Below are positions 1-64,000 of a stretch of 64,000 nucleotides of DNA, in pieces. The notes under the pieces are model-generated. The model made no database searches and was not told where the DNA came from. It saw nothing but the letters and a program-made list of their open reading frames with translations. The stretch is from an uncultured Gemmatimonadales bacterium (GTDB lineage: Bacteria > Gemmatimonadota > Gemmatimonadetes > Gemmatimonadales > Gemmatimonadaceae), in assembly GCA_963851265.1 (NCBI GenBank), contig CAWKNZ010000005.1:96001-160000 (forward strand). The letters run 5' to 3'. The translations under genes were made by a program, and so were the position numbers. Every line of letters begins with the position of its first letter. Position 1 is the stretch's first letter.

Positions 1-837
1 CGCCGCGAGATCGAAGCGGTACATCCGCCCGCCGTTGTTGTAGATCAGCGCGCGACCGTCGGGCGTCCAGTTGGGCGCCTGGATCGCGTCGGGCGAGCGG
101 TAGATGATGCGCCGGTCGCCGGTCGCGACGTCGAGCAGTTCGAGGTCGGCGCCGAGATAGGTACGGTACGGGACGAAACCGGGCGGAGCCGGTACGGTGA
201 TCCGCACGTCGCGGAAGTTCCCGCGCTCGACCACCGAGTCGTTGTGCGCACAGACGAACAGCCCCACGTACACCGTGTCGCCGAGCGCGACGTCCGAGAG
301 CTCCTCGGTGGTGAACGTGTCGCCGGCCCGCGCGACCGACATGATGTAGCGGCCGCCGCGGCGCTCGAGCTGGATGACGTCGGCGGCGGTGACGGTCGAC
401 CGCTTCTCCTCCGTTTGCGCGCCGGCCGTGCGCCGGAACTGGAGCGACGTGAGCCCGTCGCCGTGCACGACGGCCGACGCGTGCGGCGACTCGGGCGCGA
501 GCGTCGAACGCACCATCCACCCGAGCTTCCGGTGCGCCTCGACGCCCTTGCCGACGAGGTTGGCGCGCGCGGTGACGATGAAGTCCCCGGTCATGCGCTT
601 CCACACGAAGTGGAACGCGTCGCGGGCCGCCCACACGTTGGCGCCCGACCCCGCGACGGTGTACTCCCCGCGGGCGGCGTCGTACGACGCGGAGCCGGCG
701 TGGTGCACGGCGCCGACGTCGGTTTGCCCGTCGAAGTCGCCGAGCGCGCCGCCGCGCGGCGCCTGCGCGCCAGCGAGGGCGGGGAGGAGGAGGACTGCGG
801 CCACGGCGCGGAGGCGGGCGCGGAGCGAATCGAGCAT
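1..837 (-). CDS. Secreted TolB-like/beta-propeller periplasmic protein (runs off the window edge)
   Basis: Manual translation from ATG 837: signal peptide MLDSLRARLRAVAAVLLLPALAGAQ, then DAFHFVWKRMTGDF, and a PD40-like repeat 'IQAPNWTPDGRALIYN'. No stop before base 1, so it is missing from the ORF track. Confidence 0.75.
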   Translation of the reverse strand, partial: MLDSLRARLRAVAAVLLLPALAGAQAPRGGALGDFDGQTDVGAVHHAGSASYDAARGEYTVAGSGANVWAARDAFHFVWKRMTGDFIVTARANLVGKGVEAHRKLGWMVRSTLAPESPHASAVVHGDGLTSLQFRRTAGAQTEEKRSTVTAADVIQLERRGGRYIMSVARAGDTFTTEELSDVALGDTVYVGLFVCAHNDSVVERGNFRDVRITVPAPPGFVPYRTYLGADLELLDVATGDRRIIYRSPDAIQAPNWTPDGRALIYNNGGRMYRFDLAA

Positions 838-882
838 GGTGGCGGAGGGGGAAAGTGGAGCGCGGCCGCGGAGGGCGGCCGG

Positions 883-980
883 CGAGCACACGCGTCGAGC
901 ACACGCGTCGAGCACACGCGTCGAGCACACGCGTCGAGCACACGCGTCGAGCACGCACGTCGAGCGCAGGTCGAGCACAC
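883..980. repeat. 13-bp tandem repeat (CGAGCACACGCGT)x5 plus degenerate copies
   Basis: Five perfect adjacent units at 883-947, then variants to 980, in the divergent intergenic region. Confidence 0.95.
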
Positions 981-1158
981 AACATGTGCGCGGGACACGG
1001 GCGCGTCACGTCGTCGGCTCGCCGCGCCCACACCGGCGCGCCGCGCGCACGTCGATTCTTCCCGCCCCGTCGCCCCGCGGCTAGCATAGGGGTGCTCGAC
1101 TGGCGCCCCCGCGGTGCTCGCCGAACGCTGTTCGCCTCACCGTTCCCCGGCTGCCTGC

Positions 1159-3345
1159 ATGACCACTGCGAACGTCGTCTTCCTGATCATCCTCGTGCTC
1201 GCCGCCGGCTTCTTCGCCTACAGCGCGCAGCGGCTCTACGCATTCGCCACCGGCGTCGGCAAACCCGAGGACCGCACGAACGATCCCGGCCGCCGGTTCT
1301 GGAATTTTCTCACCATCGGCCTCGCCCAGACCAAGATCCTGCGCGACCCCGTTGCGGGGGCCATGCACGCGCTCGTGTTCTGGGGCTTCTGCGTGATCAC
1401 GGCGGGCACGGCCGAGATGATGGTGCAGGGCGTGTGGGGCGGCTTCGGGTACGCGAAGTTCCTTCCCGGGCCGGTCTACGGCGCGTTCGCGCTGTCGCAG
1501 GAGCTGTTCGCGCTGCTGGTGTGGGGCGCGGTGAGCTGGCTCATCTACCGCCGGCTCGTGCTCAAGCCGCGGCGGCTGCAGGGCGACGGCGTCGAGACGC
1601 GCGAGGCGGTGATCATCCTCTCGGTGATCGCGGTGCTCATGTTCACGCTGCTGCTGACCAACGCGATGGAGGCGGTGATCGAGCCCGTGATGCGGTCGGG
1701 CACGTCCGGCTACGGCCGCGTCGTCGGTCACCTGTTGGGCCTCGGCCTCGGCCACGTCGTCTCGCCCGAGACGGCGCTCGCGGTGCGCAACGTGAGCTGG
1801 TGGACGCACGCGATCCTCGTGCTCGGCTTCCTCAACTACCTGCCGTTCTCGAAGCACCTGCACGTGCTGGTTTCGCTGCCCAACACGTACCTCAGCAACA
1901 CCGAGGGGCCGGGGCCCAAGGGCGCGATGCGGCCGATGGACCTCGAGGACGAGACGGCCGAGTCGTTCGGCGCGAACGACGTCGAGCAGCTGACGTGGAA
2001 GAACCTGCTCGACGGCTACTCGTGCACGCAGTGCGGGCGCTGCACCGCCGCGTGCCCGGCCAACCTCACCGGGAAGCTGCTGAGCCCGCGCAAGATCGTC
2101 GTCAACGTGCGGCAGCGGTTGATGGAGAAGGCGCCGCTCGTCGTGCACGACTTCGACGAGTTGCGGCACCACCGGCTCGACGGCGGCGAGGGCGCGGACG
2201 GGCTCGCGGCCGAGGGGGGCGCGAAGACCGCGGCCGACATCATGGGCAACACGCTCCTCGACAACTACATCACGGAAGAGGAGCTGTGGGCGTGCACGAG
2301 CTGCCGCGCGTGCGTGCAGGAGTGCCCGGTGAGCATCGACCAGCTCGACGTGATCAACGAGATGCGCCGCTACCTCGTGCTCTCGGAGTCGCGCTTCCCG
2401 GAGCAGCTGCAGCCCGCGTTCACGTCGATGGAGCGCAACGGGAGCCCGTGGGCGTTCTCACCCTCGGTGCGCGAGGAGTGGGCCGAGGGGATGGACATCC
2501 CGACGATGGCCGAGGCCTTCGAGGCGGGCCGGCGGCCCGAGCTGCTGTTCTGGGTCGGGTGCATGGGCTCGTTCGACGACCGCGCCAAGAAGATCACCGT
2601 CGCGTTCGCGCGCGTGCTCAAGGCGGCGGGCGTCGACTTCGCGATCTTGGGGCAGGAAGAGACCTGCCACGGCGACCCCGCACGCCGCATGGGGAACGAG
2701 TACCTGTACCAGACGCTCGCGAAGGGCGCGATCGAGACGTTGGACCGGTACGAGGTGAAGACCGTGGTCACCTTCTGCCCGCACTGCTTCCACCAGATCG
2801 GCAACGAATTCCCGCAGTTAGGTGGGAACTACGAGGTGATCCACCACACCACGTACATCGAGCGGCTGTTGCAGCAAGGGCTGGTGCCGTTGGACACGGA
2901 CGAGGGGAAGCGCCTGACGATGGTCTACCACGACAGCTGCTATCTCGGGCGCTACAACGACGTCTACGACGCGCCGCGCAACACGCTCAAGCGCGCGCTC
3001 CCCGTGGTGAACCTCGTCGAGCCGAAGCGGACGAAGAGTCGTGGGCTGTGCTGCGGCGCGGGCGGCGGGCGCATGTGGATGGAGGAGGACGCGGGCAAGC
3101 GCATCAACGTGGAGCGTACCGAGGAGCTGCTCGCGACGGGTGCGGAGGCGATCGCGCTCGCGTGCCCGTTCTGCATGACGATGATGACCGACGGCGTCAC
3201 GGCGGCAGGGAGCGACGTGCCGGTGCTCGACATCTCCGAGGTGGTCGCGTCGCGGCTCAAGGGAAGCGCGACGGCGGCGCTCGCGCCCGGCGGCGGGGCG
3301 GACGCGGGCGGCGCGAACGCCGGGCTTGCGATGGCCGGCGACTGA
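1159..3345 (+). CDS. Membrane-anchored Fe-S oxidoreductase (FadF/GlpC/HdrD-like; TM domain + 4Fe-4S + CCG domains)
   Basis: N-terminal TM helices; [11 protein letters not shown] and [11 protein letters not shown] ferredoxin motifs; YHDSC..LGR, CCGAGGG and ACPFC CCG-domain motifs. Confidence 0.88.
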
Positions 3346-3430
3346 CGCGGCACACGGTGTGACTCGCACGGGAGGGCGCCGCTCGCGGAGTGGCGCCCTT
3401 CATCGCGTATCTCCCTTGCGAGGTGTTCTG

Positions 3431-3955
3431 ATGGCAGACCAGGCGAAGAACCAGGGCGGGAACGACGCCGCCGACGAGCGGCAGAACGAGCCCCGGCAGG
3501 GCATTCCGGGCAAGGGCTTCGACGCCGGCACCGGCTACGGTGGGGGCGGCAACGACTCGCTGTACGACGCCGAATCCAGCTACGGCGGGCAGAGCGGGAT
3601 CGGCGGCAGCCGCACGCGTGGCGCGTACGCGGGCGAGGGGTACGGGCGCTCGGGCCCGGGCGAGGAGGCGAGCGCGGGCGGGCCGAGCGGTGGCGAAACG
3701 GACGTCAGCGACGACGCGATGGATGGCGGGTCGAACGTGGCGCGCGACACCGACGGGCGTGGCAGCGCCAACGACTCGAGCGACGCGCCGGCCGACCCCG
3801 ACGTCGAGGCCGTGACGGACGCGTTCGAAGGGCAGGGCGCCTCGACCTCCGCGTCGTCCGACGATATGCCCGCCAGCGGCCTGTCCCAGGACGGGCCCGA
3901 CGCGATCGATCTCGACGACTTCTCGGGCGGGAGCCGGCGCGAGCCCGGGCGCTGA
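3431..3955 (+). CDS. Hypothetical acidic Gly/Asp/Ser-rich low-complexity protein
   Basis: ATG 3431 preceded by a GAGGTG RBS; composition typical of a disordered protein. Confidence 0.7.
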   Translation: MADQAKNQGGNDAADERQNEPRQGIPGKGFDAGTGYGGGGNDSLYDAESSYGGQSGIGGSRTRGAYAGEGYGRSGPGEEASAGGPSGGETDVSDDAMDGGSNVARDTDGRGSANDSSDAPADPDVEAVTDAFEGQGASTSASSDDMPASGLSQDGPDAIDLDDFSGGSRREPGR

Positions 3956-3979
3956 CCACGCGGCCCGCGGGGGCGGTGG

Positions 3980-4669
3980 TCAGCGCCGGCCCAGCGCGTA
4001 CGTCGCGATGGTCTGCCGCGTCCCGTTCGCCTCGATCGTCTCGGCTTCGGGCTCACGCACGACCAGCCCGAGCGCCTGCGCCGCCTCGACGAATGCCGGC
4101 GCCGCGATCCGCCCAGGGTCGGTGACGAGCGCGACGCCCCCCCGCGCGAGCGTGCCAGCGATCGCGCGTGCGACGAGCGCTGCGTACGGCCGCTCGTACA
4201 GCACGTCCGACGCGACGACCACGTCGAAGTGCCCCAGGTCGCGCGGCATCGCCCGCCAGTCGACGAGCCGCGTCGCGCACGCGCGCCCCGTCGCGCGCCA
4301 GACGTTGGCGGCGGTGAAGCGGAGTGCGTCGGCGTAGTAGTCGGTCGCGGTCACGTCGAACCCCGCGCGCGCGGCCGCGACCGCGGCCACGCCGCTCCCG
4401 CAGCCCAGTTCCAGCAGCCGCCGCCCCGCGCCGGCTTCGCCGAGCAGCCGCGCGGCGAGCACGCGCGTGGACGGCCAGACGTCGGCCCAGTACGGCAGCC
4501 GCTCGTCGTGCGCGAACGCGTCCTCGTCGATCAGCGCCTCGGGCTCCGCGGGGCGCAGGATCGAAAGCGCCGCGCGCCCGACGGGCACCTCCTCGACCAC
4601 CGTCGCGAACTCGCGCTCGAGCGCGGCCACGAGCGCCGCGCCGTCCGGGTCGGGCGCCGCGTCCGTCAC
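3980..4669 (-). CDS. Class I SAM-dependent methyltransferase (METTL21/family-16-like)
   Basis: PYWADVWPS, LELGCGSG and DVVVASDVLY motifs; GTG start overlaps the moeA stop (GTGA). Confidence 0.85.
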   Translation of the reverse strand: MTDAAPDPDGAALVAALEREFATVVEEVPVGRAALSILRPAEPEALIDEDAFAHDERLPYWADVWPSTRVLAARLLGEAGAGRRLLELGCGSGVAAVAAARAGFDVTATDYYADALRFTAANVWRATGRACATRLVDWRAMPRDLGHFDVVVASDVLYERPYAALVARAIAGTLARGGVALVTDPGRIAAPAFVEAAQALGLVVREPEAETIEANGTRQTIATYALGRR

Positions 4670-6078
4670 GCGCCCTCGTACGACGGCTGCGCCGCGCACG
4701 CGAACGGGTCGCCCGCGAGCGCGTCGCCGCCTAACGGCAGCACTCGGACGGCCGCCCCGGCGGGCAGCGCGCGCACGCCCGCGGGCACCACGGCGAGCGC
4801 GTCGGCCGCGGCCACCGACGACAGCAGCCCGGAGCCTTGCGGCCCGGTGAGCCGCGCGACGAGCCCGCCCCCGTCGTCGGTGTCGAGCGTCGCGCGCAGG
4901 AAGTGCGTCAGCGGCGCCGCGGTGCGCAGCGGCTCGCCCAGGGTGGCGCGCAGGGTGCGCCGGAACGGGCGCGCGTCGCCGGCGAGCGCGCGCAGCAGCG
5001 GGCGCACGAACAGGCCGAAGGTGACGACCGTCGACACCGGGTTCCCCGGCAGGCCGAACCAGGGCACGCCCGACTCGGCAGGCTCCGCGCCGTCGCGGGG
5101 CGGCAGCGTGCCGAAGGCGAGCGGCCCGCCGGGGCGCATCCGCACGCGCCAGAACCCGAGGGCGCCGCCGAGGGCGGCGATGGCGGGGCGGACGAGGTCG
5201 CGCGGGCCGACGCTCACACCGCCCGTGGTGAGCAGCACGTCGCACCCGGCGTCGCGCGCCTCGGCGATGCGGCCCCGCACGCCGTCGGGCGTGTCGGGCG
5301 CGATGCCGTAGTCGACCGGCTCGCCCCCCGCGGCCCGCACGAGCGCGGCGAGCGCGTACGCGTTCGCGTTGACGATCGCGGCGCCGTCGCGCGCGCGCTC
5401 GTGGCCGACGCCGCCGGGCGCGACGTCGGCGAGATCGACGAGTTCGTCGCCCGATGCCACGATCGCGACGCGCGGGCGGCGCGCGACCACGACGTGCGAC
5501 GCCCCGGCCGCCGCGAGCAGCCCGACCACGCCGGGCGTCACGGCCGTTCCCGCGGGTGCGGCCACGGTGCCGGCGCGCAGGTCCTCACCCGCGGGACGCA
5601 CGTTGCGCCGCGCCACCCCACCCGCCGTCTCCTCCTGGCGCGCGTCCCGGTCGTCGCGCACGAGCACGGCGTCGGCGCCACCCGCGTCGGCCGCGGGTGC
5701 CGTGTCCTCGACCCGCACCACCGCGTCGGCCCCGTCGGGCACCGGCGCGCCCGTCGCGATCCGCACGGCCTCGCGTGCGCCTAACGTACCGTCCCAGCGC
5801 GCGCCCGCGGGCGCGTCGCCGACCACCCGCAGGCGGACGGGCGCGCCGGGAGCCGCGCCGGCGACGTCGGCGGCACGCACCGCGTAGCCGTCCATCGCGG
5901 CGTTCGCCCAGGGCGGCACGTCCCACCCCGCCCGCACGTCGGCGGCGAGGACGCGGCCGAGTGCGTCGGCGAGTGCGAGGTGCTCGGGGCCTAACGTACG
6001 CGCGCCGGCGAGGACCGCGGCGAGCGCCTCGTCGACCCCGAGGCGTTCGCGGGCGGTCGGGTGTCGCGACCCGCTCAC
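4666..6078 (-). CDS. moeA: Molybdopterin molybdotransferase MoeA
   Basis: AAMDGYAV, RIATGAPVP, SGDEL, TTGGVSVG and GLPGNPVS motifs. Confidence 0.93.
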   Translation of the reverse strand: MSGSRHPTARERLGVDEALAAVLAGARTLGPEHLALADALGRVLAADVRAGWDVPPWANAAMDGYAVRAADVAGAAPGAPVRLRVVGDAPAGARWDGTLGAREAVRIATGAPVPDGADAVVRVEDTAPAADAGGADAVLVRDDRDARQEETAGGVARRNVRPAGEDLRAGTVAAPAGTAVTPGVVGLLAAAGASHVVVARRPRVAIVASGDELVDLADVAPGGVGHERARDGAAIVNANAYALAALVRAAGGEPVDYGIAPDTPDGVRGRIAEARDAGCDVLLTTGGVSVGPRDLVRPAIAALGGALGFWRVRMRPGGPLAFGTLPPRDGAEPAESGVPWFGLPGNPVSTVVTFGLFVRPLLRALAGDARPFRRTLRATLGEPLRTAAPLTHFLRATLDTDDGGGLVARLTGPQGSGLLSSVAAADALAVVPAGVRALPAGAAVRVLPLGGDALAGDPFACAAQPSYEGA

Positions 6079-6115
6079 GCGCGAGCCGCGGCGCGGCACC
6101 GCACGGCGACGCCGC

Positions 6116-7902
6116 TCACCGTCGTGCCGCCGCCGCCGCCGGGCCGCGCGCGCGCAACATCGCGATCCGCAACGCGATCGCGTCCTGCACGCGCGTCACC
6201 GCGGCCGACGGCGCCGTGTAGTTGTTGCAGAGCACCGAGAAGATCACCAGCTCATCGTCCGCGGTCGTCGCGTAGCCGGACAGACTGCGCACGCGGTCGA
6301 CGGATCCGGTCTTCGCCCTCACGCGCCCGGCCGCGGGCGTGCCGCGCAACCGTCCCGCGAGCGTGCCGTCGACTCCCGCGATCGGCAGGGCATCGGGGAA
6401 CGTGCCGTCCGACAGTCGGCGCGCCTCGTCGAGCACGCGCACGAGCGCCCGCGGGGTCACGAAGTCGTGGCGCGACAGCCCGCTGCCATCGCGCACGACC
6501 GCGTCGCGCTCGGGCTCGACGCCCCACGCGCGCAGACGGTCGCCGACCACGCGCCGCGCGCTGTCGCCCGACGCCGACCCGGCCCCCACGCGCCCTAACG
6601 TCAGGAAGAGCGCCTCGGCGATCTGGTTCTGCGACGGCTTCTCCATCGCCGGGAGCACGTCGCGGAGCGGGGCCGAGGTGATGACGGCGAGGGTGTCGAG
6701 CGGCGGGGGCGCGGGCGCGCACCCGTCACGACAGCGCGCGTCGGCGGTTGCGCCGCGCGCGTGCCGCCCCTGCCGCAGCGTGCCCTGCGGTGGCGCGTCC
6801 TGCACCGCGACGCCGCGGGCGCGGAGCGCGTTGCGCAACGCGCCCGCGTACGCGCGCCGCGGGTCGTGGATCCCGAGTTCCAGCACCACGCTGTCGTTCG
6901 CCGGTATCGCGCCGCGGAACGCGTAGCGACGCGCGTCGTAGTCCCAGCGTGCCTGCACCGCCGGTCCGGCCGTGGTGCCCGCCGCGATGGTGCGGACGTC
7001 GACCGGGTACTCGTCCACCGGTACGGCCGAGGGGGTCGGGCGGACCGCCACGTGCGCGCCCGCGCCAACCCGCGGACCGCCGAACACGACGGCGCGCGCC
7101 ACGCCGTCGTTGAACAGCAACTCCGTCACGCCCGCGCCCGACGGCGTGTCGAGGTCGTCCCACTCCCACCCGAACTTCCAGGGGCCTTCCGCCCACGGGC
7201 CCTCCGCCCACGGGCCTTCCACTCGCGGGCCCGCTGCCGACGGGTCCCCTGGCCGCCCGCCCGCGGCCGGCGCCTGCGCCGAGGACCCGTCCGACGCGAC
7301 GACGTCGCCCGTGACGCGGCGGATGCCGCGCGCCCACACCGAGTCGGCGAGGGCCCGGATCGGCCCCATCGCGTCGCCGTGCTGCATCGCGGCGCTCACC
7401 GTCGGGTCGCCGCTCCCGAGCACGTAGAGGTCGCCCTGCAGCGTGCCGTTCGGGCGGGCCGCGCCGCGCGCCGCCGCGACCGCCGTGCGCCAGCGGTACT
7501 CCGGCCCGAGGTTCGCGAGAGCGACCGCGCCGGTGATGATCTTCTGGTTCGACGCCGGGATGAAGAGCTTGCCCGCGTTGCGCGCGTAGAGCGTGTCGCC
7601 GGTGCGCGGGTTGACGACGAGCACCCCCCACTGCGCGCCCGCCCACTGCGGGTCGGCGAGCAGCGAGTCGATACCGGCTGCGAGCGCCGCGGGGGAGTCG
7701 GCCGCGTCGGGCGACTGCGATGCGTTAGGCGCGATACGGGCGCCGGGGACGCTCGGCCCGACCGGTGCGGCCGCGGGTCGCGGTCCGGCCGCCGGCGCGC
7801 CGGCTCGCCCCGCGCAGGCGCGCACGCCACGGCCGCGCACGCCGCGGCCCCCGCGGCCATCAACGCGCCGCGCACGCCGCCGGCCGCGCGACGAAGCGTC
7901 AT
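6116..7902 (-). CDS. dacB: D-Ala-D-Ala carboxypeptidase/endopeptidase PBP4 (likely frameshift near the 5' end)
   Basis: SxxK (ASNQK), SxN (SQN), DGSGLSR and KTG motifs in ORF 6116..7840. An ATG at 7902 coupled to the queD stop encodes a lipoprotein-like signal in another frame. Confidence 0.88.
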
Positions 7903-8351
7903 GCGTCGCGCGCGGGCTCGAAGGTCGCGCTCAGCGTCTCGTCCTCGGCGACGACGACGCGGGTGACCGTCGGCGCGGTCGGCGGGCCGGCGGCTGCGGC
8001 GTCGAGTCGCCGCTGCACGCGCTCCGCGATCTGCCGCGCGAGGTTCTCGCCCGTGGGAATCAGCGCGCCGTCCGCGAACTCCGGGACGTCCGTGTTGAGG
8101 TTGCGGTGGTCGAACCGCTCGCGCACCTCGTCGTGCAGCACGCGGTCGAGCAGCGGCAGGTCGATGCAGAACCCGGTGTCGGGGTCGACCGGTCCGCGCA
8201 CGGTCACGTGGCAGGTGTAGCTGTGCCCGTGGAAGTTGGGCCGCGCGCACGGGCCGAACACGGCGGCGTTGCGCTCGTCCGTCCAGTCGGGGCGGCGGTA
8301 GCGGTGGGCCGCGGCGAAGGTCACGCGGCGGGTGAGGGAAGAGAAGGGCAT
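7899..8351 (-). CDS. queD: 6-carboxy-5,6,7,8-tetrahydropterin synthase / PTPS family
   Basis: FAAAH, C..HGHSY, DHRNLN and PTGENLA motifs. Confidence 0.88.
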   Translation of the reverse strand: MPFSSLTRRVTFAAAHRYRRPDWTDERNAAVFGPCARPNFHGHSYTCHVTVRGPVDPDTGFCIDLPLLDRVLHDEVRERFDHRNLNTDVPEFADGALIPTGENLARQIAERVQRRLDAAAAGPPTAPTVTRVVVAEDETLSATFEPARDA

Positions 8352-8515
8352 GCAGGTGACGTGGGGGGTGGGTGATCGCGCAGGGCCGCGACCGGCCGTT
8401 CATGAAACGGCCGGGGATGAAAACCCCGGGGATGACACGGCCCCGGTGTTCGATCAGCACCGATCCCCGGCCGGACACGGCCCGGCACGGGTCACCACCT
8501 CTGCCACCCCAGCGC

Positions 8516-9037
8516 TCAGTGATCCTCGCCGTACTCCCCAGCCCCAGCATCCGTCCCCCGGATGCCTTCCGGCGTCGGGGCGTCGGGGGGGATGTAGGTC
8601 GTCCCGTGCGCGATCGCGTCGTGCATGTCCGTCGTGCCGAACATGCGCTCGTCGAGGTCCTCGTCGCCGCGGGCCTCCTGCGCCTCGTCGCTCTGCTGCG
8701 GCGGCATCTCGCCCATGATCGCGCCCGCGCTGCGCTGCTCCTCGTTCAGGTGGTCGTCGATGTCCGTCGACGTCTCGACGCGCCGCACGGCGTCGACCAC
8801 CAGCGAGTTGTCGTAGTCGACCACGCCCACCACGTCGGTGAGCACGTGCTCCGCCACGCGCAGCTCGTCCTCGGTGCCGACGCGCCCCTCGAGGCGCACC
8901 GTGCCGTTCTCGACGATGACCGAGATGTCGTCGATGTCGATCGTCTGCTGGTCCGCGAGGCGGTCGCGGATGAGCTGGCGCAGTTCGTCGTCGTCGAGGT
9001 CGTCGATGCTGCTGAAGTCTTCGTAGTCGCGCGCCAT
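8516..9037 (-). CDS. BON domain-containing acidic protein
   Basis: 'ISVIVENGTVRLEGRV...GVVDYDNSLVV' matches the BON pattern; acidic tail. Confidence 0.82.
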   Translation of the reverse strand: MARDYEDFSSIDDLDDDELRQLIRDRLADQQTIDIDDISVIVENGTVRLEGRVGTEDELRVAEHVLTDVVGVVDYDNSLVVDAVRRVETSTDIDDHLNEEQRSAGAIMGEMPPQQSDEAQEARGDEDLDERMFGTTDMHDAIAHGTTYIPPDAPTPEGIRGTDAGAGEYGEDH

Positions 9038-9072
9038 GAACGAACCTGGAAGGGTCGGGGGGTGGGCGCGCG

Positions 9073-9834
9073 TCAGCGGTGGAACTGGTACGACACGCCC
9101 GCGGTGAACGCGGTGTTGTTGCGGTATCGCGAGAGCGCGGCGTTGGACGGGACGATCGACGAGCTGTCCGGCGCGACGCCGCCGTACGTGGCCCCGTACC
9201 CGGTGGAGGGCCGCGCGTACGCCGCCGGATACCGCACGCGATAGAGCGAGTTGCCGAGGTCGAAACGGAGCGCGTAGCGCGACGTCGGCGACGGCACGTA
9301 CTTCAGCGCGAGGCCGTACGCGAGTGCAAACGAGGTGCCGAAGTCGAACCCGCCGGGGTCGGTCCCGCCGAAGTTGGTGACCACGCCCGCGCCGACGTGC
9401 ACGAGCGGCACGAACCCGTGAAACGTGCGGGACCCGGTGAGCGCGAGCGAAAGGCCGAGGTCGGCCATCGTCAGCGGCCGCTTCTCGGTACCGAGCACGC
9501 GGTCGTTGGCCGGGCGCGCGGGGTCGAGCACGGTGCGATCCGAGAACACGGTGCGCACGCGGGTCGTGAAGATCGCCGGGCCGCCACCGAGGTCGTACTG
9601 CAGCCCGACGAGCCCGCCGCCGCGCGGCGCGACCCCGGCCGGATCCTTGGCCGCGTTGAAATAGCCGCCGAGCAGCGTGAACGACTGATTGTAGACGAGG
9701 TCCGCGAAGGGCGAGCGTGCCGGCGGATAGCCGATCTCGCCGCCCCCCGTCGGCGTTCCCTGCGCGGCGGCCGAGCCCGCGGACCCGCCGACCGTCAACG
9801 CGCCGAGCACCCCGACGCCTAACACGAACCGCAT
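9073..9834 (-). CDS. Putative outer-membrane beta-barrel protein
   Basis: Signal peptide from ATG 9834, amphipathic beta-strands, C-terminal 'TAGVSYQF' barrel signature. Confidence 0.7.
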   Translation of the reverse strand: MRFVLGVGVLGALTVGGSAGSAAAQGTPTGGGEIGYPPARSPFADLVYNQSFTLLGGYFNAAKDPAGVAPRGGGLVGLQYDLGGGPAIFTTRVRTVFSDRTVLDPARPANDRVLGTEKRPLTMADLGLSLALTGSRTFHGFVPLVHVGAGVVTNFGGTDPGGFDFGTSFALAYGLALKYVPSPTSRYALRFDLGNSLYRVRYPAAYARPSTGYGATYGGVAPDSSSIVPSNAALSRYRNNTAFTAGVSYQFHR

Positions 9835-9872
9835 GCGGCCGGATCGCACGCGGCCGAATCGCGCGCGCTCCC

Positions 9873-11474
9873 TCACGCGCCGACGCCCGCCGGCGCGCGC
9901 AGCGCGCGCCCCGTCATCTCGGCAGGCTGCTCGAGCCCGAGCAGCTGCAGCACCGTCGGCGCGATGTCGCAGAGCGCGCCCGTGACGGCCCCGCTGGGGC
10001 CGCCGGGGCCGCCGGGGCCGCCGGCGAGCGGCGCGTCGCCGTCGGGGTCGACGACGACGAACGGGACGGGGTTGGTGGTGTGGGCCGTGTGCGGGCCGCC
10101 GGTCTCGGGATCGATCATCAGTTCGCAGTTGCCGTGGTCGGCGGTCACGAGGAGGCGCGTGCCCGACTGCTCCGCTGCCGCGACGATGCGCGCGAGGCAC
10201 TCGTCGACCACCTCACACGCGCGGATGGTGGCCGGGAGCGAGCCCGAGTGGCCCACCATGTCGCCGTTGGCGAGGTTGCAGAGCATGAACTCGTGCGCCC
10301 GCGACGTGATCGACTTGGTGAGCACGTCGGTCACGCCGCGCGCGCTCATCTCGGGCGCGAGGTCGTACGTCGCCACCTTCTGCGACGGCACGAGGATGCG
10401 CTCCTCGCCGGGGTACGGCGGCTCGTTGCCGCCGTTGAAAAAGTAGGTCACGTGCGGGTACTTCTCGGTCTCGGCCGTCTTGAGCATCGTACGCCCGGCG
10501 TCGCTCAGCACCTCGGCGATGATGCGCGCCATCGACTGCGGCGGGAACGCGGCGCGCACGCCGATCGCCTCCATCGTCGGGTCGTACACGGTCGTCGTCA
10601 CCACCATGAGGCGCGGCCGGCGCGACACGTCGAAGCCGTCGAACGCGGGGTCGGCGAGCGCGCGCACGATCTGCCGCATGCGGTCGCTGCGGTAATTCCA
10701 GCAGATCACCGCGTCGCCGTCGCGCATGGGTGCCACCGGCCGGCCGTCCGCGTCGACCACCGCCATCGGCAGGATGAACTCGTCGGTGGTCCCCGCGTCG
10801 TACGCCTGCCGGATCGCCTCGACCGGGTCCGTCGTCGTCGGCCCGGTGCCGTCGACGGCCGCGCGGTACGCGAGCTCGACGCGCGGCCACCGCTTGTCGC
10901 GATCCATGCCGTAGTAGCGGCCGCCTAACGACGCGACGACGGCGCGCCCGCCGGCGGCAGCCAGGGTCTCGCGCATGTACCCGAGCGCGCTCTTGGGCAG
11001 CGTGTCGCGCCCGTCGAGCATCGCGTGGATCGCCACGCGCGGCACGCCGCGCCGCGCGGCGAGGTCGATGAGCGCGAACAGGTGCCGGTCGAGCGCGTGC
11101 ACGCCGCCGGCGCCCAGCAGGCCGAGCAGGTGCAGCGTGCCGCCGTTGCCGCGCACCTGGTCGCACGCCGCGACGAAGGCCGCGTTGTCGAAGAACGTGC
11201 GGTCCTCGATCGCGGCCGTGATGCGCACCATGTCCTGCATCACCACGCGCCCGGCGCCGAGATTGAGGTGGCCGACCTCGCTGTTGCCCATCTGCCCGTC
11301 GGGGAGCCCCACGCGGCGGCCCGAGGCGTGGAGGAGGGTGCGCGCGCGCCGCCGCCACAAGGCGTCCCACGTCGGCGTGTTGGCCAGCGCGATGGCGTTC
11401 CCCTCGCGCTCGGCGCGGTACCCCCAGCCGTCGAGGACGACGAGGGCGACAGGTCGGGATCGGGGGTCGGGCAT
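9873..11474 (-). CDS. gpmI: 2,3-bisphosphoglycerate-independent phosphoglycerate mutase
   Basis: LDGWG, QMGNSEVGH, GRYYGMDRD, ETEKYPHVT, DMVGH and ADHGN motifs. Confidence 0.97.
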   Translation of the reverse strand: MPDPRSRPVALVVLDGWGYRAEREGNAIALANTPTWDALWRRRARTLLHASGRRVGLPDGQMGNSEVGHLNLGAGRVVMQDMVRITAAIEDRTFFDNAAFVAACDQVRGNGGTLHLLGLLGAGGVHALDRHLFALIDLAARRGVPRVAIHAMLDGRDTLPKSALGYMRETLAAAGGRAVVASLGGRYYGMDRDKRWPRVELAYRAAVDGTGPTTTDPVEAIRQAYDAGTTDEFILPMAVVDADGRPVAPMRDGDAVICWNYRSDRMRQIVRALADPAFDGFDVSRRPRLMVVTTTVYDPTMEAIGVRAAFPPQSMARIIAEVLSDAGRTMLKTAETEKYPHVTYFFNGGNEPPYPGEERILVPSQKVATYDLAPEMSARGVTDVLTKSITSRAHEFMLCNLANGDMVGHSGSLPATIRACEVVDECLARIVAAAEQSGTRLLVTADHGNCELMIDPETGGPHTAHTTNPVPFVVVDPDGDAPLAGGPGGPGGPSGAVTGALCDIAPTVLQLLGLEQPAEMTGRALRAPAGVGA

Positions 11475-11835
11475 GATGACGTGGAGCCGGGGGCAGTGGG
11501 GACGGGCGCTCACAGATCGGCCGGCGGCTTCCGCCGCGGCGTGCGACCGCGGTGCCGCGGTGGGCGCCGGCGCACGGCCAATCTAGCCCGTCGGGGCTGA
11601 CGCGCCGACCACCAACGGCGGACTCGCGCGGTTGACCGTGCGGTCAGGCGCGGCGCGCCACTGTGGCGCTCGCGGGGGCACAATTCGAGCGCCGCCGGGT
11701 GCTAACTTCGTCCGCGTTCGCTCGTCGTGACCGTAGTTCGACCGTTTGCCCGCCTCGCAGCGCCCCTCCTCCGGGCCGCGCGCGCCGTACCCCGTGCGCG
11801 CTCGTGTCCGTCGCCGTCGCACAGCCGGTCCCGCC

Positions 11836-13115
11836 ATGTCGCCTCGGTTTTCCGTCGCCCGCTCCGTCGCCGCCGTCTGTTGCGCGGCCGCGGTCGCCAC
11901 CGCCCTGACCGCCGCGCCGGCCGCCGCGCACCCGACCCGCCCGCGCGCGGGCCGCGCGAGCGCGAGTCGCGCGAGTGCAGCCCGCGCGAGTGCGACTCGC
12001 GCCAGTCGGGCGGCCAGCCACGCGCACGCGGCCGCACACGCGCTCATGCGGCGCACGCCGCGCACGCGGCCCGGAACGCGAGCAGTGCCCGCGTCAGCGC
12101 GCACGCCCGCGTGCGGGGCGGGCATCCGCGCGAGCAGTCGGCGCGCGCGCGCCGGGCGGCTGCGTACGCGGAGACGGAGGCGCGCCTCGACGCCCGACTC
12201 GCGATGCCGGTCGTGCCGTTGCTCCCGGCGATCAACGTCGGGCTTCCCGCCCTCGCGACCGCGGTCGCGCCGGCGGCGACCCTGGCCGCTGTGCCTCCGG
12301 GCGACACGCTCGCGGGGCGCAGTGGCAAGCTGCGCGCGCGGTTCATCGTCGCGTCGGCGGCGATCGCGGGGGTGGCCAAGTCTCTCACGGCGTACTTCCC
12401 GTACCTTCGCCGGCTGTTGGGCGATTCGGCGACGGCCACGCCGGGCGTGTACGCGGCGTCGGTCGGCGCCGGGCGCCCGGCGTTCGCGTTCATCAACATG
12501 CTGCCGTTCAGCCGCAAGGTGGACGGCCGCGTCGGCGAGTACCGCATGGGCTACTGGCCCGGCGAAACGTCGAGCGGGGTCGGCGGGGCGTACGGCAACC
12601 CGACGGGATTCATCGAGGTCACGGCCGACAACCAGGCGACCTACGTCTCGGAGCACTTCCAGCTCGCCGACTTCCTCACGCACGACCAGCAGAACGTCTG
12701 GCCCAAGTACCTCGTGCTGCGCGAGCCGCTCCTCGACAAGCTCGAGCTCGTGCTCGACGACCTGCGTGCGCACGGCTACCGGGCCGACCGGCTGCACGTG
12801 ATGAGCGGATTCCGCACGCCGCAGTACAACCAGAGCGGCGGCGACCCGAGCGGGCGCGCCGAGCGGAGCCGGCACCAGTACGGCGACGCGGCGGACGTGT
12901 GGGTCGAGAACGGCAGCGGCGTGATGGCCGACCTCAACGGCGACGGCCGCATCGACACGCGCGATGCGGCCGTGCTGGCCGCGGCGGCGGAGCGGGTGGA
13001 GCAGGCGCACCCGGAGCTCGTCGGCGGCGTGGGGATCTACCGCGGGACCGGCGCTCACGGCCCGTTCGTGCACATCGACACCCGCGGCCAGCGCGCGCGG
13101 TGGGGCAGGGCCTGA
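11836..13115 (+). CDS. Secreted peptidase M15A-like (Hedgehog/DD-peptidase fold) protein, likely frameshifted near 12040
   Basis: SGFRTPQYN, SRHQYGDAAD and FVHIDTRG Zn-ligand motifs in frame 11727..13115; the signal peptide from ATG 11836 is in a different frame. Confidence 0.8.
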
Positions 13116-14299
13116 CCGTCGCCGATCCGCCACCGCGTGAGCGGCTGACCCTCTTCGAGCTCGCCCGGCTCGAGGAAGCGCGCCGCGAGGCGGCGAGCGT
13201 TCAGGACGGGCTGCGCGCCGACGCGGGCGCGACTTCTACGGGCCGTCGCGCGGTGCCCGGGCTCGCTGCGGCCCGCCGCGGGCTGCAGTTCGCCGCGCTC
13301 GCGCTGGTGGCGGTCGGGGCGGTGATCGCGTTCAAGCCGTCGCTCGACGCGACGACCGCCTCCGTGGCGCCGCGCAGCGTGCTCCCCGCGCCGGCCCCCG
13401 TCGCCGCCGGCCCGCGCGTCGCGTCGTCCGATCCGTCGGCCGTGCCGGTGCGCGTGCCCCTGCACCCCGCGTTCGGCGTGAGCCAGGCGGTGTACCTGCG
13501 CGTCGCGATGCCGGGGCAGGTGATCGAGTACCCGGTCGCGCCCGACGGCGCCGGCGCGGGGGTGACCTACGAGTGGACGCGCGCGAGCGACCAGTCGGTC
13601 GCCACCGAGGCGCTCCCGCTGACGGGGTCGGTGGTGGTCGCGCCCGCGCAGCCGGGCGTCTACCACCTCGCGCTCGTGCACGGCGCGGCGCGGCGGCTGC
13701 TCGACGACGTCACGCTCGCCGTGCTCACCCCGTTCGCCGAGAAGCTGGGGGGCGTGTTGCACGGCTACCGCATCGGCCGCTACCCGCTCGAGGCGTTCGG
13801 CGGCGAGACGCCGTCGGGCTTCATCGAGGTGATGCCCGCGACGGCCCGCCTGCCGGTCTCGCGCCACCTGCGGCTCGAGGATTTCATCACGCACGACGGC
13901 CAGGCGCAGTGGCCGCGCTACGTCGCCGTTAAGCCGCAGCTGCTCGACAAGATCGAGCTCGTCGCCGACGAGGTCGCGCGGCTGCGCGGCGTGCGCGATC
14001 CCGTGCGCGTGGCGCTCGACGTGCACTCGGGGTTCCGCACCCCCGCGCACAACGGCGGCGTCGAAGGCGCGGCGTTCAACAGCCGGCACCAGTATGGCGA
14101 CGCGGCCGACGTGGCCATCGACGCGGACGGCGACGGGCGGTTCACGGCGATCGACGCGCAGCTGGTGCAGTCGGCGGCCGAGGTCGTCGAGCGGCAGCAC
14201 CCCGAGCTGGTCGGCGGGCTGGGGCTGTACACGAGTGTGGCGTCGCCCTACGTGCACGTGGACGTGCGGGGGACGCGCGCGCGGTGGTGGCGGCGGTAG
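13112..14299 (+). CDS. Second M15A-like peptidase with N-terminal TM anchor (start codon uncertain)
   Basis: SGFRTPAHN, SRHQYGDAAD and YVHVDVRG motifs; TM segment LQFAALALVAVGAVIAF. Confidence 0.8.
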   Translation: MTVADPPPRERLTLFELARLEEARREAASVQDGLRADAGATSTGRRAVPGLAAARRGLQFAALALVAVGAVIAFKPSLDATTASVAPRSVLPAPAPVAAGPRVASSDPSAVPVRVPLHPAFGVSQAVYLRVAMPGQVIEYPVAPDGAGAGVTYEWTRASDQSVATEALPLTGSVVVAPAQPGVYHLALVHGAARRLLDDVTLAVLTPFAEKLGGVLHGYRIGRYPLEAFGGETPSGFIEVMPATARLPVSRHLRLEDFITHDGQAQWPRYVAVKPQLLDKIELVADEVARLRGVRDPVRVALDVHSGFRTPAHNGGVEGAAFNSRHQYGDAADVAIDADGDGRFTAIDAQLVQSAAEVVERQHPELVGGLGLYTSVASPYVHVDVRGTRARWWRR

Positions 14300-14350
14300 G
14301 CGCGTCGCGTTAGGCGAATCGCGCTGCGCGCGACCGGGGCGCGTCGTCGT

Positions 14351-16840
14351 CTACGGCGCGACCTTGTTCCCGAGCAGCACCTCGCCCCCGTGCCACCCCT
14401 GGTCGTCGTGCGAGAGCGTCATCCAGAACGTCACGTCCTTGCGCCCCTGATCGCCTAACGAGCCACCGCCGCCGCGCCAGCGCAGCGGCACGCGGAACGC
14501 GACGCGGGCGCGGGCCCCCTCGTCCGACGCCTCGCCGATCGCGGGCGCGTCGGCCGAGAGCCCCCGCGTGCCTTCGAGCCAGCTGACGAAGTCGTGCGAC
14601 GCCGACCCGTCGACCGCGCGCGCCGCGAGCCGGCGCGACACCTCCGCCACGTCACGCGCGTCGAGCGACGCGACGAAGCGCTGCACCTCGGTGCGCAGCT
14701 CCGCCGACGTCGGGCGCGTGATCGGACGTGCCGGCGCGGCCGCGACGGCAGCACCCGAGCGGGGCGCGACGACGACGCGAACGACGCGCGAGAGTTCGCC
14801 CGAGGTGGCGGTGACCGCGACCGGCCCGCCCGGCGCGAGCGCGACCACCCAACCGTTGCGCAGCGCGACGCGTGCGGGGTCGGCCGACGCCCACTGTACC
14901 GTGGCGGCGACGAGGCGCGTGCCGCGCGCGTCGTTCACGCGCGCCCGGAGGCGCGCCGAATCGCCCACGGGCAGCGCGAGCGTGCCGCGCGTCGGGGCGC
15001 CGACGACCAGCAGGGCGGCGGGCGGGCCGGGCGGGCCGGCTGACGGCGGGACCGTCGAGTCGACGCCCGCGGCCGCGGCGCCCACGGCCCCGGCCGGAGC
15101 GCTAGCGGCTGCCGAGTCCGCGATCGGCGCCGCGCTGGCCGTCGGGGCGGGAAGGGCCGCCGGCGTTGCCGCCGGGGCGGTCGCGGAAGCCGGCACCGGG
15201 GCCGGAATCACGGTCGGCGCGGCCGCCGAACCCGAGTGGAGCGCGAGCCCCACGCCCGCGAGCATCGCCGCGACCACGGCGGCCGCGAGCCACGGCCAGA
15301 TTCGGCGCTCGGAATCGCGGCGCGAGATCGGCCCCTCAAGCAGCGGCGTCTCGGAGACGCCGTCTGCCACCGCGTGTGACGTGGCGCTGGAGGCCGGCGC
15401 GTACGCCGCTGCGGCTGTGTCGGGCGCGTACGCCGCCGCGCCCGGCGGTGCGGCGCCGTTTTCGCGCGATACGCCCTCGAACGCGGTGTCGGCGAGCGCC
15501 GGCGTCGGCGGCATTGCGACGACCGCCGCCGCCGCCGGGACGACCGGCACGGCTGGCAGCGGTACCGGCCCCGCGGGGGCGACCGACGCCGGCGCGAGCG
15601 ACACCGGCACGAACGTCGTCGGCGTGACCTTGGGTGGAACGAAGCTCGGCGCGGGCGCGACCGCGGGCGGCGGCGCCGGCGGCGGGACGACGTGTCCCTC
15701 CGCGGCCTGGGGCCCGCCCGCCCGCCGCTCGACCGCGACCTCGGGCTGCGGAGCCTGAACGTCGGGGGGCGGTACCTCGCGCACCCCGGGCGTGTTGGCC
15801 GCCGGGATGAGCCGGCTCAGGCGTTCGCGCAGGACCGGCGGCGAGTCGCGCGGGATGGCCGACAGTGCCTGGCTCACCGAGCGCAGGTCCGGGAAGCGCT
15901 CGCTCGGCGCCTTGGCGAGCATCACACGTACGACCGCGCCGAACGCCGGCGGCACGCCGTCGCGCCGCGCCGAGAGCACCGGCGCCTCGGAGCGCAGGTG
16001 CTGCTCCTGAATCGCGTACTGGGTGCCGTCGAACGGTACCTCGCCCGTGACGAGGTGGTAGGCCACCACGCCGAGCGCGTACTGGTCGGACGCGGGCGTG
16101 AGCGGCTCCACGCGCCACTGCTCGGGGCTCATGTAGTGCGGCGTGCCGATCGCGAACCCGGTGCGGGTCAGCTGCTCCGCCTCCGCCACCTTGGCGATGC
16201 CGAAGTCGGTCACCACCACGCCGCCCGCGCGGTCGAGCAGGATGTTGCCGGGCTTCACGTCGCGGTGCACGACGCCGTGTTCGTGCGCGTACTGGAGGGC
16301 GAGCGCGACCTGGTCGACCACGTGCGCGGCCAGGTCGGGCGCGAGCGGCCCCGCACTGCGCAGCAGCTGGTCGAGCGAGCAGCCGTCGATGTATTTCATG
16401 ACGAAGTAGCGCAGCCCCTGCGCCTCCTTCGCCCGGTACACGCGCACCACGCTCGGGTGGTCGTCGAGGTTGGCCGCGGTGCGCGCCTCCTGCAGGAAGC
16501 GCTGCGACATCGTCGGGTGGTGCGCCAGCTCGGGAAGCAGCACCTTGATCGCGACGTAGCGCGCGAGCTCGCGGTCCCACGCCAGATACACGGCCGCCAT
16601 CCCGCCGTGGCCGACCTCGCGGAGCACGTCGTACTCGCCCTGCGTGGCCATACGGAGGCGGGCCAGCAGATGGTCTTCGCCCACCTCGCCCGACGAGGTG
16701 AGTGGCGCGCCGCACGACGGACAGAAGCGCGAGCCCGCGCTCGCGACGGTGCCGCAGCGCGGGCACACGACGCTCGCCGTCGCCGCACCGCTGAACGGCG
16801 CGCCGGAGGACGGCGGAGCGGTAGGAGTCGGGTCCGACAT
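14351..16840 (-). CDS. Hanks-type Ser/Thr protein kinase (Zn ribbon - kinase - Pro-rich linker - TM - Ig-like region)
   Basis: CPRC/CPSC; GHGGMAAVY, VAIK, HRDVKPGN, DFG and GTPHYMSPE motifs; TM 'IWPWLAAAVVAAMLAGVGL'. Confidence 0.92.
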   Translation of the reverse strand: MSDPTPTAPPSSGAPFSGAATASVVCPRCGTVASAGSRFCPSCGAPLTSSGEVGEDHLLARLRMATQGEYDVLREVGHGGMAAVYLAWDRELARYVAIKVLLPELAHHPTMSQRFLQEARTAANLDDHPSVVRVYRAKEAQGLRYFVMKYIDGCSLDQLLRSAGPLAPDLAAHVVDQVALALQYAHEHGVVHRDVKPGNILLDRAGGVVVTDFGIAKVAEAEQLTRTGFAIGTPHYMSPEQWRVEPLTPASDQYALGVVAYHLVTGEVPFDGTQYAIQEQHLRSEAPVLSARRDGVPPAFGAVVRVMLAKAPSERFPDLRSVSQALSAIPRDSPPVLRERLSRLIPAANTPGVREVPPPDVQAPQPEVAVERRAGGPQAAEGHVVPPPAPPPAVAPAPSFVPPKVTPTTFVPVSLAPASVAPAGPVPLPAVPVVPAAAAVVAMPPTPALADTAFEGVSRENGAAPPGAAAYAPDTAAAAYAPASSATSHAVADGVSETPLLEGPISRRDSERRIWPWLAAAVVAAMLAGVGLALHSGSAAAPTVIPAPVPASATAPAATPAALPAPTASAAPIADSAAASAPAGAVGAAAAGVDSTVPPSAGPPGPPAALLVVGAPTRGTLALPVGDSARLRARVNDARGTRLVAATVQWASADPARVALRNGWVVALAPGGPVAVTATSGELSRVVRVVVAPRSGAAVAAAPARPITRPTSAELRTEVQRFVASLDARDVAEVSRRLAARAVDGSASHDFVSWLEGTRGLSADAPAIGEASDEGARARVAFRVPLRWRGGGGSLGDQGRKDVTFWMTLSHDDQGWHGGEVLLGNKVAP

Positions 16841-17075
16841 GTGGGCCTCGCTGCGCGCGAGCCTGACGAGGGGGAGCCGCGGCCGATGGGATGCGCGGGC
16901 CGGGACGCTGCGGCGAAGGTGGGTAGGTGTGTGCGCTGCCGTCAAGACAGCGGCGCGAACCCGAACGGCGGCGGCACACGTATCGCCGCGTATGGCCCGC
17001 AGCGCGGCGCCGCGCGCGTTGTCCCCACGTGATCTCGCACTCTAGACTACGCGCCCAACCCCATCGCCACTCCTC

Positions 17076-17561
17076 ATGGCCGACCACATCCGCGATCGTA
17101 TCAGCCGCAAGCTCGCCACGCTCGGCGAGGAGCGCCTCTACCAGGTGCTCGATTACGTCGAGTTCCTCGAGCTGCGCTACGGGCAGCCCGCCGCCAACCC
17201 AGTCCCGGCCAACCCCTTCCAGCGCTTCGCCGATGGCGTCGAGGACCGGTTGCGCGCCGGTGGCATTGCCGCGTCGACCGTGTCGGAGGCGATGGGGTTT
17301 CTGAACAAGGCCGTGGGCGTGCTGAACGACGTCGCCACCGCGGGCCGCACGGTCGCCACCGACCTCGCGAGCGCGGCGCAGCGCATGACCGAACCGTCAC
17401 CGGGCTCGGCGGCCGGCAGTCCGGCCGGTACGGCATCTGCTCAGGGGACGCGCACCGCCGGCTCACCTGCCGCCCCGGCGCCGCACGGCGCGACGTCCGG
17501 AGCGGCAGCCCGGCCCGCGACCGATCCGACGGACATGCCGAGCTATCCGTCGCCGTCCTGA
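17076..17561 (+). CDS. Hypothetical protein (N-terminus resembles DUF2281-like helices)
   Basis: ATG start with a helical N-terminal half ('LYQVLDYVEFLELRY') and a low-complexity tail. Confidence 0.65.
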   Translation: MADHIRDRISRKLATLGEERLYQVLDYVEFLELRYGQPAANPVPANPFQRFADGVEDRLRAGGIAASTVSEAMGFLNKAVGVLNDVATAGRTVATDLASAAQRMTEPSPGSAAGSPAGTASAQGTRTAGSPAAPAPHGATSGAAARPATDPTDMPSYPSPS

Positions 17562-17583
17562 CCTCTTTTCTGGAGCTGTCCCC

Positions 17584-18048
17584 GTGCCCGCGACCCGCGC
17601 CGATTCGCTTCCGTCGTCCACCACGCGCGCTCCGCGCACGCGCACCGAGGCCAAGCGCACGCTCCTCGACACCATCCGGCAGATTCCGGCCTACCTGCGG
17701 CTGCTCGGCGGCCTGCTGCTGGACCGGCGCGTGTCGACGCTCGACAAGGCCCTCGTCGCCGGCGCGATCGCGTACGTCGTGTCGCCGCTCGACCTCATCC
17801 CCGACTTCATCCCGTTCATCGGTGAAGTGGATGACGTGTTCGTCATGATGCTGGCGCTGCAGCGGCTGGTGTCGCATGCGGGGCACGACGTGCTGCTCGA
17901 CCACTGGCACGGCGACCCGGACGAGCTCGAGGATCTGAACCTGAAGGAGGTCGTGAGCGCGGCGACGTTGTTCCTGCCGGGCGGCGTGCGCACGAAGCTC
18001 GTCGGCATGGTGCGGCGCGGGATGGCGCGTCCGGCCAAGCAGCGGTAG
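17584..18048 (+). CDS. DUF1232/YkvA family membrane protein
   Basis: 'AIAYVVSPLDLIPDFIPFIGEVDD' signature. Confidence 0.9.
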   Translation: MPATRADSLPSSTTRAPRTRTEAKRTLLDTIRQIPAYLRLLGGLLLDRRVSTLDKALVAGAIAYVVSPLDLIPDFIPFIGEVDDVFVMMLALQRLVSHAGHDVLLDHWHGDPDELEDLNLKEVVSAATLFLPGGVRTKLVGMVRRGMARPAKQR

Positions 18049-18063
18049 ACCGCCGCGCCGGGG

Positions 18064-19717
<1,654 letters not shown>

Positions 19718-19757
19718 CGAACGCGGCGGAGTGGCGCCGCCGCTGCAGGCGGCCGCG

Positions 19758-22691
19758 TCACTCCGCGTGCGCGCGGAGGAAGCGCGCGAACTCCGGCGTT
19801 CCGCGCAGGACCGCGAGCTTCGGCGAGATGGCGATGCCCCGCAAGGTGCGCCCGCCCATCGGGTTCGCGAGCCAGGCGTCGAGCCAGCGTACGGCCGTTT
19901 CGGGCTCGCCCAGGCGCGCGTAGGTTCCGGCGACGACCTCGGGGTCGAGCACGCGCAGCGAATCGGCGGGCGGGGCAAGGGCGCGCGCCTGCCGCAGCGC
20001 CCGCGCGAGCGTCGTGCGTGCGGTCGCGGTATCGCCGAGGTTCGCCTCGGCGAAGGCGCGCAACGCGAGCAGCAGCGCGTCGTCGCCGCGCGCGAGCGGG
20101 CGGCGGGCGAGGATGGCACGAATCGAATCGGAGTACACGCGCGCCCGCGTCAGGTCGCCCCGACGCAGGCACACGTCGGTCTTGGCGTCGTAATAGAGCC
20201 CCACGCTGTCCTCGAGCGTCGCGATTCCGAGTTCCGCTGCGGAGCGGGTCAGATACCGCGGACCGTACGGCCCCCCCGCGTACGCCAGCCATGTGAGTAG
20301 TTGGCCCCCGGGGTGCGGCAGGTGCGGAAGTGCGCGCGCCGCCACGCGCTGCGCGTCGGCCGTGTCGCCCTGGCGGATCGCGCCGTTCACGCGAAGCAAC
20401 CAGCCGCGCTCATCGGCCGAGTCGAGCGCGATGAGCGCGTCGACATCCTTTCGCGCATCGGCCCAGTGCCGCAGGGAGATGGCCGACGCCGCCGCGTTCG
20501 TGAGTGTGAGCGCCGAGCGAGGGTCGAGCACCGCGGCGCGTCGGGCGAGCGCGTACGCGCTGTCGTACTGGCCGCGGTCGGCCATCAGCATCCCGGCCAT
20601 GCGTAAGCCGAGCGACTCGTTGGGGAGGGCGGCGATCACGCGTTGTAGAAGCGGCGCCACCCCGGTGGTGTCGTGGTCGATCGATTGGCGCGTCGCCGCG
20701 ACGGCGAGCAGCACGCCCGGGTTGTCCGGGGCGTGCGCCAGCGCCTCCGTCAGCGTGGTCCGCAGCTGCGAGATGCCCGCCGTGTCGTCCGGCGCGCGCT
20801 GCGCGCGCCAGAACCTCGCGCGCGCGAGGTCGCCCCAGGCATCGCCGAAGCCCGGATCGAGCGCGACGGCGCGGGCGAACTCGACCGCGCTCTGCTCCAT
20901 CGCCGCCCGGATGGCGACCGTCGAGAAGGTGTGGCCGGTCCCGTCGAACAGCACGCGGCCGCGCACGTACGCCGCGAGCGCCTCGGGGTTGTCGGTCAGC
21001 CGGCGTGCCAGGGCCACACGGTCGGACGGCCGCAATGCCACGCCCAACTCGGAGGCGACGGTGGTCGCCACCTGGCTCTGTGCCGTGAACGGGTCGGCCG
21101 GCGTGATGAGCGACGGCTCGCCGGTCCACGTCGTGGTCCCCGTCCGGGCGTCGACGAGCGTGGGCGTGACCTGCGCGCGCCACGCCCCGTGCGCGTCCTT
21201 CGCCCAGCGTACGACGCCCTCCACGAGCCACGGCACGCCGAGCTCCGAACCGATCTGCCGGGCCGTCTTCGTGGTGTGCGCGTACTGCGCGGCGCTGTGG
21301 CGGTCGATGACGGCGAGCCCCGGCAGCGCGCTGAGCTTGGCCGTCACCGCGTCGGTGAGCCCGTCGGTGAACACGGCCTGGTCGGGCGGTCCGGCATGGT
21401 CGAACGGAAGCACCGCCACCTTGCGTGGGCTGACCGCGTCGCCGGACCCACCGTGCTCCCCGGCCGCGAACGCCTGCCACCCCGCCCGCCCGAGGACGAC
21501 GAGCGCGAGCACGGCCCCGACCGCGCGCATGATGCGCACCCGCCGCGGGCGCGGCACCACGGCGCGCGCCGCCGAGGCTCTCCCGTCGTCCAGTTCGACC
21601 AACAGATCGGCCGCCGACGCGGGGCGCTGCGCGGGATCCTTGGCGAGGCAGCGCATGACGAGCGCGGCGAGCGGCGGCGACACCGCGGGCGCGACCGACC
21701 GGAGCGGTTGCGGCATCTCGTCGAGTTGCGCGGCGATCAGCTCGCGGGCCGTGGTCTTGTGCGCGAACGGATGCCGGCCGGCGAGCAGCGTGTACGCCAC
21801 CACGCCCCACGCGTACAGGTCGGCGCGGGCGTCCACGTGCCCGTCACCCACGGCCTGCTCCGGCGCCATGTAGGCCGGCGTCCCGAGCGAGGTGCCGAGC
21901 TGGGTGAGGGTGTGGTTCGGCCGCACGTCGGCCGGCGCGTCGCGCATCCGCGGGTTGGTCGCCTGCGACGCCCTGAGCGCCTTGGCGATGCCGAAGTCGC
22001 TCACCACGGCGGTCCCCTCGTGGATGAGGACGTTCTCCGGCTTGATGTCGCGATGCACGACGCCGCGGGCGTGCGCGTACGCGAGCGCCACCGCGACGTC
22101 GCGCAGGATGCGCACGGCTTCGTCCTGGGGCAGCGCCCGGCCGCCGGCGATGCGATCGCCGAGCGTGCCGCCGGCGATGTACGGCATCACGTAGTACAGC
22201 AGCCCGCCTTCCTCGCCCGAGTCGAAGAGCGGCAGGATGTGCGGCTCGCTCAGCTGCGCGGCCGTCTCGATCTCGCGCAGAAAGCGCTCCGGCCCGAGCG
22301 CGGCGACCACGTCGGCGTCGAGCACCTTGACCGCGACGGTCCGCCCGTGGCGCAGGTCGTGGGCGCGGTACACCGCTGCCATGCCGCCGCGCCCGAGCAG
22401 GCCCTCGATGGCGTACTGCCCGGCGAGCGCGGCGGCGACTCGCGACGCGTCGATGGGCACCGCGTGGCGTGGCGGAGCGCTCCCCACCTCTGCGGCGGCG
22501 GCCCGGACCGCGGCGCGCGCGCCCGGGAGCGACGTCGCGCCCAACGATTCGGCGAGCAGCGATTCGACCTCGCTGCGGAGGGCGGCGTCGTCCCCGCAGG
22601 CGGCCGAGACGAACGCGCCGCGTTCGCCGGGCGCGCGGTCGAGCGCGTCCTGAACGATGCGCGTGACCACGGCCCAGCGTTCGGGCGTCAT
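19758..22691 (-). CDS. Ser/Thr protein kinase with TolB-N-like and TPR-like C-terminal region (may start at GTG 22769)
   Basis: GRGGMAAVY, VAVK, HRDIKPEN, DFG, GTPAYMAPE; TM segment; 'VAVLPF...DGLTD' domain. Confidence 0.92.
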   Translation of the reverse strand: MTPERWAVVTRIVQDALDRAPGERGAFVSAACGDDAALRSEVESLLAESLGATSLPGARAAVRAAAAEVGSAPPRHAVPIDASRVAAALAGQYAIEGLLGRGGMAAVYRAHDLRHGRTVAVKVLDADVVAALGPERFLREIETAAQLSEPHILPLFDSGEEGGLLYYVMPYIAGGTLGDRIAGGRALPQDEAVRILRDVAVALAYAHARGVVHRDIKPENVLIHEGTAVVSDFGIAKALRASQATNPRMRDAPADVRPNHTLTQLGTSLGTPAYMAPEQAVGDGHVDARADLYAWGVVAYTLLAGRHPFAHKTTARELIAAQLDEMPQPLRSVAPAVSPPLAALVMRCLAKDPAQRPASAADLLVELDDGRASAARAVVPRPRRVRIMRAVGAVLALVVLGRAGWQAFAAGEHGGSGDAVSPRKVAVLPFDHAGPPDQAVFTDGLTDAVTAKLSALPGLAVIDRHSAAQYAHTTKTARQIGSELGVPWLVEGVVRWAKDAHGAWRAQVTPTLVDARTGTTTWTGEPSLITPADPFTAQSQVATTVASELGVALRPSDRVALARRLTDNPEALAAYVRGRVLFDGTGHTFSTVAIRAAMEQSAVEFARAVALDPGFGDAWGDLARARFWRAQRAPDDTAGISQLRTTLTEALAHAPDNPGVLLAVAATRQSIDHDTTGVAPLLQRVIAALPNESLGLRMAGMLMADRGQYDSAYALARRAAVLDPRSALTLTNAAASAISLRHWADARKDVDALIALDSADERGWLLRVNGAIRQGDTADAQRVAARALPHLPHPGGQLLTWLAYAGGPYGPRYLTRSAAELGIATLEDSVGLYYDAKTDVCLRRGDLTRARVYSDSIRAILARRPLARGDDALLLALRAFAEANLGDTATARTTLARALRQARALAPPADSLRVLDPEVVAGTYARLGEPETAVRWLDAWLANPMGGRTLRGIAISPKLAVLRGTPEFARFLRAHAE

Positions 22692-22946
22692 CGCCACCCC
22701 GCTCGCCGCGCCAGTCACCGCGCCGCTCAGCGCCCCAGCCACCGATCCCGGCCCCGCGTCTCCGGTCACGGTGTCATTCGCCGCAGCTGGTCAGGAGCGG
22801 TTCGGACGCATTCGTCGACGTCACGGCCACCAGAACGCGAACGGGACATGGGCGCGCACGGGCTCGGACTGCGCTCCGGCCCGCGCGAGACTAGTGCGCT
22901 CGGCGCAATCCGGCAAGCACGCATGCGCGTCCGCGGTGATCTCCCG

Positions 22947-22976
22947 TTGACAACGCCCCGACGTGTCCGGCAGCTT
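22947..22976 (+). promoter_or_regulatory. Possible sigma70 promoter of the permease
   Basis: Perfect TTGACA at 22947-52; weak -10 CAGCTT after an 18-bp spacer. Confidence 0.35.
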
Positions 22977-23078
22977 CCGCGACCTGCCCCGGCGTGCGCC
23001 CGTCACACCGGCCCCCGGCGAGTTCCCACCGTTTCAGCATCTCGTCCCGGGCCACGTCCGGGCATGCGAGGACCCGCG

Positions 23079-24632
23079 ATGGCGATGTCCACCCCCGGAA
23101 GTGTCAGAGCGCCGAGCAGTTCGCTGTTCCGCACCAAGTCCGTCGACCAGCTCATCGCCGACAGTCACGACGTCAGCGAAGGCGGTTTGAAGCGCACCCT
23201 CGGCCCCGGTGCGCTCGTCGCGCTCGGGATCGGCGCGATCATCGGCGCGGGTCTGTTCACGCGCACGGCGGCGGCGATCGCCGACCGGGCCGGCCCGTCG
23301 GTCACGATCGCGTTCATCGTCGCCGCGCTCGGCTGCGCCTTCGCGGGGCTCTGCTACGCGGAGTTCGCGTCGATGATCCCGATCGCCGGCAGCGCCTACA
23401 CGTATTCGTACGTGACCATGGGCGAGCTGGTCGCCTGGATCATCGGCTGGGACCTCGTGCTCGAATACGCGGTAGGCGCCGCGACGGTCGCGATCTCGTG
23501 GAGCGAGTACCTCAACAAGATCCTCCACTTCTTCGGGCTCCAGATCCCGTATCAGTGGTATCACTCGCCGTTCGAGACGATGCAGGGCACCGGCGTGCAC
23601 GGCATCGTCAACATCCCGGCGGTCGTGATTCTGGGGCTGATGTCCGCGCTGCTCGTGCGCGGCACCCAGGAGTCCGCGTTCGTGAACAACCTCATCGTGA
23701 TCACGAAGGTGGCGATCGTGATCGTCGTGATCGCGATCGGCTGGGGCTACATCAACCCGGCCAACCACACGCCGTACATTCCGCCCCCGACCACCTACAC
23801 GACCCCGGAAGGCGTGTCGCACGCGTTCGGCGGCGTTCTGGGCATTCTGGGCGCGGCGGGGGTCGTGTTCTTCGCGTTCATCGGCTTCGACGCCGTTTCG
23901 ACCGCCGCGCAGGAGGCCAAGAACCCCGCGCGCGACATGCCGATCGGCATCCTCGGCTCGCTGGTCGTCTGCACCGTGCTGTACGTGCTCTTCTCGCACG
24001 TCTTGAGCGGCGTGGCGACGGTGCAGGACTTCCGTACCTCCGGCCGCGAGGCCTCGGTCACCTTCGTGATCGCGAAGTACATGACCGGGTACGGGTGGCT
24101 CGCGAACCTCGTCACGGTGGCGATCCTCGCCGGCTTCTCGTCGGTCATCCTCGTGATGCTGCTCGGCCAGTCGCGCGTGTTCTACTCGATGAGCCGCGAC
24201 GGGCTCGTGCCGAAGGCGTTCTCGGACGTGCACCCGCGTTTCCAGACGCCGTACAAGGCGAACATCCTGTTCTTCTTCGTCACCGCCATCTTCGGCGGCT
24301 TCATCCCCGGCGACATCGTGGGCGAGATGACGAGCATCGGAACGCTGTTCGCATTCATCCTCGTGTGCGCCGGCGTGTGGATCATGCGCGTGCAGCGCCC
24401 CGACCTCCAGCGCGCCTTCCGCGCCCCGGCCGTCCCAGTCGTCGCCACACTGGGCATCCTCGTCTGCAGCGCGATGATCTACGGCCTCGGCTGGACCAAC
24501 TGGCTGCGACTGATCGTCTGGCTGCTGCTCGGGTTCATCATCTACTTCGGCTACGGCCGCCGAAACAGCATCCTGCAGCGCGGCGTGACCGGCTCGCCGA
24601 TCGTCCCGCCCGCGCCGATCCTCGGCGACTGA
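23079..24632 (+). CDS. APC-family amino acid permease (cationic amino acid transporter-like)
   Basis: GIGAIIGAG, CYAEFAS, GSAYTYSY and FFAFIGFD motifs; many TM helices; GAGGA RBS. Confidence 0.94.
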   Translation: MAMSTPGSVRAPSSSLFRTKSVDQLIADSHDVSEGGLKRTLGPGALVALGIGAIIGAGLFTRTAAAIADRAGPSVTIAFIVAALGCAFAGLCYAEFASMIPIAGSAYTYSYVTMGELVAWIIGWDLVLEYAVGAATVAISWSEYLNKILHFFGLQIPYQWYHSPFETMQGTGVHGIVNIPAVVILGLMSALLVRGTQESAFVNNLIVITKVAIVIVVIAIGWGYINPANHTPYIPPPTTYTTPEGVSHAFGGVLGILGAAGVVFFAFIGFDAVSTAAQEAKNPARDMPIGILGSLVVCTVLYVLFSHVLSGVATVQDFRTSGREASVTFVIAKYMTGYGWLANLVTVAILAGFSSVILVMLLGQSRVFYSMSRDGLVPKAFSDVHPRFQTPYKANILFFFVTAIFGGFIPGDIVGEMTSIGTLFAFILVCAGVWIMRVQRPDLQRAFRAPAVPVVATLGILVCSAMIYGLGWTNWLRLIVWLLLGFIIYFGYGRRNSILQRGVTGSPIVPPAPILGD

Positions 24633-24741
24633 GTCGCCCCGCAGCCGATCGATCGTCCGTCAGTTGCACGCACCGCCCGGGCGCCGGACACCGCGCCCGG
24701 GCGGTGATCGTTCATCCGACTTCCCACCCGCTCGCCGGTTC

Positions 24742-25848
24742 ATGTCCGACGTCATCCCCGCCCCCGCGGCACTCATCGAAGCCGTCGACGCCGCGCTCGC
24801 CGCGTCGCGCACGCGCGTCGAGCAGCTCCGTGCCCTGGGCTCGTACTTCCGCCCCGGTATTCGCGTCGCGATCACGACGCACATCAACGCCGACGGCGAC
24901 GGCTGTGGGTCGGAGGTCGGGCTCGCGCGCGCGCTGGCCGCGATGGGGCTGCGCCCGGTCGTCGTGAATCCGACGCCGTGGCCGGACAACTTCCGCTTCC
25001 TGCTCGAACGCGCGGGCGACGGGCCGGGTGACGCGGCGGTCGAGGACGCGAGCGCCCGCGGCGCGGCCGCCCTCCGCGACGCCGATCTGCTCGTCGTCCT
25101 CGACATCGCCGACGTGAAGCGGCTCGGCACGCTCTCCGACTCCGTCCGCGCGCTCACGATTCCCAAGCTGACCATCGACCACCACCTGCCGAGTGAGGAG
25201 CCGCCGAGCACGGTGGTGGTGAGCGACGTGACGGCGAGCGCGACCGGCGAGTTGGTGTTCGACCTGCTCGGCGCGCTCGATCGGCCGCTCACGCCCGCGA
25301 TCGCGACCGCGCTGTACGTCGCGTTGCTCACCGACACCGGGGGCTTCCGCTTCAGCAACACGTCGCCCCGCTGTCATGCCGTCGCCTCCGAGCTGCTGGC
25401 GGCCGGCGTGGATCCCGAGGCGATGTACCGGCGCATCTACGCGAGCGTGCCCGCGGGCAAGCTCTACCTGCTGCGCGAGGCGCTCGGCACGCTCGAGGTC
25501 GAGGCGGCGCATGGGCTGGCGTGGGTCTCGATCCCGGCCGGGGCGATGGAGCGGTACGGCGTGAAATCGGAAGATCTCGACGGGATCGTCGAGCAGCCGC
25601 GGTCGATTGCGGGGACGCGGCTCGCGATGCTCTTCCGCGACCTCGGGCACGGCAAGGTGAAGGTGTCGTTCCGGAGCACGGGCGACGTGGACGTGAACGC
25701 CCTCGCCCGGCAGTTCGGCGGCGGCGGGCACGCGAAGGCGTCGGGCGCGATGATCGCGGGGACGATGGACGCGGTGCGAGCGCAGGTGCTCGACGCCGCG
25801 CGGGCGCACGTGGCCGGGACGGCGGGGGCACGACCCGTGGGCGGCTAG
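24742..25848 (+). CDS. nrnA: DHH/DHHA1 phosphoesterase (NrnA-like oligoribonuclease/pAp phosphatase)
   Basis: HINADGD, IDHH, TDTGGF, VSFRS and GGGGH motifs. Confidence 0.88.
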   Translation: MSDVIPAPAALIEAVDAALAASRTRVEQLRALGSYFRPGIRVAITTHINADGDGCGSEVGLARALAAMGLRPVVVNPTPWPDNFRFLLERAGDGPGDAAVEDASARGAAALRDADLLVVLDIADVKRLGTLSDSVRALTIPKLTIDHHLPSEEPPSTVVVSDVTASATGELVFDLLGALDRPLTPAIATALYVALLTDTGGFRFSNTSPRCHAVASELLAAGVDPEAMYRRIYASVPAGKLYLLREALGTLEVEAAHGLAWVSIPAGAMERYGVKSEDLDGIVEQPRSIAGTRLAMLFRDLGHGKVKVSFRSTGDVDVNALARQFGGGGHAKASGAMIAGTMDAVRAQVLDAARAHVAGTAGARPVGG

Positions 25849-25941
25849 CTTTCGCCTACTGCCGCCCCGTGGACGGGAATCCCGGGGGCATCCTCGTTTG
25901 CACATCGCGGCTTCGACCGCCGCTTCTCATAGGCACTTCGC

Positions 25942-27162
25942 ATGAGCACCACCCTCACGCAGCGCATCGCCGAAGCTCTCGGCCGCGTGCGCAACCCGCG
26001 GCACGGCCGCGACCTCGTCAGCGCCGAGCAGGTGCAGGACGTGGCGACCACGGCGGATGGCAAGGTCCGCTTCACGCTGCTGCTCGACGCGGCCGACGAG
26101 GCGACGCTCGTGCGCGAGGTGCGCCAGACCGTCGAGCAGGTGCCCGGCGTGACCGACGTCCGCGTGGACGTGCAGGACCCGGCGCAGTACGCGGCGGCGC
26201 GCGCGACCAGGCAGGAGGCGCAGCGCGAGTCGCGCCGGGCGCCGGCCGGCGGTGAGGCGCCGGGCGGGGGCAAGCCGGTGGGCGGGCGCGCGCTCCCCGT
26301 GATGGACGCCGGCCCCACGCCCGGGCGCGCCGCCCCGCCGACCCCGTCCGCGCCGACGCCGGTCGCCTACCCGCAACTCGGCCGCGTCATCGCGGTGTCG
26401 AGCGGCAAGGGCGGGGTGGGCAAGTCGACGGTGGCCGTCAACGTGGCCGTCGCGCTCGCCAAGCAGGGCGCGCGCGTTGGGATCATGGACGCCGACATCT
26501 ACGGGCCGAACCTGCCGCGCATGCTGGGCGTGAGCGAGGCGCCGCCGGTGCGCGACGACAAGATCCAGCCGCTGCTCGCCTACGGCGTGAAGGTGATCAG
26601 CATCGGCCTGCTCATTGAGCGCGACCAGCCGGCGATCTGGCGGGGGCCGATCATCATGAAGGTGATCACGCAGTTCCTGCGCGACGTGAACTGGGGCCAG
26701 CTCGACTACTTCCTCGTCGACATGCCGCCGGGTACGGGCGACGCCCAACTCTCGCTCGTGCAGGCGACGCACGTGCACGGCGGCGTCGTGGTCACCACGC
26801 CGCAGCAGGTGGCGGTGGGCGACGCGCTGCGCGGCGTGCGCATGTTCGAGCGCGTGGGCGTGCCGGTGTTGGGCGTCGTCGAGAACATGAGCTACCTCGA
26901 GAATCCCGAAACCGGCAAGCCGATCGCCGTGTTCGGGTCGGGCGGCGGGCAGTCGCTGGCCGACGAGGTGGGCGTGCCGCTGCTCGGGCAGATCCCGCTC
27001 GACCCGCGCGTGGTCGAGGGCGGCGACACGGGGCGGCCGATCGTCGTGCACGAGCCGAAGTCGAGCGTGTCGCGCGCGCTGGAGCAGGTCGCGACGCGGA
27101 TCACCGAGCGCATCGCGGCGCGGTACCCGGAGGCGGCGGCCGCGGGTGCGGCCGCGGGGTGA
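25942..27162 (+). CDS. mrp: Mrp/ApbC (NBP35) Fe-S cluster carrier ATPase
   Basis: SGKGGVGKS, DADIYGP, WRGP, DMPPGTGD and ENMS motifs. Confidence 0.92.
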   Translation: MSTTLTQRIAEALGRVRNPRHGRDLVSAEQVQDVATTADGKVRFTLLLDAADEATLVREVRQTVEQVPGVTDVRVDVQDPAQYAAARATRQEAQRESRRAPAGGEAPGGGKPVGGRALPVMDAGPTPGRAAPPTPSAPTPVAYPQLGRVIAVSSGKGGVGKSTVAVNVAVALAKQGARVGIMDADIYGPNLPRMLGVSEAPPVRDDKIQPLLAYGVKVISIGLLIERDQPAIWRGPIIMKVITQFLRDVNWGQLDYFLVDMPPGTGDAQLSLVQATHVHGGVVVTTPQQVAVGDALRGVRMFERVGVPVLGVVENMSYLENPETGKPIAVFGSGGGQSLADEVGVPLLGQIPLDPRVVEGGDTGRPIVVHEPKSSVSRALEQVATRITERIAARYPEAAAAGAAAG

Positions 27163-28586
27163 CCGCCACCCGCACCCTTCCGGTCGAGGAGCGCGACGGC
27201 GGCGTCGCCGTCGCGCTCACCCCCGAGCAGGCCGCCCGCGTCACGGGCGAGTACCCGACCGCCGAGCATCCGGCACTCGTCCGCGAGCCGCTCGCGCGCA
27301 TCGTCCTTCGCGTGGCCGTGCCGGCCGTCGTGAGCAACCTGCTCATGACGGTCTTCCTCGCGGCCGATGCGTTCTGGGTGAGCCGCCGTCTGGGGCCCAC
27401 CGCGCTCGCGGCCGTGACGGCGTCGGTGTTCTGGGTGTGGATGGCCATCTCGGTCGCGGAGATGATCTCCGTCGGCCTCACGGCGGTCGCGGCCCGGCGC
27501 CACGGCGAGCGCCGACCGGCCGACGCCGCGCGCGCCACGGGCGACGCGCTGCTGCTCGCCGTCGCGTTGGGCGCGGTCGTCGCCGCCGCGGGCCGCGCGA
27601 ACGCGCCCGCCCTGCTCGCGCTCATGCACGCGCCCGCGCCGGTGGTCGCGCTCGGCGCGCGCTACCTCGGCGTGTACGCGCTCGCGATGCCGGTGCTGTT
27701 CGCGTACTTCACCGTCGACGCCGCGTTCCGCGCGAGCGGCGACACGCGCACGCCGCTGCTGGTCCTCGCGTGCTCGGTCGCGCTGGGGCTCGTGCTCGAC
27801 CCGCTGCTCATCCTGGGTGGACTGGGGTTTCCGGCGCTGGGCGTGGCCGGCGCGGCGTTCGCCACCACCGGCACCCGCAGCGCCGCGTGTCTCGTCGGCC
27901 TCGTCCTGCTCCGCCGCCGCGGGCTCGTGCGTTTCGGACGGCCCGAGCGGGCGGTGCTCGCGACGGTGGTGCGCGTCGGACTGCCGACGGCCGCCACGGG
28001 CGTGCTCTTCTCGGTGATCTACGTGGTGATTGGCCGCTCGGCCTCGTCGCTCGGGGTGCCCGCGCTGGCCGCGCTGGGACTGGGCTTCCGGGTCGAGAGC
28101 TGGCTGTACATGATCGGGGTCGGGTTCGGGGCGGCAGCGGCGGCAGTCGTCGGGCAGAACATGGGTGCAGGGCGTGTGGAGCGCGCGGAACGCGCCGGAT
28201 GGACGATGCTCGCCGTCGCCAGCGCGCCCGCGCTCGTCGCCGCGGCCGCGAGCGCGGCGGTGCCGGCATTCCTCGCCGGCATCTTCACGAGCGACCCGGC
28301 CGTCGTCGCGGAGACCGCCCGCTACCTGCGCATCGTCGCGGTGTCGCAGCTCGTCGTCTGCGCCGAGGTGGTCCTCGAAGGGGCGCTGGGTGGGGCGGGG
28401 GCCACGGTCGCGCCGATGGTCGCGTCGACGACACTCACGGCCGCCCGCATCCCGCTCGCGACGTGGGCGACGCCGCGGTTCGGGGCGACGGGGCTGTGGT
28501 GGACGATCTCGCTCACCGCGGTGGGGCGGGGCGTCGCGATGGTCGCGTTGTGGTGGAGTGGGCGGTGGAAGCGGCAGCGGGTGTGA
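27159..28586 (+). CDS. MATE family efflux transporter
   Basis: About 12 TM helices; GDTRTP, LGVAGAAFAT and VGQNMGA motifs. Confidence 0.92.
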   Translation: MTATRTLPVEERDGGVAVALTPEQAARVTGEYPTAEHPALVREPLARIVLRVAVPAVVSNLLMTVFLAADAFWVSRRLGPTALAAVTASVFWVWMAISVAEMISVGLTAVAARRHGERRPADAARATGDALLLAVALGAVVAAAGRANAPALLALMHAPAPVVALGARYLGVYALAMPVLFAYFTVDAAFRASGDTRTPLLVLACSVALGLVLDPLLILGGLGFPALGVAGAAFATTGTRSAACLVGLVLLRRRGLVRFGRPERAVLATVVRVGLPTAATGVLFSVIYVVIGRSASSLGVPALAALGLGFRVESWLYMIGVGFGAAAAAVVGQNMGAGRVERAERAGWTMLAVASAPALVAAAASAAVPAFLAGIFTSDPAVVAETARYLRIVAVSQLVVCAEVVLEGALGGAGATVAPMVASTTLTAARIPLATWATPRFGATGLWWTISLTAVGRGVAMVALWWSGRWKRQRV

Positions 28587-28673
28587 GGCGGCGCGCAGGG
28601 GATTAGTGTCATTCTTCGCTGCGCGCAGGACGACAGTCCTCGCAGCGTCGATGCGCCCGTGGCCCTCGCCTTC

Positions 28674-29471
28674 ATGTCGATCATCACCCTCCTCACCGAC
28701 TTCGGCACGGCGGACGGCTACGTCGCCGAGCTCAAGGGGGTGCTGCTGTCCGGTGCGCCGGGCGCCACCGTCGTGGATGCGAGCCATGAGGTGCTGCCGC
28801 AGGACGTGGACGGCGCGCGGCTCGCGCTCGCGCGCTACTGGCTGCGCTTCCCGCCGGGCACGGTGCACCTCGTCGTGGTCGACCCCGGCGTCGGCACCGA
28901 CCGCGCGGCGATCGCGGCGTCGAGCGAGGGGCGCTGGCTGGTCGGCCCGGACAACGGGGTGCTGACGCCGGCCCTGCTCCGTGCGGGGGCGCGGGCCGTG
29001 CGGCTGCCGATCCCGGCACGCAGCGCGCCGACGTTCCACGGACGCGACGTGTTCGCCCCCGCCGCGGCGCGGCTCGCCGGGGGCGGCTCGCTCGACGCGT
29101 TAGGCGAAGCGGTGGACGGGTGCGTGCTGCGCCGCACGCCCGAGGCGCGCCGGCTGGCGGACGGGGGCATCGAGGGCGTCGTGATCGCGGTCGACCGCTT
29201 CGGGAACGCGATCACGAACCTGGTGGCGAGCGGGGCGACGGCGGCGCCGGGCGGGGTCGTGCGGGTGGCTGGGAGGGTGGTGCCGATCCGGCGGGTGTAC
29301 GGCGACGTGGCGAAGGGCGAGGGGGTCGCGCTCGCGGGGTCCAACGGGTTGTTGGAGATCGCCGTCAGGGAAGGGAGTGCGGTGCGGGAGTTGGGGGTCG
29401 GGCGGGGGGAGACGGTGGTACTGTACCGGGACGGCGGTGAGCGCGGGGAGCGCTCGGGCGGCCCCGCCTGA
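28674..29471 (+). CDS. SAM hydroxide adenosyltransferase (DUF62) family
   Basis: ITLLTDFG, VVDPGVG, GPDNG, TFHGRD and DRFGN motifs. Confidence 0.9.
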   Translation: MSIITLLTDFGTADGYVAELKGVLLSGAPGATVVDASHEVLPQDVDGARLALARYWLRFPPGTVHLVVVDPGVGTDRAAIAASSEGRWLVGPDNGVLTPALLRAGARAVRLPIPARSAPTFHGRDVFAPAAARLAGGGSLDALGEAVDGCVLRRTPEARRLADGGIEGVVIAVDRFGNAITNLVASGATAAPGGVVRVAGRVVPIRRVYGDVAKGEGVALAGSNGLLEIAVREGSAVRELGVGRGETVVLYRDGGERGERSGGPA

Positions 29472-29510
29472 GCGGCCGCGCCTGAGCGGCCGCGCCTGAG
29501 CGGCCGCGCC
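29465..29510. repeat. 14-bp tandem repeat (CGCCTGAGCGGCCG)x3
   Basis: Three exact units starting across the DUF62 stop codon, between convergent genes. Confidence 0.9.
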
Positions 29511-29553
29511 GTCCGGGGCGCGTGTTCGGCGCTCCGGACCGCGCGGGGAGCGC

Positions 29554-30474
29554 TCAGGCGGAGGCCACGTCGGCCGCCCCGCCCGTCGAGATGCGGTCGC
29601 CGTACAGGTGCCCCGCCCTCGACCGCGTCGCCCCCGTGCCCTGCATCAGCTCCGCCGCCAGCTCCCCGCCGGCGAGCAGCACGAGGGAGGACAGGTACAT
29701 CCACGTCAGCAGGACGATGGCTCCGCCGATCGTGCCGTACGTCTTGTTGTAGTCGCCGAACCGCTGCACGTAGATGCGGAACGCGAGCGTGACCAGCAGC
29801 CAGAGCGCCATCGTCACCACCGACGCGACCGCGACGTGGACGTTCCGCTGCTTCGCGTCGGGGAGGACCTTGAAGAGCACGAATGCCGTGGCCGCGACGA
29901 TCACCCCCGCGATGGGGAACTGCGCGAGGTTCCAGAGCGTGCGGGCCGTGCTGCCGAGCCCGACGTGGTTGCCCACCCAGTCGACCACGTTGGGCCCGAA
30001 GAGGAGCACCGCGGTGGCGAGGATGAAGAGGAGCCCGACGCCTAACAGGCACGCCAGCGCGATCAGCTTGCGCTTCCAGTAGGGGCGCGAGTCGTCGGTA
30101 TGGTGGTTGTAGACCATGTTGAGCGCGGCCATGAGCCCGCTGAACACGTTGGACCCCGACCAGAGCGCGAGCAGCGCGCCCACCGACACGACCCCGGGCG
30201 CGCTGGGCGAGAACACCACGTCCTTCACGACGTTCTGCAGCAGGGCGAAGGCGTCGCCGGGCACCGCGCGCGCCAGCTGGTTGAGCAGGAAGGTGAACGT
30301 CTTCTGTTTGTCGCCGATCAGCGCGAGCAGCGGGGCGAGAAACAGGAAGATCGGAAAGAGCGAGAAGAAGAAGTAGTACGCCGTCTGCGCGGCGAGGTCG
30401 ATCACGTCGTCGGCAATGATCTGGGCCCCGACCTTCTTCAGCAGCGGTCCGAGGCGGTAACCTTTGATTTCCAT
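29554..30474 (-). CDS. YihY/BrkB family membrane protein
   Basis: 'AAQTAYYFFFSLFP' and 'YNKTYGTIGGAIVLLTWMY' motifs. Confidence 0.92.
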   Translation of the reverse strand: MEIKGYRLGPLLKKVGAQIIADDVIDLAAQTAYYFFFSLFPIFLFLAPLLALIGDKQKTFTFLLNQLARAVPGDAFALLQNVVKDVVFSPSAPGVVSVGALLALWSGSNVFSGLMAALNMVYNHHTDDSRPYWKRKLIALACLLGVGLLFILATAVLLFGPNVVDWVGNHVGLGSTARTLWNLAQFPIAGVIVAATAFVLFKVLPDAKQRNVHVAVASVVTMALWLLVTLAFRIYVQRFGDYNKTYGTIGGAIVLLTWMYLSSLVLLAGGELAAELMQGTGATRSRAGHLYGDRISTGGAADVASA

Positions 30475-30634
30475 GCGCCGTGGCTCCGGGAACGCCGGTC
30501 AACGCGCGGTGCACGCGCCCGGCCCGTGCGGGGATTGCGATGGAGCGCCCCCGCGCACAACCCGGGCAAGCGACAGGCCAGCGACCGCGTCTCGCGCGCC
30601 GCCGCTGGCCCGCCCGACGCGTTCGTACTCGCCC

Positions 30635-31645
30635 CTACTCGGGGCGCGCCCCGGGCACGGCCGCGCTCGGTCGCGCGGCGACGAGGGTCGCGATCGGCGT
30701 CGGGGTCTGCCACACGGGGATCACGCCGCGCTCGGTCACGAGCGTGTCGGCGGCCCCGGTCGACCGTCGGCGGCCGGTGTGGGTGCCGGCGCGCGTGAGG
30801 AGCGCGGCGCCGAAGCCGGCGCTGAGGCCGATCCAGGTTACGGCGACCGCGAGCGTACGCGCGACGAGGGTCGCGCCCGGCACGCTCCCCAGCGCACCCG
30901 CGACCATCCAGAGCGCGAGGAACACGCCGAGCCCGAGCAGGATCGGCGCGGGCGACCGCGTGGGGAGCGCGCCGTCCCGGCCGGTGCGCGCCATGAGCGC
31001 GCGTCCCAGCACGGTGGCGGCGGCGAGGAACCCGAGCACGGCGAGCCCGGCCGCCGCGGCGATGTAGATCACGACGGCGAGCGGCACGACCACGATGCCG
31101 ACGAGCGTCGCGGCGAGCGCCGCGACGAGCACCACGAGCGCCGGCGCGACGAGCAGCTGGCCGGCGACGCCCACGGCGAGCGCGCGCGCCGGGTGCTGCT
31201 CGACCAGCTCACGCACCGCGCGCAGTTGTCGGTCGGCGCGCGTCGCCACCGCAGCCCCGAGCGCGGCGAGCAACAGGAACCAGCCGAGCGGCATGCCGAG
31301 CGTGGTGGCGAGTGTGGGCGGGGCAACCGCGCCGGGACTCGTTCCCTCGAACAGGCCGCGCGGCGCGGCCACGTCGGCGCGCGTGGCATGGCCGAACAGG
31401 CTCGCCGCGTTGCCCTCGACGCGCGCACCCGGGTGAACGACCACGTCGCCGAAGACCGTGAGCACGTCGCCGTGGACCGTGCCGTACACGTCGACCGGTC
31501 CGCGGACGAGGATCACGCTCCCCGGCTGCGCCGCCCCCGCCGGCACCACGAGCCCGCCGGACGGCGCCGACGCGGAGACCGGCGGTGCGGCGGACGGTCC
31601 GACGGTCGGGGACGACGGGTCGGCCTGGCGCACGCCGCCCCTCAC
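30635..31645 (-). CDS. Membrane protein with N-terminal bactofilin-like beta-solenoid, coupled to the anti-sigma gene
   Basis: GTG start overlaps the anti-sigma TGA; 'GTVHGDVLTVFGDVVV..GARVEGN' repeats followed by several TM helices. Confidence 0.7.
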   Translation of the reverse strand: MRGGVRQADPSSPTVGPSAAPPVSASAPSGGLVVPAGAAQPGSVILVRGPVDVYGTVHGDVLTVFGDVVVHPGARVEGNAASLFGHATRADVAAPRGLFEGTSPGAVAPPTLATTLGMPLGWFLLLAALGAAVATRADRQLRAVRELVEQHPARALAVGVAGQLLVAPALVVLVAALAATLVGIVVVPLAVVIYIAAAAGLAVLGFLAAATVLGRALMARTGRDGALPTRSPAPILLGLGVFLALWMVAGALGSVPGATLVARTLAVAVTWIGLSAGFGAALLTRAGTHTGRRRSTGAADTLVTERGVIPVWQTPTPIATLVAARPSAAVPGARPE

Positions 31646-32247
31646 GCCTCGAACGGCGGCTGGTCCGACGACGCGACGCGCCGGCTGGCCGCCGCCGCCG
31701 CGCGCAGCCCCGTGCCCGCGAGGGCGAGCGCGGCGACGAGCATGGCGAGCGCGAGCGCGAGCGTCGTACCCGACGTGGCCGGCGCGCCGGCGAGCTCGGC
31801 GACCAGCCCGCGCGCCCCGTCCCAGAGAGCCGCCCGCAGGTCGGCCGCCGCCGCGTCGGTGGTGAAGGCGAGCAGGTCGGCGTGCGCCAGCACCCAAACC
31901 GTCACCGTCGTCAGCAGCGCCCCCATCGCGACGGCACCGCTCGCCGCGAGCACGCGCAGCGGCGTCGACGCCGGGACGAGGCGGCGCGCCGTGTCGGCGA
32001 CGGCCACGTGCCACGGCTCGAACACCTGGACGTCCGCCATCACGCGGTCGGCAAATCCGATCGACGGCGCGAGGTGCGGCAACAGGTCGAGCGATGCCGT
32101 GAGGGCCTCCGTTCGCTCGAGCTCGGCCCGGCACGCCGCGCACTCCCGCACGTGCGCGCGAAGCGGCGCCACGCCGAATCCGGATTCGAGACCGGATTCG
32201 GCATCGACCAGCAGGTCGAATTCGTCGGGGAGGAGATGGCGGTTCAC
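31642..32247 (-). CDS. Zinc-binding (ZAS) membrane anti-sigma factor
   Basis: HxxxCxxC motif (HVRECAAC), 'APS.GFADRVM', two TM segments; lies downstream of the ECF sigma gene. Confidence 0.82.
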   Translation of the reverse strand: MNRHLLPDEFDLLVDAESGLESGFGVAPLRAHVRECAACRAELERTEALTASLDLLPHLAPSIGFADRVMADVQVFEPWHVAVADTARRLVPASTPLRVLAASGAVAMGALLTTVTVWVLAHADLLAFTTDAAAADLRAALWDGARGLVAELAGAPATSGTTLALALAMLVAALALAGTGLRAAAAASRRVASSDQPPFEA

Positions 32248-32269
32248 GTCACGGGATGTCGTTCGGGCC

Positions 32270-32296
32270 TACGCGGAGGGGCGCGGCGAGGTTTCA
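32270..32296 (-). promoter_or_regulatory. SigW-type ECF promoter TGAAAC-N17-CGTA upstream of the anti-sigma gene
   Basis: Minus strand TGAAAC (32296-32291) and CGTA (32273-32270); GTG start at 32247. Confidence 0.6.
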
Positions 32297-32334
32297 GCAC
32301 GGGACAAGCACGGGACAAGCACGGGACGGAGCAC
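32296..32334. repeat. 11-bp tandem repeat (AGCACGGGACA) ~3 copies
   Basis: Two exact units plus one variant abutting the ECF -35 element. Confidence 0.8.
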
Positions 32335-32386
32335 CGGCGCCGCACGCGTGCCACGCGCGAAGGCGCCGGTACGCGCTCCGCGCCGC

Positions 32387-32998
32387 CTAGGCGCGGGTAC
32401 CTTCGAGGGCGCGTCGCAACTCGTGCCGCGCGCGGTGGATGTAGGTCTTGACCGTGCCGAGGGGAAGGTCGAGCGCGGAGGCGATCTCCTCGTACGACCG
32501 CCCCTCGACGTGCCGAAGCATGATGCAGGCCCGGTAGAGCGGGCGCAGCCGGGCGACGGCCTGCTCGATCGCGGTGCCGAGCTCGCGCGCCTCGAGCTCG
32601 TCGAGGGCCGACTCCTGGTCCGCCGCCAGCTCGAGCGACGACGCGGCCGACTCGGCCGCCGTGCGCGCGTGCGGCGAGCCGTCGATGCTCACCGTGTCGA
32701 GCGTGCGCCGGCGCAGGTGATCGATCGCGACGTTGTTGGCGATCTTGAAGATCCAGCTCGAGAACTTGAACTCGGGGCTGTACTTGTCGATGTGGTTGAG
32801 GATCTTGACGAACGTCTCCTGCGCGAGGTCCTCGCTCGTCTCGCGGTCGCGCACCATGCGGTAGATGAGCGAGAAGACCGGCCGCTCGTAGCGCCGCACG
32901 AGCTCGCGGAACGCGCGCTCACGCCCTTCCTGCGCCAGCCGCACGACGTCGGCATCGGGCAGGTTGGTGAGGTCGAGAGAGGGCGGCGGCGGGGGCAT
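32387..32998 (-). CDS. ECF RNA polymerase sigma factor (SigW/RpoE-like)
   Basis: AFRELVRRY, EDLAQETF, KFSSWIFKIANN and SYEEIA..LPLGTVKTYIHRAR motifs. Confidence 0.93.
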   Translation of the reverse strand: MPPPPPSLDLTNLPDADVVRLAQEGRERAFRELVRRYERPVFSLIYRMVRDRETSEDLAQETFVKILNHIDKYSPEFKFSSWIFKIANNVAIDHLRRRTLDTVSIDGSPHARTAAESAASSLELAADQESALDELEARELGTAIEQAVARLRPLYRACIMLRHVEGRSYEEIASALDLPLGTVKTYIHRARHELRRALEGTRA

Positions 32999-33092
32999 GC
33001 GAGGAGGAGCGGCTGAGGCGAAGGCGCGCCGCGCCCGACCAAAGTAGCGGCGCCGCTGGCGACGATGCGCCCTCGCGGGCGAGCTTACGAGG

Positions 33093-33881
33093 ATGCCCTC
33101 ACCGCCGCCCCCTCCCGACGTCGCCGCGTCAGCCGCCGCCGGCGGGCGCGAGAAGCGCGCGTACGTGCAGCGCATCTTCTCCGAGATCGCGCCGCGCTAC
33201 GACCTGCTCAACCGCGTGCTCTCGCTCAACGTCGACCGCTGGTGGCGGCGCCGCGCCCTCGCCGCGCTGGCGTGGACGGAGCGCCCGGCGGGCGTCTACC
33301 TCGACCTCTGCGCGGGCACGCTGGACGTGGGCGCGCTGCTCGCCCGGCAGCGGGGGTTCCGCGGCCTCGTCGTCGGGGCCGACTTCGCCGAACCGATGCT
33401 GCGCGCGGGCGAGGGTAAGGCGCCGCGCGACGGTGCGCCCGCTCTCGCTCCCGTCGCCGCCGACGCCGTCGCGCTCCCCTTCGCCGACGGCGCGCTCGAC
33501 GGCGCGATCGTCGCCTTCGGGATCCGCAACGTCGCCGGACTCGACGCCGCGCTGGCCGAGGCGCGGCGGGTGCTGCGGCCGGGCGCGCGCTTCGTCATCC
33601 TCGAATTCACGACACCGCCCAACGCCCTCGTGCGCGCGGCCTACCACGCCTACTTCCACCGCGTGCTTCCCACGGTCGGCCGCCTCGTGAGCGGCCACCG
33701 CACGGCCTACCGCTATCTCCCCGAGTCGGTCGCGCACTTCCCGCCCGAGGCCGCGCTCGCCGACCGGATGCGCGCCGCGGGGTTCGACGCGGTGCGCTGG
33801 GAACGCCTCACGCTCGGCGTCGCCGCGATCCACGTCGGCACCGCCGGCCCGGCAACCGCGCCTGCGGCTCGCGCCGCGTGA
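33093..33881 (+). CDS. ubiE: UbiE/MenG C-methyltransferase
   Basis: 'FSEIAPRYDLLNRVLS', LDLCAGT, FGIRNV and YRYLPES motifs. Confidence 0.9.
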   Translation: MPSPPPPPDVAASAAAGGREKRAYVQRIFSEIAPRYDLLNRVLSLNVDRWWRRRALAALAWTERPAGVYLDLCAGTLDVGALLARQRGFRGLVVGADFAEPMLRAGEGKAPRDGAPALAPVAADAVALPFADGALDGAIVAFGIRNVAGLDAALAEARRVLRPGARFVILEFTTPPNALVRAAYHAYFHRVLPTVGRLVSGHRTAYRYLPESVAHFPPEAALADRMRAAGFDAVRWERLTLGVAAIHVGTAGPATAPAARAA

Positions 33882-34414
33882 CCGGGTCTCGCGAGCGCCC
33901 CGGCGGCGCCTCGCCCGCGGGGGGGGCGGCCCACGTCGTCGGCCTCATCTCCGACACGCACGGACTGTTACGCCCGGCGGTGTTCGACGCGCTGGCCGGC
34001 GTGGAGTTGATTCTGCACGCCGGTGACGTCGGCGGCCCCGACCTTCTCGCCGAACTCGGGGCGATCGCGCCGGTGCGCGCGGTGTTCGGCAACACCGACC
34101 CGCCGGGTGTGGCGTGGCTGGCCGAGTCGCTCGACGTCACGGTCGGCGGTCTGCGCGTGCACGTGCAGCACGGCCACGAGCTGGGGCGGCCCAACCCCGA
34201 ACGGGTGCACGCGGCGTATCCGGACGCCGACGTGTGCGTGTACGGACACACCCACCGCCAGGTGGTGTGGCGGGCACCGGACGGGCGGCTCGTCGTGAAC
34301 CCGGGTGCGGCCGGGCACCGCCGCTTCGACCTCGTGCCGTGCGTCGCACGGCTGACGGTGCGCGACGGGCACGCGGAGGCCGCGCTGATCGAACTCGAGG
34401 CGGGTCGTCGTTAG
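33878..34414 (+). CDS. YfcE-family metallophosphoesterase
   Basis: SDTH, HAGD, GNTD, HGH, GHTH and NPG motifs. Confidence 0.9.
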   Translation: MTGSRERPGGASPAGGAAHVVGLISDTHGLLRPAVFDALAGVELILHAGDVGGPDLLAELGAIAPVRAVFGNTDPPGVAWLAESLDVTVGGLRVHVQHGHELGRPNPERVHAAYPDADVCVYGHTHRQVVWRAPDGRLVVNPGAAGHRRFDLVPCVARLTVRDGHAEAALIELEAGRR

Positions 34415-34445
34415 GCGTGCGGCGGTCGGCGCGGCGCGGCGCGTC

Positions 34446-34685
34446 TCACACCACTCGGAAGTGCGACGCCGGGTACAGGAAATCGTCGTCCGAGTCGTCG
34501 ATGATGCGGTAGAACGCGCCGTCGGCTTCCACCCCGATCCGCTGGTAGAACCGCCCGAGGGTGAGATCGTGACACCCGCCGGGTTCGTCCTCGCCGGGGA
34601 TGATGAGCCACGGCCGGATCGAGACGCACTGCACGAGGGTCGTGGGCTCCCACGCGGCATCAGGAGGTTGCCAGGTCGTTGCCAT
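34446..34685 (-). CDS. Small hypothetical protein (79 aa)
   Basis: ATG 34685 with a GGAG RBS; globular-looking sequence ending 'YRIIDDSDDDFLYPASHF'. Confidence 0.6.
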   Translation of the reverse strand: MATTWQPPDAAWEPTTLVQCVSIRPWLIIPGEDEPGGCHDLTLGRFYQRIGVEADGAFYRIIDDSDDDFLYPASHFRVV

Positions 34686-34950
34686 CGCTCGCTCCGCTCG
34701 GGTTGAGGGTGAGCCTGGCGATTGCGCCGGGCCCAGCGGGCCGCGCCCGCGCCGGAAAGACGATGGGTCGCAGCGCGAAGGTACTGCAACGCCGAACACC
34801 ACGCAGTCATCCGGCCGCCGCTACCAAAGTGCAAGAGCACGGCCATCTTACCGGTGTACGGCGGGCGTCGCGTAACCGCCTCGTATCACGTGAGTTAATG
34901 CGCGATCCCGGGCTGCCGCACGCCGTCATGCATCGTCACGAACCGGGCTC

Positions 34951-36354
34951 TCACGCGGCCGCGTCGAATCCGGGGTCGTCGTCGGTGGGGGGCGCCGGTG
35001 CGGTCGCGTCGCCGCCGGTCGGGGAGGGGCCCGACGGATCGGCCGAGGCACCCGCGCCCCCGACCGAGGCCGGTCCGTCGGACGCCGCCTCCAGACGCGC
35101 TCGCCACCACGTCGGCTCGGCCGCGTGCGCCAGCAGGTGCCGCGGCAGCGCGGTCCGCCCGAGTTCGCCGTCGCGGTGTCGGAACCACGACGAGAGGAGA
35201 AGCAGCTCGTCGACCTCGTGGGTCGGGACCGCGCCGCCGCGCTCGCGCGGCGTGTAGATCCGCCGCGCGTCCTCCGCCAGCCGCTCGGCCGACGCCGCGT
35301 CGTGCGGCAGTGGGTGGTCGGCACGCACCCGCCCGCGGCGCACGAGGTACACGCGGGCGGCGGCTTCGGCGGGCTCCACCGGTCCCGCGCGGCGGCGCTG
35401 CGGCACGCGCCCGGGGTCGCCCGGCACCACGTAGGCGAACGACAGCGTCTCGACCGCGAATCGCAGACGGTCGAACTGCGCCTGCAGCATCTCGAGGCGC
35501 CGCACCTTGTCGCGCAGGTGCGCCGCGCGCTCGAACTCCAGCCGCTCCGCGCTCGCCTCCATGTCGGCCCGAAGCGCGGCGAGCGGCCCGTCGTTGGCGC
35601 CGTCGAGGAAGGCGCGCGCGAGCGCGACGCGCTCGCGGTACTGGTCGACCGTGCACGCGCCCACGCAGGGGCCGAGGCACTTCTTGATCTCGTGGCGGAT
35701 GCAGCGCGGCGCGCGCGTCGCGATCTGCACCAGATCGAGCGCCGCGCCCGAGAACAGCTCGTGCTGGTCGCCGAAGCGCATCGGCACGTCGTTGGCGCAG
35801 TCGCGCAGGCCTAACGCGTCGCTCAGCTCGCGCACGGCGTCGCCCACCTGGTCGGCGCCGCGGAACGGGCCGTAGTACACGCCGCCGTCCGCACTCCCCG
35901 TCGAGCCGCGCACCACCTGCAGTTTGGGCGCCGCGCCGCGCGTGAGCTTGATGAAGCTCCAGTGCCGCGCGTCGCGCTTCATGGCCACGTTGTAGCGGGG
36001 GCGCAGCCGCTTGATCAGCCGCAGCTCGAGCAGCAGCGCGGCGAACTCGCTCGGCGTGTACTCCCACTCGAGGTGGCAGGCGTCGCGGAGGATGCGCGCG
36101 CCCTTCTCGTCGGGGTACACGCAGCGGAAGTACGAGAGCAGCCGCGTGCGCACGTGCTTCGACTTGCCGACGTAGATCACCTCGCCGCTCTCGCCCAGCA
36201 TGCGATAGACGCCGGGTCGGTCGTGCGCCTCGGCCCGCACGTAGTCGCGCAGGGCGGGGAGGTGTGCGTCGGGCGCGGAGGCGAGCGCGGCCGCGACGAT
36301 CGCCGGCACCGGTGCGGGCTCGGCGCCCGGACCGAACTCCGAGAGCGCACTCAC
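34951..36354 (-). CDS. GIY-YIG nuclease with UvrC N-terminal half only (Cho-like)
   Basis: PGVY..IYVGKS, E..LIK..RPRYN, Cys cluster (CIRHEIKKCLGPC) and UVR domain; no RNase H-like or HhH C-terminus. Confidence 0.85.
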   Translation of the reverse strand: MSALSEFGPGAEPAPVPAIVAAALASAPDAHLPALRDYVRAEAHDRPGVYRMLGESGEVIYVGKSKHVRTRLLSYFRCVYPDEKGARILRDACHLEWEYTPSEFAALLLELRLIKRLRPRYNVAMKRDARHWSFIKLTRGAAPKLQVVRGSTGSADGGVYYGPFRGADQVGDAVRELSDALGLRDCANDVPMRFGDQHELFSGAALDLVQIATRAPRCIRHEIKKCLGPCVGACTVDQYRERVALARAFLDGANDGPLAALRADMEASAERLEFERAAHLRDKVRRLEMLQAQFDRLRFAVETLSFAYVVPGDPGRVPQRRRAGPVEPAEAAARVYLVRRGRVRADHPLPHDAASAERLAEDARRIYTPRERGGAVPTHEVDELLLLSSWFRHRDGELGRTALPRHLLAHAAEPTWWRARLEAASDGPASVGGAGASADPSGPSPTGGDATAPAPPTDDDPGFDAAA

Positions 36355-36364
36355 CGCGGCGTCC

Positions 36365-37237
36365 TCACGCGCCGCCGTCGGCGTCGGCGCCGGGCTGGCA
36401 GCGCGCGCAGAACACGGTCGTCCGCCCGTCGATCCCGTGCGTCTCGCCCAGCGCGTCGCCGCAGCGGAAGCACGGGCGGCCGCCGCGCCCGTACGTCTTG
36501 AGGTGCAGCACGTACGCACCGCGGCGGCCGCGCGGGCTCACGAAGTTCTCGAACGTCGTGCCGCCGTGGTGCACGCTCTCGTCGAGCGCGTCGACGACGG
36601 CGTCGCGCAGCGCCCGCACCTCGCCGTCGGTGAGCGAGGTGGCCGGGCGGGCGGGGTGGATGCGAGCCGCCCAGAGCGCCTCGTTCGCGTAGATGTTGCC
36701 CACCCCGGCGAGCCGCTGTTGGTCCATCAGGACGCGCTTGACCGGCTGCGCCGAGCGGCCGAGCGCGGCGCGGAGCGCCTCGGGGGTGAACGCAGGGTCG
36801 AGCGGCTCGGGACCGAGCCGCGCGACGTGGGCGTCGAACTCGGCGGGCGCGAGCAGCGCGACGGTGCCTAACGCGCGGATGTCGCGGTAGTGGAACGCGC
36901 GGCCGGCGGCCCCGTCCGCGTCGGCCAGGTGGAAGGTCACGCGCACGAAGCGCCGCTCGGACTCCGGGAACGGCTCGCCGAAGCCCTCCAGGAGCACGGT
37001 GCCCGTGAAGCGGGGCTGCACCGCGAGCCGGTCGCCGGTCGAGAGGTCCACGACGATGAGCTTCGCGCGCCGCCAGACGCGCGCGACGCGCGCGCCGCGG
37101 GTGCGCCGCGCGAGTTCGGCCGCGTCGACGCCGCGGAGGACCGAGGGGCGCGGGACGTCGACGCCCGTGAGCACCGCGCCGCGCAGGGCGGCGTCGAGGT
37201 CGCGGGCGATCGTCTCGGTCTCGGGGAGTTCGGGCAT
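36365..37237 (-). CDS. mutM: Formamidopyrimidine-DNA glycosylase
   Basis: N-terminal PELPE, LMDQ..AGVGNIYA.E, and CxxC/CxxC zinc finger. Confidence 0.95.
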   Translation of the reverse strand: MPELPETETIARDLDAALRGAVLTGVDVPRPSVLRGVDAAELARRTRGARVARVWRRAKLIVVDLSTGDRLAVQPRFTGTVLLEGFGEPFPESERRFVRVTFHLADADGAAGRAFHYRDIRALGTVALLAPAEFDAHVARLGPEPLDPAFTPEALRAALGRSAQPVKRVLMDQQRLAGVGNIYANEALWAARIHPARPATSLTDGEVRALRDAVVDALDESVHHGGTTFENFVSPRGRRGAYVLHLKTYGRGGRPCFRCGDALGETHGIDGRTTVFCARCQPGADADGGA

Positions 37238-37307
37238 CGGGCGGGTGGGGCGGTCGGCGGGGGCGCGGGCAGTGACGGAAGGGCCGTTCGGGATGACCCC
37301 CCGATCG

Positions 37308-38699
<1,392 letters not shown>

Positions 38700-38704
38700 G
38701 CGCG

Positions 38705-39727
38705 TCAGCCCCGCGGCGGGCCGCGGAACGCGTCGCCCACCGCGCCCGCGAACGCGTCGGCCGCGCGCCCCACCGCGTCGCGCACCGTCGCCGTCGCCTG
38801 CCACACCTGGTCGCCGTAGTAGCCGGCCGCGTCCGCGACGTCGTCGCCTAACGGACGCGGCGCGTCCGCGCGGCGCGGGTAGTCGCCGGCGAGGACGCGC
38901 GCGTAGGCGCCGCCTTCGACCCAGCGCCGGAGCTCGCCCACGCGCACGGTGTGGAACGGGTGGTCCTGCTGCGCCGCGGCGAGCACCTGCAGCACGCGGT
39001 CCCACGCCGAGTCGGTGGTCTCGTACTCGGCGGCCTGCGCGAGGAAGGCGTCGAGGTCGAGCGCGTCGCCCGGCGTGCCGCGGCGCGTGCCGCCGGCGAG
39101 CTTGAGGAACGCGCGGTACGCCACGCGCGGCTCCTGCACGCCCAACACGCCGGCGCGGTCGCACGAGAGCTCGGCCTTGCGGTACCACTCCAGCAGCGCG
39201 AGCCGGAACGGCAGGAGCGCGAGCCCCGCGAAGGCGGGCAGGCTGTTGAGGCCCAGCGTGAGCAGGATGATCGCGATCGTGTTGTAGGTGACGTGCCCGC
39301 TCGCGATGTGGCCGATCTCGTGGGCCAGGAGAAAACGCTGCTCCTCCGGCTCCAGCAGCTCGACCGATGCGGTGTTGAGCACGATGAACGGGTCGGCGAA
39401 CCCGACCGCGCCGGCGTTCACGAACGGGGTCTGCGTCACGTAGAGCTCGGGCACGCGCCCCGACGCGCCCGGCGCGGGGTTCACGCCCGGCCAGTCGAGG
39501 GCGTGGAGCATCTCCTGGTAGCCGGCCCAGAGTGTGGGGTACTGCGTGGGCCCCACGCGCACGGCGTTGGCGAGGAAGAGCTGCCGGATGCCGCGCTCGC
39601 CGAAGAAGCCCGCCACGCGGCGCACCACCGCATCGAAGCCGGGGAGGGCGCGCAGCGCGTTGAGGGCGGCGCGGTCGGCGGGGTGCTCCCACGCGGTGCT
39701 GCTGATGTCGGCGAGGCGGATCGGCAC
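38705..39727 (-). CDS. M48-family zinc metallopeptidase
   Basis: WEHPADR, HEIGH, 'WYRKAELSCDRAG' and 'HPFHTVR' motifs. Confidence 0.88.
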   Translation of the reverse strand: MPIRLADISSTAWEHPADRAALNALRALPGFDAVVRRVAGFFGERGIRQLFLANAVRVGPTQYPTLWAGYQEMLHALDWPGVNPAPGASGRVPELYVTQTPFVNAGAVGFADPFIVLNTASVELLEPEEQRFLLAHEIGHIASGHVTYNTIAIILLTLGLNSLPAFAGLALLPFRLALLEWYRKAELSCDRAGVLGVQEPRVAYRAFLKLAGGTRRGTPGDALDLDAFLAQAAEYETTDSAWDRVLQVLAAAQQDHPFHTVRVGELRRWVEGGAYARVLAGDYPRRADAPRPLGDDVADAAGYYGDQVWQATATVRDAVGRAADAFAGAVGDAFRGPPRG

Positions 39728-39774
39728 GTCGGGGTCCGGGCGGGGGTGGGGGCGGCGTCGGGCGGCGCTTCGGC

Positions 39775-40959
39775 TTACAGGCCCGCGAAGGCCTGGTCCA
39801 GATCCTCGATCAGGTCCTCGGTCTCTTCGACCCCGCACGAGAGCCGGACGAGCCCCTCGCCGAGTCCGATCGAGCCGCGGCGTTCCGCCTCGACGCTCGC
39901 GTGCGTCATCGCCGCCGGGTGGGAGATCAGCGACTCGACGCCGCCTAACGACTCGGCGAGCGCGAAGACGCGCGTGCGGCCGAGCACGTGCGCGGCGCGC
40001 TCGCGCGTGCCGAGGTCGACGGCGATCATCCCGCCGAAGCCGGTCATCTGGCGCACGGCGAGCGCGTGCTGCGGGTGCGACGCGAGCCCCGGGTAGAGCA
40101 CGCACTCCGCGCCCACGCGCTCGGCGAGCCACGCGGCCACCGCGCGGCCGTTCACGTCGTGCTGGCGCATGCGCAGGTGCAGCGTCTTGGTGCCGCGGAG
40201 CACGAGCCACGCGTCGAACGGCCCGGGCACGGCGCCGGCGGCGTTGAGGATGAACTGCAGGCGGGTGCCGAGGTCGTCGTCGTCGAGCACCGCGACGCCG
40301 CCGACGAGGTCGGAGTGGCCGTTGAGGTACTTGGTCGACGAGTGCCAGACGATGTCGGCGCCCATCTCGAGCGGCCGCTGGAAGTAGGGCGTCGCGAACG
40401 TGTTGTCGACGACGAGCAGCGCGCGCCCGTCGCGCCCGCCCGCGTGCGCGACCTCCGCCGCGGCCCGGAGGTCGGTGAGGCGCATGAGCGGGTTGGTGGG
40501 CGTCTCGACGTGCACCATGCGCGTCTCGGGGCGCATCGCGTCGGCGATGCGCTGCGGGTCGCGGGTGTCGACGTACGTGAAGCTGATCCCGAGGTGCTGC
40601 AGGAGCTTGTCGAAGAGGCGGAAGGTGCCGCCGTAGACGTTCTCGCCGCACACGACGTGGTCGCCGGCGCGGCAGAGCTTCATGATCGAGTCGAGGCAGC
40701 CCATGCCGCTCGAGAAGGCGAAGCCGTAACGCGCGCCTTCGAGCGCGGCGACGTTGCGCTCGAGCGCCTCGCGCGTGGGGTTCTTGCCGCGGGCGTACTC
40801 GTAGCCCTTGTGCTGGCCGAGCGCGTCCTGGACGTAGGTGGAGGTCTGGTAGATCGGCGTCATGATCGCGCCGGTCGTCGGGTCGGGCTGCTGGCCGGCG
40901 TGGATCGCGCGGGTGCCGAAGCCGGCGGCCGCGAACGGGTCGTCCTGGATGCGCGTCAT
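39775..40959 (-). CDS. metB: Cystathionine gamma-synthase/gamma-lyase family PLP enzyme
   Basis: PIYQTSTY, ETPTNP, DNTFATP, HSSTKYLNGHSD and AESLGGVESL; exact specificity not resolvable. Confidence 0.85.
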   Translation of the reverse strand: MTRIQDDPFAAAGFGTRAIHAGQQPDPTTGAIMTPIYQTSTYVQDALGQHKGYEYARGKNPTREALERNVAALEGARYGFAFSSGMGCLDSIMKLCRAGDHVVCGENVYGGTFRLFDKLLQHLGISFTYVDTRDPQRIADAMRPETRMVHVETPTNPLMRLTDLRAAAEVAHAGGRDGRALLVVDNTFATPYFQRPLEMGADIVWHSSTKYLNGHSDLVGGVAVLDDDDLGTRLQFILNAAGAVPGPFDAWLVLRGTKTLHLRMRQHDVNGRAVAAWLAERVGAECVLYPGLASHPQHALAVRQMTGFGGMIAVDLGTRERAAHVLGRTRVFALAESLGGVESLISHPAAMTHASVEAERRGSIGLGEGLVRLSCGVEETEDLIEDLDQAFAGL

Positions 40960-41021
40960 CCGGGCAAGATAGCCGGCGCCGGCGCTGGTTTCGGGGGGCG
41001 CAACATTCGACATTACGGGCG

Positions 41022-42116
41022 ATGGCCGCCCTCGCGCTCGCCCCCGCGCCTCCGCCGTCCGCCCCGCTGGCCGCGGTGCCGACGCTGCTCGCCCCCGACG
41101 AGCCCGCCCGCGTGCTCGTCGTCGACGACGAGCCGCGGCTGCGGCAGCTCGTCGTGCGCATCATGACGCGCGACGGGTTCGAGTGCCGCGACGCGGCCGA
41201 CGGCGCGGCGGCGCTGGAGGTGATGGCCGAGTGGCCGGCGCCGCTCGTGTTGAGCGACCTGCGCATGCCGGGCGTGGGCGGCGTCGACCTGCTGCGCGCC
41301 ATCCGCGAGCGCCACCCGGGCACGGCCGTCGTGATCATCACCGCGGTCGCCGACGTCGAGGTCGCGGTGCAGTGCCTCGCGATGGGGGCGATGGACTACC
41401 TCACGAAGCCGTTCCACCTGGAGGAGGTGCGCGCCCGCGTGCGGCAGGCGCTCGAACGGCGGCGGCTGCTGGTGGACAACCAGGCGTATCAGCGGGCGCT
41501 CGAGGTGCGGGTGGACGAACAGGCGCGCCGCATCGAGGCGCTATCGCTCGCGAGCATGCAGGCGCTGGCCGACGCGCTCGAGGTGAAGGACCCGTACACG
41601 CGCGGCCACTCGCTGCGTGTGGGGCGCTACGCGGCCGCGATCGGCCGCGCCATGGACGCCGGCGACGCGGTGATCGCCCAGCTCGAGCTCGGCGGTCACC
41701 TGCACGACCTCGGCAAGATCGGCGTCCGCGAGGAGGTGCTGAACAAGCCGGGCGCGCTCACCGACGCGGAGTACGCGCACATCATGACGCACCCCGTAAT
41801 CGGGTGGCGGCTGCTCAAGCCGCTCATGGACGACCGCCCGGCGGCGCTCGCCGTCGTCCGCTCGCACCACGAGCGGTGGGACGGGCAGGGCGGCCCCGAC
41901 GGTCTGGCCGGCCCCGCCATTCCCTACGAGGCGCGCGTGGCGACCGTGGCCGACTCGTTCGACGCGATGACGAGCCACCGCCCGTACCGCCGCGGGCTCA
42001 CCACCGAGGCGGCGGTCGCCGAGCTGCAGCGCTGCAGCGGCGCCCAGTACGACCCCGAGGTGGTGGCGGCGTTCGTCGACGCGGTGACCGCGGGCGACAT
42101 CGTGGTCGACCCGTGA
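41022..42116 (+). CDS. REC + HD-GYP response regulator (c-di-GMP phosphodiesterase-like)
   Basis: VVDDE, SDLRMP, KPF; TRGHS, HDLGKIG, HHERWDG and ADSFDAMTS.RPY motifs. Confidence 0.93.
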   Translation: MAALALAPAPPPSAPLAAVPTLLAPDEPARVLVVDDEPRLRQLVVRIMTRDGFECRDAADGAAALEVMAEWPAPLVLSDLRMPGVGGVDLLRAIRERHPGTAVVIITAVADVEVAVQCLAMGAMDYLTKPFHLEEVRARVRQALERRRLLVDNQAYQRALEVRVDEQARRIEALSLASMQALADALEVKDPYTRGHSLRVGRYAAAIGRAMDAGDAVIAQLELGGHLHDLGKIGVREEVLNKPGALTDAEYAHIMTHPVIGWRLLKPLMDDRPAALAVVRSHHERWDGQGGPDGLAGPAIPYEARVATVADSFDAMTSHRPYRRGLTTEAAVAELQRCSGAQYDPEVVAAFVDAVTAGDIVVDP

Positions 42117-42940
42117 GGGCGCCGGCCGACGGGGCGACCGAGGCCGGGACGACCGACGGCGCGAGGCGGCGCGCCCGCCGCGTGGCCGCGGCGGGCGCGC
42201 TCGCGGCGGTCGCGACGACGGGTGTCGCCTACGGCTGCGCGGGGCACATCGCGGGGCTGAACCCGGATCCCCGCGTGCTGAGCACCGACACCGCGTTCAC
42301 GAGCGGGGGCGCGCGCATCGCGGTCGAGCGGGTGGCCATCCCGGGCCCGGGGCGCCACCCCGCGGTGCTCGTCCTGCACCCCTCCGACGGCGTCGCGGGC
42401 AGCGGCGCGCAGTACGTGCGCCGCTACGCGCAGGTGCTCGCGAGCAACGGCTACGTCGCCTACGTCGTGCACTACTTCGACCGCACGGGCGACACGCGCA
42501 CCGACGACGCGCGCGAGGACGCCGAATTCCCCGTCTGGACGGCGACCCTCGAAGACGCGGTCACGTTCGCGCAGCACGACCCCGCCGTGAACCCGGCCCG
42601 CATCGGGGCGTTCGGCTACTCGCTCGGCGCGTGGATGGCGGTCGCGTTAGGCGCGGAGGACCGGCGGGTGGGCGCGATCGTCGGGATCGGCACGGGGATG
42701 TTCGACGCGCTCCGGCCGACGATCAAGCGCCTGCCGCCGACGCTGCTGCTGCACGGCCGGGACGACGACGTGGTACCGCTCGCGAAGGCGCTCGCGGTGG
42801 ACAGCACGCTCCGGCGGCTGGGGGTGGTGCACGGGTTGGTGGTCTACCCCGGGGAGAAGCACGGATTCGACGACCGGGTCGACCCCGCGGCGCGGGAGCG
42901 GACGGTGCGGTTCTTCAACCGCGAGTTACGCAGGCGGTAG
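42113..42940 (+). CDS. Dienelactone hydrolase-family alpha/beta hydrolase, probable lipoprotein
   Basis: GYSLG nucleophile elbow, HGRDDDVV and HGF motifs; signal ending VAYGC. Confidence 0.85.
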   Translation: MRAPADGATEAGTTDGARRRARRVAAAGALAAVATTGVAYGCAGHIAGLNPDPRVLSTDTAFTSGGARIAVERVAIPGPGRHPAVLVLHPSDGVAGSGAQYVRRYAQVLASNGYVAYVVHYFDRTGDTRTDDAREDAEFPVWTATLEDAVTFAQHDPAVNPARIGAFGYSLGAWMAVALGAEDRRVGAIVGIGTGMFDALRPTIKRLPPTLLLHGRDDDVVPLAKALAVDSTLRRLGVVHGLVVYPGEKHGFDDRVDPAARERTVRFFNRELRRR

Positions 42941-42963
42941 CGGCGGGGCTGCCTGCGGGACGG

Positions 42964-44427
42964 CTACGGCGTCACGTCGACCCACGTCGGCTGCTTGTAC
43001 GCCGCCAGCCGTTCCGCACACCACCGCTTCACCGCTTCGGGGTCCACCGCCCCCTCCACCGCCAGCGCGATGTCGTGTTCGCGCGCCGGGTCCGGCACCC
43101 CGCGCGCCGTCACCCGGCGCACCCCCGGCATCGCACCCACCACCCGCTCCAACTCGCGCGGATAGACGTTGAACCCGTTGCGGGTGAACATCGGCTTGCA
43201 CACCCCTTCGAACGTCACGTACCCCTCCGCGTCCGCCCGCCCGAGGTCGCCGGTGCGGAGCCACGACTCCCCGTCGCCGGCCGGCCACCGCCCGAGCCCG
43301 TCGGCGCCACGGCTGACGTAACCCGGCCCGACGTTGGGCCCGCGCACGCAGATCTCGCCGCGCGATCCGGTGGGGCACGCGGCCCCCGTCTGCGGGTCGC
43401 GGATCGCGACCGAGACCCCGGGGAAGGGGAGGCCTAACGTGCCGCGTCGGTTCGGGCGGTCGACGCGGTTGAAGAGGCAGACCGGCCCCGCCTCCGTGAG
43501 GCCGTAGCCCTGGCGCAGCTCCACCCCCGAGACCTCCGCCCACCGCTCCTGCAGGGCGACCGGGAGCGGCGCGCCCCCGCAGATGCACGTCCGCAGCGCG
43601 TGCTCGCCCAGCCCTCCCTTGCGCTCGGCCGCCTGGAGCAGCGCGGCGAACACCGCCGGCACGCCGACCAGGTACGTCACGCCCCCGCGCGCGATCAGGT
43701 CGACCGCCGTGATCGGGTTGAAGCGGGCCATCGTCGTCACCCGCCCCCCCGCGAGCAGCGGCGTCAGCCCCGAGACCACGAGCCCGAACAGGTGCGTGAA
43801 CGGGAGCACCGCGAGCGCGTGGTCGGCCGCGGTGACCCCCCCCGCCTCGACCGTCGCGCGCGCGTTGGCGAGCAGGTTGCGGTGCGTGAGCACCGCGCCT
43901 AACGCGCGCCCGCGCATCGCCGAGGTGTAGACCACCGCGGCCTCCTCGTCGCGCCCCTCGGCGTCGCGCGAGCCCTCGAGCGCGAGCGCGTCCCCCGCGT
44001 GCGCCGCGAGGTCGACGTCGCGCGCGGCGCCGTCGGCCGCGACCACGCGGGCCGCCGCGGGCGCGGCGTCGAGCAGCACGTGCACCGTGCCCGCGGGCAG
44101 GCGCGGCGCGAGCGCGGCGCTGGTGAACACGGCGCCCACGTCCGCGTCGGCCAACTGGTCGGCGACCTCGGGGCGGGCGGCGAGCGGGTTCACCAGCACC
44201 GCGCCACGCCCGTCGCACGCGGCGAGGGCGACGAAGAACGCGGGCGACGTCGGCAGCAGGATCGCCGCGCGTCGCCCGGCGAGGGCGCGCACGAGCGTGG
44301 CCGAGCGGCGGAGCAGCGTGAGCCCGGCGGCCGTCAACTGCGCCGCGTCGAAGGAGGCGTCGCCCGCGTCGATGCGACCGCCGGCCGCGGCGAGGGCGTA
44401 GGGGGTGACGGCGAGCGGGTCGGGCAT
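42964..44427 (-). CDS. AMP-binding (ANL) acyl-CoA synthetase-like protein with degenerate motifs
   Basis: LPFTHLFG, QGYGLTE and RTGDLG present; P-loop reads YTSAMRGRALG. Confidence 0.82.
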   Translation of the reverse strand: MPDPLAVTPYALAAAGGRIDAGDASFDAAQLTAAGLTLLRRSATLVRALAGRRAAILLPTSPAFFVALAACDGRGAVLVNPLAARPEVADQLADADVGAVFTSAALAPRLPAGTVHVLLDAAPAAARVVAADGAARDVDLAAHAGDALALEGSRDAEGRDEEAAVVYTSAMRGRALGAVLTHRNLLANARATVEAGGVTAADHALAVLPFTHLFGLVVSGLTPLLAGGRVTTMARFNPITAVDLIARGGVTYLVGVPAVFAALLQAAERKGGLGEHALRTCICGGAPLPVALQERWAEVSGVELRQGYGLTEAGPVCLFNRVDRPNRRGTLGLPFPGVSVAIRDPQTGAACPTGSRGEICVRGPNVGPGYVSRGADGLGRWPAGDGESWLRTGDLGRADAEGYVTFEGVCKPMFTRNGFNVYPRELERVVGAMPGVRRVTARGVPDPAREHDIALAVEGAVDPEAVKRWCAERLAAYKQPTWVDVTP

Positions 44428-44555
44428 GGGCGGGAGGCGAGAGCGTCGCGCCCCAAGGTAGCCGCGGCGTTGCGAGACTGCGCGCGGCACCCGGCGCGCA
44501 TACCTTCTGTGCGCTGTTCGACCGATCCGCCCCACCCGCTTCCCCGTTCGTTCCG

Positions 44556-45960
44556 ATGGCGTATGAAGGTTTGATGGTCAGTGTGTCCGGCGTCCGCGGG
44601 CGCGTGGGGCAGGGGCTCACCCCCGAGGTGGTGGCGCGGTTCGCGGCGGCGTTCGGCGCGTGGGCGACCGCGCGCCACGCGGCGCAGGGCGGCGCGCGGA
44701 CGGTGGTCGTCGGGCGGGACAGCCGCGTGTCGGGGCCGCTCTTTCAGCGCGTCGTCGTTTCCGCCCTCGAGTCGGTGGGCGCGCGCGTGATCGATCTCGG
44801 GATGACCACGACGCCGACGTGCCAGCTCGCCGTCGAACACCACCACGCGGCGGGCGGGCTGATGATCTCGGCCAGCCACAACCCGATCGAGTGGAACGCG
44901 CTCAAGATGGTCGGGTCGACCGGGCTCTTCCTCGACGCCTCCGAGGGCGCGGAGATGCGCGCCGGCATGGAGCAGGGCACGCGCTACGCGACGTGGGACC
45001 AGCTCGGCTCGGTGGTCGCCGACGAGGAGGCCGCGCGGCGGCACGTCGAGCAGGTGCTGGCGCTCCCCTACGTCGACGTCGCGCGCATCCGCGCGCGCGG
45101 ATTCAAGGTGGCCCTCGACGCCTGCCGCGGCGCGGGCGCGGTCGTCATGCCCTACCTGCTGGAGCGGCTCGGCTGCGTGGTGACGGCGGTCAACATGGAG
45201 CCCGACGGACGCTTTCCGCGTCCGCCCGAGCCGGTCGCGGAGAATCTGGGCGAGCTGGAGGCGCTCACGCGCGCGGCCGGGGCCGACGTGGGGTTCGCCG
45301 TCGACCCCGACGTGGACCGCCTCGCGCTCGTCGACGAGACCGGGCGCGCGATCGGCGAGGACTACACGCTCGCGCTCGCGGCGCGCCTCGTGCTGGCGCA
45401 CAAGTCGGGCGTGGTCGTGACCAACCTGTCGACGAGCCGCGTGGTCGACGACGTGGCGGAGGCGGCGGGGAGCCGGGTGATCCGCGCGCCGGTGGGCGAG
45501 GTGAACGTGGCCGTGCGGATGCGCGAGGAGGGGGCGGTGGTGGGCGGCGAGGGGAACGGCGGCGTGATCCTGCCCGAGCTGCACCTCGGGCGCGACGCGC
45601 CGCTCGGCGCGGCGCTCGTGCTGCAGTTGCTCGCCGAGGCAGGACCGGCCGCTCTCGGCCGTGGTCGCTGACCATCCGCGGTATGCGATCGTCAAGGACA
45701 AGCTCGACCGCCCGAACGCGCCACTCGACGCGGTGTATGCCGCGCTGGGCGCCGCGTTCCCCGACGCGACGCGCGACACGCAGGACGGGCTCCGGCTCGC
45801 GTGGCCCGACCGCTGGGTGCACGTACGGCCGAGCGGCACCGAGCCGATCGTGCGCGTGATCGCGGAAGGGCCGACGGAGGCCGACGCGCGCGCGCTCGTG
45901 GCGCGGTCGCGCGTGCCGCTCGACGCGCTCGCGCAGGATCTGCTCGCCTCATCAACCTGA
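44556..45960 (+). CDS. glmM: Phosphoglucosamine mutase (one extra base near 45638)
   Basis: SASHNP, DPDVDR and GGEGNGG in 44556..45671; C-terminal domain (DG.R..W.HVRPSGTEP) in the next frame; adjacent to glmS. Confidence 0.87.
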
Positions 45961-45968
45961 TAACGCAT

Positions 45969-47795
<1,827 letters not shown>

Positions 47796-47884
47796 GCCCG
47801 GGCGGGCGTGGAGGCCCGCCCGTCACCGGCCACAGATGGAGAGCGTCCGACTCCGGAACCGCCCTGCGGTGCGCCGACGCGATC

Positions 47885-47973
47885 CCAGTCGCCGGACGTG
47901 AGACGCCACTGACCGCGCGAACTCGTCCGTTCGTCGGTTCCCCATGGCCGTGCCCACCCGGGCGGCGTAGTCT
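47885..47973 (+). promoter_or_regulatory. Putative LytTR-dependent promoter of the kinase/regulator operon
   Basis: Boxes CCAGTCGCC (47885), CCACTGACC (47906), CCGTTCGTC (47927) at a 21-bp period; -10-like TAGTCT at 47968. Confidence 0.6.
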
Positions 47974-47979
47974 CCGCGC

Positions 47980-50025
47980 ATGTCCCGCGCATCCGCGCTG
48001 ACGGCACTCGTTCACCTCGCCGGTTTCGGCACGGGCGCGGCGCTCTACGCGATGCTCGGCGTGATGGCCGTGCGGAGCGCGCCGCGTTCGTCGGCGCGCG
48101 GCGATCGCCTGCCGATCGCGACCGCCCTCCTCGGCGTCGCGTGGAACGCGGGCGCGCTCGTGCTCTACTCGCTGCACGACCTCGCCCTCGCGCCGGTGAT
48201 GCATGCGGGGCCGTGGTTCACCGCGCTCGGCGTCGTCGCGTTCGCGGCGCTCGGGTTCCTGCCCGCGGTCGCCGTGCAGGCGGCGGCGCAGCCCATCCCG
48301 CGCGCATTCCGCCGCTGGCTCGTGGGCGCGGCCTACGCGCTGAGCGCCGCGGCCGCGGTGCAGCACGCGTGGGCCGGCGTGGCCACCGACACGGTGCCGT
48401 CGCGCGCCGCGCTGCTCACACTCACCGTCGGCTACGTGGCGTCGCTGCCGGTGCTCGCGTTGGCGCTCCGCGGGCGCCCCGGCGGGCGGGCGCCGTTCGT
48501 CGCGGCCGCCCTCGCCGCCTTCGCGGTCGCCGCGCTGCACCTGCGACATCACACCGCGGGCGAGTCACTCGCCGCGCACGTGCTCGGCGACCACGCGTCG
48601 CTGCCGCTCGCGCTCGTGGTCCTCTACCAGGACTATCGCGTCGCGTTCGCGGACCTGTTCCTCAAGCGTGCACTCGCCGCGCTCGCGCTCGTCGTGTACG
48701 CGGTCGTCGCGTACCTCGTCGTCGTCGTGCCGGTCGTCCTCCCGCGGCTCGCCGCGAACCCGGCGGACCCGCTCGGGGCCGTGGTCTTGGCGGGCGTCGT
48801 CGGGACGCTGCTCGCGCTCGCGCCGCGCGCGCGGCGTGGAGCGGCGGCCGTCGTCGACCGGGCGATCCTGCACCGACCCGACGCCGTCGTGGCGCGGCGC
48901 GCGCTCGCCGCGGGCATCGCCGAGGCGCAGAGCGCGGAGGCGGTGCTCGATGCCGCGACGGCGCACCTTGCCCCGGCGCTCCCGGCCGGCGCCGTCACCT
49001 GGAAGCGGCGGGACGACGACGCGCACGCACTGGGGCACACGGGCGTGCGCACCGACGCGCGCGGCCGCGAGGCGACGGTCGACGTCCCGACCGCCGACGC
49101 GCCCGGGTACGTCGTGCACGTCGGCTCGCTCCCCGCGGGGCGACGGCTGCTCTCCGACGACCTCGCGCTCCTGGAGTGGGCGGCGCTCCTCGCGGCGCGC
49201 CGCATCGACCTCGTCCGCGTCGCGCACGAACGGTACGAGCGCGAAGCCCGCGAGCGCGAGACGGCGCAGCTGGCGACGGAGGCCGAGTTGCGCGCACTCC
49301 GCGCGCAACTCAACCCGCACTTCCTCTTCAACGCGCTCACCACGATCGGCTACCTCGTGCGGGCCGCGCCCGAGCGCGCGGTCGCCACCGTCTACGACCT
49401 GACCGAGTTGTTGCGCGCCGCCCTCCGGCCGACGACGGGCCACACGGTGCCGCTCGCCGAGGAGCTCGCGATGGTGGACGCGTATCTCGCCATCGAGCGG
49501 GCGCGCTTCGAGGAACGGCTCAGGGTCGTCGTCGACGTGGACGCGGCGGCGCGGGGCGCTTCGGTGCCGCCGCTGCTCGTGCAGCCGCTGGTCGAGAACG
49601 CGGTCCAGCACGGGATCGCGCCGCTCGCCCGCGGCGGCGAGGTGTGCGTGTGGGCCCGCGTCGAGGGGGAGGGCGCGCAGGCGCGCCTGCACGTGCGCGT
49701 GAGCGACACCGGGGCCGGGGCGGACGCGGGACGGCTCGCGGCGCGGCGCGCCGCAGGGTTCGGCCTGCAGAGCGTGGAGCGGCGGCTGGATCGACTCTAC
49801 GGCGCAGCCGCGACATTCCGGTTCACCTCGCGCGCGGGCGACGGAACGACCGTCGCCCTGCACATCCCGCTGACGGCCCCGTCGCTCCCCGCCCGGAGCA
49901 CGTCGCCGGCCGGCGCGCAGTTAGGCGGCGAGGTGCGTGCCACGGCTCCTGCCCGCGCGGCCGATCCCGAGGTGGGCGGGAGTTCGCGCGCGAGTGGCGG
50001 GCGCACGCGGCGGGTCGTCACGTGA
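47980..50025 (+). CDS. LytS/YehU-class sensor histidine kinase with multi-TM N-terminal domain
   Basis: LRAQLNPHFLFNAL H-box, QPLVENAVQHG, DTGAG and GFGL motifs. Confidence 0.92.
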   Translation: MSRASALTALVHLAGFGTGAALYAMLGVMAVRSAPRSSARGDRLPIATALLGVAWNAGALVLYSLHDLALAPVMHAGPWFTALGVVAFAALGFLPAVAVQAAAQPIPRAFRRWLVGAAYALSAAAAVQHAWAGVATDTVPSRAALLTLTVGYVASLPVLALALRGRPGGRAPFVAAALAAFAVAALHLRHHTAGESLAAHVLGDHASLPLALVVLYQDYRVAFADLFLKRALAALALVVYAVVAYLVVVVPVVLPRLAANPADPLGAVVLAGVVGTLLALAPRARRGAAAVVDRAILHRPDAVVARRALAAGIAEAQSAEAVLDAATAHLAPALPAGAVTWKRRDDDAHALGHTGVRTDARGREATVDVPTADAPGYVVHVGSLPAGRRLLSDDLALLEWAALLAARRIDLVRVAHERYEREARERETAQLATEAELRALRAQLNPHFLFNALTTIGYLVRAAPERAVATVYDLTELLRAALRPTTGHTVPLAEELAMVDAYLAIERARFEERLRVVVDVDAAARGASVPPLLVQPLVENAVQHGIAPLARGGEVCVWARVEGEGAQARLHVRVSDTGAGADAGRLAARRAAGFGLQSVERRLDRLYGAAATFRFTSRAGDGTTVALHIPLTAPSLPARSTSPAGAQLGGEVRATAPARAADPEVGGSSRASGGRTRRVVT

Positions 50026-50954
50026 CGTCGTCCGGATCTGGTGCCGCACCGGAGCGCGCCGACACCCCGCGGCGCGACCCCGGAAGCACGCTCCGGGTCG
50101 TGGTCGCTGACGACGAGCGGCCGGCGCGCTCCTTCCTGGTCGCGCTCCTTCGCGGGTCGCCGGATGTCGAGGTCGTCGGCGAGGCGGCCGACGGCGCGGA
50201 GGCGGTGGCGGTCATCGAGCGCACCCGCCCGGACCTCGCCCTCCTCGATCTGCAGATGCCCGAACTCGACGGGCTCGGCGTCGTGCGTGCGCTCGAACGC
50301 GCGCTCAAGCGGGACGCTTCGCCGCGTGCGCAGGGGTTGCCGGTGGCGCTGCCGCTCGTCGCGTTCGTCACGGCGTACGACGAATACGCGGTCCGCGCCT
50401 TCGACGTGCACGCGGTCGATTACCTGCTCAAGCCCGTCGACGGGCCGCGGCTCCGGCGCACCCTGATGCGGGCGCACGAACGCCTCGAGCGGGCCGACGT
50501 GCGGGCGGACGCCGAAGTGCGGCTGCGCGCGGCGATGGCGGCGCTCGCCGGGCAGGGCGCGGAGGTCGCCGCGGCGCCCGAACCCGTCGAGCGCCCGCGC
50601 GTGCGGCGCGCGGGGGCGCCGCTCGACCGCATTCCGGTGCGGCGGCGCGACGACGTGCTCCTCGTCCCGGTCGCGCAGGTGCTCGCCGTCGTCGCCGACG
50701 GGGAACTCCTGCACGTGCACACCGTCGGCGGCGAGCGGCACACGATTTCGTACCGCCTCAAGGATCTCGAAGTCCGCCTCCCCGCGGGGGCGTTCGTGCG
50801 CCTGTCGCGCGGCGCGCTCGCGCGCGTCGACGCGATCCGCGTCGTGAGCCCGATGCCGGGCGGCACGTACGTCGTCACCCTCGCGGGGGGCATGCAGATC
50901 CCCGTGAGCCGGCTCCGCTCGCGCTACGTCCGCGACCGGCTGCTGCGGCTGTAG
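50022..50954 (+). CDS. LytTR-family response regulator
   Basis: ADDE, LDLQMP, TAYDEYAVRAF, DYLLKP and C-terminal 'FVRLSR..IPVSR'; GTG overlaps the kinase stop. Confidence 0.92.
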   Translation: MTSSGSGAAPERADTPRRDPGSTLRVVVADDERPARSFLVALLRGSPDVEVVGEAADGAEAVAVIERTRPDLALLDLQMPELDGLGVVRALERALKRDASPRAQGLPVALPLVAFVTAYDEYAVRAFDVHAVDYLLKPVDGPRLRRTLMRAHERLERADVRADAEVRLRAAMAALAGQGAEVAAAPEPVERPRVRRAGAPLDRIPVRRRDDVLLVPVAQVLAVVADGELLHVHTVGGERHTISYRLKDLEVRLPAGAFVRLSRGALARVDAIRVVSPMPGGTYVVTLAGGMQIPVSRLRSRYVRDRLLRL

Positions 50955-50957
50955 GGA

Positions 50958-51046
50958 CCGACCACCGCGCGCGCGCCACCAGTGGTGGCCGCGGGACGAC
51001 CATTCGTCGGAGTGCGTGCGGGGGCTCGGGCGGCGTGCGCGATACT
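50958..51046 (+). promoter_or_regulatory. Putative LytTR-dependent promoter of the TonB receptor
   Basis: Boxes CCGACCACC (50958), CCAGTGGTG (50979), CCATTCGTC (51000) at a 21-bp period; -10-like GATACT at 51041. Confidence 0.58.
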
Positions 51047-51105
51047 GCACCGGCCGGCACGCGCACCTGTGCGCACGCGTCGGTCTCCTCGTCCCGTTGG
51101 CGCTG

Positions 51106-53574
51106 ATGCCCGTGCTCCCCGCTTCCGTCCCCACGCCGTCGACCGCGATCATCGCGGCGGCCATCCCTGCTCGTAGCCGAGCACACGCCGCGGTCGCGCG
51201 CATGGCCGGCGACATCGTCGGTACGGTGCGCGACAGCGCGTCGGGCCGCCCGCTCGAAGCTGCCGAAGTCAGCGCGCGACGCGACGGGCAGGTCGTCGCG
51301 AACGCGCAGACCGACGCGTTCGGCCGCTACACGCTGCACAACCTGCCTTCCGGGCACTACGTCGTGTCGGCGCGCTTCATCGGCTTCCGTGCCGGGGACC
51401 GCGCGCTCGACGTGGGCGCCGCCGGGGCCGCGACGCGCAGCGTCGATTTTGCGCTCACCACGGTCGCGACCGCTCTCACCGGGGTCAACATCACCGCGAG
51501 CGCGCCGGTCGCGGTCGACACGCGGACCGGCAACCAGACCTTCCAGCAGAACGAGTACCGCGGCGCGCCGACCAACACGACGTCGCAGATCCTGCAGCAG
51601 ACCATTGCCGGCGCGGCGCGCGCGCCGACGGGCGAGGTGCACATCCGCGGGCAGCACGCCGAGTACACCTACGTCATCGACGGCGTCCCGGTCCCGGCGG
51701 GCATCTCGGGTTCGCTCAACGAGCTCTTCGACCCGCAGGTCGTCAACCAGATCGACTTCATCACCGGCGGGTGGGACGCCGAGTACGGCAACAAGAACGC
51801 GGCGATCGTCGACGTGAAGACGCGGATCCCGGCGGGCGGCTTCCACGCGAACGTCGGCACCTACGCGGGCGCGTTCGACGGCGCCTCGACCGTCGGGAAC
51901 CGCGGGCTCAACGGCCAGTCCGTGAGCGCGAGCACGAACGCCGGCCGCTGGGGGTTCTTCGTCGCGGGGAGCCGGCAGTTCAGCGACATGCGCCGCGAGC
52001 CGCTCGTGTTCGACACGGCCGGCAACAAGTCGCTCAACTTCCACAACGACGGGCGTGACCTGTTCGGCTTCGGCAAGGTGCAGTACACGGCCGGGCCCAA
52101 CGACGTCGTCAACCTCGACGCCAACCTGTCGACGACGAACTTCGCGGTGCCGTACGACTCGACGGGCGGCGTGTTCAGCAACGACCGGCAGCGGGACCGC
52201 AACGCGTTCGTCAACCTGAGCTGGCGCCACCAGTTCGGCGGCGCGGGAGGCGGTGCCGGCGGCGGTGCCGGCGGCGGTGCCGCAGGCGGCCAGGCGTCGG
52301 CGACGTCGACCAACACGAGCTCCACGTCGACGTCGGTCGCGGGCGCGCCGGCCGACTTCTTCGGCGCGGTCTACTACCGACACGGCTCGCTCAACTACTC
52401 ACCAGACCCGCGCGACCAGGCGCAATTCGTGTTCGCGCCGGACACCGTCCCGTACAGTCTCGCCGAGCGGCGCAACTTCGACGCGTACGGCCTCGTCGCC
52501 GCCTACACGGCGCACCCGTTGCGCGAGCTGGAGGTCAAGGTCGGGACCCAGTCGTCGGTCACGCGGGGGCACGAGGACTTCAGCTCGCTCGACAACGCGG
52601 GGAACAGCGGGCCGGGGTCCAATTCCGCGCTCCGCGGGTCGGACGTGGGGGTGTACGCGCAGACGGCGTTCGCCCCCGTAGAGTGGTTCGAGCTCCGCAC
52701 GGGGGTGCGCTACGACGCCCACCGCGCGCCGTTCGCCGGGACGCAGCACCAGCTGAGCCCGCGCGTCCGGCTCAACTTCTTCCCGTCCTCGTCGACGACG
52801 CTCTACGCCTACTACGGGCGCCTCTTCGTCCCGACCAACGTCGAGGACCTGCGCGCGATCACCAGCTCGGCGTTAGGCGATTCCGTGACGCCCAACCCGA
52901 CGCTCCCCGAGCGCGATTCGTTCTACGAAATCGGCGCGGTCCAACGGCTGCCGTTCCTCGGGTCCTCGATCAAGCTCGCCGGCTACCGCAAGAACTCGTC
53001 GCCGGGGATCGACGACAACACCGTGCCGGGGTCGGCGATCACCACCTCGGTGAACATCGCGCAGGTGCGCGTGACGGGAATCGAGAGCGTGGTCGAGATC
53101 CGCCCGCCCGGGCCGTTCTCGGGCTACATCAACGCGTCGCTCAACCACGCGTACGGGCTCGGGCCGGTGACGGGCGGGTTCTTCCCCGTGGTGCCGCCCG
53201 GCGGGTACTTCGACCTCGACCACGACCAGCGACTCTCGCTCGTCGCGAGCGGGTTCTACAGCGCGCGCCACTTCTACGTGAGCGCGACGGGGATCTACGG
53301 GAGCGGACTGACCAACGGCGTGCAGCCGGCCGACTGCGAGTGCCAGTACGGGACGGGGCTGTTCGACTTCAACCGCGGCACCAAGGTCAAGCCGAGCGCG
53401 ATCGTGAACCTCAGCACCGGCTACACGTTCCTGACGCGCGGTGCGGTGGTGCGTCCGGAGCTCTACGTCGAGAACCTGTTCGACAAGACCTACCTGCTCA
53501 AAGGTGCGTTCTTCAGCGGGGCGTCGGTCGGCCGGCCGCGGAGCGTGCAGGTGCGACTGAACATCGGGATCTGA
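51106..53574 (+). CDS. TonB-dependent outer-membrane receptor (start uncertain, 51016-51106)
   Basis: CarboxypepD_reg-like N-domain, plug motifs (HIRG..IDG; ITGGWDAEYG), 'LSPR', 'VENLFDKTY', and C-terminal PRSVQVRLNIGI. Confidence 0.9.
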   Translation: MPVLPASVPTPSTAIIAAAIPARSRAHAAVARMAGDIVGTVRDSASGRPLEAAEVSARRDGQVVANAQTDAFGRYTLHNLPSGHYVVSARFIGFRAGDRALDVGAAGAATRSVDFALTTVATALTGVNITASAPVAVDTRTGNQTFQQNEYRGAPTNTTSQILQQTIAGAARAPTGEVHIRGQHAEYTYVIDGVPVPAGISGSLNELFDPQVVNQIDFITGGWDAEYGNKNAAIVDVKTRIPAGGFHANVGTYAGAFDGASTVGNRGLNGQSVSASTNAGRWGFFVAGSRQFSDMRREPLVFDTAGNKSLNFHNDGRDLFGFGKVQYTAGPNDVVNLDANLSTTNFAVPYDSTGGVFSNDRQRDRNAFVNLSWRHQFGGAGGGAGGGAGGGAAGGQASATSTNTSSTSTSVAGAPADFFGAVYYRHGSLNYSPDPRDQAQFVFAPDTVPYSLAERRNFDAYGLVAAYTAHPLRELEVKVGTQSSVTRGHEDFSSLDNAGNSGPGSNSALRGSDVGVYAQTAFAPVEWFELRTGVRYDAHRAPFAGTQHQLSPRVRLNFFPSSSTTLYAYYGRLFVPTNVEDLRAITSSALGDSVTPNPTLPERDSFYEIGAVQRLPFLGSSIKLAGYRKNSSPGIDDNTVPGSAITTSVNIAQVRVTGIESVVEIRPPGPFSGYINASLNHAYGLGPVTGGFFPVVPPGGYFDLDHDQRLSLVASGFYSARHFYVSATGIYGSGLTNGVQPADCECQYGTGLFDFNRGTKVKPSAIVNLSTGYTFLTRGAVVRPELYVENLFDKTYLLKGAFFSGASVGRPRSVQVRLNIGI

Positions 53575-54780
53575 CCGCGGCGCGCCGTCGCGGCGCGCCG
53601 AGCCTGGATCGGACCCGCGACCGCAGCTGCGGCGACCAGCGGGACCGGCGCAGCCGCGAGCCCCGTTCCGGTCACGGTCTGGGTCGCGTCGTAGCTCGGG
53701 TCGGCGTCGAAGAGGACGAGGGCGTAGCGCGCGCTGCTCGCGCCGCCGTTGGCCACCGACACGGTGCCGCCCGCGCCGCCGTCGTAGTTCACCACCGCCG
53801 CCTCCGGCGTCGCCGCGCCGGGCGCGACGACGCTCACCCGCATCGTGCTCGGCAGCGCGCCCGCCGAGGCGGCCTGCGTGCGCACCGTGGCCTGGCCGCC
53901 GGCCGGCACCGTGAACTCGAAGTACGCCGTCGTGCCACCGCGCAGCGGAACCGTCTGCGCCTGCCCGTCCGACAACGCGCGCGTCGTGAGCGGGTACACG
54001 CCCCCGTTGATCTTCCCTCCACCCTGCAGCGTGAAGCCGGTCAGCACCTGCCGGAAATCCCAGCTCGCCTGCCGGTAGCGCGCCGCGAGCGGCGACCCGT
54101 CGAGCGCCGGCACCGCCCCGTCGGCGTAGTTCGACACGGCCCAGTCGCGGAACCAGTCGGTGAGCGACGGACCGAGGCCCGTCGCGGTCTGCAGGTTGGC
54201 GAGCCCCGCCTGCGTGCTGTTGACGAGCGGCTGGAAGAAGGCGCTGTCCGTCTTCCCGCTCCGGTCGGCCGCGTAGCGGAGAAACGACCAGATCGCCCCG
54301 CGCATCTCGAGGAAGTCGTACGTCGTCGTCGCCCCGGAACTCGTCTCGGGGACGTACGGTCCGTACCGCGCGGTCGCCTTGAGGTAGAGCCCGAGCCGCG
54401 CCAGGTTTTGGACCTCGTAGCCGTTGAGGGCCGCGAGCCCCCCGGCCGCCGCGCTGATCGCCGACGGCGTGAGCCGGTCCCGGGGCGACTGTCCCGGCTG
54501 CCCCGCCGGCCCGAGACCGGACGCGCGGTAGAAATCGAGCTCCTCGGCGATGTGGCTCAACCCCTCGTTCAGCCAGAGCTCCTCGAGATAGTTGGGCGTG
54601 TCGAGCGTGTAGAGCCGCCGCGACGCGTTGATGAGGTGCTGGGACTCGTGCCCCAGCGTGGCGACGGACGTGCGGGCGACGAAGTCTTTCGTGCGCGCGT
54701 TCCCGTTGATCGCGCCCGACGGGTCGGGGACGAGCATGTAGAACATCTCGCTGTCCGACAAGGCGGGCGTGCAAGCGCAC
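53490..54780 (-). pseudogene. 5'-truncated secreted gluzincin metallopeptidase fragment
   Basis: HESQH + WLNEGLS zinc motifs only ~40 codons from the copA promoter; no signal peptide or N-terminal domain; 3' end runs into the TBDR gene. Confidence 0.6.
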
Positions 54781-54784
54781 GCGG

Positions 54785-54813
54785 TTGTATACCCCCAGGG
54801 GGTACCATAGATT
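54785..54813 (+). promoter_or_regulatory. CsoR operator within the copA promoter
   Basis: Palindrome TACCCCC-A-GGGGGTA (54790-54804) lies between TTGTAT (-35) and TAGATT (-10), 17-bp spacer; typical C/G-tract CsoR site, and csoR is in the operon. Confidence 0.85.
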
Positions 54814-54871
54814 TGAGGAGTAGCCGCACCTGGTGGGATCCCACCGCACGGACGTCCGCCCCCGACTCGTG

Positions 54872-57330
54872 ATGACGACCACCGCATCGACTCCGCCCAC
54901 GACCGCAGCGCACTCCGCGCCGGCGTCGGCCGCCCGGATCGTGATCCCGGTGACCGGCATGACGTGCGCCGCGTGCCAGGGGCGCGTGCAGCGCACGCTC
55001 GGCAAGGCCCCCGGCGTCGTGGACGCGGCCGTCAATCTGATGATGGGCAACGCCACGGTCGTCTACGACCCCGCGGCGACCACGCCGGACGCGCTCGTCG
55101 CGGCCATTCAGCGGACCGGCTACGGCGCGGAGCGCCCCGCGCCGGACGTCTCGGCGTTCGACGCGCAGGCCGCGCGCGACCAGGCGCAGGCGGACGAGTT
55201 CCGCGCCCTGCGCACACGCGCCGTGGCGAGCGCCGTGGTCGGCGTGGTCGCGATGGTCGCGTCGATGCCGCTCATGGCCGGCGAGCAGGCGCACGGGGCG
55301 GCGGGCGGCGGAGCGGTCGTCGACCCGTTCATGCGCTGGGCGATGACGGCGCTCACGCCCGCGCTCCGAGGAGCGCTGCCGTGGCTGTACGCGGTGCCAC
55401 CCGGCGCGATCTCGTGGGCCCTGCTGGTCCTCACGCTCGGCGTGATGGCGTGGGCGGGGCGGCACTTCTACACGCGCGCGTGGGCCGCACTGCGGCACCG
55501 CGCGGCCGACATGAACACCCTCGTCGCCGTCGGCACCGGCGCGGCGTTCCTCTACTCGACCGTCGCGACGGTCGCGCCGGGCGTGTTTCGGCGCGCGGGG
55601 CTCGCGCCCGACGTGTACTACGAGGCGGTCGTGCTCATCATCGCGCTGGTCCTGACCGGAAACGCGTTCGAGGCGCGCGCGAAGCGGCAGACGTCGCAGG
55701 CGCTGCGCGCGCTCGCGGCGCTGCAGCCGAAGACGGCGCGCGTCGTGCGGCCGACGCCGGACGGCGCCACGGCCGAGGTGGACGTGCCGGTGGAGAGCGT
55801 GCGCGGCGGCGACGTCGTGGTCGTGCGCCCGGGCGAGCGGGTGCCGGTGGACGGCGAGGTGCTGAGCGGCGCGAGCGCGGTGGACGAGTCGATGCTGACG
55901 GGCGAGTCGCTGCCGGTAGAGAAGGGCGTCGGCGCGCGCGTGATCGGCGGGACCGTCAACCGCACGGGCGCGTTCCGCTACCGCGCGACCACGCTTAGGC
56001 CGCGACTCCGTGCTCGCGCAGATCGTGCAGCTGATGCGCGACGCGCAGGGCACGCGCGCGCCGATCCAGGCGCTCGCGGACCGGATCAGCGCGGTCTTCG
56101 TGCCCGCGGTGATGCTGCTGGCCGCGCTGACGTTCGCGGCGTGGCTCGTCGCCGCGCGCGCGACGGGCGGGGCCGTCGACGGGGCCGCGCTCGTGCGCGC
56201 GATCGCGGCCGCGATCGCGGTGCTGATCATCGCGTGCCCCTGCGCGATGGGACTCGCGGTGCCCACGGCCGTGATGGTCGCCACCGGACGCGGGGCGGAG
56301 TTGGGCATCCTCATCAAGGGGGGCGAGGCGCTCCAGCGCGCGGGCGACGTGACCACGGTGGTGCTCGACAAGACGGGCACCGTGACCGAGGGGCGGCCGA
56401 CCGTGACCGACGTCGTGCTCGCGCCCGGCGTCGTGCTTGGCGCCGCGGCGCTCACCGACGACGCGTTGCTCGCCCTCGCCGCCTCGCTCGAGACGCTGAG
56501 CGAGCACCCGCTCGCCGACGCCATCGTGCGCGCGGCGCGCGCCCGCGGCCTCGCGCTGGCGATCCCCGAGGCGTTCGCGTCGGAGACCGGGCGCGGCGCG
56601 ACGGGCGCGGTCGACGGGCACGGGCTCGCGGTCGGCAACGCGGCGCTGATGACCGGTTGGGCGGTCGACGTCGCGCCGCTCGCGGGCGAGCTGGCGCGAC
56701 TGGCGCGCGAGGGGAAGACGCCGATGTACGTCGCGGTCGACGGGCGGCTGGCCGGCGTGATCGCCGTCGCCGACCCGATCAAGCCGACCACGCGGGCGGC
56801 CGTGGACGGGCTGCGCGCGATGGGGCTGGACGTCGTGATGCTCACCGGCGACCTCCGCCAGACGGCCGAGGCGGTGGCGCGCGCGGCGGGAATCGACCGC
56901 GTGGTGGCCGAGGTGTTGCCCGAGGGCAAGGTGGCCGCGGTGCAGGAGCTTCAGCGGGGGGGGCGCGTGGTCGCGATGGTCGGCGACGGCGTGAACGACG
57001 CGCCGGCGCTCGCGCAGGCCGACGTGGGCATCGCCGTGGGGGGCGGCGCCGATGTGGCGGTCGAGGCGGCCGACGTCGCCTTGCTGCGCGGCGACCTCGC
57101 CGGCGTCGGCCGCGCGGTCGCGCTCTCGCGGCGCACGATGCGCACGATGCGGCAGAACCTGTTCTGGGCGTTCGCGTACAACGTGATCGGCATCCCGGTC
57201 GCCGCCGGCGTGCTCTACCCGCGCGTTCGGCCTGCTGCTGAGCCCCATCCTCGCGAGCGCGGCCATGGCGTTCAGCTCCTTTACGGTCGTGTCCAACAGC
57301 CTGCGCCTGCGCCGGGCGCGGTTCGCCTAA
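54872..57330 (+). CDS. copA: Cu(I)-translocating P1B-type ATPase (two +1 frameshifts at ~55994 and ~57222)
   Basis: GMTCAAC HMA domain, [25 protein letters not shown], and MAFSS after frame correction; TAA at 57328-57330. Confidence 0.92.
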
Positions 57331-57348
57331 CACACGACGCCCCGGACC

Positions 57349-57774
57349 ATGCCCGCCCGAAAGTCCGGCCTCGCGGCCACGCCCCCCGTCGCGGAACCCC
57401 TCGCGCGCGAACCCCTCGCCGCCCCACCGGCCGCGCCCACGCCGGCCGCCTGCGGGTGTGGCTGCGGCCCGGCCGCGGACGACGGGCGCAAGGCCGTGGC
57501 GGTCGACCCGGGCGTCAAGGCGCGCAACCAGAAGCGCCTCCGTCGGATCGAGGGGCAGGTGCGCGGCCTGCAGCAGATGGTCGAGAACGACCGCTACTGC
57601 GCCGACATCCTGACGCAGATCTCGTCGGTGCACGAGGCGCTGCGCGCGGTCGGACGGGAACTCATGCGGAACCACCTCAAGCACTGCGCGGCGGGCGCCA
57701 TCCGCGGCACGCCCGAGCAGGCCGACGCGATGTACGACGAGTTGGTGGATCTCATGTACACGCACAGCCGCTAG
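57349..57774 (+). CDS. csoR: CsoR-family copper-sensing repressor
   Basis: RLRRIEGQVRG, YC...H..HC Cys-His-Cys ligand set; follows copA. Confidence 0.92.
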   Translation: MPARKSGLAATPPVAEPLAREPLAAPPAAPTPAACGCGCGPAADDGRKAVAVDPGVKARNQKRLRRIEGQVRGLQQMVENDRYCADILTQISSVHEALRAVGRELMRNHLKHCAAGAIRGTPEQADAMYDELVDLMYTHSR

Positions 57775-57778
57775 CGGC

Positions 57779-59314
57779 GTGCGCCGTGTCCCCTCGGGCG
57801 CGTGCGGCCTCGGGCGCGTCGTCCCGCTCGCGGCGCTGGTCCCGTCCGTCCTCGCCGCGGCGCCGCTCGCCGGTCAGCAGCCCCCGCCGCGCCGCCCGGC
57901 CGACACGACCGACGCCATGGCCGGGATGACGATGCCCGGCATGGCCACGCCCGGAACGGGCATGGCCGGCATGACCATGCACGCGCGCGATCCGCTCGGC
58001 GTGTCGATGGACCGCATGGGGTCGGGCACGACGTGGATCCCCGACGCGGTCCCGCTGCCGTCGTACATGACGTCCGCCGGCTCGTGGGACCTCATGGCGC
58101 ACGGCTTCGTCTTCGGCCAGTACGACGCGCAGGGCGGCCCGCGCGGCGGGCGCCAGTTCGGCTCCCTCAACTGGGGGATGTTCATGGCCTCGCGCGAACT
58201 CGGGGGCGGGCGCTTCCAGGCGCGCACGATGCTCAGCCTCGACCCGGCCACCGTGACCGGCCGCGGCTACCCGCTGCTCCTGCAGAGCGGCGAGAGCTAC
58301 GACGGGCAGCCGCTGCACGACCGGCAGCACCCGCACAACTTCTTCATGGAGCTCGGCGCGCTGTACGAGCGGCCGATCACCCGGACGTTAGGCATCTCGC
58401 TCTACGCCGCGCCGTCGGGCGAGCCGGCGCTCGGGCCGGTCGCCTTCATGCACCGCCCGTCGGCGATGGACGTCCCCACCGCGCCGCTCGGCCACCACTG
58501 GCAGGACGCGACGCACACCAGCTTCGGCGTGCTCACGGCCGGGCTCTTCACGCACGCGCTGAAGCTGGAGGCCTCGGCGTTCAACGGCCGCGAGCCCGAC
58601 CAGCACCGCTACGGCATCAACCCCATCCGCCTCGACTCGTACGCGGGGCGCGTCACCGTCAACCCGTCGGGCGCGTGGAGCCTGAGCGGCAGCTACGGCT
58701 ACCTGCGCAGCCCCGAGGCGTTGCACCCGGACGAGTCGATCCACCGCCTCGACGCCTCCGCGATGTACGGCGCGCGGCTGGGTGCCGACGGGCAGTGGGC
58801 GACCACCGTCGTCTGGGGCGCCAACCGGTACGCCGCGCAGCCCGGCCTCTCGCACAGCGGACTGCTCGAGTCGGAGGCGGTGCTCGACGCGCGCAACACC
58901 GTGTTCGGCCGCGCCGAGGTCGTGCAGAAAGGGGTCGAGGACCTCGCGCTCGACGCCGTGGCCGGCGCCCCGGCCGCCGCTTCGCTCCCAACCGCAACGC
59001 CCACCACCGCGGGGCTGCTGCCGAGCGCGACGCCGCCGGACGCCCGCTACACCGTCGGCGCGCTCTCGCTCGGCTACATCCGCGAACTCGGCCGCGTGCG
59101 CGGCGTCACGTTCGGACTCGGGGGGATGGGCACGATCAACGTGGTGCCCGCCTCGCTGCGCGGAGCGTACGGGTCGCGCACGCCCGTGGGCGGGATGGTG
59201 TTCGGCCGCCTCCGGCCGACGTGGCGCCGCGCGGCGGGCGCGCATGATGCGCACGACGGGATGCCGGGGATGGAGGGCATGGTGCACCACGGGGAGCATC
59301 GCGGGGGCGCCTGA
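57779..59314 (+). CDS. Secreted Met/His-rich putative outer-membrane barrel protein
   Basis: Signal peptide; MAGMTMPGM..MAGMTMH N-terminus; MGSGTTW, DRQHPH, HHWQD; His/Met-rich tail. Confidence 0.75.
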   Translation: MRRVPSGACGLGRVVPLAALVPSVLAAAPLAGQQPPPRRPADTTDAMAGMTMPGMATPGTGMAGMTMHARDPLGVSMDRMGSGTTWIPDAVPLPSYMTSAGSWDLMAHGFVFGQYDAQGGPRGGRQFGSLNWGMFMASRELGGGRFQARTMLSLDPATVTGRGYPLLLQSGESYDGQPLHDRQHPHNFFMELGALYERPITRTLGISLYAAPSGEPALGPVAFMHRPSAMDVPTAPLGHHWQDATHTSFGVLTAGLFTHALKLEASAFNGREPDQHRYGINPIRLDSYAGRVTVNPSGAWSLSGSYGYLRSPEALHPDESIHRLDASAMYGARLGADGQWATTVVWGANRYAAQPGLSHSGLLESEAVLDARNTVFGRAEVVQKGVEDLALDAVAGAPAAASLPTATPTTAGLLPSATPPDARYTVGALSLGYIRELGRVRGVTFGLGGMGTINVVPASLRGAYGSRTPVGGMVFGRLRPTWRRAAGAHDAHDGMPGMEGMVHHGEHRGGA

Positions 59315-59330
59315 CGGACCCCGAGCGCGG

Positions 59331-61151
59331 CTATCGCGTGCCCCGCGCCGCCCCGGCGCCGCCCCCCGCGCTCTCGCTCCGTGCGATCCACGCCTCCACC
59401 TGCGCCTCGAGCACGTCGAGGGGTACCGGGCCGTTGGCGAGCACGGCGTCGTGGAACGCGCGCAGGTCGAAGCGCTCGCCCAACCGCCGCTCCGCGCGCG
59501 CGCGCAGCTCACGGATGCGTAGCTCGCCGACCTTGTAGGCGGTGGCCTGGCCGGGCCAGGTGACGTAGCGGTTCACCTCCGCCTCGACGTTCGCGCGCGA
59601 GAGCGCGGTGTGCTCCAGCATGTAGGCGATCGCGCGGTCGCGCGTCCACCCCTTGGCGTGCATGCCCGCATCGACCACGAGCCGGCAGGCGCGCCACATC
59701 TCGTAGCTCAGCCGCCCCATCTCCTTCTCGGGCGTGTCGTACAGCCCCATCTCGATGCCCAACCGCTCGGCGTACAGACCCCACCCTTCCGTGAACGCCG
59801 TGAAGGCGACGCCGTAGCGGCGGAAGGGGGGCAGGTCCAGCTCCTGCGCGAGCGCGATCTGCTGGTGGTGCCCGGGTACCGCCTCGTGCATCGTGAGCGC
59901 GGGCAGCTCGTAGTAAGGCCGCTGGTCGAGCTTGCTCGTGTTCACCCAGTAGATGCCCGGGCGCCCCCCCTCGAGCGAGCCCGGGCCGTAGTAGGCGGTC
60001 GTCGTGCCCGGCGCGATCGCGTCGGGGATGGCGCGCACGGTGTAGGGGAGGCGCGGCAGTCGGCCGAAGTACTTCGGCATCTCGCCGTCGATGCGCTTGG
60101 CGAGCACCGAGGCGGCCGCGAGCAGCTCCGCCGGCGTCGTCGGGTAGTACTGCGGGTTGCTCCGCAGGTGCGCGACGAACGCGGTACGGTCGGCGTAGCC
60201 GGCGCGCGCGGCGAGCGAATCCATCGCCGCCCCGATGCGCGCGACCTCCGACAGGCCGAGCGTGTGGATCTGGTCGGGCGTGAGGTCGGTGGTCGTCTCG
60301 CGGTGCACGCGGAACGCGTAATAGGCCGCGCCGTTGGGCGTGGCCGAGACCCCGGCCGCGGCGCGGCAGCGCGGCGCGTAGTCGTGCTGGTAGAACGAGA
60401 GGAGCGCCGCGTAGGCCGGGTAGACCGAGTCGCGCACGGCGGCGACGGCGCGCTCGCGGAGCCCGGTCCAGGCCGAGTCGGGGATGAACGCCGGCCGGCG
60501 CGCGAACGGCTGCAGGAAGCGCGACAAGTCGGGCGGGCCGGCGATCACGCCGCGCATCGTGCCCTCATAGCCGACGAACGGCGCGCACGGCTGCGCGAAG
60601 CCGCCGGCGAGCGCGGCGCGCGTGGTCGCGATGCCGCCGCGGTTGTAGCGCGGGAAGGCGGCGAGGCGCGCCACGTACGCCTCGTAGTCGGCGCGGTCGC
60701 GGAACGGGTGCCGGTCGGGAAGGTCCGCGAAGGCGGTGTGCCACCCGGAGTAGGTGGTGAACAGCACCGTGCGCTGTCCGAAGCCGTTCGCCTCGACCAT
60801 CTCCTGCAGGTCGCGGCGGAGGATGGCGCGCGAGACGCGCTCGCCGGGCGCGAGGCGCGCGGTGTCGAGCGCGTCCGCGCGCGCGAGGAAGCCCGCGGCC
60901 TCGCGCGCGCGCCGGTCCATGGCCGCGAGCGTGAGGTCGCCCAGCTCGGCGTCGTACGCGCGGACGCCGAGCGTCGTGGCGAGGAGCGGGTTGTCGCGCA
61001 GGACCCACTGCCAGTGCTCGTCGAGGAGCTGCTGGAACGGCGTGCGCGGCGCGGGCGCCTGGCCCTGGAGCGACGCGGCGACGACGGTGAGCGCGGCAAG
61101 GGCGAGGGCGACCGGGGCGGCCGTCGCGCGGCGGCGTGGTGGGCGGGGCAT
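59331..61151 (-). CDS. DUF885 family protein (putative zinc peptidase)
   Basis: Signal peptide; HEAVPGHH, EGWGLYAE, WRACRLVVD and PGQATAYKVG motifs. Confidence 0.92.
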   Translation of the reverse strand: MPRPPRRRATAAPVALALAALTVVAASLQGQAPAPRTPFQQLLDEHWQWVLRDNPLLATTLGVRAYDAELGDLTLAAMDRRAREAAGFLARADALDTARLAPGERVSRAILRRDLQEMVEANGFGQRTVLFTTYSGWHTAFADLPDRHPFRDRADYEAYVARLAAFPRYNRGGIATTRAALAGGFAQPCAPFVGYEGTMRGVIAGPPDLSRFLQPFARRPAFIPDSAWTGLRERAVAAVRDSVYPAYAALLSFYQHDYAPRCRAAAGVSATPNGAAYYAFRVHRETTTDLTPDQIHTLGLSEVARIGAAMDSLAARAGYADRTAFVAHLRSNPQYYPTTPAELLAAASVLAKRIDGEMPKYFGRLPRLPYTVRAIPDAIAPGTTTAYYGPGSLEGGRPGIYWVNTSKLDQRPYYELPALTMHEAVPGHHQQIALAQELDLPPFRRYGVAFTAFTEGWGLYAERLGIEMGLYDTPEKEMGRLSYEMWRACRLVVDAGMHAKGWTRDRAIAYMLEHTALSRANVEAEVNRYVTWPGQATAYKVGELRIRELRARAERRLGERFDLRAFHDAVLANGPVPLDVLEAQVEAWIARSESAGGGAGAARGTR

Positions 61152-61292
61152 GGTGCGCGAAGCTCGCTCGCGCGTCGGGCCGCGGCAACTCGGGCGCGCG
61201 GGAGCGCGTCGTCGTGCGCCGATACCGCCCGTCGCGGGTACATTGAGAGGCTGACGACGCTTCCGTCGCCGGCGTTCTCCCACCGAGTCCGC

Positions 61293-61547
61293 ATGAGCTC
61301 GCAGATCACGGTGACCACCCTGCTGTTCGCCTCGTACGCCGACGCCCTCGGGCGCTCGTCGGTACCCGTGACGCTGCGCGCGCCGGCGACGGTCGGCGCG
61401 CTGCTCGACCACGTGCGCGCGCTGCCCGGCGCCGGGCGGTTGCCGCCCGCGCCGCTCGTCGCCGTGAACGCGGCGTACGCGTCGGCAGGGCACGTGCTGG
61501 CCGACGGCGACGAGGTCGCGCTGATTCCGCCCGTGGCGGGTGGCTGA
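61293..61547 (+). CDS. moaD: Molybdopterin synthase sulfur carrier
   Basis: LLFA, AVN and DEVALIPPVAGG C-terminus. Confidence 0.92.
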   Translation: MSSQITVTTLLFASYADALGRSSVPVTLRAPATVGALLDHVRALPGAGRLPPAPLVAVNAAYASAGHVLADGDEVALIPPVAGG

Positions 61548-62031
61548 CGTGGCCGGCGGTCGGACCGCGATCGTGGAGCGGCCGCTCGAGCCGGCGGCGC
61601 TGCTCGCGGAAGTGGCGGACGCGGGGCACGGGGCGACGGCGCTGTTCGTCGGCACGGTGCGCGAGGTGAACGACGGGCGCCCGGTGACGGGGATCGACTA
61701 CACGGCGTACGAGGCGATGGCCGCGCGCGAGCTGGCCGCGATCGTCGGCGAGGCGGCGGAGCGCTTCGGGACGGCCGAGGGGCCGCCGCGGATCGCCGCG
61801 GAGCACCGGCTGGGGACGTTAGGCATCGGCGAGGCGAGCGTGGCGGTCGCGGCGGCGCACGCGCGCCGCGCGCCGGCGATGGACGCGGTGCGCTACGTGG
61901 TGGAGGAGCTCAAGCGGCGCGTGCCGATCTGGAAGCGCGAGCACTACGCCGACGGCACGCGCGAGTGGCTCGACCCGACGGCCGCGCCCGGGGCGGGCGG
62001 TACGGCCGTTGCCCCAGCCGTGTCCTCGTGA
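61540..62031 (+). CDS. moaE: Molybdopterin synthase catalytic subunit
   Basis: GA...FVGTVR, HRLG and LKRRVPIWKRE motifs. Confidence 0.93.
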   Translation: MADVAGGRTAIVERPLEPAALLAEVADAGHGATALFVGTVREVNDGRPVTGIDYTAYEAMAARELAAIVGEAAERFGTAEGPPRIAAEHRLGTLGIGEASVAVAAAHARRAPAMDAVRYVVEELKRRVPIWKREHYADGTREWLDPTAAPGAGGTAVAPAVSS

Positions 62032-62036
62032 CCCTC

Positions 62037-63137
62037 ATGCCCCCGCGCGTCGTACCGCGCCCGCCCCACCGCGCGCCGGCCAACGCGCCCGCCCACGCGC
62101 CCGCCCGGGCGCCGCTCCTCGACCAGTTCGGGCGGTCGATCGAGTACCTGCGCGTGTCGGTCACCGACCGCTGCAACTTTCGCTGCGTGTACTGCATGCC
62201 CGCGGCGGGGCTGCCGTGGCTGCCGAAGGGCGACGTGCTCACCGACGACGAGATCGTCCGCGTGGTCGCGGAACTCGCCCCGCTGGGTTTGCGCCGCGTG
62301 CGCCTGACGGGCGGCGAGCCGACGATTCGCCCCAACCTGGATCGACTCGTGGCGCGGCTGCGCGCGGTCGAGAGCCTCGAGGAGATCTCGCTCTCGACCA
62401 ACGGCGTGCGCTTCTGCCAGGACCCCGACCTCGCCCGGCGGCTCGCCGACGCGGGGCTCGACCGCGTGAACATCTCGGCCGATTCGCTGCGCGCCGACCG
62501 CGTGGCCGCGATCGCACGCCGCGACCTCGGCCTCGACCCCGTGCGCGCGGGCGACGCGGCCGAGGCGGCGGGGCTCACGCCGGTCAAGCTCAACGTCGTC
62601 GTGGTGCGCGGCATCAACGACGACGAGGTCGGCGACTTCGCACGCCTCACGGTCGACCGCCCGTGGGCGGTGCGGTTCATCGAGCTGATGCCGGTGGGCG
62701 AGCTGGCCGAGTTGTACGGCGACGACGTGCTGGCGCGCGTGGTGCCGAGCGACGAGGTGCTGGCACGCGCGGCCGACGCGCTCGCCCCGTGGGGCGGACT
62801 CGCGCCCGTCGGCGGGGCGGGGGACGGACGGCCCGCGCTCGCCGGCAACGGGCCGGCGGCGTACTACGCGGCGCCGGGCGCGGCGGGGCGGATCGGCGTG
62901 ATCACGCCGATGACGCACACCTACTGCGCGTCGTGCAACCGCGTGCGGCTGACAGCGGACGGGCGGCTGCGCACCTGCCTCTACGGCGACGACGAGGTGG
63001 ACCTGCGCGGTCCGCTGCGCCGCGGCGAGTCGCTGGCGCCCCACGTGCGCGCGGCGCTCGCCGCCAAGCCGCGCGAGCACGCGCTGCTCCAGCTGCGGAC
63101 GGGGGGGCTGCGGGCGCTGTCGCAGGTGGGCGGGTGA
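62037..63137 (+). CDS. moaA: GTP 3',8-cyclase
   Basis: YLRVSVTDRCNFRCVYC, TGGEP, CASCNR..C and C-terminal GG. Confidence 0.96.
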   Translation: MPPRVVPRPPHRAPANAPAHAPARAPLLDQFGRSIEYLRVSVTDRCNFRCVYCMPAAGLPWLPKGDVLTDDEIVRVVAELAPLGLRRVRLTGGEPTIRPNLDRLVARLRAVESLEEISLSTNGVRFCQDPDLARRLADAGLDRVNISADSLRADRVAAIARRDLGLDPVRAGDAAEAAGLTPVKLNVVVVRGINDDEVGDFARLTVDRPWAVRFIELMPVGELAELYGDDVLARVVPSDEVLARAADALAPWGGLAPVGGAGDGRPALAGNGPAAYYAAPGAAGRIGVITPMTHTYCASCNRVRLTADGRLRTCLYGDDEVDLRGPLRRGESLAPHVRAALAAKPREHALLQLRTGGLRALSQVGG

Positions 63138-63964
63138 ACGGACGGCGCGCCTTCGCGTGGGGCGCGGCGGCCGCGCTGTGCGGCGCGGCCAGCGCGCCGT
63201 GGCGGCCGTCCGCGCCGCTGCTCGTCTTCGCTGCGGCCGACCTGCGTGAGGCGTTGCCCGAGGTGGCGGCCGCGTACCGCCGGGCGGGTGGGGACAGCGT
63301 GACGCTCGTGTTCGGCGCGACGAGCGATCTCGCCACGCAGATCGCGAACGGCGCGCCCGCCGACGCCTTCTTCGCGGCGGACCAGGCGGCCATCGCGGGG
63401 CTCGCCGCGCGGCGGGCCGTCGTGGGCGGCACGTCGCGCGTGTACGCCGTCGGGCGGCTCGCGCTCGTCATGGCGCGCGGCGCGACCGCCGGCGGCGCAC
63501 CGGAGGCGTCGCGGCTCGCCGACCTCGCGCGGCCGGGTGTGCGCACGGTCGTCATCGCCGACCCCGCGCACGCGCCGTACGGACGCGCGGCGCGCCAGGC
63601 GCTCGAACGCGCGGGGCTCTGGGACGCGGTGCGCGCGAAGGTGGTGTACGCGCCGAACGTCGCCCAGGCGTACCGCTTCGTCGTCGGCGGCAACGCGGAC
63701 GCGGGGATCGTCGCGCGCGCGTCGCTCGGCGCGGCGGCCCCGGGTGCGGCGTATGCCCTCGTCGACACGACGCTGTACGCGCCCATCCGCCAGGCCGCGG
63801 CCGTGGTCGCCAGCAGCGCCCAGCCGGCGGCGGCCGCGCGGTTCGTCGAGTACGCGACCGGCGCGCCGGGGTTCGCGGTGCTGCGACGCTACGGCTTCGG
63901 GCCGCCGCCCGCGGCCGCCGCGCCTCCAGCCGCCGCACCTCCGGCCGCCGCGCCGCGGCCGTGA
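63134..63964 (+). CDS. modA: Molybdate ABC transporter substrate-binding protein
   Basis: FAAADL, QIANGAPAD.F and ADPAHAPYG motifs; GTG overlaps the moaA stop. Confidence 0.9.
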   Translation: MNGRRAFAWGAAAALCGAASAPWRPSAPLLVFAAADLREALPEVAAAYRRAGGDSVTLVFGATSDLATQIANGAPADAFFAADQAAIAGLAARRAVVGGTSRVYAVGRLALVMARGATAGGAPEASRLADLARPGVRTVVIADPAHAPYGRAARQALERAGLWDAVRAKVVYAPNVAQAYRFVVGGNADAGIVARASLGAAAPGAAYALVDTTLYAPIRQAAAVVASSAQPAAAARFVEYATGAPGFAVLRRYGFGPPPAAAAPPAAAPPAAAPRP

Positions 63965-64000
63965 CGGCGCTCGGCGTGGGCGACCTCGCGCCGCTCGCGC
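63961..64000 (+). CDS. Start of a probable molybdate ABC permease (partial)
   Basis: GTG overlaps the modA TGA; only 13 codons visible; identity from context alone. Confidence 0.4.
   Translation, partial: MTALGVGDLAPLA

Follow-up and report, generated by a model that had tools for sequence, protein, structure and literature searches.

Results

Copies of the word in the window

The window, a stretch of 64,000 nucleotides from the Gemmatimonadaceae host genome (G000, of which C2, C6 and C10 are contigs), contains 23 exact copies of GTTAGGC or its complement GCCTAAC (Table 1). Every start position given in the original prediction was borne out, as were the split of 9 GTTAGGC and 14 GCCTAAC on the forward strand and the near-copies at 2817 (GTTAGGT), 6593 (GTTAGGG on the reverse strand) and 55994 (CTTAGGC). 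The chance expectation, put at about 5 copies per window, was too high; 100 dinucleotide shuffles gave about 2 (mean 1.97, sd 1.25, maximum 5). The reading described as the most common, TTA-GGC (Leu-Gly), accounts for 19 of the 23 copies as xxG-TTA-GGC on the coding strand, and the Pro-Asn, stop codon and intergenic copies also lie where they had been placed. Among the proposed gene names, gpmI and mutM scored above the NCBIfam cut-offs, and moeA, metB (cystathionine gamma-synthase) and moaE are best hits below the cut-off. Low-count relatives encode Arg-Leu-Gly with ordinary Leu codons at the mutM site, and at the metB-like site they keep Ser-Leu-Gly spelled without the word.

Table 1. Exact copies of the word in the window, with their reading and the gene that holds them.
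Position	Strand	Reading	Location	Remarks
4729..4735	-	Pro-Leu-Gly (CCG TTA GGC)	moeA-like gene 4666-6078(-)	
5779..5785	-	Thr-Leu-Gly	moeA-like gene 4666-6078(-)	
5989..5995	-	Thr-Leu-Gly	moeA-like gene 4666-6078(-)	210 bp from 5779; second-closest pair of the window
7724..7730	+	Ala-Pro-Asn (GCG CCT AAC), antisense	PBP4-like gene 6116-7825(-)	
9817..9823	-	Val-Leu-Gly	gene 9073-9834(-)	
10923..10929	-	Ser-Leu-Gly	gpmI 9873-11474(-)	retained at orthologous place in G001, G004
14309..14315	+		intergenic	convergent genes either side
14453..14459	-	Ser-Leu-Gly	kinase-like gene 14351-16651(-)	
29099..29105	+	Ala-Leu-Gly	gene 28659-29471(+)	retained in G001, G004, G304
30040..30046	-	Leu-Leu-Gly	gene 29554-30474(-)	
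34410..34416	+	stop (CGT-TAG)	gene 33878-34414(+)	
35809..35815	-	Ala-Leu-Gly	uvrC-like gene 34951-36354(-)	
36866..36872	-	Ala-Leu-Gly	mutM 36365-37237(-)	
38846..38852	-	Pro-Leu-Gly	gene 38705-39727(-)	
39943..39949	-	Ser-Leu-Gly	metB-like gene 39775-40959(-)	
42646..42652	+	Ala-Leu-Gly	gene 42182-42940(+)	
43432..43438	-	Thr-Leu-Gly	gene 42964-44427(-)	
43897..43903	-	Ala-Leu-Gly	gene 42964-44427(-)	
49920..49926	+	Gln-Leu-Gly	gene 47980-50025(+)	
52872..52878	+	Ala-Leu-Gly	gene 51202-53574(+)	
57325..57331	-	stop (GCC-TAA)	ORF 57265-57330(+)	C-terminal piece of frameshifted copper ATPase gene
58387..58393	+	Thr-Leu-Gly	gene 57779-59314(+)	
61818..61824	+	Thr-Leu-Gly	moaE-like gene 61573-62031(+)	

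A DNA-level word in the host genome

The host genome carries 1,762 copies, 885 on the forward and 877 on the reverse strand. The excess of the heptamer is real, but the actual unit is the 8-mer YGTTAGGC; the base at -1 is Y in 93% of copies and that at +1 is R in 76%. The two comparisons named in the original prediction as able to refute it both favoured it: genes hold 1,286 copies where 20 synonymous shuffles left 36-69, and TTA encodes the Leu of 988 of 5,687 xxG-Leu-GGC contexts versus 160 of 69,228 xxG-Leu-nonGly contexts. In total, 1,001 of the 1,267 TTA codons stand before GGC. Both coding orientations are occupied alike (Leu-Gly, 988/5,687; Pro-Asn, 197/1,113), the word is also found in stop codons and intergenic spacers, and 14 of 16 sites are retained at orthologous places in G001 at a four-fold identity of 0.64. 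YGTTAGGC is thus a DNA-level word written against codon bias into genes, stops and spacers throughout the genome, as had been proposed.

Several simpler origins were rejected. Chance or a codon effect is ruled out by the shuffles and the synonymous null, and an RNA-level signal because the coding orientations are used alike. An assembly artefact is ruled out because the word recurs in numerous genomes, the finished one of a type strain included. In-frame insertion of Leu-Gly is ruled out by a single gap among 85 sites, which indicates recoding. The XerD arm of dif was also rejected, as the dif-like site at C2:1368953 lacks the word.

The copies are unevenly distributed. Genes with a GC3 of 0.8-0.9 carry 0.13 copies per kb and those above 0.95 carry 0.49; divergent (promoter-type) spacers have 0.23 per kb and convergent ones 1.44 per kb. 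Word-free gaps of 13-45 kb occur. Only 6 close inverted pairs were found, inverted pairs within 200 bp being depleted, and the ratio of [ATPS]LG to GL[ATPS] tripeptides is 1.31 versus 1.24 in low-count genomes.

The word shows no strand polarisation around the dif site on C2, which upholds the earlier observation; Leu-Gly occupancy is 188/1,162 in leading and 108/640 in lagging genes (p = 0.74), whereas GGGNAGGG is skewed there. A replication or repair signal of the Chi or KOPS kind would likewise be abundant, intragenic and non-palindromic, and some phages carry Chi, as phages carry this word. However, Chi acts on one side and the halo described below is symmetric, and a signal of this kind is hardly credible here.

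Distribution among relatives and phages

Of 300 Gemmatimonadota genomes sampled, 12 are rich in the word, which recurs patchily in three families. Its density is 0.1-1.4 per kb. G001 (97% complete) has 2,524 copies, and the word is also abundant in the cultured Gemmatirosa kalamazoonensis KBS708 (0.83 per kb; 166 copies in 200 kb), while G293, a congener of the word-rich G240, is motif-free. Tailed phages also carry the word, one phage fragment reaching 2.06 per kb, above any host genome counted. No alternative 6-8-mer dialect was found in samples of 43-92 kb from eight low-count genomes. One 15-fold word family (CTAGACAG) was observed in G156. Literature searches, whose coverage left out most subscription journals, yielded no description of the word and nothing on the density of USS in phages.

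Mutual exclusion and GC halo

Copies exclude one another within about 200 bp. Of the [ATPS]-Leu-Gly sites, 14/577 are occupied within 200 bp of another copy, against 30/274 between 200 and 300 bp and 328/1,612 between 300 and 1000 bp. The exclusion applies to either side of a copy and to either orientation, and it extends beyond gene borders. On the same length scale, each copy is surrounded by a halo in which synonymous A/T is 25% lower (within 100 bp). The ratio of observed to expected synonymous A/T rises from 0.71-0.74 at 20-80 bp to 0.86-0.92 at 100-180 bp and reaches 1.05 beyond 400 bp, and the halo is symmetric (5'/3', 0.73/0.71). No halo was seen at decoy words or at further rare A/T codons, and no change was found among G/C-ending codons near sites.

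The halo follows the site. At orthologous codons the value is 184/237 in G240 versus 210/208 in the motif-free congener G293, and near private sites it is 245/314 in the owner genome versus 479/491 in the other. Near sites, changes from G/C to A/T amount to 144/170 and G/C swaps to 831/848; changes from A/T to G/C are 19/28 versus 271/487, numbers too small to tell conversion from shielding. Two candidate causes were rejected: a lower mutation rate, as four-fold divergence is not reduced (observed/expected of about 1 beyond 8 bp), and better codon selection, of which there was no sign.

The halo was seen in two genera and was missing in three of seven relatives (G304, 260/258; G322, 1502/1512; G012, 1244/1236) and at six phage loci (546/553). 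It was weak on the KBS708 plasmids (235/254), and in host genes shared with low-count genomes, a small and repeated gene set, it was invisible (134/132).

These features could be produced by an in-cell protein, of nucleoid type or recruiting repair, that recognises the word by binding and occupies or services roughly 200 bp; a further copy within its reach would then be redundant, and the DNA it covers would either be protected against damage towards A/T or be under selection for G/C. Such a protein would account for the exclusion, the halo, the symmetry, the non-polarity and the dense phage copies, and it is also consistent with the poor divergent and rich convergent spacers and with a 45-kb empty stretch around parS/parAB in the host, where 0 of 65 potential sites are used. 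The halo, however, fades gradually with no sharp boundary, and the spacing of pairs has no 10-11.5 bp period (the periodogram of the halo itself was set aside, as the site's own codons contaminate the signal). The parS gap was not reproduced in G012, G240, G297, G322 and G304, which have copies 0.6-3.2 kb from parS; a ParB roadblock was therefore rejected, the effect being confined to the host with at most mild depletion near parS elsewhere. Were the protein essential and structural, the loss of the word in G293 and the 13-45 kb gaps of the host would be hard to explain, and the DUF1931 histone was found in 0 of 5 genomes tested. A protein of this kind is the main rival to the uptake reading discussed below, and is considered somewhat unlikely.

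Discussion

Methylation

Of the three mechanisms offered in the original prediction, methylation-linked repair is now disfavoured, which leaves uptake and protein binding. In the ratchet modelled by Elhai (2015) for HIP1, the word carries the mark of a methylase, and new copies are fixed through methyl-directed mismatch repair where no other copy is close by; the portion of the model covered predicts exclusion at repair range (PMC4390886). The host encodes MutL, and a Type IIG-like N6-adenine methylase with an SNF2-like helicase is conserved in the order (58/64 genomes). However, the published motif list of the KBS708 SMRT methylome contains only RGATCY, ATGCAC and CCAGN7TCA (PMC3974934), and the word is missing from it despite its density. 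In addition, none of five rich genomes yielded a C5 methylase, the C-terminal region of the conserved methylase is retained in rich and poor genomes, and four-fold divergence near sites is not lowered. With the motif missing from the published list and the search for a C5 methylase negative in those genomes, the ratchet is largely refuted and very unlikely. Vsr was found in one of five genomes, a low-count one, and the supplements of Blow et al. 2016 held no Gemmatimonadota and no such motif. The word share in sequencing-run contigs, which carry no modification signal, was 0.18 and 0.05.

Integron attC cores

Beyond the original prediction, the word proved letter-identical, flanks included, to the integron attC cores of the host and its order (host, CGCCTAACG...CGTTAGGCG; low-count relatives, TGCCTAACG...TGTTAGGCA). 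The word might thus be an attC/attI core maintained at dispersed single sites by the integrase or a host factor through nicking, secondary integration or titration. The shared flanks agree with this, as does the presence of intI in 44 of 65 panel genomes of the order. However, intI also occurs in low-count genomes, was not found in G001, G131 or G008, and in G012 is only a short frame with an N-terminal domain. R''-R' pairs 50-150 bp apart flanking cassette ORFs are confined to the array at the end of C10 and the start of C6; about 10 attC-like hits are scattered elsewhere in the host, all but one paired with a different GTTRRRY word, and the dispersed copies show no attC-like pairing. Other GTTRRRY words are unenriched (TTA before GAC, 11/2,150; before AGC, 2/335), and the Leu-Gly sites were recoded rather than inserted. 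Maintenance by the integron is therefore quite improbable.

A proposed role in DNA uptake with short conversion tracts

The favoured reading, to which a probability of roughly 0.45 is assigned, is that YGTTAGGC is a tag like the DNA uptake sequences and drives short GC-biased conversion tracts. A putative receptor would favour short DNA fragments bearing the word, uptake being the step at which it is read. When such fragments recombine with the chromosome, the word would become fixed and the surrounding 100-250 bp or so would be shifted towards G/C by conversion, giving rise to the halo. Copies would exclude one another because one per short fragment suffices; in the sections covered of PMC7811141, the peaks of USS uptake seen with short fragments have their centre at the site, and two sites less than 100 bp apart act as one. 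Patchy gain and loss of the reader may underlie the patchy distribution, and the attC match may reflect the origin of the specificity, for example in the capture of cassette DNA.

The gene content is compatible with uptake. comEC is encoded by the host, and 60 of the 61 panel genomes have it, low-count ones included, and pilins are encoded in the host and also in low-count genomes. A FimT-like pilin with a GRVR-type C-terminal motif, a motif with a DNA-binding role, occurs in 28 of 30 genomes, rich and poor alike. No receptor was found: neither pilins (5 genomes) nor FimT (30 genomes) show a feature tracking the word, and the same holds for comEC, intI and the conserved methylase. Nor did the literature covered contain a demonstration of competence in Gemmatimonadota. 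Further points weigh against uptake. The halo is missing in three relatives and at the phage loci and weak on the KBS708 plasmids, close inverted pairs are few, and the tripeptide enrichment is slight. The proposed tracts are far shorter than the conversion fragments of 573-1,734 nt given for Neisseria in the parts covered of PMC2397512 and PMC2817400. The phage fragment at 2.06 per kb is less easily explained by uptake than by an in-cell process.

A more specific version, which is rather unlikely, is that several Gemmatimonadales lineages independently use an attC-core reader as uptake receptor, so that the attC site became a genome-wide self tag and the copies hotspots of short-tract recombination with a halo of GC-biased conversion. 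If true, this would amount to a cassette-harvesting device for soil DNA and to bacterial GC-biased gene conversion at single-motif resolution.

What is new here is the mutual exclusion of the copies and the symmetric GC halo around each. The halo is a local, internally controlled handle on why such words accumulate, by drive or by selection, and bears on which process, be it conversion, repair or selection, keeps bacterial genomes GC-rich. Through the identity of the word with the attC core, the traffic of integron cassettes may be linked with natural transformation. Sequence-specific uptake tags are established in only two proteobacterial families, according to the portions covered of PMC1939737 and PMC7811141, so that a third such system, in a soil phylum of high abundance, would be noteworthy. 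The word is testable because a cultured and non-pathogenic type strain carries it.

Comparison with known systems

Like Chi (RecBCD/AddAB) and KOPS (FtsK), the word is an abundant intragenic word of octamer size, but it lacks replichore polarity and its effect on neighbours is symmetric. It has the same letters and flanks as the attC core site R' (GTTRRRY) and inverse core R'' (RYYYAAC), but its dispersed copies are single, lie in coding frames without hairpin partner or cassette, and do not track intI in abundance. With the cyanobacterial HIP1 (GCGATCGC) it shares hyper-abundance, the overriding of codon choice, conservation and a debated function. HIP1, however, is palindromic and contains DmtA/DmtC methylation sites, whereas the word is not (GTTAGGC versus GCCTAAC) and lies outside the methylated motifs of KBS708. 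HIP1 has also been put forward as an uptake signal (in the part covered of PMC13756078).

The DUS of Neisseriaceae, which are read by the minor pilin ComP, and the USS of Pasteurellaceae are also close to the word in kind. They are non-palindromic, non-polar and core-biased in the portions covered of PMC2397512 and PMC2817400, and the word is likewise short and non-palindromic, at about 1 per 1-3 kb on both strands. It stands within reading frames as well as at the ends of genes, exceeds the codon-aware null, is conserved at orthologous places, is scarce in compositionally atypical genes, and has a host with comEC and pilins. The differences are that the phylum and the word (7-8 bp) are others, that it uses the rarest codon where DUS and USS use preferred ones, and that it forms 6 inverted pairs, unlike DUS terminators. 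DUS and USS double their tripeptides, according to those same portions, and enrichment is slight here. The same word is patchy across three families and dense in phages. The sharp exclusion below 200 bp and the GC halo are unreported in the portions of the DUS/USS sources covered, and the literature search on GC at uptake sequences gave only gene-level GC and recombination.

Copies in the window and the host genome

The original prediction had placed 23 exact copies of the word GTTAGGC/GCCTAAC in the window, and all of them (9 on the forward strand, 14 on the reverse) were found where it had placed them. Enrichment over chance held, but the proposed chance figure of about 5 did not, as 100 dinucleotide shuffles gave a mean of 1.97 and a maximum of 5. 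Most copies read TTA-GGC, as had been claimed (xxG-TTA-GGC in 19 of 23); the remainder were one GCG-CCT-AAC, two stop codons and one intergenic copy. The window spans positions 96001-160000 of contig C5 in the host genome (G000; 4.6 Mb, 12 contigs). This genome, whose purD has its best relatives among Gemmatimonadaceae and Gemmatimonadales records, contains 1,762 copies (885 forward, 877 reverse) distributed over every one of its 12 contigs, compared with an order-3 Markov expectation of 126.5, and TTAGG is its top over-represented 5-mer. The consensus is YGTTAGGC, with C in 79% and T in 14% at position -1; G or A is weakly preferred at position +1 after the word. Genes were called with our own codon-model ORF caller (3,681 genes, 87% coding), a non-standard annotator, which overlooked a frameshifted copper P-type ATPase gene in the window. 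The frame splits in this gene are possibly long-read assembly errors.

Codon override and strand

The predicted genome-wide signal overriding codon bias was evident, and its excess survived the codon-shuffled null set beforehand as the refuting test: 1,286 in-gene copies were observed versus 36-69 in 20 synonymous shuffles. TTA was tied to the following Gly, as expected, since 1,001 of 1,267 TTA codons precede GGC. Recognition of the word is strict. TTA was used in 780 of 2,858 xCG-Leu-GGC contexts, in 272 of 123,434 remaining contexts and in 8 of 3,234 lacking the leading G. The antisense frame xxG-CCT-AAC was occupied in 197 of 1,113 cases, 190 copies overlap gene ends, and spacer density per kb was 1.44 (convergent), 0.45 (tandem) and 0.23 (divergent). 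Relative to dif, occupancy was 188/1,162 in leading genes and 108/640 in lagging genes (p = 0.74), in agreement with the predicted lack of polarity. Because copies occupy both coding frames, gene ends and spacers, with equal replichore occupancy, the signal acts at the DNA level; a Chi-like or KOPS-like signal is ruled out by the equal leading and lagging occupancy.

Distribution among relatives

Genomes with YGTTAGGC at 0.1 per kb or more were designated rich. The word recurs in related genomes, with 10 of 40 relatives rich and 12 of 300 genomes drawn phylum-wide, all within the order (0 of 102 outside); one unpublished genome (G011) sits in both tallies as a low-count row and supports no claim. 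The highest count was 7,189 (G012), and a single genus included genomes with 4,498 (G240), 4,831 (G297) and 80 (G293) copies. Intermediate counts pool dispersed copies with attC arrays, except in the sampled genomes G165 and G211, where dispersed in-gene copies were among those found. The rich or poor state needs six changes, four of them forced by well-supported branches, on a FastTree tree of one conserved single-copy gene with 27 labelled rows and three intermediate rows unlabelled. In 200 kb sampled from plasmids of the cultured strain Gemmatirosa kalamazoonensis KBS708, the word occurred 166 times, against 10 for the reversed control; results from this strain and from the G-numbered genomes were not treated as mutually independent.

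In the host, a 45-kb stretch in the parS region is word-free, with 0 of 65 potential sites used; in most relatives, depletion near parS is no more than mild. Within the stretch lie mnmG-parA-parB and a parS palindrome of variant sequence, TGTGGCACGTGCCACA, which is shared with relatives G001, G003 and G004. A tandem array was seen in relative G322, and a word family, either a repeat or a dialect, in G156.

Locations of features in the host genome and relatives
Feature	Location	Remarks
dif	G000:C2:1368953	
Copper P-type ATPase gene	window 54833-57330	three frames: 54833-, 56010-, 57265-57330
Word-free stretch	G000:C1:182877-227963	
Integron cassette array	G000:C10:186000-215025 (contig end) and C6:1-6100 (contig start)	
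intI	G000:C6:5244-6044	passes TIGR02249 cut-off; gene span C6:5202-6086, seems cut
C-terminal integrase piece	G000:C6:3041-3166	about 2 kb from intI
Type IIG/Eco57I-like N6-adenine methylase	G000:C7:579717-585511 (L091:5718-11512)	1,141 aa; adjoins SNF2-like helicase
Stand-alone FimT-like pilin	G000:C7:452369-452776 (L443:1153-1560)	C-terminal GRVR-type motif
Prophage portal	G156:C7:64447-66564 (L403)	about 4 kb from parS-like site
Tandem array, 10-bp unit CCGCGTTAGG	G322:C29, L221-L225 joined, ~89348-89444	about nine copies; adjoins mnmE, near dnaA
Word family around CTAGACAG/GACAGCTAG	G156 sample L157-L160	about 15 occurrences in 80 kb

Site evolution and mutual exclusion

Since 50 of 85 host sites aligned with low-count genomes retain Leu-Gly in ordinary codons and 1 is gapped, the alignment indicates that the sites are recoded ancestral residues. 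Relative G001 retains 14 of 16 host sites where both have [ATPS]-Leu-Gly, at a four-fold identity of 0.64. The observed-to-expected ratio of four-fold divergence was 0.19-0.53 where sites are shared and about 1.0 at distances of 8 bp or more.

Copies avoid one another at short range. Occupancy of host [ATPS]-Leu-Gly positions was 14/577 within 200 bp of another copy, 30/274 at 200-300 bp and 328/1,612 at 300-1000 bp. This exclusion applies on either side, in either orientation and across gene borders, and its strength differs among relatives.

Occupancy by distance to another copy in relatives
Genome	<200 bp	300-1000 bp	Remarks
G001	11/93	69/175	
G004	10/70	57/150	
KBS708 plasmids	7/77	33/120	
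G297	0/13	12/22	
G012	6/31	13/30	
G304	8/46	30/100	
G240	11/35	17/46	weak
G322	13/34	19/43	weak

GC halo

The G/C shift around copies, or halo, was measured as the ratio of synonymous A/T-ending codons to expectation, after correction for gene, amino acid and location within the gene. In the host this ratio was 0.75 within 10-100 bp (2,714/3,627), fading smoothly through 0.90 (100-200 bp) and 0.96 (200-300 bp) to 1.04 (300-600 bp), equally on both sides of the word. Every A/T codon class falls near copies, choice among G/C-ending codons is unaltered, and the controls (two decoy-word sets, three rare A/T codon sets) gave 0.95-1.2 for the main classes. Spacers have the halo as well: the unadjusted A/T fraction of convergent spacers was 0.186 near copies versus 0.231 far from them.

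The halo follows the site. For example, orthologous codons gave 184/237 in G240 versus 210/208 in G293, and positions near private sites of G000, G001 and G004 gave 245/314 in the owner genome and 479/491 in the other, with G000 data entered twice. On terminal branches the values were 144/170 for G/C-to-A/T changes, 831/848 for G/C swaps and 19/16 for A/T-to-G/C changes, and the shift comes without a general drop in substitutions. The halo was also seen in G001 (0.74), G004 (0.86), G240 (0.86) and G297 (0.85) and weakly in KBS708 plasmids (0.93). It was absent from G304 (1.01), G322 (0.99), G012 (1.01) and six phage loci (0.99), and none was visible in host genes shared with low-count genomes (134/132, a small and repeated set).

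Methylation

The original prediction had included methylation-linked repair, which the results speak against. In the Elhai ratchet, proposed for HIP1-type words, the word is methylated and repair fixes copies; as described in the available part of PMC4390886, it predicts exclusion and requires a mark on the word. The KBS708 methylome, judged here by its published motif list, comprises only RGATCY, ATGCAC and CCAGN7TCA (PMC3974934), and a search of five rich genomes yielded no C5 methylase. Thus, as no mark on the word is listed, the ratchet is disfavoured; deposited kinetics (GSE55390) could bear on this. Of 64 panel genomes, 58 encode the Type IIG-like methylase, mostly in single copy, and its C-terminal region is conserved in rich and poor genomes alike. 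The enzyme looks like a housekeeping one, not defence, and may target ATGCAC, a non-palindromic motif of KBS708.

Relation to integrons and viruses

The general attC core consensus is GTTRRRY/RYYYAAC. Cores in the host's chromosomal array are CGCCTAACG...CGTTAGGCG, and those of low-count relatives are TGCCTAACG...TGTTAGGCA. The dispersed word is identical to the attC core letter for letter, flanks included, and the two likely share an origin of specificity. An explanation through the integron must accommodate intI in 44 of 65 genomes, both rich and poor, and its apparent absence from G001, G131 and G008 of that panel. In addition, other GTTRRRY words show no enrichment in the host, and its dispersed copies are unpaired. 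Integrase action today is not required for the dispersed word. The host array is also rich in IS copies and in cassettes of toxin-antitoxin-like type.

Two scans, of 122 and 40 viral loci, returned chiefly chance pairs and attC arrays, with dispersed copies in a few contigs. Six loci classed as viral (L279, L284, L271, L295, L249 and L280) have attC-like arrays of paired GCCTAAC/GTTAGGC recurring every 300-500 bp. Phage locus L318, which encodes terminase, portal, scaffold and major head proteins, carries 35 copies within 17 kb, and these fall in the codon-overriding frames seen in host genes. A Gemmatimonadaceae genome, one of only 2 matching among 201, encodes a 44% identical relative of its portal, which hints that its host may belong to this family. 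The G156 prophage portal is 44% identical to that of L318.

Mechanism and comparison with known systems

Exclusion and halo share one length scale; together with the G/C shift, the symmetry and the strict recognition, this suggests a process of the tract type with the word at its centre. The best reading, at a probability of roughly 0.45, is that short fragments are taken up and GC-biased conversion then follows, where conversion is argued from the halo and uptake from conversion. A putative reader would favour uptake of short fragments bearing the word; these would recombine, and GC-biased conversion around the word would leave the halo. With drive acting per fragment, one copy per fragment would suffice, giving exclusion. 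Published work reports that two USS lying close together act like a single site (PMC7811141) and that DUS spacing tracks conversion length (PMC2397512). Uptake genes are encoded, and no reader of the word was identified among the genomes examined. The FimT-like pilin, encoded by 28 of the 30 genomes tested, suggests that members of the order are widely competent for natural transformation. Alternatively, a protein within the cell could bind the word and shield or select its flanks. It would account for both the same data and the phage copies at least as easily as uptake, and we consider it the main rival, though less probable.

The literature searched held no description of the word, and the system is real and unexplained. 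It is not a member of HIP1, as far as the available parts of PMC5861425 and PMC13756078 describe it, nor of Chi, KOPS or attC. In its working the word system would be closest to DUS/USS. However, terminator pairs and doubled tripeptides, usual there according to the available part of PMC2817400, failed when tested on the word. Because these two features fail and uptake is only putative, the system is not classed as a DUS/USS member and is best described as a DUS/USS-like, putative uptake tag.
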